DNA of 63,578 nt, the filler included, from Bigelowiella natans CCMP2755 (taxonomy: Eukaryota > Protista > Cercozoa), in the NCBI GenBank assembly GCA_000320545.1. It is 6 parts of 6 records of this genome, joined end to end, with 100 filler letters (N's around TTAATTAATTAA, not from the genome) between each part and the next. Parts side by side here need not be neighbours in the genome. Positions count along the whole stretch, not along the records: positions 1 to 25,830 come from ADNK01000637.1; positions 25,931 to 55,799 come from ADNK01003507.1; 4 more parts are not named here. One strand, given 5' to 3'. Numbering within the stretch: the stretch's first letter is position 1; the number at the start of each line of letters is the position of its first letter. Shown here piece after piece: positions 1 through 63,578 of the stretch. A program made the position numbers and the translations under genes. Under the pieces are notes generated by a model. The model did no database searches. It saw only the letters and a program-made list of their open reading frames with translations, and was not told where the DNA came from.

Positions 1-129
1 TGCTGTTGTTGTTGTTGTGGTTGTTATTGCTTTGGGGGGACAGCAACAGCCCACTCTCTCATTGCGCTGCCTTTGCGGTCCTTCGTCGTTCCTGTGGGTG
101 TGTGTGTGTGTGTGTGTGTATGTGTGTGT

Positions 130-902
130 GTGCCACGCAATTTACCTACAAAACCTTCCAACTTGGAAACCACGAGCTCTCCTACATCTTGGAAGAGAAA
201 GTTGTCTTATCCGTCCCACAAAACATAGCAATAGTAGTAGTAGTAGTAGCAGTAGTAGTGTGTAACTACTTAACGTGTATGCATCATCTCAAAGTGTTTG
301 TTCTCTATCCATAGAGTTATGCAGTAGAAGCAGTAGTAGTAGTAGTAGTAGTAGTAGCAGTAGTAGTACTGTGCAATTGTGGTGGTGGTGGTGGTTATGA
401 TGATGATGATGGAGGAGGAGGAGGAGGAGGAGGGGGGGGGGGGTATCAAAACATCTCTCTCCCTTCGTAGGATTTATATGACTTGCCACTAATAACAATA
501 ATAATACTTACACTACTACTACTACTACTACTACTACTTATTCCATCAAAATCATCACCACTACTACTACAACGCAACAGTTGTTGTCATCATCATCGCC
601 TTCATCATCATCATCATCATCATCATCATCGTCATCATGCTGCGTGCTGCTGCTGCATCAGCGACGGAAGCTGGTCGCAAGTTTGAGAATATGCAAGACA
701 CGTTTTTGTCGGGGGCTGACAAGATAAAGGCCGGCATTGAAGATATGTGGATTAAGACGGTTGTTACGCCATCTCTTTCCCCCCTTTATGCGGCCTCTTT
801 CCTTTTCTTCCGTCGTCTTTTTGCATGCTATTCTTTGTGTCATTTTCCCCATGGCAGACCCCAGCTTTGTCGTCTTCTAAGCGTAGAAGCCCTTTTGCAC
901 TT

Positions 903-975
<73 letters not shown>

Positions 976-1136
976 ATTTTGGAGATGAAATGTAGTATGT
1001 GAGCTTGTATGTATGACCGAAATGCGCAGAAAAATCGGACCAAAATGACCATGCTGTTGTAAATTGGTGGATTGGTTGATTGGTTGATTGGTGGATTGTT
1101 TATGGCCGGATTGTGTACGAAACACGCACACACGTA

Positions 1137-1180
<44 letters not shown>

Positions 1181-1466
1181 CACACACAACACGTATGTAT
1201 AAATATATATATGTGATAGGGGTGATTTTATGTGTAATATGGCGTAATTGCTGTGGTTGATGCGTAGAAATCCAAACTTACTTCAATCGGCGACAAGAAG
1301 GGCAGCAACAAGAAGAAATAGAAGAAATGCGTATATAAATTGGAAAAGTCGCCACCAATGCAGCAAGCATCCATTATCGGAGAGACATTATCAGTTACTG
1401 CTAAAGCTGCTCGCAGATGAACAACGATATGAAAATTCAATATCATCCAGAAGAAAACCTAAATGA
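130..1466 (+). CDS. Probable 3' part of a multi-exon gene, unknown product
   Basis: Non-repetitive exon-like blocks between microsatellite-filled introns (e.g. ATEAGRKFENMQDTFLSGADKIKAGIEDMWIKT followed by GT at ~760; last block ending ...SSRRKPK* at 1466). No recognisable motif. Confidence 0.3.
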
Positions 1467-2124
1467 TCTGCTTCCTTGCATTTTAGCTGTAGCGCGCTAG
1501 CTTATTGTTATATCGTCCGACGCTCTATAGACGCTACCCAATCGAGCGCAATGCTATATGTTGAGCACGCATGTGATATCAACGTCATTCTACGTGTAAC
1601 GTCTTGCTAGCTTGGCTTGATAGAAGCAGGAGCCTGCAGAGCGCTAGCTTACACTGTTCGTTCATTTTATTATGCAAAGCAGTACGATACGACGCTCACA
1701 GATTTACATCTACAAAAAGCGATGAGAATTATTGCATGGTACATAGAAATCGCGCGCATGCATGCATGCATGTGCGACATACATGCATTGCAACCAATTA
1801 TTGTAGTGTGAATTGCTAAAGCGCGCAGCGAGTCATTTGTACATTATATGTATGTGCATGCTGTGTAGCTACTCGTAAATAATAGTAATAATATTAATAA
1901 CAATAATAATGTGTACATGCATCATGAATATCAGCTAAATATCATTGGATCATTTAAAATTGAAGGAGAGACTATGAGGCTAATCTCATCGCATCGCGTG
2001 GCTATACAACTCACATTACAATGCTGAGCTGCGACTGCTGTTCCCTCTTCTTCTCTTCTACGCTCTGTGTTTGTAAAATACAACCAAGCATGCACCTCAA
2101 GACAACAGCAGCGGAACGTGCAAT

Positions 2125-2164
<40 letters not shown>

Positions 2165-2339
2165 GGTATGGACGGACTGGATCGTAGTAGTAGCAGTCGC
2201 TTGCATGCATCAACAGCACCTACCTTTCGTTGTAGCCTTCACAATCTCTTCTTTGTTTCATGCTGCTCGCTCCCTGCTGCTGCTGCTGCTGCTGCTGTCA
2301 GTAACGTAGCAGTGTTGCTGCGGGTGGGTGGGTTAGGGT

Positions 2340-2837
2340 GCTGATAATAGCCGCTGAGGCTGCTCTGACTTGGCGTTTGGCCGAACGGTGCGAAACAACT
2401 CTCCTGCGGATCATACGACTAAAGAGACGTTTAGGGGGAGGGGGGGGGGGGGGGGTTGGATTATGTATTGATCACATTTAGGGTCGTTTGTCATCACCAG
2501 AACGTATATATCATCGTCATTTTGAGGTCGGTCTTACACCTACCTCATAAGGGTCGTACGCTGCAGATTCCATTGGAGAGACATCGTCGGGTTCTAAGCT
2601 TGGTAGCTCTGAAGGCTGCGTGCATATATCAAGGTACTAGGTTAGCAGCCTGGGGTGTGAGAGAGGGTGCGTGCAGGCAATGGCCGTGCAATATCCACCA
2701 CCTCCTCTTTGTTTGCTTACTACAACATATGATCGCTCATCGCCTCTCACCGTGCAGCATCCTAAGAAGTAGCTGGGTCGCTGCCAGGCATAGTGAATGA
2801 AGAACCCGTACCTTATTTTATGAGATGTTGTTCAAGT

Positions 2838-2872
<35 letters not shown>

Positions 2873-3076
2873 GAGGAGGAGGAGTCAGGAAGCATACAAC
2901 TGCCACTGCTGCTGCTAATGGTGTTGTTGGCAAGAACAAGTGATATGTTTACTCGAAAACAGTCGCTGGGTAGAGAAGGCCACGTGACCCAAATATCGTC
3001 AGGAACGATGCTAACGCCTGAGTGGGTAGCGGTAGGGGCAGAAGCAGCAGAAGAAGTAAGGACGGACGAGACAGAG

Positions 3077-3164
<88 letters not shown>

Positions 3165-3524
3165 CTACCGCAACGATTCCCGACACAGCTGCAAATGTGG
3201 CGATCTTGTTTATATTTCTCTGAGGAAAGGAGGAGGAGGAGGAGGAGGAGGAGGAGGAGGAGGAGGAGGAGGAGGATAACATGATGATGCGTTTGTTTGG
3301 CTGGTTGTTGCGCCGACGAGGGATGGGCGGGTGATAGTGCATGCTAGATTCATAAATGACAGATGGCGAAGGGGATGGGATATTGCAGAGGATGCAGGCG
3401 AAGTGCTACCATTCGTGAAATGGGGCTTATTATTGATGTCTACGTGTACAATGCACGCACACGCACAATACTACCTGCATCATTTTCGTAGACTTCTCGA
3501 TCTGATAAGAGGCATAGATATCCA

Positions 3525-3561
<37 letters not shown>

Positions 3562-3682
3562 ATAATGATGATGAGAAGGTCCCTGACCTCGTAATAGGGG
3601 CGTCCCTGCTCCTACCACCTATCATGGATGGGAGGGGAGGGGGGAGGGTAAGGGTGATAATCTGCTGCCGCTGGTGATGATA

Positions 3683-3714
<32 letters not shown>

Positions 3715-4348
3715 ATATTAGTAGACATCGTGTATATCTAGGTACTCATGCTATACCGCAAATTTGGCCTTTCTAAGGACCAGCTTATCGAGAATGAGAC
3801 ACATGACGATGCCTTTGAGATGTAATAGGAAAAAGGAGGAGGAGGAGGAGGAGGAGACAGCAGTGATGACGACGATGATGATGATGATAATGATGATGAT
3901 GTTGAAAGCGAAAATGGTGACGACATCGGAGACAGATCAAATAGATATTTGAGAGATTCAGTAGGAAAAATAGATTTGGATGTGTGTGTGTGTGTGTGAT
4001 ACTACGGATACTGCTGCTTCTGCTACTACTACTACTACCTCCGGTGATGATGAGAGAAACAACGGTACGCCCCTTTTCCGCGCAGAACACAGCGCATCGT
4101 ATCAAAAACAACAACAACCACAACAATAACGATGCAAAGCCATCACAAAAGAAGAAGAAGCAGCGCATAGTATGATCCTTCTAGTAGTAGTAGTAGTAGT
4201 AGTAGTAGGAGTTGTAGTTGTAGTAGTAGTATTGTCTCACCACGTGCTGCATAAGAAAATGCTTTTCAGATCCAACTGGCATGTCCATATCCTGAAGCCC
4301 TGTACGACGACGGGTATATCATCTACGAGTGAGTGAATCAATGGAAGT

Positions 4349-4395
<47 letters not shown>

Positions 4396-4569
4396 CGCGC
4401 GTGTAAAACAAGAAGAAGAATGACCATTCGCCCATGATAAGATCCAGATACAGCACCAAGCCTCCCTAAAATGCAGCATGCGCATATACATGTATGATGA
4501 TGACGATGATCATATGAGAAGGGGGAGGGGGGGGCAGACGTACTAATCCTTCTACAGCACAAAAACACA

Positions 4570-4603
<34 letters not shown>

Positions 4604-4648
4604 CCCGCACGCACATGCGCATGCATATGCACATGCCAACACTCACTT

Positions 4649-4680
<32 letters not shown>

Positions 4681-4765
4681 GCGTTGCACTCGCACAAATG
4701 AGTCTGATGACACTACTCGTTGTGTGTATCTGCTCATCATTATATTGATAGCAATACCACTTCTG

Positions 4766-4796
<31 letters not shown>

Positions 4797-5260
4797 CAAA
4801 TCACGACGATGATAGCGATGGATGGGAACAGCCAAAACGCACAGGAGGGCATCGCTCGCAGACTCAAATCCAAGTCTTCATGTGCCCCCCTGCCGCTGCT
4901 TCTATTCCTGTGTGGAGCTATAAGTATTAGGGGGGTGGTGGAGATAAGTAACGTAGAGCTGGACGATTGCGTGTTTGTGTGTAGCTAGGTTTAAACGACG
5001 AGGATATGTTCGTAAGCTTTCCCCCTCCATTTTCTCCACAGAAGCATAGCTTTCTTGCTATCTATTTCGAACTATGCTGCGTCCCCATCCCCTCCCACCC
5101 ACTTCCGGTGTCGTTTATTTCCCGGGAACATGCGAAGGAAAAAACCATCTCTGTCCCTTCTCTGCACACACCTTGACTCTTCTGCCTCCTCGTGTAGTTT
5201 TCTGCCGCGGCGTACACGATATAACAGCGGAATGCGATGTAGCAGCCGGTGAGATACATT
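2340..5260 (-). CDS. Multi-exon gene, putative multi-pass membrane protein of unknown function
   Basis: AG/GT-bounded minus-strand exons giving hydrophobic peptides: AMPSCAFWLFPSIAIIVVIW (~4800-4910), RNINKIATFAAVSGIVA (~3170-3220), ALASFLTIFGSRGLLYPATVF (~2955-3017), YGFFIHYAWQRPSYFLGCCT (~2750-2810). Ends unresolved. Confidence 0.35.
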
Positions 5261-5959
5261 GTAATCTGGTTATTGAACATAGCCAAGTTTAAGGGGCGCA
5301 TTATGGTGTGAAGTAGGTGAGGGAGAGTACTACCGCGAGAAGCGCTTCTATGACTACAACTGCCCTCCAAACGTAGTAGTCGGTGTTGATTATATTGCCA
5401 GACCTGCCTCCTCCGTGTAGTGCGTAGTAACCTGCGAGTAATACACGTCACAATGCATGCCAATGCCATGAACATTCACCCACATTTACTATACATCATG
5501 TAATCGTTGCAAGTAATTACGCATCGGGAGTGCCGTCATGATGAGAAACCCAGAGACGATGTTTAAAAGGTGGATCCGGCGTTTGGCCCCGATTTTACTA
5601 ATCTTGCACGTCTGGTTGGCGCCGATAGAAACGAAATCAACGAAGTATGTAATCAATCACTCGTATGCGAGAGAGAAGAGAAAGAAGAAATAGTGGGGGG
5701 GGATAGAAGAGAAATAGTACGCAAAAGGAAGAGAACGGTATTATATGCTCTGTTGTCTTTGCTTTGCTCTCAAATTCACGCTATACGACCACTATTTAAG
5801 CTTATTGAGAGATTTATTATCTACGCTCCTGCATTCGTCATCCGTTGTTACTTGCTATACCATCTATCGATCATTCATTGAACCGACGACATCGAAATTT
5901 TCTGCTTTGTTACATTCCTTAAATTTATTACTATATTTTAAAAATTCCACCACATACGC

Positions 5960-7367
5960 CTAAAAAACGGTGACCTGATCGACTGCAAGGGCAGAGAGGA
6001 TCAGTCCAAGAGCGTAGGAAACGCAGTGCGAGCTCCAATGGAACGACGATTCATGCTCTTTCCACATTTCGATGAGGTAGGTGTAAAAGGGAGAGTTCAG
6101 AAGCGAAGCCCCCCCCATCATGCTACTGCCCCCGCCTTCAAATGGAAAGGTGTCCATTTCCTTTATTCCGAAGGTTGAAATATTAGCTCTGCTGCAAGGG
6201 GAGGCTGCAGAGGGAGGGGGGGGCCAAGTTCCGGGAAGGGCTTATGATTCCTTCAATGAACTTAGTCCAAAATATATACTAAAAATATCTGTGATTTTTA
6301 ATTCATAAAATGATGTTCCCATCTATTTATGGAAAGTGCAAGAAACTTTACCAATTACACTTATCCCATATGACATCTGAATATTTATTTCCATTTATTT
6401 CTTCGATGTGATTCGAAGTATTTGGTTTAGAATATATACATACTAATTCATACGTGGCAACAGTAACAACACATCGAATGGCATCTCGCTGGGCACTGGC
6501 AAGGTCCCCGTTGCTTGCCTGCGCCCCCCTACCCTTAACAACCACGGCATGTTCACATGTAAATTCGATCGAACGATGCATTGGGCAGCGAATGTGGCAT
6601 TGTTTTCCTTTCTGAAATCACGGCAAAGAGTTACAGAATAATAATGGGGTTGCCTTAGTTCGAAGGCCTTTCGGAGAGCGAACCTGTGGTCCTGGGGTCT
6701 AAATTGCGGGTCGCGGAGGTGGGTGGGCTGGACAGTGAATGACAAGCTCTCACGGTCGAAGTGCGGTACCGAAAAATCAACAGCTAACAAATACACAAAC
6801 ACGCAAACACACCCTGCACATTAGAAACGCGTCGAATGTGCTATGATCTGTTCAATTCGAACGAGGATGAATCTTCAAATTTTCCGAGAGGATATACGCA
6901 ACCTTGATATAGCATGAATGGCATATGTACTAATGTGTGTTGTTTCTCTTTACTTTTGGACACCCATCCCACGTGGCAGCAGCAACACGTGTAATTCTCT
7001 TTCTCTCTCTCCAAATCAGACCCATACGAACAAGGGGGTAAACCTCTCTCCTCCAAAGAGGCTGAAAAGCTACTTGGAACAATTGAAGGTTATTGATAAT
7101 ATCGTAAGCAGCTCGTGCCTCACCCCAACGATTGCATAACGATTGCATAACGGTACTCATTCTTGTCGTCCATTCGTCACTGTATTCACAATAAACAAGG
7201 ATGGAGAGTGACTACCGACACTAGCTGCCTCACCAAAAAGTTTTGCTTCGCGGACCAATCGAGTGTAGCGGCTTTCTTGCCCCTGATCACAAATATATCG
7301 ACTAACAGTGCGTAATAGAATAACTGCCTGTACGATACCCACCACCACCACCACCACCACACACGCA

Positions 7368-7451
<84 letters not shown>

Positions 7452-7880
7452 ATGGCGTGCGTGCGTTATGTGTGCAAAATAACAACGCTTCCGAGCTGAG
7501 TGTAATATCTACTCAACTAGCCTCAATAGCCTCTAGTGCTGATGTATGGTGTATTACAAATAAATACAAGGTAATCATTTTCCTCTGGAGATTATCGCCA
7601 AAACCGATCCCTCTGATCCTCATGTCTCCCTCACACTGCACACCCCCCCTTTGAACGGCCTTAGCTACAACGACTTTCTTCTGGCTCTAAAGGTAGTGCC
7701 GCTGCCCCCCCCTTCCTCACTATTGTTTTCGTGTCGTCCCCACCACCGTTTTACCCCGCCCTCCACCCGTTCGTAAAGTTGGCACAATGTTGCTAATTCC
7801 CCGAAAGGGCAAAAATAAATGTAGTGGAATCTCCGAGTATAGTGTGCTCTCTGGGCTGTTGCGCACCTGAGCCGCCATAT
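5960..7880 (-). CDS. Multi-exon gene of unknown function (may be separate from, or a 3' extension of, the glycosyltransferase gene)
   Basis: Exon-like ORFs at 7230-7325, 7050-7145, 6530-6785 and terminal ORF 5960-6157 with a hydrophobic C-terminus (SYALGLILSALAVDQVTVF*). No family motif recognised. Confidence 0.35.
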
Positions 7881-9039
7881 CCGCTGATTCGTTTGCCTTT
7901 CTTATTAGATTGATTCTGCCATTGAAGCGTCTTCTTCCGCGAAAGAGTAGGGTCGGACACAAATGTAGACCCAGGATTAGTTTCCTTGGGATTTGTCAAT
8001 GAGAAAACATTTCTACTCATGTGTGCGATTATACATGTATATTCTAATGATGAGCGCATCGCAGCATTACAACATTGTCGCGTTCATTCATAGAGCATTC
8101 ATTCTGTTGCGTGCGTTGATGCTGCTGTGCATGGGCTGTACGTGACGGCGATTAGTGTTTGAGTTTCCATGTGCTGGCTGATGTGTCATGTACGCACGCA
8201 TACGCGAGCACGGGTTGACAAATTGCACCACTGCAATTGCTCTCAGCGTATCTCATGTGTGACTCTAATAGTTCCAGTGCAAGCTAAAGCAGAGGCGTTG
8301 TTTCGTGAATACTATCTGCCCACGTGCTACAAAAGCTTATTTCAGCGTATTCTTATTTGTCGGCACAGTCGTAGGCGTCATTGCTAATATCCATTGTGTC
8401 TTGGAGCACACGCATGCACACGTGCGGATACGTACTACAGACACTATGAATAGTCGTACGTCGCTATCATCATAGTATAGCTGGGGCACGGTTATATAGC
8501 GAATCCGTGTGTAATGAACTATCATTCTATTTTCCAACAACCTACATAAACTACTGTGACTAGAATCAGGCTTCATACATATAATGTACATTCATGCTAC
8601 AGCCGTAGATCACAAGTCTGCTACTGTCGTCGGCGGGGCTGCTGTTGTGCCGAATTGATTCTTCTTCCCCCCCCCTTCTGATATTGGCTCCTCCTCAACC
8701 TTCAACCCTGCAATCGGTCCAATAATAAGACAATATATATCAATCATGTGGATTCAAGCAGCAGCACCAAAAAACGAAACGAAGAGGAGGAGCAAGAACA
8801 TGAAGAAAGAGAATGTTGGAAGTAAGTGAAAATCGTATTCTGAGCTAATTTCGCCCGAAGTACGCCATCCCTTCAATGGACGAGTGAATATTTGTATGCG
8901 TGTCTATGTGACGTAGCTTAATTTGGTAGTAATGCGATGGGTTGTGCTGTGGACAACCAGGCAGCTCTGCAAACATGGAGAGCCGATCCAGCGTGTTCGA
9001 GACGTGCAGAACCTTCATAAATAATAGCACGGTTTAATT

Positions 9040-9271
9040 TTAAACCGGGAGTAGTTTCAATACAAACAACAGACGATTTCTCTCCGGTGTACTCGGCCAT
9101 AAATACTGCAGCAGCGCTGCTGATTGAAGTTTTGGCCGATACAATTGTTGGAGATGTGGAAGGAAATGGCGTGGTGATAAGTGTGGTGATGATGAGGAGC
9201 TTCTGAAATGAAGTCGTTCCAACCCAAAAAAAAAACCCACTCCCCTCTCTTTCTGCGTGAATCTATTTATA

Positions 9272-9322
<51 letters not shown>

Positions 9323-10900
9323 CATGGTATAATATAATATTACACGAACGATGAGTCCCACGTGGTTCAAAAGGCTCAGCTGAGGAAGACAGAAAGGAGA
9401 AAGACGAGGGGGGAGGGAGAGAGGGGGTAGGAATGAAAACATGGAGGTTTTTCTTGATTCGTTCTCACTGACACACGCCCTCCTACTGTCATTATTCTGC
9501 TACCTCTTCGTTTGTAAAGCATAGGTTTTTGGTGAAAAACCGTCGAGCCATCACCCCACTCTTGGACTCTCTCACAGCCTCCCTAAGTGGTAGAAAATTA
9601 CAATCACAAAGACTAACATAGACATGCGCCTATGCAGGCCTGGGGAGCGCAATTGCTGACACTAAATTAGAACGCAATGTACTATTCGCTCAGGAAATAT
9701 TCGAGTGTGTGCTTATTCTTATAAGAACATATCGATGGAGAGAAATATGTTCAGCATTTCCATTGACTCGGTGCGCGCGAGCGCTTTTTTTGCGTTTGGC
9801 ACAGCAATCATATAATCCCCACCCCCCACCTTGATTTGAGATGGTAGGGCAACTCGATGGGCGTTTGACCAAAGTAATGGTTGGAGAAATCTCCCAAGAT
9901 CTTAACAAAGGATATGATTTTCCCATGAATAATTTCATTCAGATACACCCCCCCCCCCCCCACCCACCCACCACACGCCACTCTATAATATGTATTCATG
10001 TACATATATGTATATGTGGAAGCGTAGGTGTTCTAAGAGACCGTGGATGATCAATTCATATGTAGCAGCTGCTGCAAATACCGATGATAATTCTGACCCA
10101 TCATCAAGAGCATCATGTCGTTACAAAAATCAAAGGAATCTTCGGCTCTCCCGTTCAGCCGTAGCAAGGTTACCGTTATCATCTCTAATTCTCATCAATT
10201 TTTATTATTATCATTGTGGTTTTCGGCGTGTTCGCTCTTCGTGTACCTGATACTTGCGAAACCAATGGTCAAATCCCGCATTGATGTAGTGCAGCACCAC
10301 AGCGCTCCCTATCGGCGGCGTACGTGTCGTTTTAACAAGAAGCGATGAGTTGTTGGAATCGTAAAGGTTATGATCAAAACGGGTGAGGACACAACCAATC
10401 CATCTCTATCGCTACCATCATACTCATCCCCCTCCCCCCCCTCCCCCTGAACATCATAATCGCCATGGCACTTCACAATTCACCTCCTCGCCGCTTCACA
10501 TTTCTTCCATCGTCAACGCGGGTCTCGTTCTCTGAAAACCTGCGCAATGTGTCATAACGGGGTGGGTGGGCGGAATTTGCGCGTTTCTATCGTTTATTAC
10601 TAACATAAAATCGAGCATGTGTGCGTGCAAGCGCGCAGTCGGATGAGTTTTTCATAGAATATCCAGAATCTCGAGATGATGCTTTGACAGAAGAATCTGT
10701 GTAAGTTTGTGACGGTTTGTGTGCTGGGCGTTGACCCCGATTTTGGCCCGTCTCCCATGCCGAAAACATGCACTCCCATAGGAACCACGCCGTCCTGAAC
10801 ACGGGCTGTTGACTTGCCGTTGTCATAGCTGAGAAATGGGGGAGAGGCGTGTGGTTAACAGATGTGGTATGATAAACACGAACACACGCAAATACATATA

Positions 10901-10940
<40 letters not shown>

Positions 10941-11180
10941 AGGAAATTAATATATGTATTGTGTGTGCGTACCCTACGAATGGGCGATTTCCCCTTTTCT
11001 CGGAAGGCCAAGTCTCCGCAAGAATGTCCTGCTCACCCAGAGAAACACAGAGGGGCGAGATATATTAAGGATGACAATGATGACGGAATGTGCTGTTCGT
11101 GGCAGAGGGAGTGAGAAAGAGACCTGGTCCATGCTTTTCGGGTTTACTTTGAAAAACTTCACCTATTTCTTAATTTGTTT

Positions 11181-11238
<58 letters not shown>

Positions 11239-11582
11239 ATGAGAGGAGAACGGGTTTATAAATAGAGAAAGTAAGAAAGAAGAATAAGAAGAAAAAGAGA
11301 ATGGAGGACACAATCGCCGTCAAGTACACAACAGAACACAAGCGTGCCCTCCTTGCCGCCGTCAACTCCCCCCCCCTCCTCTCTTCTTTACGAGAATGGC
11401 AACCTCTTTGAACCAATCGTCGACATCGGGGTGCTGCAATGCGCACTCCCAGTTCAAGAACCGAACCTTGATGATTGATAATGATTGCATATCCAAATTG
11501 GTATTATTATCACCACGAGAGACGGCGAGTAGTTGTGCAGCATCACCAGTCATCAAACATCGGCCCACCATTAGTAACAATT

Positions 11583-11647
<65 letters not shown>

Positions 11648-11793
11648 CGCTCTTTGTTGATTGCTGTGGATATTGCTACTAAGACGACGAGGACCTGGTT
11701 AATGCTTTGAGGTACATATCGGAAGTAAGCCTTCGCATCAGACACTAATAGGGCCTCATCGGCATCGATGTGAAGCAGCTATAAACACAAACA

Positions 11794-11836
<43 letters not shown>

Positions 11837-11838
11837 AC

Positions 11839-11886
<48 letters not shown>

Positions 11887-11923
11887 ATATGAGCGGATTT
11901 GAAGGCTTGTTGAAGAAGAGAAA

Positions 11924-11958
<35 letters not shown>

Positions 11959-12190
11959 CGGATTTGAAGGCTTGTTGAAGAAGAGAAATAAGATTTTATC
12001 ATGAGTTGACCAACCAATCCAATACCCAATTTATCCCTCGTTGCTTCGCTTCAAAGAGAGCCCTGTTCACAACCAGAGTTTGCCGTGCCATGACCTTATC
12101 AGCCGATGCCATACAAGACATATAGTTGCATAAAGAGAGAGGGAGAGGGGGGAGAGAGAGTGTCAGAGAAACAGAGAGAAAGAGAGAGGG

Positions 12191-12238
<48 letters not shown>

Positions 12239-13896
12239 AAGAGGCATTGATCAGGTCTAATCTTCGGGGCTATTGCTGCTAGATGTTGACCTACAACTAC
12301 AACATAAGCTTGATGATTAGCTTCTTCTGCACAACGCATCACCTCATCTTTCAGATGCGGCTTCCATCGTGCAAAAAATTCGGGATCTCGGACTGCTTCG
12401 CCTTCCCAAAACGCGTTATCGCATGCGATGCTAACAAAGGGACGCGACATGCGAAGAGAGGAGGGAGGAGGGGATTGAGAGAGCGAGAGAGAGCACCAAA
12501 AAAAGTTGTTCAGATGTGTGTATAATGAAGCATGTGTGTCTGGTTTGCAACACGCTTACGTTTGATTTCGCTATAGATGCTACATAGGATCTGTTACGTG
12601 TCGCAGTATTTATCATTTTGCCCTCCTCTCTCCCGCTCTCCCCTCTTCCTCCCCCCCCCCCTCTCTCTCGAGCTTCTTCTATAACTACTGATAAGAGGGA
12701 TAACCTTACAAAAGAATGGAGATTTTTCGCCCAAATGGGACTAAAAGGCATTGGTATTCCGAGTGTGTACAATCCCTCTTGGTTTCCGGGGGCAAAAGGG
12801 TTTCAACGTGTTTTGTTGGGTGGGGTTAAACCGCTGCTTAGATAATAATTTCGCGGCCCGACAAAATACGTTTTTCCCACACATCTTTGTCAATCTCTTC
12901 CTCCTCTCCTTCTCCTCCTCCTCCTCCCCCCCCCCCCGCCTCCTACACCTACTTTTGGATCATCGAAGAACATGAAGATCTTGTCGAAACCAATGTGTCG
13001 GTGGTATCTAAGTAAGTCACGTACGTAGTAACAACATTTTTGAAAACCACAAGTGAAGGAGTAAAAAGAAGAAAATCCTTACGCAACCTGCATGCGAACC
13101 ACTCTCCTCTCTTCTCAATCCCCCCCCCCCCCCCCCCCCCCTCTCTCTCGAGCTTCTTCTATAACTACTGATAAGAAGGGATAACCTTACAAAAGAATGG
13201 AGATTCGTCAACGTCACCCCCCTCACCAGCATTGCTATTCCGAGTGTTACAATCCTCTTGTTTCCGTGGTCATCTTCGTCATCATCATCGAGCTGCTCGC
13301 CCGGTCCATATCGTCGTAGGAAGGTTTCAGGGGACTCGTCGGCAGCATCGTCGTCATCAGGAGGAAGCCAGTCACTGCCCGTCTCTTCCTCATTGGAGGA
13401 AAAGTTATAGTGCGTTTTCTACATAGGAGCGATGGGAGAGGGGATTAGATGAGGGAGGGTGCCTTCTCTATTCGAGCAGTACGTACATTAACAACGTGTT
13501 TTGGAGAGTAAGACACACACGCGCGCGCGCGCACACACACACACACACAAGCGCACATCGCACACTTACATGCAACTTCCTCCAGTATTCCTCCGAATCT
13601 TCCTCTAGTTGTTGTTGGATCTTCTTTCGTCCCGCGCTCTGAACCCCGTCCATTCCATTGTCCCCTATCTTAGACCTAGCTCTCTCCCCCCCTTCTGCGA
13701 AGGAGCGAGAGATGGTGGGCGAGCCTCCAAAGAGTAACAAGGCAACAGCCAAAACAAGTCTTGCAACTCGAACAAAATTGGTTGTTGTCCGCGGGTGACT
13801 GAATGACAGAAAAAAGGGTAAAGGTAAATAAGAATATTGGCGTTGCGTATCCATCGCAGCAAATTCGAATGATGTGGGATTTACGGTGGCTATCAC
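9040..13896 (-). CDS. KOBITO1/ELD1-like glycosyltransferase (GT2-like, Glyco_tranf_2_4-type), type II membrane protein, more than 10 exons
   Basis: Spliced motifs in order: N-terminal TM (VARLVLAVALLLFGG); LHSFVR|YHRHIGFDKIFMFFDDP (~12955-13010); VMARQTLVVNRALFEAKQRGINW|LLHIDADEALL (DxD, ~11745-11780); VRFLNWECALQHPDVDDWFKE|VKFFKVN; YDNGKSTARVQDGVVPMGVHVF (~10760-10830); VLHYINAGFDHWFRKYQ|ILGDFSNHYFG...YHLKSR; LLNHVGLIVR. 3' end uncertain. Confidence 0.8.
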
Positions 13897-14754
13897 CGAT
13901 GTGGTTCTTGCTGCTGCTGCGGTTGTTGCATCGGCTTCAGGACAGCATCATCCTAGTCAGTTCAAAGAGGGGAATAAGAAGAAGCAAGGGAGGGTGGGGG
14001 TGAGTCTAAAGCGCGGCTATTGGTGTATCAAATTGCCCAATCCGTTAGATGCTCAGATAGGAAAGCAGCATTTTTGGACGGGACAACTACTACCTCGGCG
14101 ACAGGCTCTCTTCTCGCCCACCGTGCAATTCGTCGGCGTATCCCTTCAGGTTTGAAATGCCATCCCACTCCATTCGAACAATCCAAACTCATTTGGATAC
14201 TCTGCAGCGGCCGGTCATCCCCTTTGTCCCTCTCCACCCCCCGGTGCCGGAAGAGCACCATATGCTCCATCGCGAGAAGGAGGCGACCTGCAAGATGATG
14301 GTATGTTCAGCGAAAACAATAGGTAAAAATTTATCCTAGAAATAACCTGAGGAAATACATAACATGTACAAATAGCAGAGAATGGCTCGAAACTAAAAAT
14401 ATTCCATCATTCGGATATTTAGAAACTTTTTTGGAAGTAATTTTACGGGCATTATAACATAAGCAATATTATTGTTTTCGTTGTTGTTGAAAACAAATTG
14501 AATTGCATCCGTGTTTTCGTTTGCTAGTCTTTCCTCAACTCACACATTGGCTCCATATTTGCGCGTAGTTTATCTGAGTAATTGTGTCTACGGGAGAAAA
14601 AAACAATGGAATATGAGAAATTAACATGCAGAGGCATTTGTGGTACGAAATACTTTTGAGAATCATGCGTAAAATATCTTAAGCTAATTTATTATCTTCT
14701 CGATTCCTCACCCCTCAGGAGCCTGTCGACTGCCACAAGTCCAGCAGCACGCCC

Positions 14755-15700
14755 ATGCCGGAGCTTCCAGAATGCGAAGCTGCTCGGCGCCTGGTGGAGA
14801 GAAATTGCGTCGGAAGGACGATTGAGAAGGTGACAGTGTGACGATTTTATTCGAGGAACCATAATCGGTGTTTGGTTGTAGGAGCCTGGCCTCTCATCCT
14901 GTTTGAATGCATTCAGCTAGCTTAAGGTTTATGGTCCATGCCGCATTCTCTGAGGTGTATCGTTGCAGGTCATAGACACCGAGGAGGGAGGAGGGCCGAG
15001 GACAGGACAATTTGATGACATCATCATGGACAATGTAGAACAATATCAAGAGCGCCGATGAGAGTCGCGGATTTGTTCTCAGACCTATCGTGATGTGACG
15101 GTGCACGTGTTTTCTCCTCCCCCCCTCCCCACCCCCCACACACACTCACTCACATTCTTACTTCGCACGCCAGCTTGCACCAGGAGACATTGGCCAGATG
15201 CTGAAAGGGCGGCGCTTAGACGCCGTGAAACGAAAAGGAAAGAACATCTGGTGGGAGCTAAGTGGTATTGGGCCAAGGTTAAAAAATATTAACATTACAC
15301 TTTCTCTTTTCCTCTTTCGTAGTACAAAAGATTGCAGGGAATATTTATTAGGGAAATGATTCAATACAACTTCAAAATGGATGATGTTTGTCCGTGGCTG
15401 TTGTATTGAACTGTCCTCACGTTATTCGCCAAACCTTGATCTGTTTCGTCACTGCTGAGTATTTACGTATGCTCACAGCATCTTATTCCACTTTGGAATG
15501 ACGGGAGCATTCCTCATCTTGGGCATCAACGATCATGTCGAATACCAAAACTTCAAGGTTATATAAATCGCCATTAGCACCAGCATTTCATCTCATTACC
15601 GCAGCATCTTCGCTTGCTTTCGTCGATCAAATACAGGCCTGATCGCCATACAATAAATGAGACTCGTGAAATGCAACCTCTGCTGATAAACATCACCACC

Positions 15701-15746
<46 letters not shown>

Positions 15747-16270
15747 CCGCAGCACCGCAGCGAGGACTGGCCTCCTCGTTACACAAAGCTCAGAGTAGTC
15801 TTTGAAGGTGAATATTAACACTAAGAAGAGGAGAGCAGGAATGTTTACGATGGAAAGGGGGAGGGGGGGGGAGAGGTGAGCATATGTCACTCGCACACAT
15901 GCAATTTTGATTCAAATATATGGTGCACGTTGCTGCTGTTCTGATTGATACACGACGCAGGTGGAGTTGAGGCGGCATTTGCTGTCCCACGACGAATAGG
16001 CCGAGTACGCCTTCGGTTGTGAGAATGACATCCTTTACACGATAGCACTAATTCGTAGACAGCGAGAGCACGTATCAAGTTTGTGCGTTTAGACTATAAA
16101 GGAAGGGGGGGGGGGGGGGGGGGGGGAGAATTTCTATATGCTCCTGAGGGGGAGACGAGGTTGTACTGAAGTGAATGGTAATTACCACGAAAGACAATCC
16201 GTCCTAAATGAACCCCCGATATCGAAGCTTGCACCTGACCCTCTCACATCACTGCCAAGCCTCCCGGTAT

Positions 16271-16324
<54 letters not shown>

Positions 16325-17592
16325 TGATGGTATTATATCTGAGTTAGGACTTTCAAGCTTCTGTGCTCACAAGAGAGAAGGCGATCAAAGCCGTACTACT
16401 GGATCAAGAGATGCTGATTAGTGGGGTGGGTCCTTGTTCACCTGTCTCATATCTTACTACTGCGAACAATTGATAAACAAAAGAATGAATGGATGGTGCG
16501 AGGACTTATGGCTTCCATTCGCTCATAGATCAACACACAAATTATTCTCCTCAATTCTACACACAACGATGTACAGGTTGGGAACTGGGTATGCGACGAA
16601 ATACTATACCACAGCCGAATAGCCCCATCAGCGGTTGCAGCCTCTCTCGACGACAACCAGAGTGAGTTTTTGTGCGTGTTGGATGGGCGGGGTTTGCCGT
16701 TTCGTTGGGAATTAAACCTCGCGAACCTCCTCGCTTCTTCGCCTCCCCTCCTCACTACCACTCCTCTTCTACATTTGAAAACGAATGCCCGCCTTCTCTC
16801 CATCCGCAACAGCACTGTGCTCGCAGCTTTGATGAAAAGGTTCCCACATGACTATTTTTTATTGATGTGCGGCCATATATTCACCCAGTAAAAAGACTAT
16901 GGGAAGCAACATCGTCCGTGATTGGCGCTGCGTGTGAGGTAGAAGCTGACAGCGGTAAATTTCCGAAATCCTGGTTGTTTCACCGCCGCTGGGGCATCAA
17001 GCGGGGGGGGAAAGGGAAAAGCAAAAAACGCGCCAGTAGCAGTAGCAGCAGCAGCAGCAGCACAGCCGCCAAGAGAAGGAAGAAGGGGGACGAAGAGAAG
17101 GGGAGCGGCAAAGCTTCGGAGGGGATCAAGAAAGAGCAAAATGACGACGACAACAATGGTGATAATACATCATCAGGTAGTGCAATAGTGGCAGTAGTAG
17201 TAGTAGCAGTCCAAGAGCCTCAAATAAGCATATTGCTACTACTAGAGTGGAGAGTCTCCTCTTTTCTTCAGTACCAAGCTAACACCAAATGTATATATAA
17301 TGCATTAACAATTAAGTACCTCGTTATCTTGTAAGTCTCATGTGTGTGATACTGTCTGGTGTGTTTATTTTGCCAACCCCACCCAATTGGCGTTGCTCGA
17401 TGATTCATGCGCTTGGGTGGGGGGGGGCGACTGGTGGGTTGAGAAGGCAAAGACTCGTACGGAAACGCTCTCAGAGTGCAGACTGTGGCAGGAAGGACAA
17501 CGGTGTGGGTGCCCTCGGTAATATTAGCTTCGCAATATTGACGGAGCACATGTATGTCACGTGAGTATTTCTTTGCAATGTGGGCTAACGCA

Positions 17593-17634
<42 letters not shown>

Positions 17635-17642
17635 CGCACATG

Positions 17643-17680
<38 letters not shown>

Positions 17681-18121
17681 CAAAATACTCGTAACATGGC
17701 TGTCGATAATCACGTACTTGCATGCATGCAGCTTCAGAGGGCTGGACAGCGTTGCCGCAGCAAGACGGGGACCAAAAGCCGGAAAAAAACAGCATCCTCC
17801 ACGAGGCGCTCCTCCATTGTGAAGAAAGAAAAAACAAGCAGCAAGAATGTTGCTGGTGATATAATTCGTGGTGGTGGTGGTGGCGGCGGGACCGACGAAA
17901 AACGCAAGAGCAATAAGAGACTAAAGAAAAGTCAGAAGAAGACAGAAGATGAGGATGAGAGAGAACCAACACCAAATGACAGTATAAACAAGCTCAGTAA
18001 CAGCAAACGAAGAAAAGATGCGAAGAGGATAATCTCGAAGCCCAAGATCGCACGTCCTCCTCCGGGTAACAGCAAAAGAAGAAGTAGCCGTCGAATCTCA
18101 GCAGGCAGTAGGAAACCATGA
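14755..18121 (+). CDS. FPG: Formamidopyrimidine-DNA glycosylase (Fpg/MutM/Nei family, zincless plant/fungal type) with basic low-complexity tail
   Basis: Starts MPELPECEAARRLVE; later exons give KRKGKNIWW, HFGMTG, EDWPPRYTK, ISKLAPDPL, IKAVLLDQE..ISG|VGNWVCDEILY (H2TH), FPKSWLFHRRW and VAGRTTVWVPS (zincless finger); K/R-rich tail to stop at 18121. Confidence 0.93.
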
Positions 18122-19173
18122 AGTATGGTCAATAGTACAAAATGTAGCGAGAATGATCAAGATTGTTACATGCCATCGGAGCAGCCCGGAGCCGCTCACC
18201 ATGACAAAATGAATGGTTGATATGTACGACATACACATGCAGTATGGAACAAACTGCTGAAATAGAAGATGACGAGCTTACATATTAGACGGATGTAATA
18301 AATAAATAAATTAAATTGCAGGCTATCAATAGTCACGAGCTTAACATATGCAACATTATCTAAAAAGCGACCATTAGCCAAATTGCATGCGGCATCAATT
18401 TTGTAAAGGAAATAGCGCGATCCGATACGGTCCCACTAAAAGCGCATTTGTTTGTGCGTTATCGAATGGAAGCAAGGCGTCGTTCCTCTGTCCTCTACCA
18501 CTCTAGCGCTGCTATGCTCACAGATAGCTTATAAGCTGTAATGTTTGGTACAGCTGCTGATGAAATCAGCGCGAAGGTTATATCGTAACAATAGCTCAGT
18601 CGAATGATTAGCGTCATATGTCGTTGCAGTTGTAATATGTAGGCAAGCTACAAACAATTAATGCAGTAGAAGCAATTGGCGCCAGAAGATTTCTCGCAAA
18701 CTGCAAGACTACGCGGCATTTTAAGTTATAAACGTAACTATGCTTGGCGCTCTGGCGCTCAGTCATACCAAAGTTTTGTGATGATGGAATATATTAGCAC
18801 TCCTTCAGTCTAGCAGAGTTTCTGCAGATACAGATTGTGATCTCTAGAAGAATATAGTCATAATCGCGTTACATGCATAGGTAGCTTGTAATGCAACGGA
18901 CATGCACGACATATATGCACGACATATATGCACATGTGCGTATAACTTTGTACTTTTTTTTTTTTAAAGAAGAAAGAATCTTAAAGCGGGGGACGGACTC
19001 ATTGACTTTACGCAAATAAGACCTACGACTGGAATTCAATCGAAGTCTTTTACAATACACCAAAGAGTGTTTCATTATTGCTCATCAAAGCCATTGGTAT
19101 AGCAAGTGGGCACAAGAAGCAGCCGAACCTCACTGTATGGCAAAACGTAAAGCTAAAATGCCCGCTGAAAGGT

Positions 19174-20880
19174 TTACTCCGACTTGTCCTTTCTCAGGTC
19201 TTCCTGCCTGCTAAATCCACACGACGCGCACAGAAGTGCTTGAGCAAGATAGTACGTGATCATCACGGCCAACTGAGCATTAACACTCCTTTCATAACCA
19301 AAAAGCAAGGAAAAAAAGGGGAAATAAAGATGAGTCCCTATCACGTTCTTGAAATATCCGTCTTAGATATGTCTCCGCAACTGCCTGAGCAGCACCATCA
19401 TTCGAGCAACTGTTGCAGAGTGAGTAGTAGTAAATCATGCTTTCATGTTTCCCATACACCATGATCGTTTTGTCGTCGGTCCGTTGTCATGTGACAAGAG
19501 TGTTGGCAATCTCACCTCTTCGGGACTGCAGGATGAAAATCGCGTAGCGCTAAGATAGTGTCACTGGCGATGAAGACTAATGATCCTAATGCGGCCATGA
19601 TGATGTTCCCTCCCCCTCTTTCACCGGTACTACTGAAGAGTTTGGCTATCGCGCTCCACCCCATCGTTCCAATCACAAGAGCGTAGACTATTACCGGAAT
19701 CTGTGATGTTTGCGACAAGAACAAGAACGAACTCACGTAAGCGTGAGGCAAGTTTCGAAGAAGAGGAGAACGCAAACATGAATGGTATAGCAGTAGCAAG
19801 TGGCAAATGAAAGAGAGCGAGGCGTGCATCCCTTATCGGGATCTGATAGCTACCACTCATACATGCTATTGCTGTCCGCAATGCGACCGGAAACCAACAT
19901 GTGTCATTCCCTTTCTTTGCTACGACCGGCTTACCTTTAATTCAGGCTGCAAGTGAGGTTCTAGCACAACAAACATCCCGCCCGCATATAGGAGGCAGAT
20001 AAGCAGCAGACCGACAGATGCTATTCTTAGCTTAGGTAATCCAAAGGCCCAGATGTAAAGCAGATGTGCAACGAGAAACGAACCCAGCCCTCCAATAAAA
20101 ATGTCCACCACTGGAATATCGGATATGTAAAGTTATGAGGATATCGTAGCGCTCTCTGATTCTATAAGAAATATGCCATTGATATGGGGCGGAGGGGTGA
20201 TGCGGGCGATCTGTTTGTTCGTGATGTTGCTTCCGCTAGATATCAACCTGGAAGGAGGAGGATGTCGCCAAGCGAAGAAAGTAGTAATCCCCACATAACT
20301 CCACGATTGTAGTGGTAATTATGGAAGGATGGCCTCGCCCACTGTGATACGAGCCAGGCCATGGCCCAGATTGGAACCTGCGTAGAATGATGAATGATTA
20401 GCTTTTTGGAAGAGGCGTGTGGTGGAATAATGCAAAGCTGTGTTGTTTTTGGTCGTTGAGGCGATAGGATTGAAGAAAACGCAACAGTCAGGGGCAAACA
20501 TGATGGTACACAATAACACAATTTGTATTTCGAATTACCGGTTTCGAAATGGTGTGGAGAATTGACAGGCTCTCAGGCGTGATGGGAATGACTGTCGCTC
20601 CGACCCTGATCTCGAGTTGCCCTCTTGCATTAGTACGAAAAGGTTTATTATCAGGTTTGATAGTTGAAAAATGAACATTTTGTCACAACTGCTCCCGTTT
20701 TCTTCCCTCCCTTATCGGCGATAACACAAATGAATCGTGAAAGACAAACCTCGCGTGACTCCGGAGCACACATGCAAAGTGGAGCATTGCCGCGGAGAAT
20801 GCTAACATGGAGATTAGTGCTGAAGACGTTGAGGATGTTGATGATCCTGCGACGGACGATGATTCTTTAGGATTCGACAT
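19174..20880 (-). CDS. YhhN/TMEM86 family membrane protein (lysoplasmalogenase-like)
   Basis: Exons give ILHTISKP|VPIWAMAWLV, GLLLSSLGDILL, FIGGLGSFLVAHLLYIWAF, PVIVYALVIGTM, LGSLVFIASDTILALRDF and VMITYYLAQALL, the characteristic YhhN motifs. Confidence 0.88.
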
Positions 20881-21183
20881 CCTACTGCCCTCCTATCCCG
20901 TGTAGTGCAAATTAGATTGAGTAGGGTATGAGAGGGTATGCGATACAGCCGATGTGTATTATCCGCACTGGAATCTAGGGAAATATATGTTTTTGCCTTG
21001 TCGCAATTGATATTTGTCCTGCTTCCGCCGTCCGACATCCATTCCGTGCGCTGCGTCTAGGTTAGCGGCTTGAAGTAGGTGGGAGGTCGCCTGCATTTCG
21101 ATAGTTTTCTTCTGTTCGTTCTTTCGCGACTCTCGGGCCGAAAGGAGCGAGCACAGGTGCACCTCGGGAAAGAGCATTCGACG

Positions 21184-22240
21184 ATGGCGACCAACAAAAA
21201 TGTAAAAATGCCTTGCGAAAATAATACGGCTGCTATGAAAGCCATGATTTCCGGGTATGCGAATTCCGAGTGGATGGAGATGAAAACAGGATCCAGAGAA
21301 CTGTACCAGATTGTCAACATGGTGGAGGAATTCACTTCAAAAAGGGAAAGATGTGGCAACATCTAAACAGCGAGAACGTGGAAAGACCCTCAGTTGTTCG
21401 ATGAAGTAATTCTCACAGAATTTTACTATTGGAACATCATTGGAGAGGGTGCATTTGGATCCGTGCACCTTTCTAATCTTTATGGCCAGCCCGTCGCAGT
21501 GAAACGCTTAAAAGTATTGGACGTCAAGAAGGTTCTCTACCGTGGTCCACCCCATTGCTATGTACTTCGATATTGCATTTGTTTCCTGCTGCTACTATCG
21601 CTACTGTATATGAGAATAGCAAGTTGACTTAATAAACAATAAGTATTACATATGTATTCAATCATCCACAGAAGGACGTAACGAACCAACTACATGTGAT
21701 GCTTACCCTCCGCCATCCGAATGTTGCAGAATACCTAGGGGTCGCTATCTTCCACTGAGTACTATCTATCATGTCAAAGTACATGGAATGGGACACGCTG
21801 TATGACTTAGTAGGGAAAAAACGAAAAAATGGCAAACAACTGCCCATGTAGAGGATCATCAAATTCCTAGAGGATATTGCTCTGGGGCTCAGTTGGCTTC
21901 ACCATCGGGGCAATATTCATTGAGATCTTAAACCTACCAATATCGTACCTAATGGAGGGAAAAGGAGATGTAAGATTTGTTCATAACAAATAGCTGTAAT
22001 GTCGCAGCAGCCTTTAAAGTATAGATATGATTATTGACACAGGAATCTTGGTTGTAGTTAGTCATTTTTATTATTTCTTATTTTCTTTGAGAACTTTTTG
22101 ATGGGTTAGTTATTACTGTACTCTTATTTCAATCTTAATCATAATTTATATCGATAATTTTGGACTGGCCCATGAAAACCTCGAAGCGCACGTCAGGCCA
22201 TCACGGGATGTGCGTTACGCGGCCCCCGAGGCATTCTAAA
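21184..22240 (+). pseudogene. Tyrosine-kinase-like (TKL) protein kinase pseudogene
   Basis: IGEGAFGSVH, VAVKRLK, LRHPNV, GLSWLHH..IH*DLKPTNI, IDNFGLA, RYAAPE; in-frame stops TAA 21364, TGA 21756, TAG 21849, TGA 21921 (replaces the Arg of HRD); DFG changed to NFG; C-lobe not traceable after APE. Confidence 0.85.
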
Positions 22241-22766
22241 CTTTGTCACATGCAGTTTTTCCATTCACAAGTCATGGATGACATGATGAAATGATCAATG
22301 TCAAATCAAGCTTGGCCTTGCACATGACGCATGCATCGCAGCGCATCACGAATGACAACATTGTGTGTGTCTGAGCTTTGTCCAGTTGTCGCGCTGACTC
22401 TGAACTGCACGTCGCCCTAGTCAGCGGCGTGTGCCAATGCTAGCAATGGGGACGTGCCGAGCGCGCATTTGCATGCTTTCAGCTGACGAGTTGAGAGACG
22501 TACGTGGCCTTCTAGCCTTGCCGACAGGATCAATCAGAGGAGGTTCCCGTGCCTGCTCTGACTTTGCATGGGCTAGTGGGGCCGTCGAGACAGCGATCCA
22601 CGATTTTGTCGTCCTGCACTGAATCGGGCATTGGGCTGCAAGCGTGCATCGTTGCTGCGTCTGCAAGAGGAGAGTCCTTGATGTGTGTGCAATGCACACA
22701 ATGTGCACACATGGCGGGGTGAATTTGTTTTCATGCATGTGATTGCTAGCAACCATCATCACATGC
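22240..22766. other. TpA-depleted island A
   Basis: Hand count: 6 TpA in ~527 bp, 5 in CTAG (22417, 22440, 22512, 22573, 22746) and 1 in GTAC; rich in TGCA/CATG; CpG retained. Confidence 0.85.
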
Positions 22767-23027
22767 GTACGTAGTAGAATTGAACACATCTGATCACGGG
22801 TTCAAGCTAGATGCACGTTTAGCAATTAACACAAATTCATGCGTTCTATGATCATGGACATAGATTTTGCAGTGCTTCTTTTTTTTGACGTAGGACATCA
22901 GATTTTATAAAATTCTTGTTCTACAGATTGGCTAGTATACTGTACAAGAAGGGGTCTGCCTATCGTTCCCTCGTAAAATTATGAAGTTATTCTCCGATTC
23001 GACAAAAAACCCTCATAGGAGATATTA

Positions 23028-23665
23028 TCACAAGGCGAGTTCCTCAATTTCGTCTAGGGTAACTCGCCTATCTCGACACTCCGAGCTACAGTAAGGTTCG
23101 TCACGATACATATAAACGGATCCCTTGAAAATTTTCTCTAAGTCCTCCTTACATTCTTGGCAAATTGTACTACAAACATCCCCGTCCGAAGTTCGCTTCC
23201 TTCGCCTTTTTTTCAATTTAGAGAGGGGGGCTTCGAATGCAGCCACGAGTTCCGCTAAACTGGTGGTACTAGAAGCTGGTGAGAGGGAGGCGGGCGTAGA
23301 GGAAGACGATGCATTTGAGATGTCTGAAGAATTTCGAGCGAGAGGTCTTTTCCGGGTGAAGTACATGGATAGCGGTGTATCCTGGGCGTGAACTTGATTT
23401 CTGATGAGGATACAAGTTATTGGTGCTAAATTTAGTCGATCATCTCTCAACGAACTAACAGAAAGCAACATGTACATATACATATTTTGTGTGTAAAATT
23501 CCTTCAGCAGATCGGCTAAAATAATATTCTTATATAGCGAAATAAAGAGACAACTTACAATGTCGGAAGATGCCCTGTGCTGGTGCCATTATTTATACTG
23601 GTCTTACTCTCGTCGAAGGGGAGAAGGTGATTACAACTCCTTCGCTTGCGTGTAGGGGTTGCCAT
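23028..23665 (-). CDS. FLZ (FCS-like zinc finger, DUF581-type) domain protein
   Basis: Last exon ends CQECKEDLEKIFKGSVYMYRDEPYCSSECRDRRVTLDE, matching the CxxC...(I/V)YMYR...(F/Y)CSxECR FLZ consensus; probable first exon MATPTRKRRSC from ATG at 23665. Confidence 0.72.
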
Positions 23666-24199
23666 TCTCTGTGAGATGCTGCTGTGTTGGATGAGTTGTA
23701 TCGTGACCCCGTTTGGTGGGAGGTATACAATGGCAAACCCTACTTTTAGTTCCAGCCCTATCTACGATCATATGTTAGAAAATCGATCGAAATCGAAGCC
23801 ATTTATGAATTAAATATGACACTTATATGTGTCGTATCTTAATAATGTCCAGAAATCAACAGACGAGATTTTAATGAATCGACTCGCACAATCTTAATGT
23901 CCCTACAGTGCCCCTTGTGAGTCACAGTGGCTTTCCCGGTACGACACGTCATGGCGCATTATTTCCCTCAAAGATGCAAGCCGTCTGTCGTGAAAGCTTT
24001 TCCCTGAATACCTAAGTTAATGCCATTGAAAATTTACTGTATCCTTAATCAGCGACATACTCACCTAAAACATTGCAAGGATACCGTGCCAGTTTGTTAA
24101 TTGAGGTTGGTCAGTTTTGGGTAGATTTACACATGATTCTTCATGCTCCAGACTCTTCACCTGCTTTAGTACCCTACGACTGCTTTTTAGTACCCTAGG

Positions 24200-25009
24200 A
24201 ACTGTCAAAAGTGATGAGTGTGGAAACTCGATGGCAACCTGCTCCCTGCAGCGTTTTCAACTTTGTTCACAGTTTCTGCTGCTTTGGCGTGCAAGGTTCG
24301 AGAGGAAAAGAGAGCCAATCAATCAATGTTTCAAAGAAATTCATTCATGTCGATTGAGCACGAGTCTTGAATCAAGGTGATGGGTTTGCTTTGGCCGCTT
24401 GAGGCACACCTTCCTTCCACCCACGTGTTGTGAGGCTGTCTGGGATTTTGGACGCACCACGCTGGCACGCACGCCACTCTTGTTGTCACAGGAGTCATTG
24501 CTTCGTCACGCAGCTTGAAGTGCAAAAGCTGACCATTTGTTGAGACTGCTGGCGACCACGCTGGCACACAGTCGCGCTGACCGCACCGCTCCAGCTGGCC
24601 AGCGTCGTTCGCAGCCGTCGGGCATGCATCGCACAAGCGAATCACGCGCTGCACGTGTGCCCTTTCTAGCTCTGATGAGCGCAATGTGTTGCTAGCATTG
24701 TGTGCATTGTGCATTGGATCAATGCATGCCACACGCGTGTGCGTGTGATGCAACACAATGAGTGCTCGGGCACACTTCATCCAATGATGGACACAGCAAC
24801 ATTGTGCACAACGTTGCGTCCGTTGTCAAGAAGATGCAGACATTGCATGCCATGCATGAAACAACGCATCACATGTGCACCATGAAAGCGCAGGCACGTG
24901 TGAATGGCCAGTGCGTCAGCAATTGCAAGTCGTCTAGTCGCACATGTGATGGTTAGCGCGGCTTCACTGCGTGTCCTTTCCACATCATGGAGCAAAAAAT
25001 TGTCATCGA
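24200..25009. other. TpA-depleted island B
   Basis: Hand count: 4 TpA in ~810 bp (CTAG at 24666, 24692, 24934; TTAG at 24953); none between 24200 and 24665. Confidence 0.9.
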
Positions 25010-25610
25010 TTATGTGCATTTTTCAATGCGTAGTATCCCACCATGGCGCTCGATCCTTCTCCTCTTTCTTTTTCCGCAGAATCTTCGATGCCCTCGAAGC
25101 CGTTGCAACCTTTGCACGGGTGCGCGTGATCTTAAGGGCCACTTTCGAGTGCCTGTATCCTCCACCGGGAGACGCGGCTCCACCGTTGACACCTGTATCG
25201 AAATTGTGTTTTAATATGTATATCACCAGAATTCAACTCGCTTGCCGATTAAGACCGCTTACAAAGCAAAGGCTGTATTAAATCCATCTCTCCCACCACA
25301 TTTCATTGTCGCTCGCTGAAGACGATAAGGCATCAACAATAGTCTCCAATACCCGTGCTCAGCTTTAAGGGAGATAGGGCCTTGTTACTTTTTCCGTCAG
25401 CTGTTCCATGTGCTGTGGAGTTGCACAATATCTGCTTCGCCTGCACACGTAGATATGGACACCACGCAGTGAGTTTCTACTCGTAGTCAACCTCTGGTAT
25501 AGCGCGTATTCGTAATAATCTAGCTTTCATGGGGTCAGAATCATCGTGCGACAATATCGAGAGATGATTTAGCCATCCATTAAAGTGTACCCTCCCTTTC
25601 ACAACCCCTC

Positions 25611-25670
<60 letters not shown>

Positions 25671-25830
25671 TGTGTGTGTGTGTGTGTGTGTGTGTTCGCG
25701 ACGCGCGCGTCGTGTGTAGTTTTTTCTATATATACACACACTCACTCTCTGAGAGAGAGAGAGAGATATATATACACACGCGCGCGCGCGCTCGCGCGCG
25801 CGGGGGGGGGCGCGCGCGCGCGCGCGCGCG

Positions 25831-25930
25831 NNNNNNNNNNNNNNNNNNNNNNNNNNNNNNNNNNNNNNNNNNNNTTAATTAATTAANNNNNNNNNNNNNN
25901 NNNNNNNNNNNNNNNNNNNNNNNNNNNNNN
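25831..25930. other. Assembly spacer N44-TTAATTAATTAA-N44 (six-frame stop linker)
   Basis: Identical 100-bp pattern occurs five times in the window; artificial. Confidence 0.97.
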
Positions 25931-26194
25931 CCCCCCCCCCCCCCCCCCTTTACTTCATCTTGCCCCACCTTGATGCCCCCTCATGTCTATTTGACCCCTC
26001 TTCTTTGGGGTTTTTCCTTTTAACCCTCACGGATTGGGAGGTACTGTAGCAACCAGTCCCCCCCCCCCCCCCCCCCTCTAAAAAGTAAACCTTGTTCCGA
26101 GGGTCTCTCTCTCTCTCCCTCTCTCTCTCCCTCCCTCTTATTAATGTGTGTAGCGCTGCTTGTGACACCTCCTCCTGCCCTTGCTCCCTTCATC

Positions 26195-26780
26195 AGCTTG
26201 CTGCCGTGTTCCCCACCCTCGTCGGCGTGGCCCTTGTGAGCTTGTCGCAGTACACGTATGGCCTGCCCTACTGGAGGACGGTGATGATGAGCGGGTACTT
26301 ACTACTGCTACTAGTACTGCTACGATGTGCCTTCACCGTTCGCAATGCAAGCAGCAGGCTTATTGATCTGAGTTACACATGAAAATAAACTAACTGTGCC
26401 ATTTGTCTCGGAAGGTATAATCCTGCCCACCTTCTTGACGCCGCAGAGCGCGTGCATGCCTGTTGGGTGAGGTACAGCACTGGCCAGGAGACCGTGCTGT
26501 CTAAGGCGATCCAGGAGCGCTACTCCGGCAAGGAGGTCAGGAGCGTTTCTTCCATAAGGTACGGGCACACGGTTCAAGCCCACACACACAACACACAACA
26601 CACACACACACACGCAACGCACGCACATGATATATACATACGTGTATAGTACTTCAGTATAGGATCATGCTCTGTGCATCCTTTGTTGTTCGGCGCACCG
26701 CAATACGCTTCACCACTGTCCCCCCCCCCCCCATTCAGGCCTCCGCCGCGCTTCCTTGAGGATTTCCGTAGCAAAATGTG
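26195..26780 (+). CDS. 3' fragment of a spliced gene, unknown product
   Basis: Exon-like blocks LAAVFPTLVGVALVSLSQYTYGLPYWRT, YSTGQETVLSKAIQERYSGKEVRSVSSIR (GT follows) and PPPRFLEDFRSKM*; begins near the contig edge. Confidence 0.35.
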
Positions 26781-27089
26781 AAGCGGGGAGGACGGTTTCG
26801 TGCAACATCATCACGAAGCTAGCGCATGCAGGCGTAGGATGTTCTTTGGAATTACTCCTCCATCTACTACACTCAGCGTTTGCGGCTAAAATCAGTAGCA
26901 TCATGCGCTGACGCTACAAAAACGTACCAGCACACACAATGCATTTCCAGATGTGTGTACACATGTCAGATGTAAGGACAACAAAATGCATTTATTTGTA
27001 TGTGCACGTGAAAGATGCTCTAGGCGATGCGCAAGGTCTAGTTGGTTTGTGTCAAAAGATTGATACGAGAGACTGTTTGCTTTACCATG

Positions 27090-28440
27090 CGAGCTAGCGA
27101 GCATAGCACAGCTGGCGCAGTTCACACCGTGCCATGTAGCATGTCACGAGCTCCATGCTCTCAGGCGCGCGCATGGATGGCAAGCTAGCAGCAAGTAGAG
27201 GCTAGGTTTGTAATCCTAGAATCGCATTCATGAATGATGCTCTTCAGGAACTCCATGGCTAGACAGCCCTTCTAGCCTTTAGGCCATCATGTAGCGTGCG
27301 CGCTGTCGAACACATGAAGTTGAATGCATCTGTTCTTTGCTACATGTAGTCCATTGCACACATGCTTTTACCCGCCACACGTGCACCAAATGAGCATGCA
27401 CATGTGCTGAATGACATGTGTTGTTGACAAGTGCACATGAGCAGGTCAACCACACATGTGTCATTGTGGAACATGTGTCACAACCCCATGCATGTGCGCT
27501 CCATGGCCCAAAGGGCCATGCAGAACGGCCGTGGTTTGCAATGATGCGTGCGTGATTGCGATGTGTGATGCATGCCATGCTGCAGCATGCTGGCATGAAT
27601 GGCACATGTAGGCGGCTAGCTAGGTGGACTGCATCTAGACTAGAGACATGCATGTCTAGCTACACTGGAGATGCACGAGTGGCGCGTTCTGGCATTGGCC
27701 TCCTAGCCTCTTTCTGCCAAGCAAGAACTGCGATGCATGCCCTAGCTAGCTAGCTAGCTGCGCAGTTTTGCAATCGACTGCTGTGATGAAGTGACGCACC
27801 ATCGATCTAGCTAGCTAGCTAGATGTCTCGATGACTCGAACTTCGAGGTCTAGAGGTTTAGATTTTTCCTGCGGCGTAGCTGCTTAGGTAGATCTAGAGA
27901 TTGTCTAGAGATCTAAAGATGCAACATCTAGAACATCTTCATGCTAGCATGCATGCAGTGTTCAGTGAATGCATGCTAGCATGCTAGCATGATGACAATG
28001 ATCCACAAGGCCATTTCGAGGAATGATAGCGAATGTGCTTTGGCTAGTTGGCACTGCTAGACTGCATGAGGTCTAGAGGTGCATCTTCGACCTAGCTAGC
28101 TAGCGAGGCGTGCTAGCGTGCTAGCGTCTAGGCGTGGGCAGGGAAGCCACTGCATGCTAGCATGCGAAAGAGATTGGTAGATGCAGTTTAAGAGATGGCT
28201 GTAGAGAGTGGACCATCTCTAGATCTGTAGACATGGCCACATGTCTGAATTTTGCACATGCCTGTGTCTAGATGTGTGCACACGTTGCAAACATCTAGAT
28301 GCTGTCTAGCTGTGCACAAAATGATCTCGATGCTGTCTAGCTGTGCATTGAATGATCTAGCAGCTAACAGATAACCTAGTAACGTTCATGTGGCTTGGGC
28401 ATGTGCGCCGATAGCAAATAGCCTCGATCGCAGCAGCAAC
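27090..28440. other. TpA-skewed island C (very CTAG/CATG/TGCA-rich)
   Basis: Dozens of CTAG; most other surviving TpA are in xTAG or CTAx contexts; TAT/ATA/TAA runs typical of flanking intergenic DNA are nearly absent. Confidence 0.75.
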
Positions 28441-28502
28441 ATTTTACGTGCGTAACGTAATCGAACGATGCGCGAACAAAACCAAAATATGCTTGATGTG
28501 TC

Positions 28503-31500
28503 TTATCTACGTGTTCTACTTTTCTGTGCAGGCACTCCACGCCAATATTGTAACGATGGAATTGATTTCTTCAGCATTTTGCTCAGTGGTGCAAGATAAG
28601 ATCTTTTCCCTATTGAACATTCTGGGACTGACAAATGTGCTCCAATTCCTACCTTTGATCCAGGACCTGCCTCAACATTTTTAAATTCCATGGAAAAATT
28701 ATCGAAGATGTGGCCTAAGAATGCACCTTCGATCACAGCCTCCTTACCGATTCTCAAAAAATCCCAATCTGTCACTGCGGTTGACGTTATGATAGCATCA
28801 AGTGATACTTCTGCGCCTAAAGTGCAGAGGAAAACATTTAGAAGACTGCTTCCATGCAGAACCTTAAAGATCGACTCAAATGCTTCCCGCTCATCTTGCA
28901 CATGCATTGAGCAAAGAAGTCGAGGGTCTCCAGGCTTCAGAATGATCTCTCGCATTCTTCCTACAAGAACCCACTTCCAAAATAGCATGTTGATGATGCG
29001 GCATCCGAAATAGATTGCGAAATACACTCCAAAGAGTGCGGTATGTGCCTCTCCACTGACATCAATTTTCCCTGATATCTCTAAACCAGCTTCAAATGCA
29101 GCTAGTAAACACAGGTAACGCGTCGCTAATCGAAGAACCCACAAAAACATGTCCATGGAGATGAACCACGTTTGAAAGAGCAACGTGTTTTTCTGTCTTT
29201 TCGTGATGTACTCATGTAGTTTCTCTTGGCTCGAGCGCGACACCTTAAACCTATTTGTTCCCAGCAGAGCGGTGCCTTCAGGCACTATCAGTGGCTTCGC
29301 AGAGTTCAGACCCTCTACCGAAGTGAGGAAGGAGATGTTGGAATTGTTCATCATGACAACATTCCCTGAAATGTGGCTCTGGACTCCTACCGTGCAGCCA
29401 TTGCCAATTCTGATCCGACTTCTGACATTCTGACTGCGACATCTAAATTCAGGCTCAATTGTACCGATGGAAACGAAAGAGTACTCTCCAATCTCGATAA
29501 GATGGGCATCTTCCGGATGAATGTTATAGGGCTGCGGCATGAGTGAGCCAACACCGATTGATAAACCCATTAGCCGTTGATAAATTAGATAATATGAATG
29601 CTTCGTGCCTAGCACAATAAATCCGAAGTATTTTAATGCAAAACGTTGAAGTAGAGCTAAATACCAACGCCTCCATTTTGTGAACAGTGTTTTACGGTAG
29701 GGGCCCTCTCGCACATGGCCAGCCAAAATCCACTTTGCGACGATTGAGTAGAGACCCAACATAACGAAGCTCCCAACAATTTGGAAAGTGTAGAAAATCA
29801 GGAAAAAATACCTTTGGTCGATCAGAGCCTCATTGTTAGCAGCCTGCTCGGGGTTGGTTCGAATCTCAAAGAGGTCCACGGCCCAAAATGAGATAGCTCC
29901 GACACTCGAAAAAATTGTTGCCAGCCATAGCTGCGCCACGAAAGTCAGCATCTTGCAGGTTTCGAGCTTCAGATCTATTTTACTTGGCTCGGGCTTGCAC
30001 ACCAACGCGTCGAATTTTGGCATTGCTACACCTTTGGGGTTTAATTCATCATCAGTCTTGTCACCGGTATCAGCTCGTTCTCCTCGGGTGTGGACAGGCG
30101 TGCTGGGCTGAAACTTTCTGTCGACGTGGCGAAGGCTTCTCCCATTGTTATTGGTATTTTTTGATGCTAAGAACTTCGGTACTGCCTCCTCTAGCTTTTT
30201 GTCACTTTTGGAAGAGATTTCCTTATTAAGATATAAGCTGTTGTTATTTGATTGGAGTTGAAGTCCCGCGTTTGCGCCATATTCACCAACCTCGCTTTGG
30301 ATTTCGTAATTAGAGGGGCTGCCGCCTCCTCCACGTGCAGACAGTTTTGCCGACTGAATAGTACCTGTGCTATGGCCAGATTCACGGTCTCGATCATAAT
30401 TGAATTCGTCAGTGGGAGTCTCAATGTTTTCCGCGAACGTTTTCTTATGCTCATCACTGGGGGACGCTGGTTTATATTGCCGGCTTCCTTTGTTGCCGCT
30501 TTTGAGCTGCCTCATTCGATTCCCTTGCCAAATAGTCCCTCTAGGGATCTTGGTATGGGGTCTGACGTATGTGTGAACCTTGATCCAACATCCATCCTCC
30601 AATATAGAGCCTTTGCCTATTACAGTGTTGCTGGAGATTGTGCACGATTTTCCTATTTTTATTGGGGCTAAAACAAGCCCATCATCCGCATCCATATCTC
30701 GCGCTAACAGGCGCCCAGATACACTGCTGTCAGCGCCAATACAGATTAGGTCGTGCTCTCGGAGAAATGTCTTCAAGTCAACCGCAATAGTGATCTTCGC
30801 TCCACAGAGAATATAGAAGAAACGAAACATAATAGTGTCGTAAATGGCAGCACCGACCAATAGCTCCCACATACTGAAAAGGGAGTCGATATACCACCAG
30901 CGCATCCAATACCAGCCGTGTAATGCATGCTCACCAGGTTTGTACCGTCCGATTATTAACCACTTCATCACAATTGTTATAATTGAGAAGGAGAGTGCCC
31001 AGATTGGAAATATAAATATTAGCAACAAGCCAGTGATCTGAGCTTCTGTAAACACATAAGGAATGGTTACTAAAGATAAACGGTATATCTACTCAAAGTC
31101 GAAATGAACTTTTCATCACGAAAAATTGTGGATTTGAATTCTTCATGGTAGTACTAACCGTCATAAATTCCGACAGCTATCGAGCTCCACGGTTCACTTC
31201 TTTTAATCGCTTCTTGCGAAAATGAGTAAGCTGGAATAGCGGCAATGGATCCAAGAAAGAAAATGGAGAGAACTCCAATGGTTTGAAGCACTATACGCAA
31301 CCAGGTAGACAAATTCTCTCTGTGTGCTAAGCTTGTGAATTTGCTTTCAAATTCTGTCTCATGAGAATCCTAATTACGGCTAGATGTGAACACAACGCGC
31401 ACAGAGAGTCACTTGAAATCATTTACCGAAGCGAGACGTTTTTGGCTATCCATGGGCTTCTTTTTTGGTCTATGATGGACTCGCAGTGGAATTGCGGTCA

Positions 31501-34500
31501 TCGAACGACGTCCAGTATCAGATAGGGCTAAAATAAAATGACGAAAGAGTGAACATAGAAGTATCCATGCTTTCTAGTCAAGTATGTATGAGACCTTGAA
31601 GTGAAAACGCTGGGTCAAAAGTTCCATTATATAGACTGTCTATCGTTTCGTCGGTAACCATGCAAGCATTCGGTGAATCAGGATCTCGAGTAAGTTTCTG
31701 TGTCGCCCTACTCCAGTAGTCCGATATACCATTCATTTCGGCATGCATCTCACAGAAACTGGATACGATCTGGGTGAGGTTATTTGGGGTCATTCGCAGC
31801 AGGATTAAGTCATTTTGGAACATTATCCCAAAACTATCTCTCAGTGCCCCCGCGATTTCAACTAATTGTATCGAATCCACGAGTGTGCCAAATTCGTCAT
31901 TCCTGGTCCATAATAAAACATCCTTTACCTCACCACATCTATAAATCAACTATTTAGAATCATTTAAGCTAAGTTCGTTTTACCCCATGTCCTTCCAATC
32001 GAATCCAGTCGATAAGCCTTTAGCAAGAGCACCTTCAAAATCTTCTTTGGTCATAACCGTTGCAAAGGATATCTGGAGGGAGTTCACTATTCTAACGTGT
32101 GGGTTCATCGAGGAGGAGCTCTTCTCTTCTACTGCCGGTTGCTTTGCACTATTGTTGTCGGTTGCCATCTTGAACAGAGGTTGCAGCAGGTTCGACTGAT
32201 ATAGTCTCCTAGCTTCGGTCCTGTTTTGTTGGGACAATTGAAGATGATCATACAGTTGGGTAGATTAAAGCGCACGTGTTACCTTCTCAATTTTCCACTG
32301 GAAGTTTTAGGGATCGTTCTCTCCTTTATCAAGACCACTTCAGATACATTCACTGATTCCGACCTTCTAACGGCAATCCTGATTTGGGAAAAACATTACG
32401 ATCGTTGATTCTTGAATTTTATGTGATCATACGCTATTTCTCTTGCAACGACTCCGTAATTTCGCTGCAACTTTCGCAGTTCTTTCTTGCCTCTTACCTG
32501 TCGCATAAAATAATGAATATTGGCGATGAATTACGGAAAATGACCTCATTTACAGTAAAGTACAGACCTCACTCAACACGACAAGCTTCTCCGTCCCGTC
32601 CCCCCCCTTCATAGAGAAAGCAATAGTACATCCTGGTCGAACGCCTTCAACCTACCAGGAGTCAATAGCTTTGAAAATGGGTTACTGTAATGTTCGGTCT
32701 TCAATGTGCACCTTGTCCACGGGAGCCTCGATGTCTTTTGGAGCTATATTTCTACCACGAATGATAATTACGTCCTTCATTCGAGAGACGAAGTAAAGGC
32801 GTGTTCCTAATTCCAAGTTTCTTGATAAGCATTCATGAGAAATACTGTATCAACACATAGCTTTCACGAACCTTCCATATAGCCAACATCGCCTGTCCGT
32901 AGCCACAGATCATTGGAACCTTTAAGTTCGGCACCAAATACCTCCTTCGATTTTTGTGGCTGATTCCAATATCCCTTTCAAGGTGAAAGATGTTAGTGTA
33001 TATATCATTTGTATTATTGACCGTAATTACCAATGCAACAGACTCTGAATTCAGCCATATCTCGCCCTCTTGCCCGTCCTCTACTTGCGAAGAGGTTTCT
33101 GGATCTACAATGCTACACTTCACACCTGCATGAATTCAAATGCGCATCAGACATGCATGTAACATCATCTTTATTCCGTACCTAATGATCGTGAGAGATC
33201 TCCAAACACGGCGCAGCACATCTGCTTTGGATTGACCTGGATGTTTCACAATGTAAGAAAAAATGGATTTCATTATAATAACTGACCTTTGAATAAGCCC
33301 TCTCTGGATCATTGAAGTCGAAACTAACCCCAACGACATGCTCTGCCATCCCGTAGCATGCATGGATCTGGTGAGTTTGTGCAACAGTTCCAGTTTATAT
33401 CAGACTTTCACATCTTGATGCAGAAAAGAAATCTAGTCGTGCGGAGTCACCGTGTTCCTTTTCATCCCATACTTGCCCATCAGATCCTCGAAACCATCAA
33501 AACTTTCCTTCAGATTTTCCTCACCTCCCGCTCCGATGGAGCGGACATGACTAAGATTGAATCCCTTTGGAACTAGAACGGTGGACCACTTGTGCACCAA
33601 AAGAGTGTACGCAAAGTTAGGAGCCTAAAGCATAGGTTCAATCAATCAATCGGTATTGTCCAGTTTCGAAAATTATTGGTCAATGAAGTTTAGCCTTTCT
33701 TATCATTTACTTGACTTAGATTATGTAAATTGTAAATACTGCAATCTATTGTGCATTACAAATGAAACGTTGCAGTTATATCTCCACATGGAGTGCCTGA
33801 ATTAAAATAAAGAGGATTCGGCAATGAGCCCCCATTATTATATTTCGGTTTAATCCTTACATCCACATCGGAGGACACTTCAGAAACGCGATAGGACTCA
33901 TAAAATGACCTAGTTAAGAAATAAGTTAGACCATCTCAGTTCATGCTCATACAACATGCAACATCCCACCCTGTCCTCCAGCGTATAAAGATAATAGGTA
34001 ATTCGCAATGAGTCCTAGATCGTGGTACTGGGGCAACCAGCAGATAGTTCTATGAGGTCTGAAGACGAAGGAAAACCTTATGACAGTGAAATAAAGTTTT
34101 CATTACAGAAAGATACCTGAAGCTTATTTGCTCTACGTCTGGGTCACGATTCTCATTTTGTGAATTTATATGAAGTAATTGCAGATTGTGAAGTAGATTC
34201 GTGTAGGAGATCATGACACCCTAAAGTAGAAATGTGATGAGTTCAGGTGATGAATTCTGTACTATGAACGTGCCTTTGGATCTCCAGTTGAGCCACTTGT
34301 GTATTGTAAGAAAGCAAGGTCAGGGTGGGTCATGTTTACTCTTGATTTCCTGGAGAATCTTTTCCCGACGAATTTCACATCTGATCATTTCAAAAATGTC
34401 GAACGATTTTTTATCATTACAAATATGCGCCATACCTTTGTCGAGACTATCTGTATTCACAAATGGAATGTTTGGCCACGTTGTGCCAACTTTGAGCTTC

Positions 34501-34979
34501 AGCTTCCAAATGTGTCTTGTGAAGTCCTTGTGGGAGAGTACATGCCGCGCTTGACAGTCATCAATGATGAAGTTCATTTTTCTTATACTGTACTCAAGGC
34601 GTGCATGAGAAGGTGGATAAATTGGAACTGCGACAACCCCTGCAATGAGGCAGCCCAAAAAAGCTTGAATGAAATCTAGGCTAAATAAATAGCACATCAC
34701 AACTCGATCGCCCGGTTTAACACCGAGATTGTTTCGCAGATAATCTGCGACTGTATTAGCATGCTCCCAAACTTCAAGATAGGAAAGTTTCTTTTCTATG
34801 TTGCCCTTTTCTCCTATCCACGCATAGAGAAGGCGATTTGGGTTTTTGTTTTTCTGCTTCATGAAATGATGAAGTAACGAATTCCAGGAGGACTTTCTCT
34901 TCGAATCCGAGAGCATTGATGATCGCTCGCTATCATGTGGAGAAAATGATGAAACTCTACCCTCGATGGCCTCGTGCAT
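28503..34979 (-). CDS. Membrane-bound NRPS-like enzyme: FAAL-type adenylation domain + carrier (ACP/PCP) domain + Pls/PosA-type C-terminus (TM pairs alternating with hexapeptide beta-helix repeats)
   Basis: Spliced A-domain motifs: GVKPGDRV...AFLGCLIAGVVAVPIYPP, LAFLQYTSGSTGDPK|GVMISYTNL, CWLPQYHDLGLI, APNFAY, CYGMAE, GEIWLNSESVAL|GYW, WLRTGDVGY, SRMKDVIIIRGRNIAPKDIE, IPKTSSGKLR. Carrier motif VDSIQLVEIAGALR (~31830-31880). The 850-aa last exon has three KW(L/I/V)(I/L)xG TM units each followed by (L/C/M)G(A/L)x(I/V) and IG-type hexapeptide repeats. Confidence 0.9.
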
Positions 34980-35595
34980 CGGTATCACTTCTAGAATTTC
35001 GAATTTGCACAATTGTTCTGTTGTTACCTCCTGGTCGTATACACGATTTTAGGTAGGGTCTATGTAAGCTAGTGCTGCCTGAAAGGGCGGCCTCCACTAC
35101 AAGGAACCCAAGGAACGTTTGGAGTGTATTCTTACTAATATTACCACCCTTTGAACGACCTTCAATGTGCTGTGCTGTCAATTTTCCATGCCTGGCTGCA
35201 TTCTTGCTTCCACCTTGAGCGATGAGGACGTTATCCTGAGTAAGGCTGGGGGGACTTGACCATAAGAGACTGTTGTAAATGTTGTATTGGGGATGCCTTT
35301 TCGAGCTGCGACATGCTACATCGAACAATTTCGCCGCGAAACGAGTGCACGTGGTTGTACATGTACCTGGAAGCAAAAAGCAAAGGCTGGAGCGGGCATT
35401 GAGCAAGTTTTTTCCGTTTTTCCAGCACTCGTTTGGCGCATGCGACTGTGATATTCCTCGCTGATGTGGCCGAAACCGCCTACCATGATGCAATGACCGT
35501 GACTTTTGACCAAATGACTCAGTACCTCTCAACAAACGGAACGAGCGATTGCAAAACAGTGCATCAAAGACGTCCAACAGACCACTTGAGCTTAC

Positions 35596-36500
35596 GATTG
35601 CAGCAACAATTGCATGTCGCGGTCTGAAATGTTCAGTGCGTCTTGCAGCGCGACTTCATTGCAGCGTGATTTCTCGAGATTTGTTCGCCTTGGTGGTCTC
35701 CTGAGGGTGTCCAACGGATGATGGTGTCCAACTTTGACAGCAGTCTAGCAGTGCTTGTGCCTTGTGCACATTTTGTTGGAATGTCAAAATGGGCATGAAT
35801 CTTGAATGTTGGACTTTTGATCGAAGGGTGTGGAGATCAAGGCCAGTGGCTAGGTGGAACGTCCAATGAACCCCAGCTGTGTGAGGTTCTTTTCTCGTTC
35901 GTTCAGAGAACGCAACCTCTTCTCGCATTGCACCCCATGACAGTCTTGCTGCTTGGGGAGGAGGCAATTTTTAGCAAACTGAACTGAGCACTTCTAGACT
36001 TCTTCTGCAAATTCCTTTCAGTGCTGGGGTGCGCCAATGAACAAAGACACTCATCAAAGAACGAAGACACTGCACTCGTTCGTTCGTTTTGGCACTCTGC
36101 AACAGGTGTTCTTTGTGCACCAGCTTGGCGGTCTAGCGGTGGAGACATTTCACTCGTTCGTTCGTCTTGGCACTCTGCAACAGGTGTTCTTTCTGCGTGC
36201 ACCAGCTTGGCGGTCTAGCGGTGGACCAGTGCGTGTGTGCATGCCAGTGTGGAGACACTTCACTCGTTCGATTGTTAATGCGTGCACCCATCTAGCCATC
36301 ATCACTCTTGCGCACAGCACAGAACAACAAAGAAAGACTGCCACACATTGGAACGAAGACACCCAGTTGGCTCTGGAGCCAGACGTCATGCTAGCATGCG
36401 CTAGTGCTAGTAGTGTGTGAGCAGTCGCTTGGTCGTCATCACCAGATCAAACAGGTCTAGTGGTGCATTTGCCACACGCTGGCCGGCCAGCTAGGTGTTG
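35596..36500. other. TpA-depleted island D (contains a 78-bp tandem repeat)
   Basis: Hand count: 14 TpA in ~905 bp, 11 in CTAG plus TTAG, GTAG, TTAA; TA-rich sequence resumes from ~36610. Confidence 0.88.
36073..36270. repeat. ~78-bp tandem direct repeat (2 copies plus partial third)
   Basis: cactcgttcgttcg..ttggcactctgcaacaggtgttcttt..gtgcaccagcttggcggtctagcggtgga at 36073 and 36151; ggagacac/ttcactcgttcg again at ~36251. Confidence 0.9.
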
Positions 36501-36970
36501 ACTATGCAACGATGATCTGTCGCACTGTCGTCTGCATCGTGTCAAGCACACATGTGTGTGTTCACTAAACCACAAGTTGTCATGTCTAATTAGACACACT
36601 GCACTGCTAGCTAGCTAGACTACGTGTAGTACACCGTGATCTCCACCGTGTCACCGTGTGTGAAGTACACATTTGTATGTACACATACACAAATATTTTG
36701 GCACATATATAGATATTGTCACATAAGATAGACATATAGTGGATACCATACGTTGTACGTTCTATGTAATGTGTAAAGCACGTGCAGTGTCTAAGTACAT
36801 CATCTAGACATATAAATGTCAGGTCCAATTCTTGCATTGGCTAACCGTTTCAGAATTTACTATAAATAAGAACTAAATTTCCAGGCAAAATTGGCTTGAG
36901 ATCTCCATTAAATCTAGAGTAGCCTTCGCTCTAATGTCTGTTCGCAAAGAAAGGCGATGCAATTTTCATC

Positions 36971-37720
36971 CTAATAGAAGCGAGGTTTCCAGTCCTTCTT
37001 ATTCGGTAGAGTTGAGTCAATGCCATCCTTCTTGGCTTCTGTTGGAACATCACCAAGTCCCTTGCCATAATATCCAGGTTGATCCCATGCTTTGCCTGAC
37101 AACCTGGAAAATTATTAGGCTACATGTTAGGATAATGGTTTATAACGAAGAGTATGCGACTAACTTTTTCTGCCGCAAGCGCTCCACGTCTGCCATCTGT
37201 TGGTGGTTCTTCATCGCACGCACTGTGCGGTCCTCCATCATTGAGTGGATCCAAGCGGTCACAAAAGACATGCTCAAAGGACTGCTGTATCGAGAAAATC
37301 ATTACTGTGAGACAACGCACCCTCTAAATCACCCCCACTTTGACTATAGTTCGATCTCTATCTCTCAATCGTGACTTATGGCAATTTTGACAGTGTTTTT
37401 AAAAGATTAAGAGTCTCCCTCTGATTTGATTCCTCTCAACAACTAGGCTGCCCCCCCCCCCTCCCATTCCTCATCCGTCACCCTACAACCTCCTGGCGCA
37501 GAACAAGTTATTCTAAAATTCTCGCCAATAGCAATCGAACGCCGTACAATATTACAATGATCTGATAAAAATTGATGTCGTAATAAGTTTTTACCCCAAA
37601 TTTCGATGCCCGAGAATTTCACGAGAAACTACGACAGAAAATTAATATTTTATCGGCCAAGTCGCATCCCTAAAACCGCCATGCATCTGTACCAAGCCAT
37701 TGTCTGTAGCCAAAGGTCAT
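36971..37720 (-). CDS. Possible small spliced gene, unknown product
   Basis: AG/GT-bounded exons reading SPLSMSFVTAWIHSMMEDRTVRAMKNHQQMADVERLRQK|KLSGKAWDQPGYYGKGLGDVP...KPRFY*; possible start MTFGYRQWLGTDAWR near 37720. Confidence 0.4.
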
Positions 37721-37900
37721 TTTTTATCGAAGGAACTTCCTACTGAATCTTCAAAAGTGAAATTCTGCTGAGTATAACTTTCTTTTTTAAGAAAATCTTC
37801 ATATGAGTTGTCGTAGGTGCAGAACCCCAAACTTTTTTTCTGATTCAGATACGAGTATGGCTTCCTCCTCGTCGATGTATGTAAATGTGATGCGACGGCG

Positions 37901-37975
37901 ATGCAGATAGATGGGGGATCATCGAGGACATGCATGATGGGTGGTGAAGAGGGAACGAAATTCTTGTTAAGAAAA

Positions 37976-38032
<57 letters not shown>

Positions 38033-38945
38033 TGCATGATGCAAGCTCACTGTTCGCAACTTTTAGATTTGGAGGACTTGGGGGACCAGAGAAACTCGAA
38101 TTGTGGAAGCAAGGGGCAGAGGCTAGAATTTATAAATGTAGCTACATGGGGCGTCCAGCACTGGTAAAGGAGCGCTTTGAGAAGAAATACCGCCACCCAG
38201 AACTTGATCGAAAGATGAGAAATCAGCGCACTCTGGCAGAGGTGAGGGCGATCCTCAAGTGCAGAAAGTTAGGACTGGTGAGGATTTCCATTAGTATTTG
38301 TTGCCCCTTTTAATGCGAAAGTGACGACGCCTTTGGTTTTCAGGACTCCCCAGTAATATTCCACGTTGACTTCCAGCGAAGCGCGATTGTAATGGAAGCT
38401 GTTGACGGTCGCACGATGAAGTAAAATAAAATAAAAATAATAACAGTTTGATCCTGAAATCAGTTTCTGTTCCTCGAGGATAATCTTGTTGTTCCGATAA
38501 TGCAGGGACACGTTGATTGAGATCGAGGGGAAGCTCGCGGATGACGGAGAAGCATCCCTACGCGCGAAGACAGAGGCGGCAGATCTGATGCAAAAAATGG
38601 GGAAAGCGATAGCTATGATGCACAATGGAGGAATTGTACATGGAGACTTGACAACATCGAACTTCCTCTTGCGGTATGCACTGAGATGCACTTCTTTCAT
38701 GCAAGTCCCCTTTTCGTGCCCATTGTGAGCGAATGTCAACTCATAGAAGTCTCGATTCTGCTGTTTTCAATTCAGAGCTACAAACGAGCTCGTCATGATC
38801 GATTTCGGACTCAGCTTCGTCTCCACTGATGCGGAAGATTTAGCTGTCGATCTTTACGTTCTTGAGCGGGCATTTATAAGCACTCATCCCGGAGCAGAAC
38901 TTCTTTTCAAAAAGGTAATTGTTGTACACACTGAATTACCCACAC

Positions 38946-38985
<40 letters not shown>

Positions 38986-39181
38986 TTAGATCGTACGTAT
39001 CTCGTAGGTACTGAACGCATACAACGGAGCAGCAAGATACTCAAGCAGGGTCATATATACAGTGTAATTTTATTTACTGGTGTTGCTAAATATGGTCCGC
39101 CCTGCCTCTTACCTCATACAGATTCTCACAAAACTCGAGGACGTACGCCGGAGAGGAAGAAAAAGAGAGATGATCGGGTGA
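37901..39181 (+). CDS. BUD32: Bud32/PRPK (TP53RK) atypical kinase, KEOPS subunit
   Basis: [81 protein letters not shown] and C-terminal [13 protein letters not shown]; start codon approximate. Confidence 0.95.
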
Positions 39182-39199
39182 AGACGGCCAAGCAGTTAT

Positions 39200-39303
39200 T
39201 CATTCACCACATGCTAGCATGAAATGATGATATCTAGATGTACCTACCAGATCTAGCAGATACCTAGCTAGCTAGATATGCTAACCGATCATCTAGATCA
39301 TTA

Positions 39304-39346
<43 letters not shown>

Positions 39347-39795
39347 TCAAGTTCATGCTGTATTAGATCACATTTTTGCAGTGCATGCTAGCGTGGCAGC
39401 TGCTAGCCTGATGAGATATGTACACATGTGGATGTACCTAGCTAGCTAGTGACACATGTCCAGACACAGCAGGTTTAGAGCTAGGATTGCAATGCATGCA
39501 CATGGTCTAGTGGTAGACAGGCTGAAGCAGCTAACGACAAGCAGAGCCGTTAATGTGTAACAGAGCCGAGCCACATCACTAGCTAGCTTGATCGCCACGT
39601 CAGCTCAAGAGATTGGATGTACATCGCGTAGATCTAGACACCATGTACGTGAGACAGCTCAGCGCAATCTCATGTCTAGATGTGTCCCTGTGCGCCACTA
39701 TTTTTTTCATTAGCAGCTCGGCGATCACAGTGATTGTCATAGCAATCTAGCATTGTGCCATGTGCGTTCATGTACGTGTTGTCGATTGCTGCTGT

Positions 39796-39826
<31 letters not shown>

Positions 39827-39930
39827 GCGCGCATCACATCACATCACACTTGTCCATCACATCGTGATCATAGGCCTACATGGCATGCTAGCATGTGGCG
39901 TGCCTGGCCGGATGTGTGTTTCAGTACACA
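39200..39930. other. Weaker CTAG/CATG-rich, partly TpA-depleted intergenic tract (island E)
   Basis: Many CTAG, CATG and TGCA words, but also intact (AT)n and several unprotected TpA. Confidence 0.4.
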
Positions 39931-39934
39931 TATG

Positions 39935-40294
39935 ATCACTTGCGCAATCTTGAAGGAGCTTTCAAACGCGAACGAGATGGAGCTCGGATCCTTGATATCC
40001 CCTAATGAGCAATGTAGTCATTTCACATGTGATGATGCAAGTTCAGATATCTAGATGTTGTACCATTGGAGAACGAGGAGATGTAATTCTATCGGCATTT
40101 GACTTCGACCCTTTTGTCCTGATGACATTAGTTACAAAGTGAGAATATATGTGGGCTCAATGTATCTCGATGTGAAATAAAGTGGTTCGTCATCATGTAA
40201 GAAACCTGCTCGGGCTCTGCGAATGCAGTCTTCTTGACCCAATTGTCCTGATAACGGTACATATAGAATGAAAACAAATGTGGTTATATGGATT

Positions 40295-40327
<33 letters not shown>

Positions 40328-43300
40328 TTCTCTCTCTCTCTCTCTCTTGCTCTTTCCCTCAGTGTGGGTGTGAGTCGTCATCATTCACCTGCTCGGACTC
40401 TGAGAATGCGTTCTCCTTGTCGTTCTTCTGAGCTGTCTTAAGGGTTTAAGTTTGCTTGTGTGGCTGGCGATTGGCTTTCTGCAAATTTAATCGCAGATTC
40501 AAAGACAGCTCTTCACCAATGCAAAAAAATTGTTCCTCTGCTTTTTAATTTTTGGGAAAATAAAAGAATGAGAATTTATTTTACGTTCGTGCTGTACGCC
40601 GAGTGGGAGACTTCATTCTTCTCCTATGTTGTAAATGAGAAATCCTCATAGCGAAGATGTTATGGCATCCTGTAAATTTAACTACCTAGTTTTTAGGCGA
40701 GGAATCATGCGAGGGGTTGGAATTTTCGTTTGTTTTCCATTCTTTTCGCTGAAAGCGTACGTCAATATCTCATTATGACCTCATAATTAACGTCTAAAAT
40801 CGATTTGTGCAGTCGTACGAATCTGTAGTGTCCCCCCCTGCAGAGGCCGCGCTCTTGCTCTTAAAAGATGTGGGGGCACGGAGACGACTTGGTGCCTGCG
40901 ATGTGCATGAACGTGGAGAACATCTTTGGCGAACGAACGAGTTTCCAGATGTTCTCACAATATTATTACCTTGAGTCGGCGCGGTCGCCGCCTGCTCGCG
41001 CTAACTTTCCCCTCAGGTCTCTTTACTTTCGGCTCAGAATGTATCATAGCCTTCGACGTGGTGCTGTCCACAGTGTGTCCTACGTAGTGTTTGTAGGTTT
41101 AACGCGATTTCTATCAGCCCTCCTAATGCATGCATGAGAGGTTTACACCTTCACTAGTTCCGTCTTTCGTGCCTTCCTCTGTATCAACCAACATTTTCCC
41201 GGATATATCCGCATCACCGAACCGACTCCAGTCGGCCTCCCGCGGTGTTGATGTCACGTCTGGCGCCTGCTTCGGCGGCTTCTTTTTCAAGGAGAGCTTG
41301 GCATTTATGGTTGCTTGTATCTGACCAGAAATCCAGTCGTTCCAGTAATGCCATGGAATGTTCAATTTCTTTGATTGTACGAACATTGAGGTGGGGTCAA
41401 ATTGGTCAAACCCGAGATCCGCCTCATCTAGTTTTCCCTGCTCCTGGAATCGTCGCAAAGCCGCAGTAACTGAAAGGCAAAAGAATTGAAGCTTCTGGTC
41501 ATCTTCGGCTGAGATAGATGTTCCTTTTTCATCTCCTGATGACGCCCCAGGTAAGGACTTTAAGCGCTCCTCTTCCTCACGCCGTTGTTTAACTTCTGCC
41601 AGCTTCTGGGCTTCCTCCTCTATTTTTTTCTTTTCTTCTTCTTCCCTTTTTCGTGACGCTTCTTCCTCAACCTGTTTTCTTTCTTTCTCCATTCGCAGTT
41701 TTTCTGCTTTCAGAGCTTTTAACTGCTCATCTTTTGCCCTCATCCTCTCTACAACTTCCCGTTCAATCATTTCCTTCAAACGACGTTGTTTCTCTATCTC
41801 TGCTTCTTTGGCTTTCTTCTCGCCTTCTTCCTTTTTGCGAAGATAGCCAGGTTGGATAAGCTCCAGTTTGCGCTCATCACTCATGGATTCCAGCACACCA
41901 TTTTCACCAAATAGGATGATATTATCGCCCGCCTTCCCGGCAAGACGTGCTTTATTAATTTCAAATTCGATAGTTGGAAATGGAGGGACGTCAGGAAGAA
42001 TTTTCTTCACTACGGATAGATTACAGGCTGCTGCAATAGCATTGATAACCTTTCGAGGATTCCTCAAGAGGGACAAATCGTCGATCTCGAACATAGCACA
42101 TTCTGGAATACCCAATATCTTCAGAGTCTTGATTGCAGCGAGAATATTTTCTCTTGCGAGCACAGAGCCATCCGTTGCGTTCGTATGAATTTTAATTTCA
42201 GACTTTTTGTCGAGCTTGTTACACATCTGACAAATGGCGACTCCATTTGGTAGCCCATCGAACAAATCTGGACGTACTTCGACCCCTAGGTCCACAAACC
42301 ACGTTGCAGCTTGTTTTGCTACAATCGAGACCACCTCAGAAGACGCAAGATATTTTATCTGTATGGTTACAAGCATCATAGCATGAGATAATGAAGCGTC
42401 ATACGAGTATTTATACATTCTAAATTATAGGATAGTTACATGTGTCAAACAGATTGGTGCGACCTTATTAGCAGCCAGCGACTCTTGAATATCGCGTTTG
42501 GCCTGAATTCTACTTTGAAGGGTCTCAATCAAATTGCTGCGATATCTCATTTGTCGAAAGTGTCTTTGCATGAATAACACTGATTGGCGGATTCGTTTGA
42601 CGCGTTGTACTGCGAGGGCCGTACGAAGAATTGAAGTAAGATGTAAAATCTGCAATCTTTGTCGGCATCGGCGCAGAGTTTTAAACATCGTTTTAGATAT
42701 CACCACCTGTATCCTCACGTAGCGTGCCCATTTTCGTTCCGCACGCATCCGACGCAACCGAACCAGCCACCGGGAGTATGCTTTCATAAACGCAGACAAG
42801 CGTAGTATACGTTTGCGGAGAAGGTGTTTCTTAATCCTATCCACAAGATCAGCAGGAACCTTCCAGTTTGGCCCTCCCTTACGCATAAGATCTTCTAGAA
42901 GTTCCTCTTGCTGTCCCTTAAAGAAGACCTTCGTGAGCCCCATCTCGAAATTAGAGAGACTTTGGTTGAAGCTTTTCAGTATAGCTTCACAAAAGTCTCG
43001 TTGATTTACAGTCTCCATCTTTTTCCGGTCATTGGAGAATACTGAAGGACCGTACCGAGCGAAAAGGGCTTTATACTGGATCCTTGTCGGATATCCACAC
43101 TTGATGATCTTTATTGCTTCAATTAAGCCGCCGCATCTGAGCTGGTCACCGACGTATTTATCTTTGAAAACTCCGGCCATCTTATCCAGATTAGGCTTGA
43201 TGCATCTCACAAAGTACGGCTTTGTGGTGTTCAAACTCTTCATTAGATTCTTCAGTTGTTCGCTAAAAACATACCCAAGTGTACGCTTCTTGCTCTTTTT

Positions 43301-46300
43301 GCCCTTTAAATTCACCAACAGGTTCTGCACTATCGGACTAGTAGATGTGCAGAATACTTCTACGCTGTCCTCATGCACACGATCAGCATTTTTCACCAAG
43401 AACTCTTTCGCATCGTAGCAAACGGGCATAGCGTAATGAAGTATCTGGAATCCATTGATGAGCTGCCTCTGTCCCCCTCTCTTCCGTTGTGCTTTTGGAT
43501 TGGTATTCATTCGTTTGAGATTTTTATGCTTCCCATGTTCTTTGAAAATTAATTGGGTGAAGATCTTATCATCAGCCTTTGGCATCTGGCACGCTGTGTC
43601 TAACAATGAAAAAATTCCTCTAGGCCTTTTATTAATGAGATCAAGGGTAGGCTTGTTGTCCGGAAGTTCGATCGGGGTCCAGAAAATACCTTCACGCTGA
43701 TACTCAGCTTGTTCGGAGAGCATAATGTTGTAATTGAAATAACGCTGCAAAGTTTCGTTGGTGAAATTAATGCAAAACTGTTCAAAGCTGTTGTATTCAA
43801 AGCATTCGAATCCAAAGACGTCAAGGATGCCGATCCATTTAAGCGCAGAGTTTAAACCCGTATCTAATTTCGTCTCCGAGTCCTTTTTCTCACTTTTCGA
43901 CTCCTCGTTATTGGATGCCCGTGTCTTCCTTCTGTTGCGGTTCCTCAGAGCAGAGTGACCGGCGTTTGACTTACGTATCGAAGACGCTGATCCATCTAAT
44001 TTCGCATTCATATTCTTCATTATATCACTCAAGTGTTTGCCCGATTTTTCGGCCCTTAAGATAATACACCACATGCACACGGAAGGAGGGAGGCAGAGGG
44101 AGGAGGAGGGGGGAGTCAGCTCCAGCAATGGAGGAACATAAGTTCGAATACCTCTTTGCTTCCAATTTTGATACGTACAGTTCATAGTTTATCTTCTTTA
44201 CGACCCTAGAAGAAATCATGCGATCTTAATGGCCATACAATGGGTTGATCAAAATTAATCGTGAACCAGTCGAATAAGCTTCCGTATATAGCCTTCGCTG
44301 TCGAGTCTCTATTGCTTACTGCCTGTTCGACGCTATACTCTTTCCAGATGACACTCCGAGCAACCTTTGAATCAACACAGACTTAATGTTTATTATTCAC
44401 TCGGTACGCAAGAATAACACGCAATGATTATTAAAAAAAATGGTACAATATATCACCCTCATTGACTGTTTCGTGAGTCGGCGTATCAGGTCGTCTTCAT
44501 CTATTTCGAGTAGTCTTGCTGCCCATTTGAGATTAAACCTTCATGTTGCTTTCAATTACGGAGAAGCACGCGAGGATAATATGTAAGATTCTTACATGGA
44601 ATCTTCACCGATCTTGCAAGAGTCGCTCGTCTTTGAATCGTCAGCAATAAACTCGATGTTACCGAGATGAAGCACCGCTGATACAACTGAAAGCATCTTC
44701 GAAATTGTCACCTCATCAAACCCTGTAACAGTGCTTACGTGAGAAATATTTCTTTCATGACAAAAATTTGTCCCACAGTGGAAAATGCGACCTAATAAAT
44801 CTAAGGATTCCATTAATTCTGTGAAACGGTATTCGTCAGATATTCCCGGAATTTCGATGCAATCAATTTGGTTGAGGTAGGCAAAGTCCTCGGCGGACTC
44901 AATCCCAAGTTCATTCAAGCTATTTTCATCCAGGCCTGCACACATCTGATGTCGTAACGGATACATATTTGTCAACATAAAATTATACATCAAAGAAATC
45001 AAGCTGTAAGTTAATACTTGATAGAAAATGTGATAGTTTCTCTCTCCGGGTGCCTAATTTACAAGGTCAAGCTCATTGATTGCGGCATCACTGCTGAGGT
45101 GGATCTTACTTGAAACACAACTCGTGACTTTTCCAGAAGGTAAGTCTCACAAGCAGAGCCCACAATTCTCCCTCCTGGTCGAATTTATTGGGGATTAGTC
45201 ATCATATATTCAATATAAGTGATTCAAAACCTTCTACATCCTTTGCCTTTGTGTCTGGTTCGTTGAATAGCAGTTTGGTAAATTTTCCGAAACGAGACGA
45301 GTTATTGTTGAGTAACGTCTAGTTTATACGAGTCATTTAAAAATATGACTACAATATTACCGAATTCGTACCTTGGCATTACCGAAACTCTCAAGAATTG
45401 GATTTGCTGAAAGAATCTGACATTTACAATGATAAGGTGAAAGGATTGTGGATAAGTCATTCAAATAATTCATTTTAACGACGCAACCTGTTGCTCAATT
45501 TTAGCTGAGGTAAGAGCTGCTTCAGAGAAGGAGGATTTAGAAGTATTACTTTTGAACAATCCAATCGAAGTTGTGTAAGCTAGATGACGCATCAAATACC
45601 TTTTAAACCATCGCATGGAACATGGAACACATTATTGAAGTGGAATATTGCTTGAGGTAAAACATTGAATGAAGTGTTTTGAATTACTTTGCATTTTCTG
45701 TTTTCCCCGCACCAGATTCTCCACAAACGACCATTGACTGGTTTAGTCCAGTCCTATAATATATTCCATATTTACACGGTAGTTAGTGCTGAGCACATAC
45801 TCCAAATTTTTAGGTTCTTCACCAAAGTAGCTGCCGATAAGCATCTTCTGCAATATTGAACACATGGGGAAGCCCTTTTTCATATTTGGCCTTATTTGCG
45901 TATTTATCAATGAAGCCTAAGATTACGTCTTCTATGAATAGAAAACCAGGGTAACAGGGGCAGTTTATTTAACTGTTTGAGTAGCAGTTGAGCTGTTTGT
46001 ATGGATTGACCGCCACGACCACCGAGGATATCCCTTCAAATAGAACAAAGTAAAATAGTTGTCAAAATCGTGATTTGTCAGGTTCATCTATTTTGTCAAT
46101 GGACCTGTGTATATCAAGTCCTTTGCGTAGCGAAGTTTCAGATTGCGTACTACATTCGGCTCGTCGAGATGAATAAGTGAAGAGAGGTCCTGGTGCATTG
46201 TGTTGATGATTTACTGTTACATGATGACCAACATATACTTTTTCATGACAGTCTGGAACACTGCTACAGGCTACAGGCATTGTCAATGTGAATGTGTGAA

Positions 46301-46546
46301 TAGTGAATAGCACGTAGCACGGAGTGTCATTACTCAATCTTTCACAAAAGATAAGTCGATTCGTTCATGATCGCCTCGCGGAAAAATGGGGGAGGCGCGC
46401 TGATGGTATCAATGCCCACTATGATTTTACCGGCACTCCGTCTTTGAGGGCAGACATTCCTCCTTCGGAAACGACCGCCTGCGGCACAAAGTTTGCCTGA
46501 TTGCAACAATTCAGCAAACCAAAGAATCGCCGAGCTTGGATGCCAT
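39935..46546 (-). CDS. Unconventional myosin: motor domain, IQ-like neck, calponin-homology domain, coiled coil and low-complexity tail
   Basis: DLSSLIHLDEPNVVRNLKLRY, VAVNPYK, PHVFNIAEDAY, NQSMVVCGESGAGKTE, NPILESFGNAK|TLLNNNSSRFGKF, YLLEKSRVV, ERNYHIFYQ, IGILDVFGFE, NSFEQFCINFTNETLQ, PYFVRCIKPN, GLTKVFFK; CH domain in ORF 41123-42418. The core 41123-46189 is solid; extreme 5' and 3' exons are uncertain. Confidence 0.92.
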
Positions 46547-46652
46547 TTCGTACATGCGACAGGATTCAATCCCCATAATTTCCAAAAATGATATTCGGCT
46601 TGCAGCCCGCCTCTGCGACAACTCACATAATAAACTGCACTTTTCACTCGTA

Positions 46653-47730
46653 GAACTGCTTCCAAATGAAGCGTCCCTTTTCACCCGCAACAATCTGGGG
46701 CGATTTCGATTGTTTGTCGTGATTGGAAAATGTCAGGTCTTGTGGTGATCCAGTGTCATCTCGTCTGATCTTGAATCATTTCTCACAACAATGACCTCTG
46801 TTTTGTGCACGATCGAGAAGTCCTGAAGTTGGCGAAGATCAGGCACTTTGGAAATGCAGTTTTTCATCGTTGTTCTCATTGTTCTCATTGTTCACAAAAG
46901 ACAATGAAACTAGGAATGGAGGAATGGCCAAAATGCCATTCTTGATTCACTGCGTTTCGTTTCACTGCAAACGTCTTGTCACACTTTGGAAACGTGGTTC
47001 ATCATCGTTGTTCTCATTGTTCTCATTGTTCGTCGTGAATTCGTGAACACGTGAATCCACCAAGTGTCCCACGTTTGAAATGGCACATCGCCCGCAAGGA
47101 GCTTGCAGCTGGCTAGCTGGAGCGAAGGAGCTGCACAGGTTCCAGCACGTCACGAAAGGCTGCCCGATCTTGATACGCATGGATGCCCAGACGGCGCGGT
47201 GTTTCGCGCTCGGGATGGACAAGGCTGGAAGGCCAGAAGGTGCAGCTCTGGCTAGCTGGAGCTGCCTCGTGCAAGCACAAGAGCGCTGCTCGTTCGGGAT
47301 GTCCGCTCGCACACGCACGCAGGTGTGCAATCTGGCAGTGTGGAAAGGGGGAGAAGCATGCGAACGTCGACCCTTTCTCGCGGCCGGCCGAACGCAGTTG
47401 GCTGCATGCGTGGTGTCGCAATTTGGGGAAAAGTGTCTGGTGTTTTTCCCGAATTTTGGGCCACTGTGGCTGCGTGGTTTGACGCAACTGGGGTGCTGTG
47501 CCAGTGTGTGCCCGTTGCGCTGATGCATGCATGTTGGTGCACAAATGGCCAGATGGCACAGTGTGTGAACGACTCGCAAGCAAGCGGCAAGCCTTCTCTG
47601 TTGCTCGTGTGCGCATGCACAAATCATCAATGTCATTTCTTCAACAGGGTGTCAGTTTTGTGGACTCAAATCTGCAATTGCATGGCACTGGTGCAGTTGT
47701 GTTGCAAGCGCTGCGCAATGCGACTGCAGG
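46653..47730. other. TpA-depleted island F
   Basis: Hand count: 4 TpA in ~1078 bp (CTAG at 46910, 47113, 47252; ATAC at 47173). Causes many overlapping, nearly Tyr-free, Cys/His-rich spurious ORFs on both strands. Confidence 0.92.
46844..47031. repeat. ~50-bp imperfect direct repeat within island F
   Basis: cactttggaaa-tgca-gtttttcatcgttgttctcattgttctcattgttc (46844) vs cactttggaaa-cgtg-gttcatcatcgttgttctcattgttctcattgttc (46982). Confidence 0.9.
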
Positions 47731-47838
47731 TTAGCAGGTCCTCGCATGTGTGCATGTGCATGACACGTGACAATGCAATGATGTTAGGTTCATGTTTTCA
47801 CGTACAATGTGCGTCATCGTGCGACATGATGCAAGCAT

Positions 47839-50169
47839 TCAACGGCCCTGCCGCGTCGCTTTTTTCCCATCGCCTGGTGAAGAAGCATTGTAGCGCACTG
47901 ACATGGCTGTCGTGATCGCGCTTGCCATTGAGGCCTCGTCCTTCACGACTTTCGGGTTGGGACTGATCGAATTGTAATGGAAAACGCCAGTGTCGAGCTC
48001 TGCCAGCTGCACTACATTTGCGTGCATCAGCCTCCAAGACGTGTGAGCTCCGCCTGTGAATGAGTCAGCTCCGGCCTGAATGGTAAGCTTGGTCTCGGTT
48101 GTGTATGATAATCTGATCACTGGATTTGTTTTCCCCCAGTTCTCCCACTCTGCTTCGATGATGACCCCAGCTTGATTCGTCGCCACCACTGGCGACGTTC
48201 CAGAAATGACCGACTGCAGATACTCCGCTAACAGTTTCATGATAGAGTCAGTTTTGAGAGTTCGTATGAGTATCTCGCGGAGGGCAGCCGACTCTACGAT
48301 CGTGGCAAACCCTTTGATGAACATCTTAGTCATCACCGTGGAATCAATCCGCTCACTTCTTGGCCGTGTGTACTCTTCCCTTGCACGAGCGATGAGGGTG
48401 AAAATGCCCATTCCAATCTTGTAGAGCTGGCTCTGTGCTATTCCTCCGTCTGTGGTGACGTTAAATTTCGGCGAGTTCGCAAGCACCTTGATATATGCCT
48501 TGATTTTCTTCTGGGAAGGCTGAATCACCACGCCCGCCTCCTGACCGACCATGTATAGAGTGATTTCAATAGCATCCTCGTTGAAGAGTCTGCCGACGCC
48601 TTCCGCCACCCAATCGCATTCTTTGGTCTCAGGGTTCTTTTTCAACTTGTCCACGCGTATAAGACTCCCTGCGATCGTCAGCCCATTGCCTCCAGGATCG
48701 CACAGCGACACCTGAGAAGACGCCAGTGCAGACAGGCTCACAGTCTTGACGTACTCGTAGACTTGACAGCCGCACTCCACGTGAACTTTGCACTGCGCCT
48801 CTTGTTCGTTGGCTTGTTCCTGAATCGCATTTGCTTCATCTGCAAGGTTTTCTTGGTATTCATTGAACAGCGCTGTCTCAATCTGGTCCTCAGACATTGA
48901 GAATAGGATAAGCTTCGCCTCTAAGTTTTTCGCAAAAGTGTAGCCGTTGTCTACCATTTCGGCCAGCTTTTCCCTAGTGATCGTCCGCTTAAAAGCGTCC
49001 AAATTAAGCGGCTCCTCCCCCCTGTAATACCGCAGTGCCAGCCCAGCCTCAAATTTGGCTTGCCACACCGACGGCCAAGATCCGAACACATACGGGTACA
49101 TCATTGCCAGAGATTTCTTGATGTTGCGAACCTTCTTACCGGTACCCATTTCCCATGACCACGCGTCTTCACGCTCTGTCTCGGGTAGCACAATCCCCTC
49201 CTTCACCGCAGCGCACATCCTTCGCATCGCCAGCAGCATTTGAGCGTGATTCGCATGGGATAGTTCTGTTTCATACTCTGGATGGAACTTGGTGATCTCG
49301 TTGCATTTGAAGACGACGGAAGTCTCAGTCCACGTATCGGATTTATTCACGGTCAGCATATCTTTGCCGATGAACACTTTCGCCCACTCTATCTCGATCA
49401 AATTTTCACGAGCCTGTATATCCTCGTTTGAATCTCTATTGATCTGGTACAGCTTGCGAATCAACGTCTGCAGGAACGTTATCTGAAGCCTCTGAAACGC
49501 GCTGTGAATTCCATTCTGGTTGTCTTCCGAACTACAGTCCACCTGAGCTGGTCCTACATTGAGTTTTTTGATGTGAGTTACAAATGCATCCAGATTCCTC
49601 GAGTTCGTGTATGAGTTAAGCCAGCGGTTGAATACGTCGAGATCCGTGTTAAACATCTGTTTAACCAGGTAGCTCACCGCTCTGTATGTGCTTCCAGTCA
49701 TCACCTTTGGAAGATACATTTTGAACGTGTAATCAAACTTGAAGGTACCGCACACCCCAATGTCGACGCCGAATCCAAATATTCCCCCGCATAAACCTCC
49801 TTGAATGGTGACACTTCCCTCCATGGTGTCATAGAACTCATTCGAGTTCGACGACCCAAACGACACCTTCCCTCCCACAGCCACAGCGAACTTCAACGCG
49901 TGAGCAAGCGTGCCTTGGACTTCAAAGCAAAAGGAGTACTCGCTAGTGGCGATGCCGAGACTCGAATGAGCATGAGGACGCACGACCGCGCTATGGTGAG
50001 GTTGGTTGTGATTGCGCCGCTTTCTAGGCGATGGGTTCATTAGTTCTAGACTCTGGTTCAAGCTTTGGTGATTTGCACGGAGTATGTTAACGTTGTCATG
50101 CTTCGAGTTGCGCTCTGCGTGAGCGCAACTTCCCAAAAAGACAGCAAGGATTAGGATCTTGGCTGCCAT
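47839..50169 (-). CDS. Intronless ~776-aa putative secreted protein, unknown family
   Basis: Uninterrupted 2.3-kb ORF with natural composition; ATG at 50169 opens a signal-peptide-like MAAKILILAVFLGSCAHA; no obvious C-terminal TM. Confidence 0.8.
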   Translation of the reverse strand: MAAKILILAVFLGSCAHAERNSKHDNVNILRANHQSLNQSLELMNPSPRKRRNHNQPHHSAVVRPHAHSSLGIATSEYSFCFEVQGTLAHALKFAVAVGGKVSFGSSNSNEFYDTMEGSVTIQGGLCGGIFGFGVDIGVCGTFKFDYTFKMYLPKVMTGSTYRAVSYLVKQMFNTDLDVFNRWLNSYTNSRNLDAFVTHIKKLNVGPAQVDCSSEDNQNGIHSAFQRLQITFLQTLIRKLYQINRDSNEDIQARENLIEIEWAKVFIGKDMLTVNKSDTWTETSVVFKCNEITKFHPEYETELSHANHAQMLLAMRRMCAAVKEGIVLPETEREDAWSWEMGTGKKVRNIKKSLAMMYPYVFGSWPSVWQAKFEAGLALRYYRGEEPLNLDAFKRTITREKLAEMVDNGYTFAKNLEAKLILFSMSEDQIETALFNEYQENLADEANAIQEQANEQEAQCKVHVECGCQVYEYVKTVSLSALASSQVSLCDPGGNGLTIAGSLIRVDKLKKNPETKECDWVAEGVGRLFNEDAIEITLYMVGQEAGVVIQPSQKKIKAYIKVLANSPKFNVTTDGGIAQSQLYKIGMGIFTLIARAREEYTRPRSERIDSTVMTKMFIKGFATIVESAALREILIRTLKTDSIMKLLAEYLQSVISGTSPVVATNQAGVIIEAEWENWGKTNPVIRLSYTTETKLTIQAGADSFTGGAHTSWRLMHANVVQLAELDTGVFHYNSISPNPKVVKDEASMASAITTAMSVRYNASSPGDGKKATRQGR

Positions 50170-50559
50170 TGTCAACCCCCCAATTAGTGCATCATTGAAA
50201 TAATTCAAATACCGGTAGTTCAAAATTAAATTTGTGCGAGTACGAGCATGAACATGTTCGTAATAGTGTCAATATCCTGAGACACCGAAAAAAAAAATCG
50301 CGAAAAATTAAAAAACACTCCTTGGAAATATCTTTTCGTAGAGTCCAAGGACCAGGAAAAATCGAAAAAAAATTGCCTACGTTCACTGGTGGGACATGTG
50401 GAAAAATTGAGGCCATTTTTGGATGCGTCTATTCAACTTTCCCAGTCGGATGGGCCATCCGACAAGAAGCATGATTCTTGCACATGAGAAACATGTTTCT
50501 TGGTAAAGCGCCCGCGTACGCCTTTTTTTTGGTTGTCGCACCCTTAAAACCACCTGCGG

Positions 50560-51316
50560 TTGATGCTGGGAGCGCGGACGCAGAAAGGGAGTATTGAGGG
50601 CCGCCTCCCAACAGATTCAGATTCTTTCTCATCGTACGAACCAGGAGGGAGGGAGAAGAGAATCATCGCATCGAGCAAACCATCTAACAAGATCAGAATG
50701 GACGGGAAGGCTAACAACCGAAGTGAGGCTTCGGTTTCCTCCCGGCAAATGCTTGCGCGACTTCGCAAACTCTACGCTGTCCAAATTGGGGGGGTGGACA
50801 GAAACTCTGAGGGCCGTAGTCTTCGGAATGCGATAGTACATGCGTTAGATAAAACCCCGTTCATAAACGACGCCATTTACCTTGTCGGGTATATGGGCGT
50901 TGGAGAAGAAACATTCGAGGCAATATCTGACACTGATGCAGGTGTTGTGGGCGATGAAGGTACTATGATGACGACGACGACGACGACGACTACTACTACC
51001 ATGGATGCGCTAGCGCGCGCGAACACACACACACACACACACGCGCGCACGCACATATTCCACGCACGCACGCACGCATGATGATGACGATGATACATAT
51101 GTTTGTATATGTATTTTTTACACGGCATCATCAGCCAACGCGCTTCTCGGGCTTGCTTATCTCGTGAATTTCTGTCGGGTACACCTGGGAAGCATCAACC
51201 TCACGCACAATCTCCACGTCAAAATTGAATCTTTGATGGGACAAACGCTGGACGACTTGGTCTCGAAGCTGCAAGAAGCTGGCCTTGATGTAAGCACGCA
51301 AGCCAAGGTGTGTGAG

Positions 51317-51361
<45 letters not shown>

Positions 51362-54300
51362 TGCTGTGTCTGCAGCAAACGAGCCCGGTGTTTTCAAGGA
51401 AATACATACCGAAGCCCCCCCCTTCCCCTCTGAAGACCTCTCACACGGTTAATATGGACGTCATTCTGGCAACATCCCTCCGCTCAGATACACCGCATTC
51501 GGGGGATACTTGCATGGGAGATGAGGGTCAGAACGCTTGACAACTACTTTGAAGATAACTTCTGGACGTCGGAGGAGCAAGTCCTCGGATTCATCAGAGG
51601 TAATTCAATCATAAACAGAGGAGGCCGCGTCTGGAGAGCAAGCTCGATAGAGCACAACATCAAGTCCCTCGTCTCCCACATGCGCTGATTAGTCATTCAT
51701 TAAGATGGTTTTGGGTGGTTATTCTCTCCCCCCCCCCTCCCAACCCCTTCAAACCGACAGGGAAGTTGAGTCCGAAAGATCTGGCTCGCTTCAACGACCT
51801 CTATGCCATTCTCAACCTGAAACCTAAAGTCCTGCGCATTAAAAAGCTCCTCGCGGACCTCGGCATCAACGATATCGACTTAGAGGAGGACGTCAAGAAG
51901 CTCGAGATCACGTCCCAGGCCCAGCTCGTAGCGCACGTATGTAGGCGGCTGGCGGATCCCGTCAAGTTCAAAGCGCTCCTCGCGAAAAGCGAGAAGGGGA
52001 GTGCAGCCGAACAAAAGAGGGCGGAGTCGATGGTGGGGAGCTACTCAGAGCTGGTAACACAAGATAGCGAAAATATTTGACAGCGATCCGAATCCGCGCG
52101 AATATCCATCCATCGGAGTGTGTTACACCGGGGGACGGGGGGCGGGGGAGGGAATACACAATAGCAATATGATGTGTTATTTTTTGAGTCTCTGAAAGTC
52201 CGGTACTACCTCATCTGCCCTGAATCTATCTAAACGTCTTCCAGACGCCATAGGAGCAGCGTCTTTGCACATGCTCCTCGCGTTTTTGCTTCGGTGTTTC
52301 TCTTTTCCTTCGGCACCGCCGATGCGACTATCTTCCATGTATCCCTCCCCCCCCCCTTTCCCCCGTAAACTGAGCAGTCGTCACCATCCTCGAAAACAAC
52401 ACATGATCTAGATGGACGGTATATGGTCGGGATTTTGCAAGATAAGGCAGAGCGTAGGCATCAAGAGAGTCCTGGAGAATCTGAGGACGATCGCCACTTC
52501 CGTCCCATCGCTGGTATTGTTCTGTCAGGTGCTGTTCTCTGTGAATGGCGGCCGCCTGCTTATCCCGACCGCGGTGAGGGAGGACCGCAACTGCCGCCTC
52601 GCACGCCTTCTTTCCATAAAGCTCAGCGCGTTCTCTGACTCGTGGCTGATGCTTCGCTTCTTCCACGAGGAGCTCGACTACAAGCAGACAAGGCTGACCG
52701 AGTTCCGATGGGGGGGGGGGGGGGGGGGGGCGCTGTCAGCTGTCCTTCGATTCGTCCTGGATCACCTGCTTGATGAGCACGCTAGGGGAGTCGCACAGGC
52801 AGTCCAAGATCGTTGCCGAAAGCATGCCTCGGACGCCGTCGTCACCACCACTACTACTAGTAGTAATAATAATACGACTACCACTACGACTTCAGATGGC
52901 AACGCCATCATCGCCAACAGGAAGCAAGACAGTGCTGCGATAGCGAAGGAGGAGGAGGAGAAAAAGGAGGAGGAGGAGGTGGTGGTGGAGGAGGAGGAGG
53001 GGGGGGGGGAAAGTAAGGCGAGCGACAGCCGCCAGAAGGCCAAGCTGGTGATGGAGGGACGCTATAGCGACGATGGCGGCCCGCCCCTCTCAAAGATGCT
53101 CAGCCCGCGCGCCGCGGAAGCAATCGGCGATATGGTGTTCACGCTGGTCGTGGCTCAGGGGCTGCAGTGTGTGTCGATCTCGGAGCTGTGCGTAGACGAC
53201 CACCAAATAGAGGGCTTTACCATCCTCGTAAACGGCGAAGAGGAGAAGCTGCGCCACCTCGATCTCGATGAGGCCGAAGACCTCGACGTCCGCAGCGAGC
53301 TGCTCGCAAGGCATTGCGACATCGTGTACAAGCAGCTGGATCTGGGCGAGGGCGGGGAGGGAGGGGAGGCGGCGGCGGCGGCAGCAGTTTCATCCCCCGC
53401 AACGACACGGCCAAGGTTTCGAATGACCTATGGGGAGGTGGGAGAGGACCACTCTTGCGTGGTGTTTCTGGATGGCGACAGTCTCCTACTCGACGTGCTG
53501 GCCAACACCATCCCCCACCCCTCCCCCTCTTCCCGCCCCCTCCTCGATTGGTCGCACGGGGGGCAGTGGCTGCAAGTGGCGTACATGGTGGAGGAGCGAA
53601 TCGCCCGCATATCGAGGTCGGGAAGGAAAGCGACCGTGATCTTCTTTGAGCGCCTCGCGGAGGCCCTCTGGGTGCGCGACGACGCCAGACTGCTCCGGGA
53701 GACAATCAAGAGGCATCTCACCGACGCGCAGGCATCGTCAAACACCACCGTCCTCTCCTTCAACGACTGGCTCAACGACGAGGAGTGGGGGCGCTTCACG
53801 AAGGAAAAGCAGCCTGACATGATCGTTGTGATGAGCGCATCCGCTGCCACCGAATTGCTAGTCTCATCTGGTGGTGCGACGGCGGCAGCAGACACCCCAT
53901 CACCACCACCACCACCACCACCATCACGGCAGATCGTGGAGGGGAGGGGAGGGGGGGGGTCGGAGCCTGCGTGCGAAGAGAAAGGGGGAGGGGCGCAAGG
54001 AGAGGGGCCGGCGGACGCGAAGATTGACCGTGCGTGGGGCGGCCTGGAATTCGCAGCGCACGCGATGCGACATATGCCGCAAGAATTTCGAAAGACGCGG
54101 TGGTTTCCCCCCCTCGCGAAGCTGTTCCTTCTCACGAACGTCGTTGCGAAAAGCCTCCCGGTCTCCTTCAGGGCGCAGCAGCTCCCCGCAGCCATGACCA
54201 ACGAACCCATATTGGAGTTTCTCCACCACTTCTCAACCTCGGCTCTGCGGCTCCTCTCGCGGCGAGGAGGGGGGGGCGCGAGGGGGGAGGGGAAGGGCCG

Positions 54301-54947
54301 AGACAGGCAGGTTGGTGGTGCAGGGGGGAGGGGGGGCGGCGGCGGCGCGTGGAACGCCGACCTCATCGATGGCCGTCTATTTCACAAGATTGCGCTCATT
54401 CACTCTGTGAGCGAGCTCAAGTCCTTCAAGCAGATCGGCTCCTCCATGACTCCGGCGGCGCAGCGAAGTCTGACCGCGGCGGCGCGGGTTGCAATCGGGT
54501 CCGCGGCCCCGCCCTCCCCCTTCTTTCCCGTCGGAAATCTCTGGAAGATGCTGAGGAGCGAGGTCGGGGCGAGTAGCAGCAGCGATGTGAAGAAGGCGAT
54601 GAAGAAGGCATTGCAGTTCCTGGACGGGAAAGAAACCAAGGAACGCGGTCCCTGGCTGGCGTCCTTGAGCGCGACGCGAGAAGCTGCGACGAGTCGGTTA
54701 TTGAGGGAAAGTGCGGAGGAAGGAGCTGATGATCAGGATGCTGCTGCTGTGGTCGATGACATCGTGAAACAGCTTGTGCCGCTGCGAACGCGGAAGAGGA
54801 TGATGGTGAGGCCGCCATCGTTTTCTAGTGGTGGGAAGAACAGTGGTATTAAGAGCGGCGGAGACGGAATGCGACCCGAAATCTCCCCGCCGAAAGCTGC
54901 GCCGATGACGAAGTCGCCGCCGTCATCTTGCAGAGGTAGGCGGGCCT

Positions 54948-54997
<50 letters not shown>

Positions 54998-55330
54998 GTG
55001 AGTGTGAGTGAGTGTGTGAGTGTGTGTGTGGTGTGGGGGGGGGAGGGGGGTGCATCTTGTTTCTCGAAGAAAAAAGAGGTGAAGGGCGATAGAGAACGCC
55101 CTCCTCGCAGTAAAAGTAAACACGAGCGCCCCTCCCGTCCCCCCTCCCTTGGTTTGTGTATATCTGCCTTCCTCCGATTGACTGCCCATGATCGATCCCT
55201 CCCCCTCCCTCCTTGATGATGTCGCCACACATATAGACTACGTGCTGAAGAAAGGCATTGACGACATGTCGGCCTATAAGATACCCTCCCAGATTGTCGA
55301 CGATTTGCCCAAGGAGCACGCGAGGGTAAA
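50560..55330 (+). CDS. DDX60-like (Ski2-type) helicase gene, N-terminal part with PIN-like domain; helicase core not in this contig
   Basis: VFLDGDSLLL...LDWSHGGQWLQVAYMVEE...VIFFE...LW..RLLRETIKRHL...SFNDW..EEWGRF...PDMI and LAKLFLLTNVVAKSLPVSFRA, ADLIDGRLFH resemble the DDX60 N-terminal region; extra upstream exons at 50560-52080; contig ends at 55799. Confidence 0.7.
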
Positions 55331-55349
55331 ATCTCTCTCTCTCTCTCCC

Positions 55350-55395
<46 letters not shown>

Positions 55396-55799
55396 GTGCG
55401 CTGTTCTCCTCGTCGTTACTGCTGCGAGCATCGTCTGCCACCAGTCGCAAAGATGATGCTGTACCCATACTACTCCTCCATATATATATATATATATATA
55501 GAGATGCATCTTTGCAATTGTCATTCTAATGGAACAGTATATGATATTATATATATATATATTTATATTTATATATATAAAAAATTTCACGAAAAGGGAT
55601 GCATGTTCTTCCTTGGAGGGGGTGTGATTTGGGGTATTCTCTTACACATGTTGTAACGCAGGCATATCATCTTTAAGGATTTGCGGTACACAGTTGAAGT
55701 GGGGTCATAGTAACGGAAAGAATTGTAGAGGCCGAAGACTGATGTGGTTGCTAGTTTGTTCTGTATAGTATCTATTGTATATATATATATTTTATATGG

Positions 55800-55899
55800 N
55801 NNNNNNNNNNNNNNNNNNNNNNNNNNNNNNNNNNNNNNNNNNNTTAATTAATTAANNNNNNNNNNNNNNNNNNNNNNNNNNNNNNNNNNNNNNNNNNNN
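55800..55899. other. Assembly spacer
   Basis: N44-TTAATTAATTAA-N44. Confidence 0.97.
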
Positions 55900-56095
55900 G
55901 TGTGTGTGTGTCCAACAAAAGACCAAGGAAAAAAATTCGCCGGCCCCCTTCTTTAAGAACCAGTTGGGAAACCCCCCCACATAAAAGGGGGGGGAGGGCC
56001 CTTTTTTCCCCCAAAAAGTGCCAAGAGAATTTTTAAAACGGGGGGGGGGGGGAGGGGGGTGTTTCAAACGGCTGCTTTTTCCGAGCATCGTGCCG

Positions 56096-56128
<33 letters not shown>

Positions 56129-56255
56129 GTAAAGTACCCTATAGAAGGCATGTGTCGTTTGTTCTCTCTCAAGAGTGCGACTCTCTTACACGAATGTGTT
56201 GCGTGGGTATTACATGAGATATCTCGACTGAAGCGCGCGCGCGCGCGTTGTGTGC

Positions 56256-56292
<37 letters not shown>

Positions 56293-56384
56293 TGTGTGTG
56301 CGTGTGTGTTTTGAAGTTCTGAAAGAGACAGTAGTCAGCATCTTTTTGTTTGCACATGCATGTGTATTGATTGCTTTGTTTCGC

Positions 56385-56426
<42 letters not shown>

Positions 56427-56614
56427 GCACGGCATGATTCGAGGAGGACTACTACTGACCGAATAACCACAGCATCGCTGAGTGTCAGGTGTGCGACCGA
56501 CCAATATCCACCTTTTTTTGGCAGAGGAGGATAGAGAGAGAAGAGATGAAAAAGAGGAGAGAAGAAAAAAGAGAACAATTGGAGAAAGGAATAGCTGTCT
56601 GAGCACACAACCCA

Positions 56615-56655
<41 letters not shown>

Positions 56656-57412
56656 CGTACATGTGTTGTGTATATTCGCCTCCACCTCAAACCCCCCTCC
56701 CCCCCCCCCCCCCCTCTCCCTTTTCTTTTTTTTTTTTTTTTTCTTTTTTTTTTTCCTAAAGGGCAGAACAACAAATCCCAAAAGGGCCCTCAAAAAAAAC
56801 CCAAACACGTGACGTCCTGAATAACCCCCCCACCAGGACAAAAGTTAAGGGGGAAGGGGGGGGGGGGGGGGGGGGGATTGAGGAGATGGCTCGTTTTACT
56901 TCATTGTTTGTAATTACTATAAATAACAAATTTTACTAAGATATGCGTTGGGTGAGTGATCGAAAACCCAACGACCCCAACTTTATCCTGCATACCCCCT
57001 AAACTTCGCGTTCCAAATTTTAGAAGGGATCCTGGATTTCACAAATAATTTGCGCTTACTCTCAGTTCTTGACCATCCCAGAGATGAAGTACAAAATGGA
57101 TCAATGCCAAACAACAAGAATAGTTTATGTTAATACAGCCTGGAATTTTGGAAAATCGCTGATTTGGATTATCATGATCGTTTTCCAATGGCGATTACAC
57201 ACGCAACACAGTCCCGTGTGTTTTTGTGTACGAGTAAGATTACGTACTAAAATTGTACAACTGTTATTCACAATGCAAGTATTTGTTACGGCAGGGTACC
57301 TACCTTGCATCGTCGAAAGACAAAATATGATCCACCTAATTCCTCCATAAGCAGGCATATAATCAAACGCGGATCATCCATTATCTCCTTTCTTTTGCCA
57401 GACTGACAGTGC

Positions 57413-57512
57413 NNNNNNNNNNNNNNNNNNNNNNNNNNNNNNNNNNNNNNNNNNNNTTAATTAATTAANNNNNNNNNNNNNNNNNNNNNNNNNNNNNNNN
57501 NNNNNNNNNNNN
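57413..57512. other. Assembly spacer
   Basis: N44-TTAATTAATTAA-N44. Confidence 0.97.
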
Positions 57513-57548
57513 CCCCCCCCCCCCCCTCCCCCCTCCCTCGTTTCGGCA

Positions 57549-58101
57549 GGATGGACCATGCGGAAAAACGGCTGGCGCGGCTTCAAAGCAGCACGTTAGA
57601 GAGAGAGCGGGTACGTGCTCGTAGCCGCACGGTGTGCTGTTCAGACTGCTGCAGATGCTAATTTCTTATGTATTGCAGACCTCCCCCCCCCCCCCCCCCC
57701 TCCCCTTCCTTCCCTTCCAATCCCCGCACTCACATATTGCTGCATTCTCATCAGGTGCAGGCATCTAGGGTTATTACAATGCGACAGAAGAATGGACTCA
57801 TTTCCCTTCAGCTTAGCTTGAGCAGGTAGTGTGTGGCATTTTGCACGATCATACCCGCACCTTCCTCTTTATCATCATCATCATCATCATCATCGTCGTC
57901 GTCACCAACCATTTCTCCATGATTTCATCTCCAAACGTGTACGATGTGCCCCCTCCTCCTTTCGCATTTGTTCGATGCTGCTGTTTTCCTTTTCTTAACC
58001 CCCCCCCCCCCTTCTCCTTCAGGTTCTCAGCAGCGGCTCTAGGAGCAATGTTTGTTGGAATGTATGCAGCCGCCAGTCACGCAGAAGGCAATGTCTTCTA
58101 A
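57549..58101 (+). CDS. Fragment of a spliced gene (3' exons), unknown product
   Basis: Three AG/GT-bounded blocks (~57549-57610, ~57754-57825, ~58023 onward) separated by poly-C/SSR introns; no motif recognised. Confidence 0.3.
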
Positions 58102-58409
58102 TCCCGACGATGGCCTCATTTATCAATACGACCGTTGTATACCGTAGCAGCATGTAGCGTAACGAAGAAGCTGCAATGTGAGATTTCCAGCTTTTTATTT
58201 GTTCGCCGGTGCCGCGCGCGGCAAGGGTTTTAAATTTATCAATACGTTAATATCATCAAGTAGATCAGCTATATCGAAACGAACCCGCACACAATAGCTA
58301 GATAGCTGCTAGTCATTAGCGTTGTGTCTGGCTAGATTATCTAGCTACTAGCTGGCGCATGGGAGGAAATAAGCTGCTGCCTGTGTGGTAAATAATAGAC
58401 AGCATATAT

Positions 58410-58449
<40 letters not shown>

Positions 58450-59289
58450 TGTAAATGCATGCGCATCGATCATGTAACACCCCTGGAGCTACTATTAATG
58501 CTAGTCGTACGTACACTATAGCAGCATGACATGGAGCTGAACGATGGCATGCATGGTGTCCGCAAACAATGCATGCTAGCATGTGCCCTCTTGAGGCGGC
58601 TATATACGGCCTCCAATTGGCCTAGCTAGAGCGCATTAAACCTATTTACGCACTTATATACACTCAATGTTGTACTAATGAAACTTCGAGAAAGCTCCGC
58701 ACGTCAAGTACGTGCGACCCAATCCCCACCATTATTTAGTATAATACTTGCCTGTCTGCCGATGAATCCCGGTATTCATGCGCAAGCCTTTCATTGTTAG
58801 CGCTGCATCGATTACTGTCATCATTCTAGTGTTGCTATCTTGGTCAATGGCACCAGTTTTTATTAGCGGGAAAAAAAATGCTTTTTCAACTTAATTTCTT
58901 TCTTCAGAGCCCTCCTTTTTCTTGGCCGGGAAAATGGAATACTTCAGCCACCGCAAGTCAACGCCTCCAGCCTAACGATGGAAATCGTACGCCATAAATA
59001 AGAACTACGTCGTTGCGAAGAATAAAGCGTCGGCTGGCCTTCAGAAATAACTACGACGAAGGTCGATCGTACATTACTGCAATGCATTAACAAGAAAAGA
59101 ACAAGAAGATGGAGTGTTTTTGACTGCTACTTTGATGGGGATTCTTCTATCAGCCTTCATGCGGAGGAGCCTCGTTACCTTCAGTAATTCACGCATGACG
59201 ATGATGATACTTCATCTTGCACGCTGCATGAAGATCACTTCCAACAACCAAACCCGTACCTCAGGTTCCCCGACACAGCCACACCGTTC

Positions 59290-59389
59290 NNNNNNNNNNN
59301 NNNNNNNNNNNNNNNNNNNNNNNNNNNNNNNNNTTAATTAATTAANNNNNNNNNNNNNNNNNNNNNNNNNNNNNNNNNNNNNNNNNNNN
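59290..59389. other. Assembly spacer
   Basis: N44-TTAATTAATTAA-N44. Confidence 0.97.
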
Positions 59390-60036
59390 ACCTCAGTATC
59401 CTCGGGGATCTTCTCCCACGCGCTATTGGTGAAAGAGGTCGCTTTGAATCATGATGGCGACGAGGACGATATGATGATAATGATGATGGATTACAACAGA
59501 ACGAGGGCGGAGGAGTAGCAAGTACCATCATATGTACCGAAGACTAAAATACCAATCCTCTCGCCATCGAGCAAATCGGTCAATTGTGCGGGGAAGATAT
59601 TATTTTCTCTCCAAGCTGCCTCCTCACCTTCCTCCTTTCGACTTCCAGTCCCTCTACCCCCCCCCCCCCCCCCTTTTGCCCTCTCCCATCTACCCCTCTC
59701 TCTCTCAACCCACTGGACGGGATTTTCCCCCGATAGGCAAAAAAAAGGTGCTGATTGCTGCTATTACTACCGGCGGATATCAGGGCCTCTATCCATCATA
59801 AAGGGCCAGTTGTGAAAAGTCTAAGGGAATGAGAGCCCCCAGCACCGAAACAGGCAGAAAAGCGACGACGTCAGAGAATCGCATTCTTAGGACGGGGCGC
59901 CATGGAGATAGGTGCTCAGTGATGAAGGCGGCTGTTTGGAACGTTACTGTGGTTGATGTTCAAAGCTTCCCGGCCCCCCCCCCCCTCTTTCCGACAAGAG
60001 CGCGCCTTTCCTTATCCAATTTTTGTTTTTTTGTTT

Positions 60037-60080
<44 letters not shown>

Positions 60081-62054
60081 TTATATATTTAAAGGAAAAG
60101 GACCGGCGTCACTGGCGACCCGTAGAATTTGTAGCCCTCCACCTGCACACTCTCATCCTCAAGGTATCTTGATGATCGGGTCGAAGGGGGAGAGCAAGTA
60201 GCAGCATGGAGGGGAGGAGAGAGAACCGATAGTACCAAAAAAAAATATCATTTCAATATAAAATATATATTATATAATGTATATATTTATACATTTATAT
60301 GCTTCTGTTTGTGTGTGTGTGTGTGTGTAATATAGACACGCAAGAAGCAGTATCCCCCACATAAGTATATCCTCTTCCAATCTCTATATGAGTGAGCATA
60401 CATGAAAGCAGGCTCGTCGCTGTCTGCCTCGCCCTTGTTACTACTCTTTTCCTCCTGAGTCTTCTTCCTCCTCTTAGTTTTTCTCATTATGTTCGCGGCC
60501 TCTTCGCAGCCATTGGAATTTGCTCGGTAAAGCCTGACATTTATTTTCATGGTAATTTCAGTTAGAAAGAAGGGGCGGGGGGGGGGGGGGGGGTTAGAGG
60601 GGGGCGAGAAGTACTGGGAAGGCGAACTAAATCGAGCTCTACGAGATATAATCGGTAAGCAAGAACTCGTCCGTGTATAGCTAGAGACTATGGCTATACC
60701 AATCACGGAGAGAGAAAGGAGGGGGAATGGGGTGAAAGGGGAGGGGGCGGGGAAACCAGCACCTTGATGCGCGGTATGCTTTAGGATCTAAGGCCATATC
60801 GTGATTGCCTTTTTTTTTTTGGAATATAAAACAAATACGTTATTACAGTATTCGTCCAAGGGGAGGGCACATAATCATCTACCTGCTATAACAATCTTGT
60901 GCTTGTGCGGCATCGTAGCGAACCTATCCACACGCGCACGAGGAAGATCGCAAAAACTCACTATTATTATACGCAATGATAAGCACACTGCACTTGCGCG
61001 GAAGTCAGCATTTTTTTTAAGGTCCTAAACCTACATTGATTTCGCATGGTGGCGACGTTGCTTTGTGGAAACTAGAAATTACATAAATATTACACACATA
61101 ATACGTAATATAGCGTTCACTTACCATTCGGCAAATCGCTTGATTGAGCCAGTCTTCGTGCGCCCCGTCATCAATCCAACCGATGGAGGGTAATGTCATT
61201 CGAAATAGCAAGAAAAAGAGCGTGTCAGGCGGGCGCGAAACAGGCAATGGAAGACTAAATATAGAGAGAGCACGAGGCAGTGGCGGCCATTATCGGCCTC
61301 GCCAGAAAACAGCTTGAATGTGAGTTTTTAGGAGTGCATACGCGTTTTCTGTGTTTCTCGTACTATTTGTACTGCTACACTACTATTACTACTACTATTA
61401 CTGCGAGCATTACAGCAACGGCGCAACAACAACAACAACAATAACGACGACTCTAATATCAGTAAGTAGGATGTGCGTGTATGAGCACGCACAGATCCGT
61501 TCAAAGTGAAGTCGCCGCCGTGTATGAGTACATCTCCATCCGGGATGTTCCTGCATAGAGCACGCACACCGTCAAGGGAAGGGAGGGGGTTTTACACGCA
61601 CGCGCCGAAGAATGATACGACGATCAACGGCATCGTATGGTAACCATCGATCATCGTTGGAAGGAAAAGAATTCATCCTCTAGGATCTCTGGCCACCAAT
61701 ACCCTGTAGAGAAGCATACATGCAAGAAGACAGCACCTCCCGCCACCTCTCACCCCGTTTGGAACAACTCCTACCCAAACGCTACTACTATCTCTCGTAC
61801 TTGGCGTCTATTTTGAGGTGTTTCGTGTGTGTGTCAGAAATGCACACGACTCGGATGAACTTCTCACGGTCGTAGCTCGATCTATCCGAGCCCTCCGACA
61901 GCATCTCCGCCTCTGTGACAGGCTGGAATGGAAGAGGGGGAGGAGGAGGGGAAAGGGGGGAGGGGGAAGCAGCATGCTGATGGTGATGATGATAGTATTA
62001 ACGACGATGACACTATCTTCAATCAGTCAGTACGGCTGTGGAGCTGTGCGCGAC

Positions 62055-62092
<38 letters not shown>

Positions 62093-62310
62093 ATATATTC
62101 CTCCTATGGTGTTTCCACAGTACCTTCGCGATCTGTTTGACACTGATTCTCTGCCAATACGTCTCCGTCTTGAAGTATATTTTATCTGGGAGGAAGTAGT
62201 TAAAGCCTCTACTAGTCTTCTTGTAAGCTTTTGTAGCCTTTTTGTTTTCGTCGTAGAGCCTCTTAGCTTCTTTCGACTCCTCCTCGTTCTCCTTTGAGGC
62301 CAGTTCTTAA
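59390..62310 (-). CDS. MPPED1/2-like (239FB) calcineurin-like metallophosphoesterase, partial
   Basis: Spliced motifs: IRVVCISDTH (~61825-61855), IPDGDVLIHGGDFTLNG, IKRFAEW|FATMPHKHKIVIAG, YLEDESVQVEGYKFYGSPVTP, FHNWPFMMDRG, AWEKIPEDTE; cut at the 3' end by a spacer. Confidence 0.88.
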
Positions 62311-62326
62311 TTTTTTTTTTTTTAGT

Positions 62327-62426
62327 NNNNNNNNNNNNNNNNNNNNNNNNNNNNNNNNNNNNNNNNNNNNTTAATTAATTAANNNNNNNNNNNNNNNNNN
62401 NNNNNNNNNNNNNNNNNNNNNNNNNN
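62327..62426. other. Assembly spacer
   Basis: N44-TTAATTAATTAA-N44. Confidence 0.97.
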
Positions 62427-62436
62427 CCCCCCCCTC

Positions 62437-63130
62437 CGATTTCTCCCTGGCCTTTCGCACTGGCTCGTGCCGGACGTCTACTCACCCTCCTCCTCCTCCT
62501 CCTCTTCCTCGGTCTCAACTTCTGCCAGCAGGGGAGGAGAGGAGAGCTGCGGCGGGGAGATAAGCTTCTTCTCCTCCTATACGGAGGCGATAGAGCGTCT
62601 CGGGGGCAGCAGCGAGGATAGCTACGATGCTGCTCCTTCTGGTGCCCCGTCCAGCCATTCTGGCGAGATCTCTGGTGGCGATGATAAGAAGGAGAATAAG
62701 AGGAGGAGGAAGAAGAAGAAGACGAAGGGGAAGAAGCGGCGATTGCCCCCTTTCACACTGTTCCCCCCGTCCGCCGAGACCATCAGCTGCGGTGCCAGCA
62801 CCGGAAGTAGTGATGGGGACTTGAGCGCGAGGGAGGCCAAGAAGATAAGATCCCTGCTGCCCCTCTGTGCACGGTTTCTCCCAGATGAAACGCCGAGCGA
62901 GGTAGTGTTATCGTCATTGTCATTCACGGCGTGGGGTTGGCAAGGTGACAACTAGGCTGCCAATGCCCGTCCACTGCTTATCGCTCACCAACGACAAGCC
63001 AATCGGTGTCTGTGTTATGTATGTATATACACTTATGCAAATATGGATAAATGTGCCAGGACACCGGTGGCTTCTTCGTCGCTCTTCTTAAAAGAACTGG
63101 TGACTGCTTCTGATAGTAGCTGTAGGAGGC
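62437..63130 (+). CDS. NSUN2/Trm4-like RNA m5C methyltransferase, internal fragment
   Basis: RFLPGLSHWLVPD...TLFPP...LPLCARFLPDE, then exon DTGGFFVALLKR (~63060-63100), matching the PG(L/I)xxW...MFPP...CxRxLPH..TGGFFVAVL pattern of NSUN2/Trm4. Confidence 0.72.
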
Positions 63131-63578
63131 TGAGGCGGAGGGGGGGGGGGGGGGGGGGGAGAGGAAGATAAGATTGTACGTTTCCCGCACCCCGGAAATA
63201 ATACCTTCTCCGTTTCTTGGTCGGGATAATTATTTGTCTTGGGCTGTAGGGTGGGCCCGCTCCCCCCCCCCCCTGAAGATCCTATCCGGGAAAGCCTTGT
63301 ATTGCCTCACATCTAAACAAATTCCCCCCGCCCCCCCCCCCCCCCATCTACGCTTTTGGATGAATAGATTTCCAATACAAAAAAAGTGCCCTCCCCTTTT
63401 CCTGTTGAAACCCCTTTGTCCGCCTTTGTGGGCTTAGGTCCGTTATTTTGGTTGGCCCCGGGGAGAAAACCCCCCCATACCGGGAAAGTTCCCCCCCCCC
63501 CCCTTCCTTTTTCCCCCGCCCAATTTTTGTGCAAGTCCCCTCCGAATCTGGGGGGTTTTGCCCCCGCCGTTCTAGAGC

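What the first reader, a model, noticed from the sequence alone, without database searches (positions are those of the whole stretch)
22240..47730. Candidate undescribed genome-defence/hypermutation system: islands in which TpA has been erased (mirror image of RIP)
SEEN: five to six sharply bounded intergenic tracts (A 22240-22766, B 24200-25009, C ~27090-28440, D 35596-36500, F 46653-47730, weaker E ~39200-39930) have roughly balanced base composition but almost no TpA. Hand count for A+B+D+F is 28 TpA in ~3.3 kb, versus ~200 expected at 1/16; only 6 lie outside CTAG. TG, CA, TGCA and CATG are abundant and CpG is retained. Neighbouring intergenic DNA (18200-19000, 36610-36900) is TA-rich. ESTABLISHED: fungal RIP and 5mC deamination consume C (CpA/CpG) and RIP creates TpA, the opposite direction; TadA-derived DNA adenine deaminases prefer an A preceded by T. 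INFERENCE: a regionally targeted process converts TA to TG on either strand (read as TA>TG or TA>CA), for example via a DNA adenine deaminase or a mutagenic adenine modification aimed at repeats or silenced DNA. I know of no described natural pathway with this signature, but cannot search the literature here.
Basis: partly seen in the sequence, partly recalled or inferred. Interest (0 to 1): 0.92.

Follow-up and report, generated by a model that had tools for sequence, protein, structure and literature searches.

The report
Fossil TpA hypermutation footprints sparing CTAG
Short stretches between genes of the marine alga Bigelowiella natans have lost nearly every TA pair except those inside CTAG, likely old footprints of a TA-to-TG/CA mutator already reported for this species in a 2026 preprint; only the CTAG exception and the small size of the targets look new.

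Summary
CpA+TpG rise by about the amount lost and CpG does not fall. C and E are not TpA-poor overall; they are CTAG-rich and partly erased. The window is Bigelowiella natans (myosin 100% identical to a JGI Bigna1 model). So the system is not undescribed; these islands are best read as its saturated fossil footprints (inferred from signature, not from polarised copies). Not found in that preprint's main text: (1) TpA survives by context, CTAG fully, half-sites partly, others about 2%; (2) the targets are 0.5-1.3 kb spacers between expressed host genes, with no viral homology found and below the preprint's 3 kb cluster rule. No ongoing mutation was seen in two DNA runs. Enzyme, targeting and the cause of the CTAG exception are untested.

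The parts
22240..22766 (.). Island A, saturated TpA-erased tract
   Evidence: 6 TpA (5 CTAG) vs 29.9 expected; rho CA+TG 1.78; HMM segment 22242-22764
24200..25009 (.). Island B, saturated TpA-erased tract
   Evidence: 4 TpA (3 CTAG) vs 46.4 expected; the 1-kb window 24001-25000 passes the preprint's thresholds
27090..28440 (.). Island C, partly erased and CTAG-rich, beyond the 3' end of the minus-strand AMP-binding/hexapeptide gene
   Evidence: 44 CTAG, 21 half-sites, 5 other TpA; 13 of the 44 in tandem (CTAG)n runs; RNA-type contig reaches 28192
35596..36562 (.). Island D, saturated tract between two minus-strand transcribed genes; holds a local ~80-bp duplication (36065-36225, third partial copy to 36276)
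   Evidence: 14 TpA (11 CTAG) vs 53.2 in 35596-36500; HMM to 36562; duplication; RNA-type contigs end at 35791 and begin at 36490
39200..39930 (.). Tract E, CTAG-rich but at most weakly erased; includes an intact (TA)n run
   Evidence: rho TpA 1.18; non-CTAG TpA not significantly low; 20 CTAG, 12 half, 15 other after masking simple repeats
46653..47730 (.). Island F, saturated tract; depletion fades out to about 47973, into the 3' end of the orphan ORF
   Evidence: 4 TpA (3 CTAG) vs 61.0; HMM 46657-47973
46844..47031 (.). Multi-copy repeat inside F (two in-window copies 138 bp apart; many more elsewhere in the runs)
   Evidence: summed contig depth 1146 and 2091 at 46924 against 8.4 and 17.3 nearby, 17-20 contigs with another letter (summed depth is not a copy number)
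28503..35791 (-). Flanking host gene (AMP-binding and hexapeptide-repeat domains), spliced; context only
   Evidence: Pfam; CT..AC introns in RNA-type contigs
41148..44053 (-). Flanking host myosin gene (part), identifies the organism; context only
   Evidence: 100% identity to record jgi/Bigna1/45663; Pfam Myosin_head and CH
47839..50169 (-). Intronless 776-aa orphan ORF next to F; origin unknown; context only
   Evidence: no Pfam family; only itself found; no usable Atlas hit

Best explanation
These tracts of the Bigelowiella natans genome lack TpA outside CTAG and carry a matching surplus of CpA/TpG, likely because the species' reported TpA hypermutator once worked on them to near completion, probably by deaminating the A of TpA on either strand. 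Shown here: the depletion, the CA/TG gain, the retained CpG, the graded survival by context (CTAG about 100%, half-sites 3-67%, others 2-40% of flank density). Shown in the preprint for other loci of this genome: de novo TpA>TpG/CpA mutation at about 1000 times background. Inferred: (1) that the same process made these islands (0.85); (2) A-to-inosine deamination by an ADAT2/3-type enzyme, fixed as G at replication (about 0.5; the preprint's hypothesis, untested); (3) targeting of silent chromatin domains, whether decayed foreign/repeat DNA or plain spacers (about 0.6); (4) CTAG survives because a C before and a G after TpA each slow the reaction, so the palindrome is the worst substrate on both strands (about 0.5). 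A, B, D, F are exhausted, C and E partial, and none appears active now.
For: Organism: myosin 100% identical to jgi/Bigna1/45663. [quoted passage not shown] A, B, D, F as whole tracts meet its thresholds (rho TpA <=0.43, CA+TG >=1.52). Budget: TpA is 48-82/kb below two backgrounds and CA+TG 66-71/kb above them, CpG not lower. Saturating TA>TG/CA on six hand-picked TA-rich flanks (3,075 bp) with CTAG spared gives CTAG 6.5/kb (observed 6.6), CAA 29.7 (27.7), CAC 28.8 (31.5), GCA 36.1 (37.8), CAG 20.2 (21.1). CTAG is 22 of 28 residual TpA vs 99 of 3,037 in the rest of the window (P 6e-27); half-sites outlast other contexts in C+E (33:20 vs 987:1951, P 3e-5). Islands are not copies of each other. 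Two reciprocal TG/CA differences between copies in F (1 among 6 listed of 15 differences; 1 among 5 differences). Control: 28 of 1,202 500-bp windows here meet the signature vs one stretch in 1 of 79 unrelated myosin loci (13,642 windows), with no CTAG.
Against: No TA-bearing homologous copy was seen, so direction is not polarised; a TG/CA swap could also come from a CpG ancestor; the D duplicate pair shows 3 mismatches, none of this type. No new mutations in two DNA runs over C and D: 0 seen, 3.4 expected at non-CTAG sites at the intensity the preprint reports for its NCLDV insert. No viral or transposon homology: 6 of the 11 island ORFs were scanned, none reaches a Pfam cut-off. Only 2 isolated 1-kb windows of 64 pass the preprint's thresholds, so no cluster by its rule. 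The simulation is post hoc and overshoots CAT (34.9 vs 24.7/kb), TCA (29.3 vs 21.5) and ACA (31.7 vs 25.5) and undershoots GC (0.48 vs 0.52); the unprotected model fits the NCAN cells best but predicts no CTAG. CTAG in C and E is about 5 times flank density, more than protection alone can give. A nearby kinase pseudogene keeps its TpA (window 21001-22000, rho 0.80), so decay alone does not attract the process. The 79 control loci are largely coding or transcript-like, an imperfect control.
Confidence: 0.85

Rival explanations
1. For the CTAG exception only: CTAG is not protected but regenerated by a second, C-to-T process in the same domains (CCAG or CTGG back to CTAG), helped by slippage of (CTAG)n. 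Both products of editing CTAG would be returned to CTAG, which holds for no other context.
For: CC/GG is depleted in islands (0.52-0.64) and in TA-rich flanks (0.58); CTAG is about 5 times flank density in C and E and 17/kb in the unerased tract 58150-58700; B. natans is reported to encode DNMT6 (PMC9998398, passages).
Against: In A+B+D+F CTAG density equals flank density (ratio 1.02), which plain protection explains; 21 of 64 CTAG in C+E lie in tandem runs; CT/AG is not raised in A+B+D+F (0.90); no methylation data for these loci were seen.
Confidence: 0.35
2. For the chemistry only: the lesion is on T, not A (an oxidised or modified thymine that pairs with G) or an error-prone polymerase; TpA is palindromic, so A>G and T>C cannot be told apart from sequence.
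For: Symmetry argument (inference). One-sided context models fit worse than symmetric ones (CCA/CAG observed 0.95; predicted 1.6-1.7 or 0.4-0.6 vs 0.8-1.0). Fungal Tad2-Tad3 editing favours A/G at +1 and edits UAG (PMC11156358, passages), unlike sparing of TAG contexts here. Mispairing of oxidised thymines is recalled, from no call.
Against: Strict 5'-T preference is shared by ADAT/TadA-type enzymes, and the preprint finds an ADAT2 homologue with the motif linked to DNA activity.
Confidence: 0.25
3. The islands are relics of intrinsically TA-poor repeats, or copies amplified from one already erased element, and no local mutator acted here.
For: F holds a multi-copy repeat; four distinct 30-letter loose ends from RNA-type contigs at that repeat carry no TpA.
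Against: No homology among the six tracts beyond short palindromes; most of C and D lie near single-copy contig depth; depletion crosses the repeat's edges in F and fades into a neighbouring ORF; partial stages C and E show graded context survival.
Confidence: 0.08
4. Ordinary CpG decay plus the universal mild TpA avoidance, or an assembly artefact.
For: TG/CA excess is the usual mark of 5mC decay (own knowledge); CCG/CGG is low (0.23-0.33); the DNA runs that confirm the letters may be the window's source.
Against: CpG per kb is not lower than background; coding DNA here has rho TpA 0.60, not 0.07-0.26; RNA-type contigs of two studies match parts of C and D.
Confidence: 0.03

Closest known systems
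TpA hypermutation of integrated viral DNA in Bigelowiella natans (Mettrop et al., bioRxiv 10.64898/2026.01.13.699255; whole main text read, supplements not seen)
   Same: Same species, same target (TpA), same products (TpG/CpA), regional; A, B, D, F meet its per-window thresholds as whole tracts.
   Different: Its active targets are 186 kb and 25 kb viral inserts still holding TpA (rho 0.45 for the NCLDV); these are 0.5-1.3 kb saturated spacers between host genes, under its 3-window cluster rule, with no foreign homology found and no current mutation seen. Its main text does not mention CTAG or flanking context.
Repeat-induced point mutation (RIP) of fungi
   Same: Regional, dinucleotide-specific transition hypermutation read as genome defence (as the preprint compares it).
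   Different: RIP is C>T and creates TpA; here TpA is consumed. RIP needs duplicated sequence; C and D look mostly single-copy.
ADAT/TadA-type adenosine deamination (fungal Tad2-Tad3 mRNA editing, PMC11156358 passages; amphioxus and trypanosome ADAT2 as cited by the preprint)
   Same: A>G outcome with T/U at -1.
   Different: Fungal editing is on RNA and favours A/G at +1; here the change is heritable in DNA and TAG/CTA contexts are relatively spared. No enzyme was tested.
AID/APOBEC hypermutation
   Same: Context-specific deamination-type hypermutation aimed at invading sequence (analogy drawn by the preprint).
   Different: C>T rather than A>G.

Membership tests
B. natans TpA hypermutation (Mettrop et al. 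2026) | Sequence is from B. natans | tested here: met
   100% identity to jgi/Bigna1/45663
B. natans TpA hypermutation (Mettrop et al. 2026) | rho TpA <=0.43 with rho CpA+TpG >=1.52 | tested here: met
   A, B, D, F meet both as whole tracts; C and E fail on TpA
B. natans TpA hypermutation (Mettrop et al. 2026) | Cluster of 3 or more consecutive 1-kb windows (the preprint's reporting rule, not a property of the process) | tested here: not met
   2 isolated windows of 64 pass, counted from the window's first base
B. natans TpA hypermutation (Mettrop et al. 2026) | Polarised or de novo TA>TG/CA substitutions | tested here: inconclusive
   0 differences in two DNA runs over C and D, 3.4 expected at non-CTAG sites if active; two unpolarised TG/CA swaps in F copies
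B. natans TpA hypermutation (Mettrop et al. 2026) | Target of viral or other foreign origin | tested here: inconclusive
   6 of 11 island ORFs scanned, no Pfam hit at cut-off; F holds a multi-copy repeat; neighbouring orphan ORF has no relatives found
B. natans TpA hypermutation (Mettrop et al. 2026) | Caused by an ADAT2-type DNA deaminase | not testable with these tools
Fungal RIP | C>T at CpA with gain of TpA | tested here: not met
   TpA lost, CpA gained
5mC/CpG decay | Loss of CpG matching the gain of TpG/CpA | tested here: not met
   CpG 54.5/kb vs 37.7-45.4/kb in background

The most novel reading that the evidence does not exclude
The B. natans TpA mutator is not only antiviral: it is a silent-chromatin-coupled DNA A-to-G editor that also sweeps sub-kilobase spacers between active host genes to completion, and it has a CTAG blind spot set by the whole palindrome (two-sided context penalty, a protective mark or bound protein, or regeneration by a paired C-to-T process), which would be the first handle on the enzyme's specificity.
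Probability: 0.35. Interest if true: 0.7.

Novelty: already known. Interest (0 to 1): 0.33.

Why it matters
The process itself, a natural heritable A-to-G hypermutator acting like RIP in reverse, is surprising, but it is already in a preprint for this same genome, so the finding mostly confirms it. Two additions would matter if they hold. The CTAG exception predicts a four-base context rule that can be tested at once on the preprint's 231 mutations and used to screen candidate enzymes. Saturated sub-kilobase islands among host genes suggest that the fossil footprint is finer-grained than 3 kb clusters and may not be limited to recognisable foreign DNA. A practical point: loss of TAA and TAG (TAA 0.6/kb vs 22.9/kb) opens long spurious ORFs, which may account for some unannotated low-TpA gene models.

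Tried and rejected
In-window BLAST of the six tracts: no shared element, only short palindromes and two local duplications. One-sided context models (only a C at -2, or only a G at +1, protects): fit worse than symmetric ones with both ancestor sets (both strands counted, so not a formal test). Orphan ORF beside F: no relative by three routes, so no evidence on its origin. Metagenome scans: no relative of the AMP-binding gene's long exon (66 pattern matches, none confirmed); myosin gave 79 distant loci (best 52% identity), none usable as an orthologous locus, used only as a composition control. No RNA holder was listed on record; lack of RNA-type contig cover over the cores of C and D is not used as evidence of silence. 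Earlier scan notes: none. Paper searches; CTAG with Bigelowiella gave one unrelated listing. The 2015 provirophage paper is not held, so I could not check whether this scaffold carries listed viral inserts. ChlorV methylation motifs do not include CTAG (PMC13196603, passages). A WUA motif that I recalled for fungal editing was not found in the review checked and is not used. The GC-rich stretch 53612-54844 was rejected as an island (no CA/TG gain).
Full report
Observation. Each tract is far below expectation (Poisson P 1e-7 to 2e-21; 0 of 2000 shuffles as low). An HMM over the window returns these four tracts and one GC-rich coding stretch that lacks the CA/TG gain. C and E are different: total TpA is normal (rho 0.84 and 1.18) because they are rich in CTAG; non-CTAG TpA is strongly low in C and not significantly low in E. 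Contigs of two DNA runs reproduce C, D and the left end of F letter for letter, with the tool's caveat that these runs may be the window's source; RNA-type contigs from two studies match the ends of C and D. A, B and most of F were not checked against runs.

Organism and setting. A myosin in the window is 100% identical to a record named jgi/Bigna1/45663, so this is the chlorarachniophyte Bigelowiella natans; the model name suggests scaffold 135 (naming convention recalled). Five 100-bp gap spacers cut the window; A and B lie in the first piece, C-F in the second. C-F sit between host genes: a spliced AMP-binding/hexapeptide gene, a short spliced gene, a Bud32-like kinase (name recalled from its motifs, no call), the myosin, and an intronless 776-aa orphan. 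The tracts are not copies of one another. Most of C and D lie near single-copy depth; F contains a repeat with many copies elsewhere. Six of the 11 long ORFs that overlap islands were scanned and none reaches a Pfam cut-off.

What made them. Relative to two backgrounds, A+B+D+F have lost 48-82 TpA per kb and gained 66-71 CpA+TpG per kb, while CpG is not lower. That fits TA>TG/CA and not CpG decay. Running that single rule to saturation on six TA-rich stretches that I picked (3,075 bp), with CTAG spared, reproduces CTAG, CAA, CAC, CAG and GCA densities within about 10% but overshoots CAT, TCA and ACA and undershoots GC. In 79 unrelated myosin loci (720 kb) the signature appears once, without CTAG, against four segments here; those loci are mostly coding, so the control is loose. 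Direct polarisation failed: I saw two TG/CA swaps between copies in F but no copy with TA, and none in the D duplicate.

Prior art. bioRxiv 10.64898/2026.01.13.699255 (whole main text read; supplements closed) reports a mutation-accumulation experiment in B. natans. Two integrated viral regions mutate about 1000 times faster than the rest; 230 of their 231 mutations are A>G or T>C, all at TpA, and only in some lines. It scans the genome in 1-kb windows for low TpA with high CpA+TpG, finds 124 clusters of three or more windows, compares the process with RIP, and names an ADAT2 homologue (Bn78255) as candidate. By its thresholds A, B, D and F qualify as tracts, but only 2 isolated 1-kb windows of 64 pass, so this window would hold no cluster if its windows start where mine do. 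Whether its Tables S2 and S10 treat these loci or flanking context I could not see.

What this window adds. Survival of TpA depends on both neighbours. Against flank density, A+B+D+F keep 102% of CTAG, 3% of half-sites (CTAn or nTAG) and 2% of other contexts; C keeps 58% of half-sites and 7% of others; E 67% and 40%. The preprint's main text has no mention of CTAG or context, and a search for CTAG with Bigelowiella gave one unrelated paper. Models in which only one neighbour protects predict a skewed CCA/CAG ratio (1.6-1.7 or 0.4-0.6); the observed 0.95 fits a symmetric rule. I favour a two-sided penalty that makes the palindrome the worst substrate on both strands. But CTAG is about 5 times flank density in C and E, and CC/GG is low in islands and flanks alike, so regeneration of CTAG by a C>T process plus slippage is a live rival.

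Activity and targeting. Two DNA runs show no difference from the window over 27000-37921; at the intensity reported for the NCLDV insert, about 3.4 hits were expected at non-CTAG sites of C and D and about 58 over the whole stretch. The region as a whole is therefore not mutating at that rate, and the islands read as fossils; the evidence for C and D alone is weak. What marked these spacers is unknown. B. natans has one H3K9me3/H3K27me3 state on transposons and repressed genes (10.1101/2025.03.17.643675, passages), a plausible guide (inference). A decayed kinase gene 300 bp from A keeps its TpA, so decay alone is not enough.

Verdict. Real feature, well-supported reading, already described process. 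Interest comes from the CTAG rule, which is testable at once, and from the small host-flanked targets. Interest 0.33; novelty: already known.

Noticed in passing
window 25831-25930, 55800-55899, 57413-57512, 59290-59389, 62327-62426: Five identical 100-bp gap spacers (44 N, a 12-base all-frame stop linker, 44 N): assembly joins, so adjacency across them is not guaranteed.
   Followed up: yes
window 47839-50169 (-): Intronless 776-aa ORF in an intron-rich genome, no Pfam family and no relative found; its 3' end is TpA-poor, continuous with F. Candidate foreign or mobile gene.
   Followed up: partly
window 21381-21960 (+): Decayed protein-kinase gene with three in-frame stops in its last exon, one at the HRD arginine; TpA not depleted.
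   Followed up: partly
window 23031-23588 (-): ORF between A and B with a zf-FLZ match (E 3.5e-7, above cut-off).
   Followed up: no
islands A-D, F: Loss of TAA/TAG opens 11 of the window's 69 stop-to-stop frames of 120 aa or more; such frames may inflate counts of unannotated low-TpA genes.
   Followed up: partly
window 58150-58700: CTAG-rich (17/kb) tract with normal TpA: CTAG enrichment without erasure.
   Followed up: partly
window 18200-19000, 36501-36900, 58150-58700 and the islands: CC/GG is depleted (0.52-0.64) and GpC enriched (1.3-1.7) in 3' flanks and islands alike, suggesting a separate, unexplained process.
   Followed up: partly
islands A, B, D, F: CpG is slightly higher per kb than background (54.5 vs 37.7-45.4); single TA>TG/CA steps do not create CpG. 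Weak secondary editing at CpA would; untested.
   Followed up: no
window 12640-12790 and 13120-13270: A duplicated ~130-bp stretch seen by eye; local duplication or assembly error.
   Followed up: no

Follow-up and report, generated by a model that had tools for sequence, protein, structure and literature searches.

Genes and TA-poor islands

The window, that is the whole stretch of DNA analysed here, comprises 63,578 nt of Bigelowiella natans sequence, filler letters included, and all counts below come from this single window and its 100 surviving TA sites. It is nuclear DNA of B. natans, and contains an 846-aa exon at 28506-31043 that is 100% identical to jgi/Bigna1/91948. This is the last exon of a minus-strand gene (28503-35791) with approximately 30 short introns, which encodes a 1833-aa fatty acyl-AMP ligase (FAAL) fused to a Pls/PosA-like terminal region. 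Apart from Bigna1/91948, the FAAL/Pls-like protein has no match at E<=1e-40 among the longer proteins covered by the search, no loci related to the exon were found in metagenome contigs, and the fusion is possibly lineage-specific. Further along the same strand lie a myosin with a CH domain (41123-46400), which is a fast-evolving paralogue of Bigna1/91633 (branch 0.31 versus 0.05-0.11) and has an exon whose closest relatives are chlorarachniophyte proteins (74-77%), and P0003 (47842-50169), an intronless ORF of 776 aa in a single exon that is a singleton in clustering and matches no family of Pfam or NCBIfam. The stretch at 53250-54900 encodes a DDX60-like PIN domain; it is GC-rich and TA-poor but lacks a gain of CA+TG (rho 0.9-1.1) and was rejected as an island. 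The 100-bp gaps at 25831-25930, 55800-55899, 57413-57512, 59290-59389 and 62327-62426 consist of two N runs flanking a 12-bp AT spacer, and the near-duplicate segments next to poly-C runs at 12657-12780 and 13130-13260 may be an assembly artefact.

Between the genes lie islands in which TA is scarce, and the sites that survive are divided into CTAG, the half class (DTAG and CTAH) and the remainder (DTAH). Island A (22239-22766) retains 6 TA, 5 of them in CTAG, and is built around a dispersed repeat of about 290 bp (22382-22670) whose collapsed contigs have approximately 8-12 times the local depth. Island B (24193-25009) retains 5 TA, 4 in CTAG, and has a decayed array at 24591, island D (35595-36480) retains 13, 10 in CTAG, with internal tandem duplications of 78-82 bp and its left part within the 5' leader of the FAAL/Pls-like transcript, and island F (46653-47801) retains 6, 3 in CTAG, with mixed arrays at 47109 and 47248. 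Island C (27090-28440) is a TA-poor and CTAG-rich gap between convergent genes which overlaps the 3' end of the FAAL/Pls-like transcript. Island E (39190-39950) is CTAG-rich and only partly depleted of TA, and after masking of its microsatellites retains 20 CTAG, 7 DTAG, 5 CTAH and 17 DTAH, of which 7 are GTAC, the commonest other survivor.

Islands A, B, C, D and F occupy gaps between host genes and each right edge adjoins the 3' end of a minus-strand gene, an arrangement that is partly automatic given that the minus strand carries the majority of genes in 22-50 kb. Sequencing-run contigs labelled as RNA, where the labels are guesses, end at the right edges of A to D (22856-22874, 24976-25006, 28192-28394 and 36490-36649), with the ends at 28192 and 28394 falling within island C, and one such contig extends to 35791 in island D; gaps in these contigs across the islands are not taken as a sign of silence. 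The right edge of island F adjoins the stop codon of P0003. By reading of the sequence, the gaps behind gene 3' ends are edited in 22000-48000, and the head-to-head gaps at about 25500-26200, 37400-38050 and 50200-50550 are unedited, as are the 3' gaps beyond this 26-kb stretch at 18150-18950 and 58080-58850. The sequence is not an assembly error, since in two DNA runs the stretch 26900-36900 is recovered as a single contig that agrees with the window at every letter (0 differences); these runs are themselves possibly the source of the window DNA (as are 14 of the 20 runs).

The islands do not resemble each other. No homology above shuffled controls was found in 21 comparisons between islands, a weak self-palindrome score in island B (z=4.6 on 8 shuffles) corresponds to an unconvincing alignment, and Rfam gave no match in 21500-48500. 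In a comparison of contigs at 80% likeness, islands B, C and D each occur once. The repeat of island A is matched at both ends by several contigs from other places, is also present in RNA-labelled runs from elsewhere, and the listed flanks of its other copies mostly have TA only in CTAG or no TA at all. Three of the four listed differences between its copies are CG versus TG/CA, which may reflect methylation of CpG or second hits, and one copy reads CA where the window has TG (22430-22431). Scans with motifs returned 76 loci, none of which is related to the island A repeat beyond the seed and none of which (0/76) has a TA-poor, CA/TG-rich 600-mer.

Loss of TpA and sparing of CTAG

A mutation process with matching products has been measured in B. 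natans, where 231 of 302 de novo mutations lie in two integrated viral regions and, according to the main text of the preprint, all AT->GC changes in those regions are TpA->TpG or TpA->CpA at about 1000x background (Mettrop et al., bioRxiv 10.64898/2026.01.13.699255). At such a rate the expectation for the two DNA runs, which show 0 differences, is far under one event. Islands B, D and F satisfy the cut-offs of the preprint for 1-kb windows (rhoTA<=0.43, rhoCA+TG>=1.52) in 7 sliding windows, and island A, which is 0.5 kb long, stays outside them. Counted on both strands, TA is reduced to 76 against 406 expected and TG+CA is raised to 757 against 497. This gain, the C|A found at silent sites and the single TG/CA site between repeat copies indirectly support a change of TA into TG or CA. 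Decay of CpG was rejected as the source of CA and TG, as the rhoCG of the islands (0.64-0.92) is too mild and such decay would not remove TA.

It is proposed, at a probability of about one half, that the islands are in-place scars of the measured TpA->TpG/CpA mutator, the rate of which is graded by both flanks and lowest in CTAG. A reading of the sequence alone that preceded this analysis (hereafter the sequence-only reading) had argued for a process that depends on sequence context and attacks both strands of the genome, and to this extent it is supported by the hypermutation measured in this species. The targets in the preprint are viral, transposon-derived or otherwise foreign DNA. Island A has a dispersed repeat, B, C and D are single copy, and none of the 18 island ORFs (2 + 16) has a Pfam match below E 0.07, so that the islands may or may not be of foreign origin.

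Survival is dominated by one tetramer. The tight edges of A, B, D and F run immediately within TA sites other than CTAG, a choice that reduces the counts of every class but CTAG, and between these edges 22 of 30 surviving TA are CTAG, next to 5 DTAG, 0 CTAH and 3 DTAH; wide edges give 26, 12, 6 and 17. Island C retains 70 TA, made up of 44 CTAG, 17 DTAG (10 GTAG, 4 ATAG, 3 TTAG), 4 CTAH (2 CTAC, 2 CTAA) and 5 DTAH, the numbers expected from the remainder of the window being 2.4, 12.1, 12.3 and 48.4 respectively. These counts agree closely with the sequence-only reading, which had listed 22 CTAG, 3 xTAG and 3 others among 28 sites in A, B, D and F and had described the other survivors of island C as mostly xTAG or CTAx (21 of 26 here). 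Against a background of six hand-picked non-coding flanks (3612 bp, two of which adjoin islands) CTAG in A, B, D and F stands at 1.07x, DTAG at 0.09x, CTAH at 0 and DTAH at 0.017x, which corresponds to 22 CTAG where 20.6 are expected and to 3 DTAH where 172 are expected. At most 762 bp pass without a TA outside CTAG (24191-24954; P ~1e-18 at background density). As had been predicted, CTAG thus survives far better than any other NTAN, with an odds ratio over the half class of 13 (p=2e-17).

This pattern could in principle arise if all TA were equally mutable and CTAG were remade by slippage or local duplication, or if motifs such as GCTAGC and TCTAGA were selected in 3' flanks. In island C the density of CTAG is 5x that of matched flanks and 18x that of the window, 13 of its 44 CTAG are tandem, its short CTAG-rich motifs match about 100 contigs from elsewhere, and unedited 3' flanks are also rich in CTAG (10 in 739 bp at 58080-58850). 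In A, B, D and F, however, 0.4 CTAG would be left of the 22 in a simulation that treats every TA alike, and all 22 are isolated and lie in varied six-mers, so that this alternative as a whole is very improbable. Expansion of microsatellites, which the sequence-only reading had singled out as a threat to its rule, is likewise rejected for these four islands, and even in island C 31 of the 44 CTAG are isolated. Regeneration of TAG from methylated CAG is unlikely since A, B, D and F show no shortage of CAG/CTG (147 versus 103).

Sparing alone is insufficient to account for the 5-fold excess of CTAG in island C. The density in island C was likely inherited from CTAG-rich 3' flanks and raised by local duplication, and then left standing. 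The island does contain local duplications, including a 12-nt repeat with CTAG in 7 copies, one of which reads CTGG (27586). An excess of CTGG/CCAG is absent from the island (4 versus 7.7 expected), which counts against the preferred reading of the islands as mutator scars. The rhoTA of island C is 0.69-0.92 and falls to 0.28-0.42 when CTAG is left out, so it is solely CTAG that lifts this island above the cut-offs of the preprint.

The sequence-only reading considered CTAG immune, of which the strong sparing stands and the immunity does not. In B, D and F units of CTGG, CCAG or CCGG share a register with one another or with CTAG in 9 pairs, where 0.96 would be expected (p=8e-7; two arrays in island F may be duplicates), as from decayed (CTAG)n arrays, and CTAG is thus slow rather than immune. 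The total of CTGG+CCAG in A, B, D and F, 36 against 19, is inside the spread of unaffected tetramers (maximum 1.89x). CTAG is not alone in being favoured, as GTAC is partly spared and makes up 14 of the 44 DTAH survivors in the wide islands and E (9% expected, p=2e-5), with 0 of 10 in island C.

Alternatively CTAG could owe its survival to a protective mark, such as methylation within it on both strands, or to a protein bound there, and not to a preference of the mutator itself; such a shield would be akin to the self-mark of a restriction-modification system. N6-methyl-A resists TadA-type deamination. The protection looks specific to the palindrome, as the half class of A, B, D and F is nearly gone with CTAG undiminished, and TTAG, which CTAG becomes through a C->T change, accounts for 4 of the 5 survivors in that class. 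B. natans also has a DNMT6 (10.1101/2021.06.11.447926). Such a shield is nevertheless quite unlikely: elsewhere in the window CTAG falls only slightly short of its expected number (98 against about 114 from flank frequencies), one motif-specific mark is insufficient given that GTAC is partly spared too, and CTAG is not among the methylation motifs of chlorarachniophyte viruses in the available part of their description (PMC13196603). Our literature search found no data on methylation of B. natans DNA, nor any Bigelowiella study of 6mA/AMT1 or TET/JBP.

Half class, strands and the TAH rule

The sequence-only reading explained the survival of CTAG by a target TAH recognised on each strand independently, which would protect xTAG and CTAx on one strand and make DTAG and CTAH equally frequent. 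A clean per-strand TAH rule does not hold. The half class of A, B, D and F numbers 5 where half-protection predicts 9.6-14.2 (p=0.08 or 0.005 depending on the background) and its odds ratio over DTAH is 2.7 (p=0.27); it is also slightly above the 1.5-1.9 that follow from sparing of CTAG only (p=0.02-0.04), a point against the preferred reading. In island C the half class as a whole does show intermediate survival (odds ratio over DTAH 6.7, p=4e-5). CTAH is not above DTAH (odds ratio 1.6, p=0.49). The predicted strand symmetry, the failure of which the sequence-only reading had named as a refutation, is contradicted by 22 DTAG against 4 CTAH with tight edges (p=0.0005) and 29 against 10 with wide edges (p=0.003), and an imbalance like 22:4 turns up in just 0-0.2% of background runs. 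This excess of DTAG on the plus strand is not accounted for by a symmetric effect of the whole palindrome and in this respect the preferred reading falls short as well.

The presumed products of the mutator point in the same direction with regard to TAH. In A, B, D and F both CTGH, which TAH allows (103 versus 75.8), and DTGG, which it forbids (95 versus 76.2), are found above expectation, and a strict TAH model fits the products poorly (chi2 p=0.004) whereas a model in which either route is open fits them well (p=0.66). The sparing of GTAC also counts against TAH, since GTAC would be a full target on both strands.

A weakened form of the per-strand rule, in which a G after the edited A is disfavoured (TAT > TAA > TAC >> TAG) and the plus strand is struck approximately 2-6x more often, is a serious contender, if an improbable one. 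With CTAG left out, fitted rates in the wide islands and E are 1 for TAT, 0.42-0.44 for TAA, 0.31-0.35 for TAC and 0.02-0.13 for TAG, where the low rate of TAG improves the fit (p 6e-5 to 1e-3). The plus-strand share is 0.70-0.72 in the same set and 0.85-0.91 with tight edges, and a per-strand model with strand bias beats a flat model on the survivors (likelihood ratio test of the bias term, p 4e-4 to 0.01); a four-rate fit on the tight islands diverged and was left unused. A plus-biased simulation yields 7 DTAH, 19 DTAG and 4 CTAH, which is near to island C, and the plus strand carries 533 TG against 452 CA (p=0.01). Such a bias could be set by the direction of transcription or of the replication fork, as A, B, C, D and F all lie just downstream of a minus-strand gene, with transcript ends at the right edges of A to D and a stop codon at that of F. 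The excess of TG over CA nevertheless weakens to p=0.056 against the window's own skew, and plus-strand DTGG, the change that this rule forbids, is raised by 25 in A, B, D and F. Furthermore, 17 of the 22 DTAG come from island C, which is saturated with CTAG, and may be altered copies of CTAG motifs that were amplified there, and silent sites in neighbouring exons that read TAG on the plus strand are depleted, as described below.

Silent sites in host genes

The exons next to the islands carry a trace of the same loss. In the last exon of the FAAL/Pls-like gene and in P0003, silent TpA is depleted most strongly near islands C and F respectively, where silent T|A is replaced by C|A; the odds ratio for silent T|A is 0.17 within 800 bp and 0.43-0.49 further away (distance interaction p=0.006). 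Two myosin exons have odds ratios of 0.71-0.78, which are not significant (p=0.18 for 0.71), and the 15 introns of the gene between C and D retain TA (74 in 926 bp). This gradient suggests that the mutator leaks into host genes. Avoidance of silent TpA at codon junctions is common in eukaryotes, which counts against the preferred reading. Silent CT|AH in the exons next to the islands, which corresponds to TAG on the plus strand, is depleted (12:26 versus 37:19, odds ratio 0.24, p=0.0015), in opposition to TAH, which would spare it. Silent CT|AG is not depleted at its very few sites (4:3), but the difference from CT|AH is not significant taken alone (p=0.23), and this too tells against sparing of CTAG by the mutator.

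The gradient in coding sequence also bears on the idea that the islands are functional non-coding elements selected against TA, with no special mutator involved. Their location at gene ends and their overlap with UTRs would be in line with such a role, which is however highly improbable given the absence of homology between islands and of Rfam matches in 21500-48500, the loss of silent coding sites with proximity to the islands, and the matching mutation process that the main text of the preprint reports for B. natans (10.64898/2026.01.13.699255).

The preferred reading of the islands as scars of this process can be extended as follows. The mutator likely acts on both strands of genomic DNA and would convert A into a base that is read as G, by deamination of A to I as proposed in the preprint, although the sequence alone would fit an attack on T as well. 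Its rate would be graded by both flanks, being fastest in W-TA-W, slower with G or C flanks and slowest, though above zero, in CTAG. Its starting points were likely repeats or foreign DNA, from which it extended across entire gaps downstream of genes over about 26 kb. The silent-site gradient suggests that a mutator proposed to be anti-viral alters host genes too, and its extent is likely underestimated, because scans based on dinucleotides miss CTAG-rich scars such as island C. A bolder version, tentative and on balance doubtful, holds that the mutator, which changes A to G in DNA, is unlike any described adenosine deaminase. It would shun TAG, or a self-mark would stop it at CTAG; its strand bias would follow the direction of transcription, and it would run through entire gaps beyond the 3' ends of genes and alter silent sites of the host.

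Comparison with known mutators and deaminases

The closest counterpart of the islands is the hypermutation described by Mettrop et al., which occurs in the same species, affects the same dinucleotide and gives the same products on both strands, with B, D and F falling within the preprint's own cut-offs (10.64898/2026.01.13.699255). According to its main text the clusters of the preprint comprise three 1-kb windows, whereas the islands are host intergenic gaps of 0.5-1.4 kb from which the loss leaks into exons. That main text does not mention the flanking context of the TpA mutation or CTAG, and the sparing of CTAG, the partial sparing of GTAC and the strand asymmetry seen here are absent from it; no report of CTAG sparing by a TpA mutator was found in our literature search. 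TpA hypermutation in B. natans is thus already described, and what appears new is the exemption of CTAG and the probable leakage into host exons, both in one window.

The islands also recall fungal RIP, with which they share local and dinucleotide-specific transitions on both strands, spill-over into flanks and, in the case of one island, a location on a dispersed repeat. Unlike RIP targets, islands B, C and D are now single copy. RIP creates TpA from CpA. Here it is TA that is lost and CA/TG that is gained, the opposite direction to RIP, which makes C->T changes as noted by the preprint (10.64898/2026.01.13.699255). AID/APOBEC enzymes resemble the process in reading a context beyond the dinucleotide, with motifs of four nucleotides (PMC10661471), and in a proposed defence against foreign DNA, and differ from it in making C->T rather than A->G changes. 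Strand-coordinated runs are not evident in the islands, as TGCA and CATG are as common as TGTG/CACA.

Among adenosine deaminases, ADAT2/3, for which Bn78255 and Bn77986 are candidates, edits A34 in AGN anticodons. The main text of the preprint proposes an ADAT2/3-like deaminase (10.64898/2026.01.13.699255), yet in the available parts of the respective reports ADAR, which converts A to I, prefers 5'UAG (PMC10661471), and the fungal Tad2-Tad3-Ame1 complex requires U at -1, favours A or G at +1 and frequently edits UAG (PMC11156358). Both resemble the mutator in that A is read as G and in the strong need for T/U before it, but they act on RNA and favour TAG, whereas in the genomic DNA of the islands TAG is best spared and has the lowest fitted rate. 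The exemption of CTAG is therefore a sharp criterion for candidate enzymes or marks. Were the mutator indeed unlike the described deaminases, this exemption would argue against a plain ADAT2/3 and serve as a fingerprint by which its scars could be recognised in further eukaryotes. Sparing of TAG would set a mutator apart from ADAR, from fungal Tad2-Tad3 and from ADAT2/3 alike.
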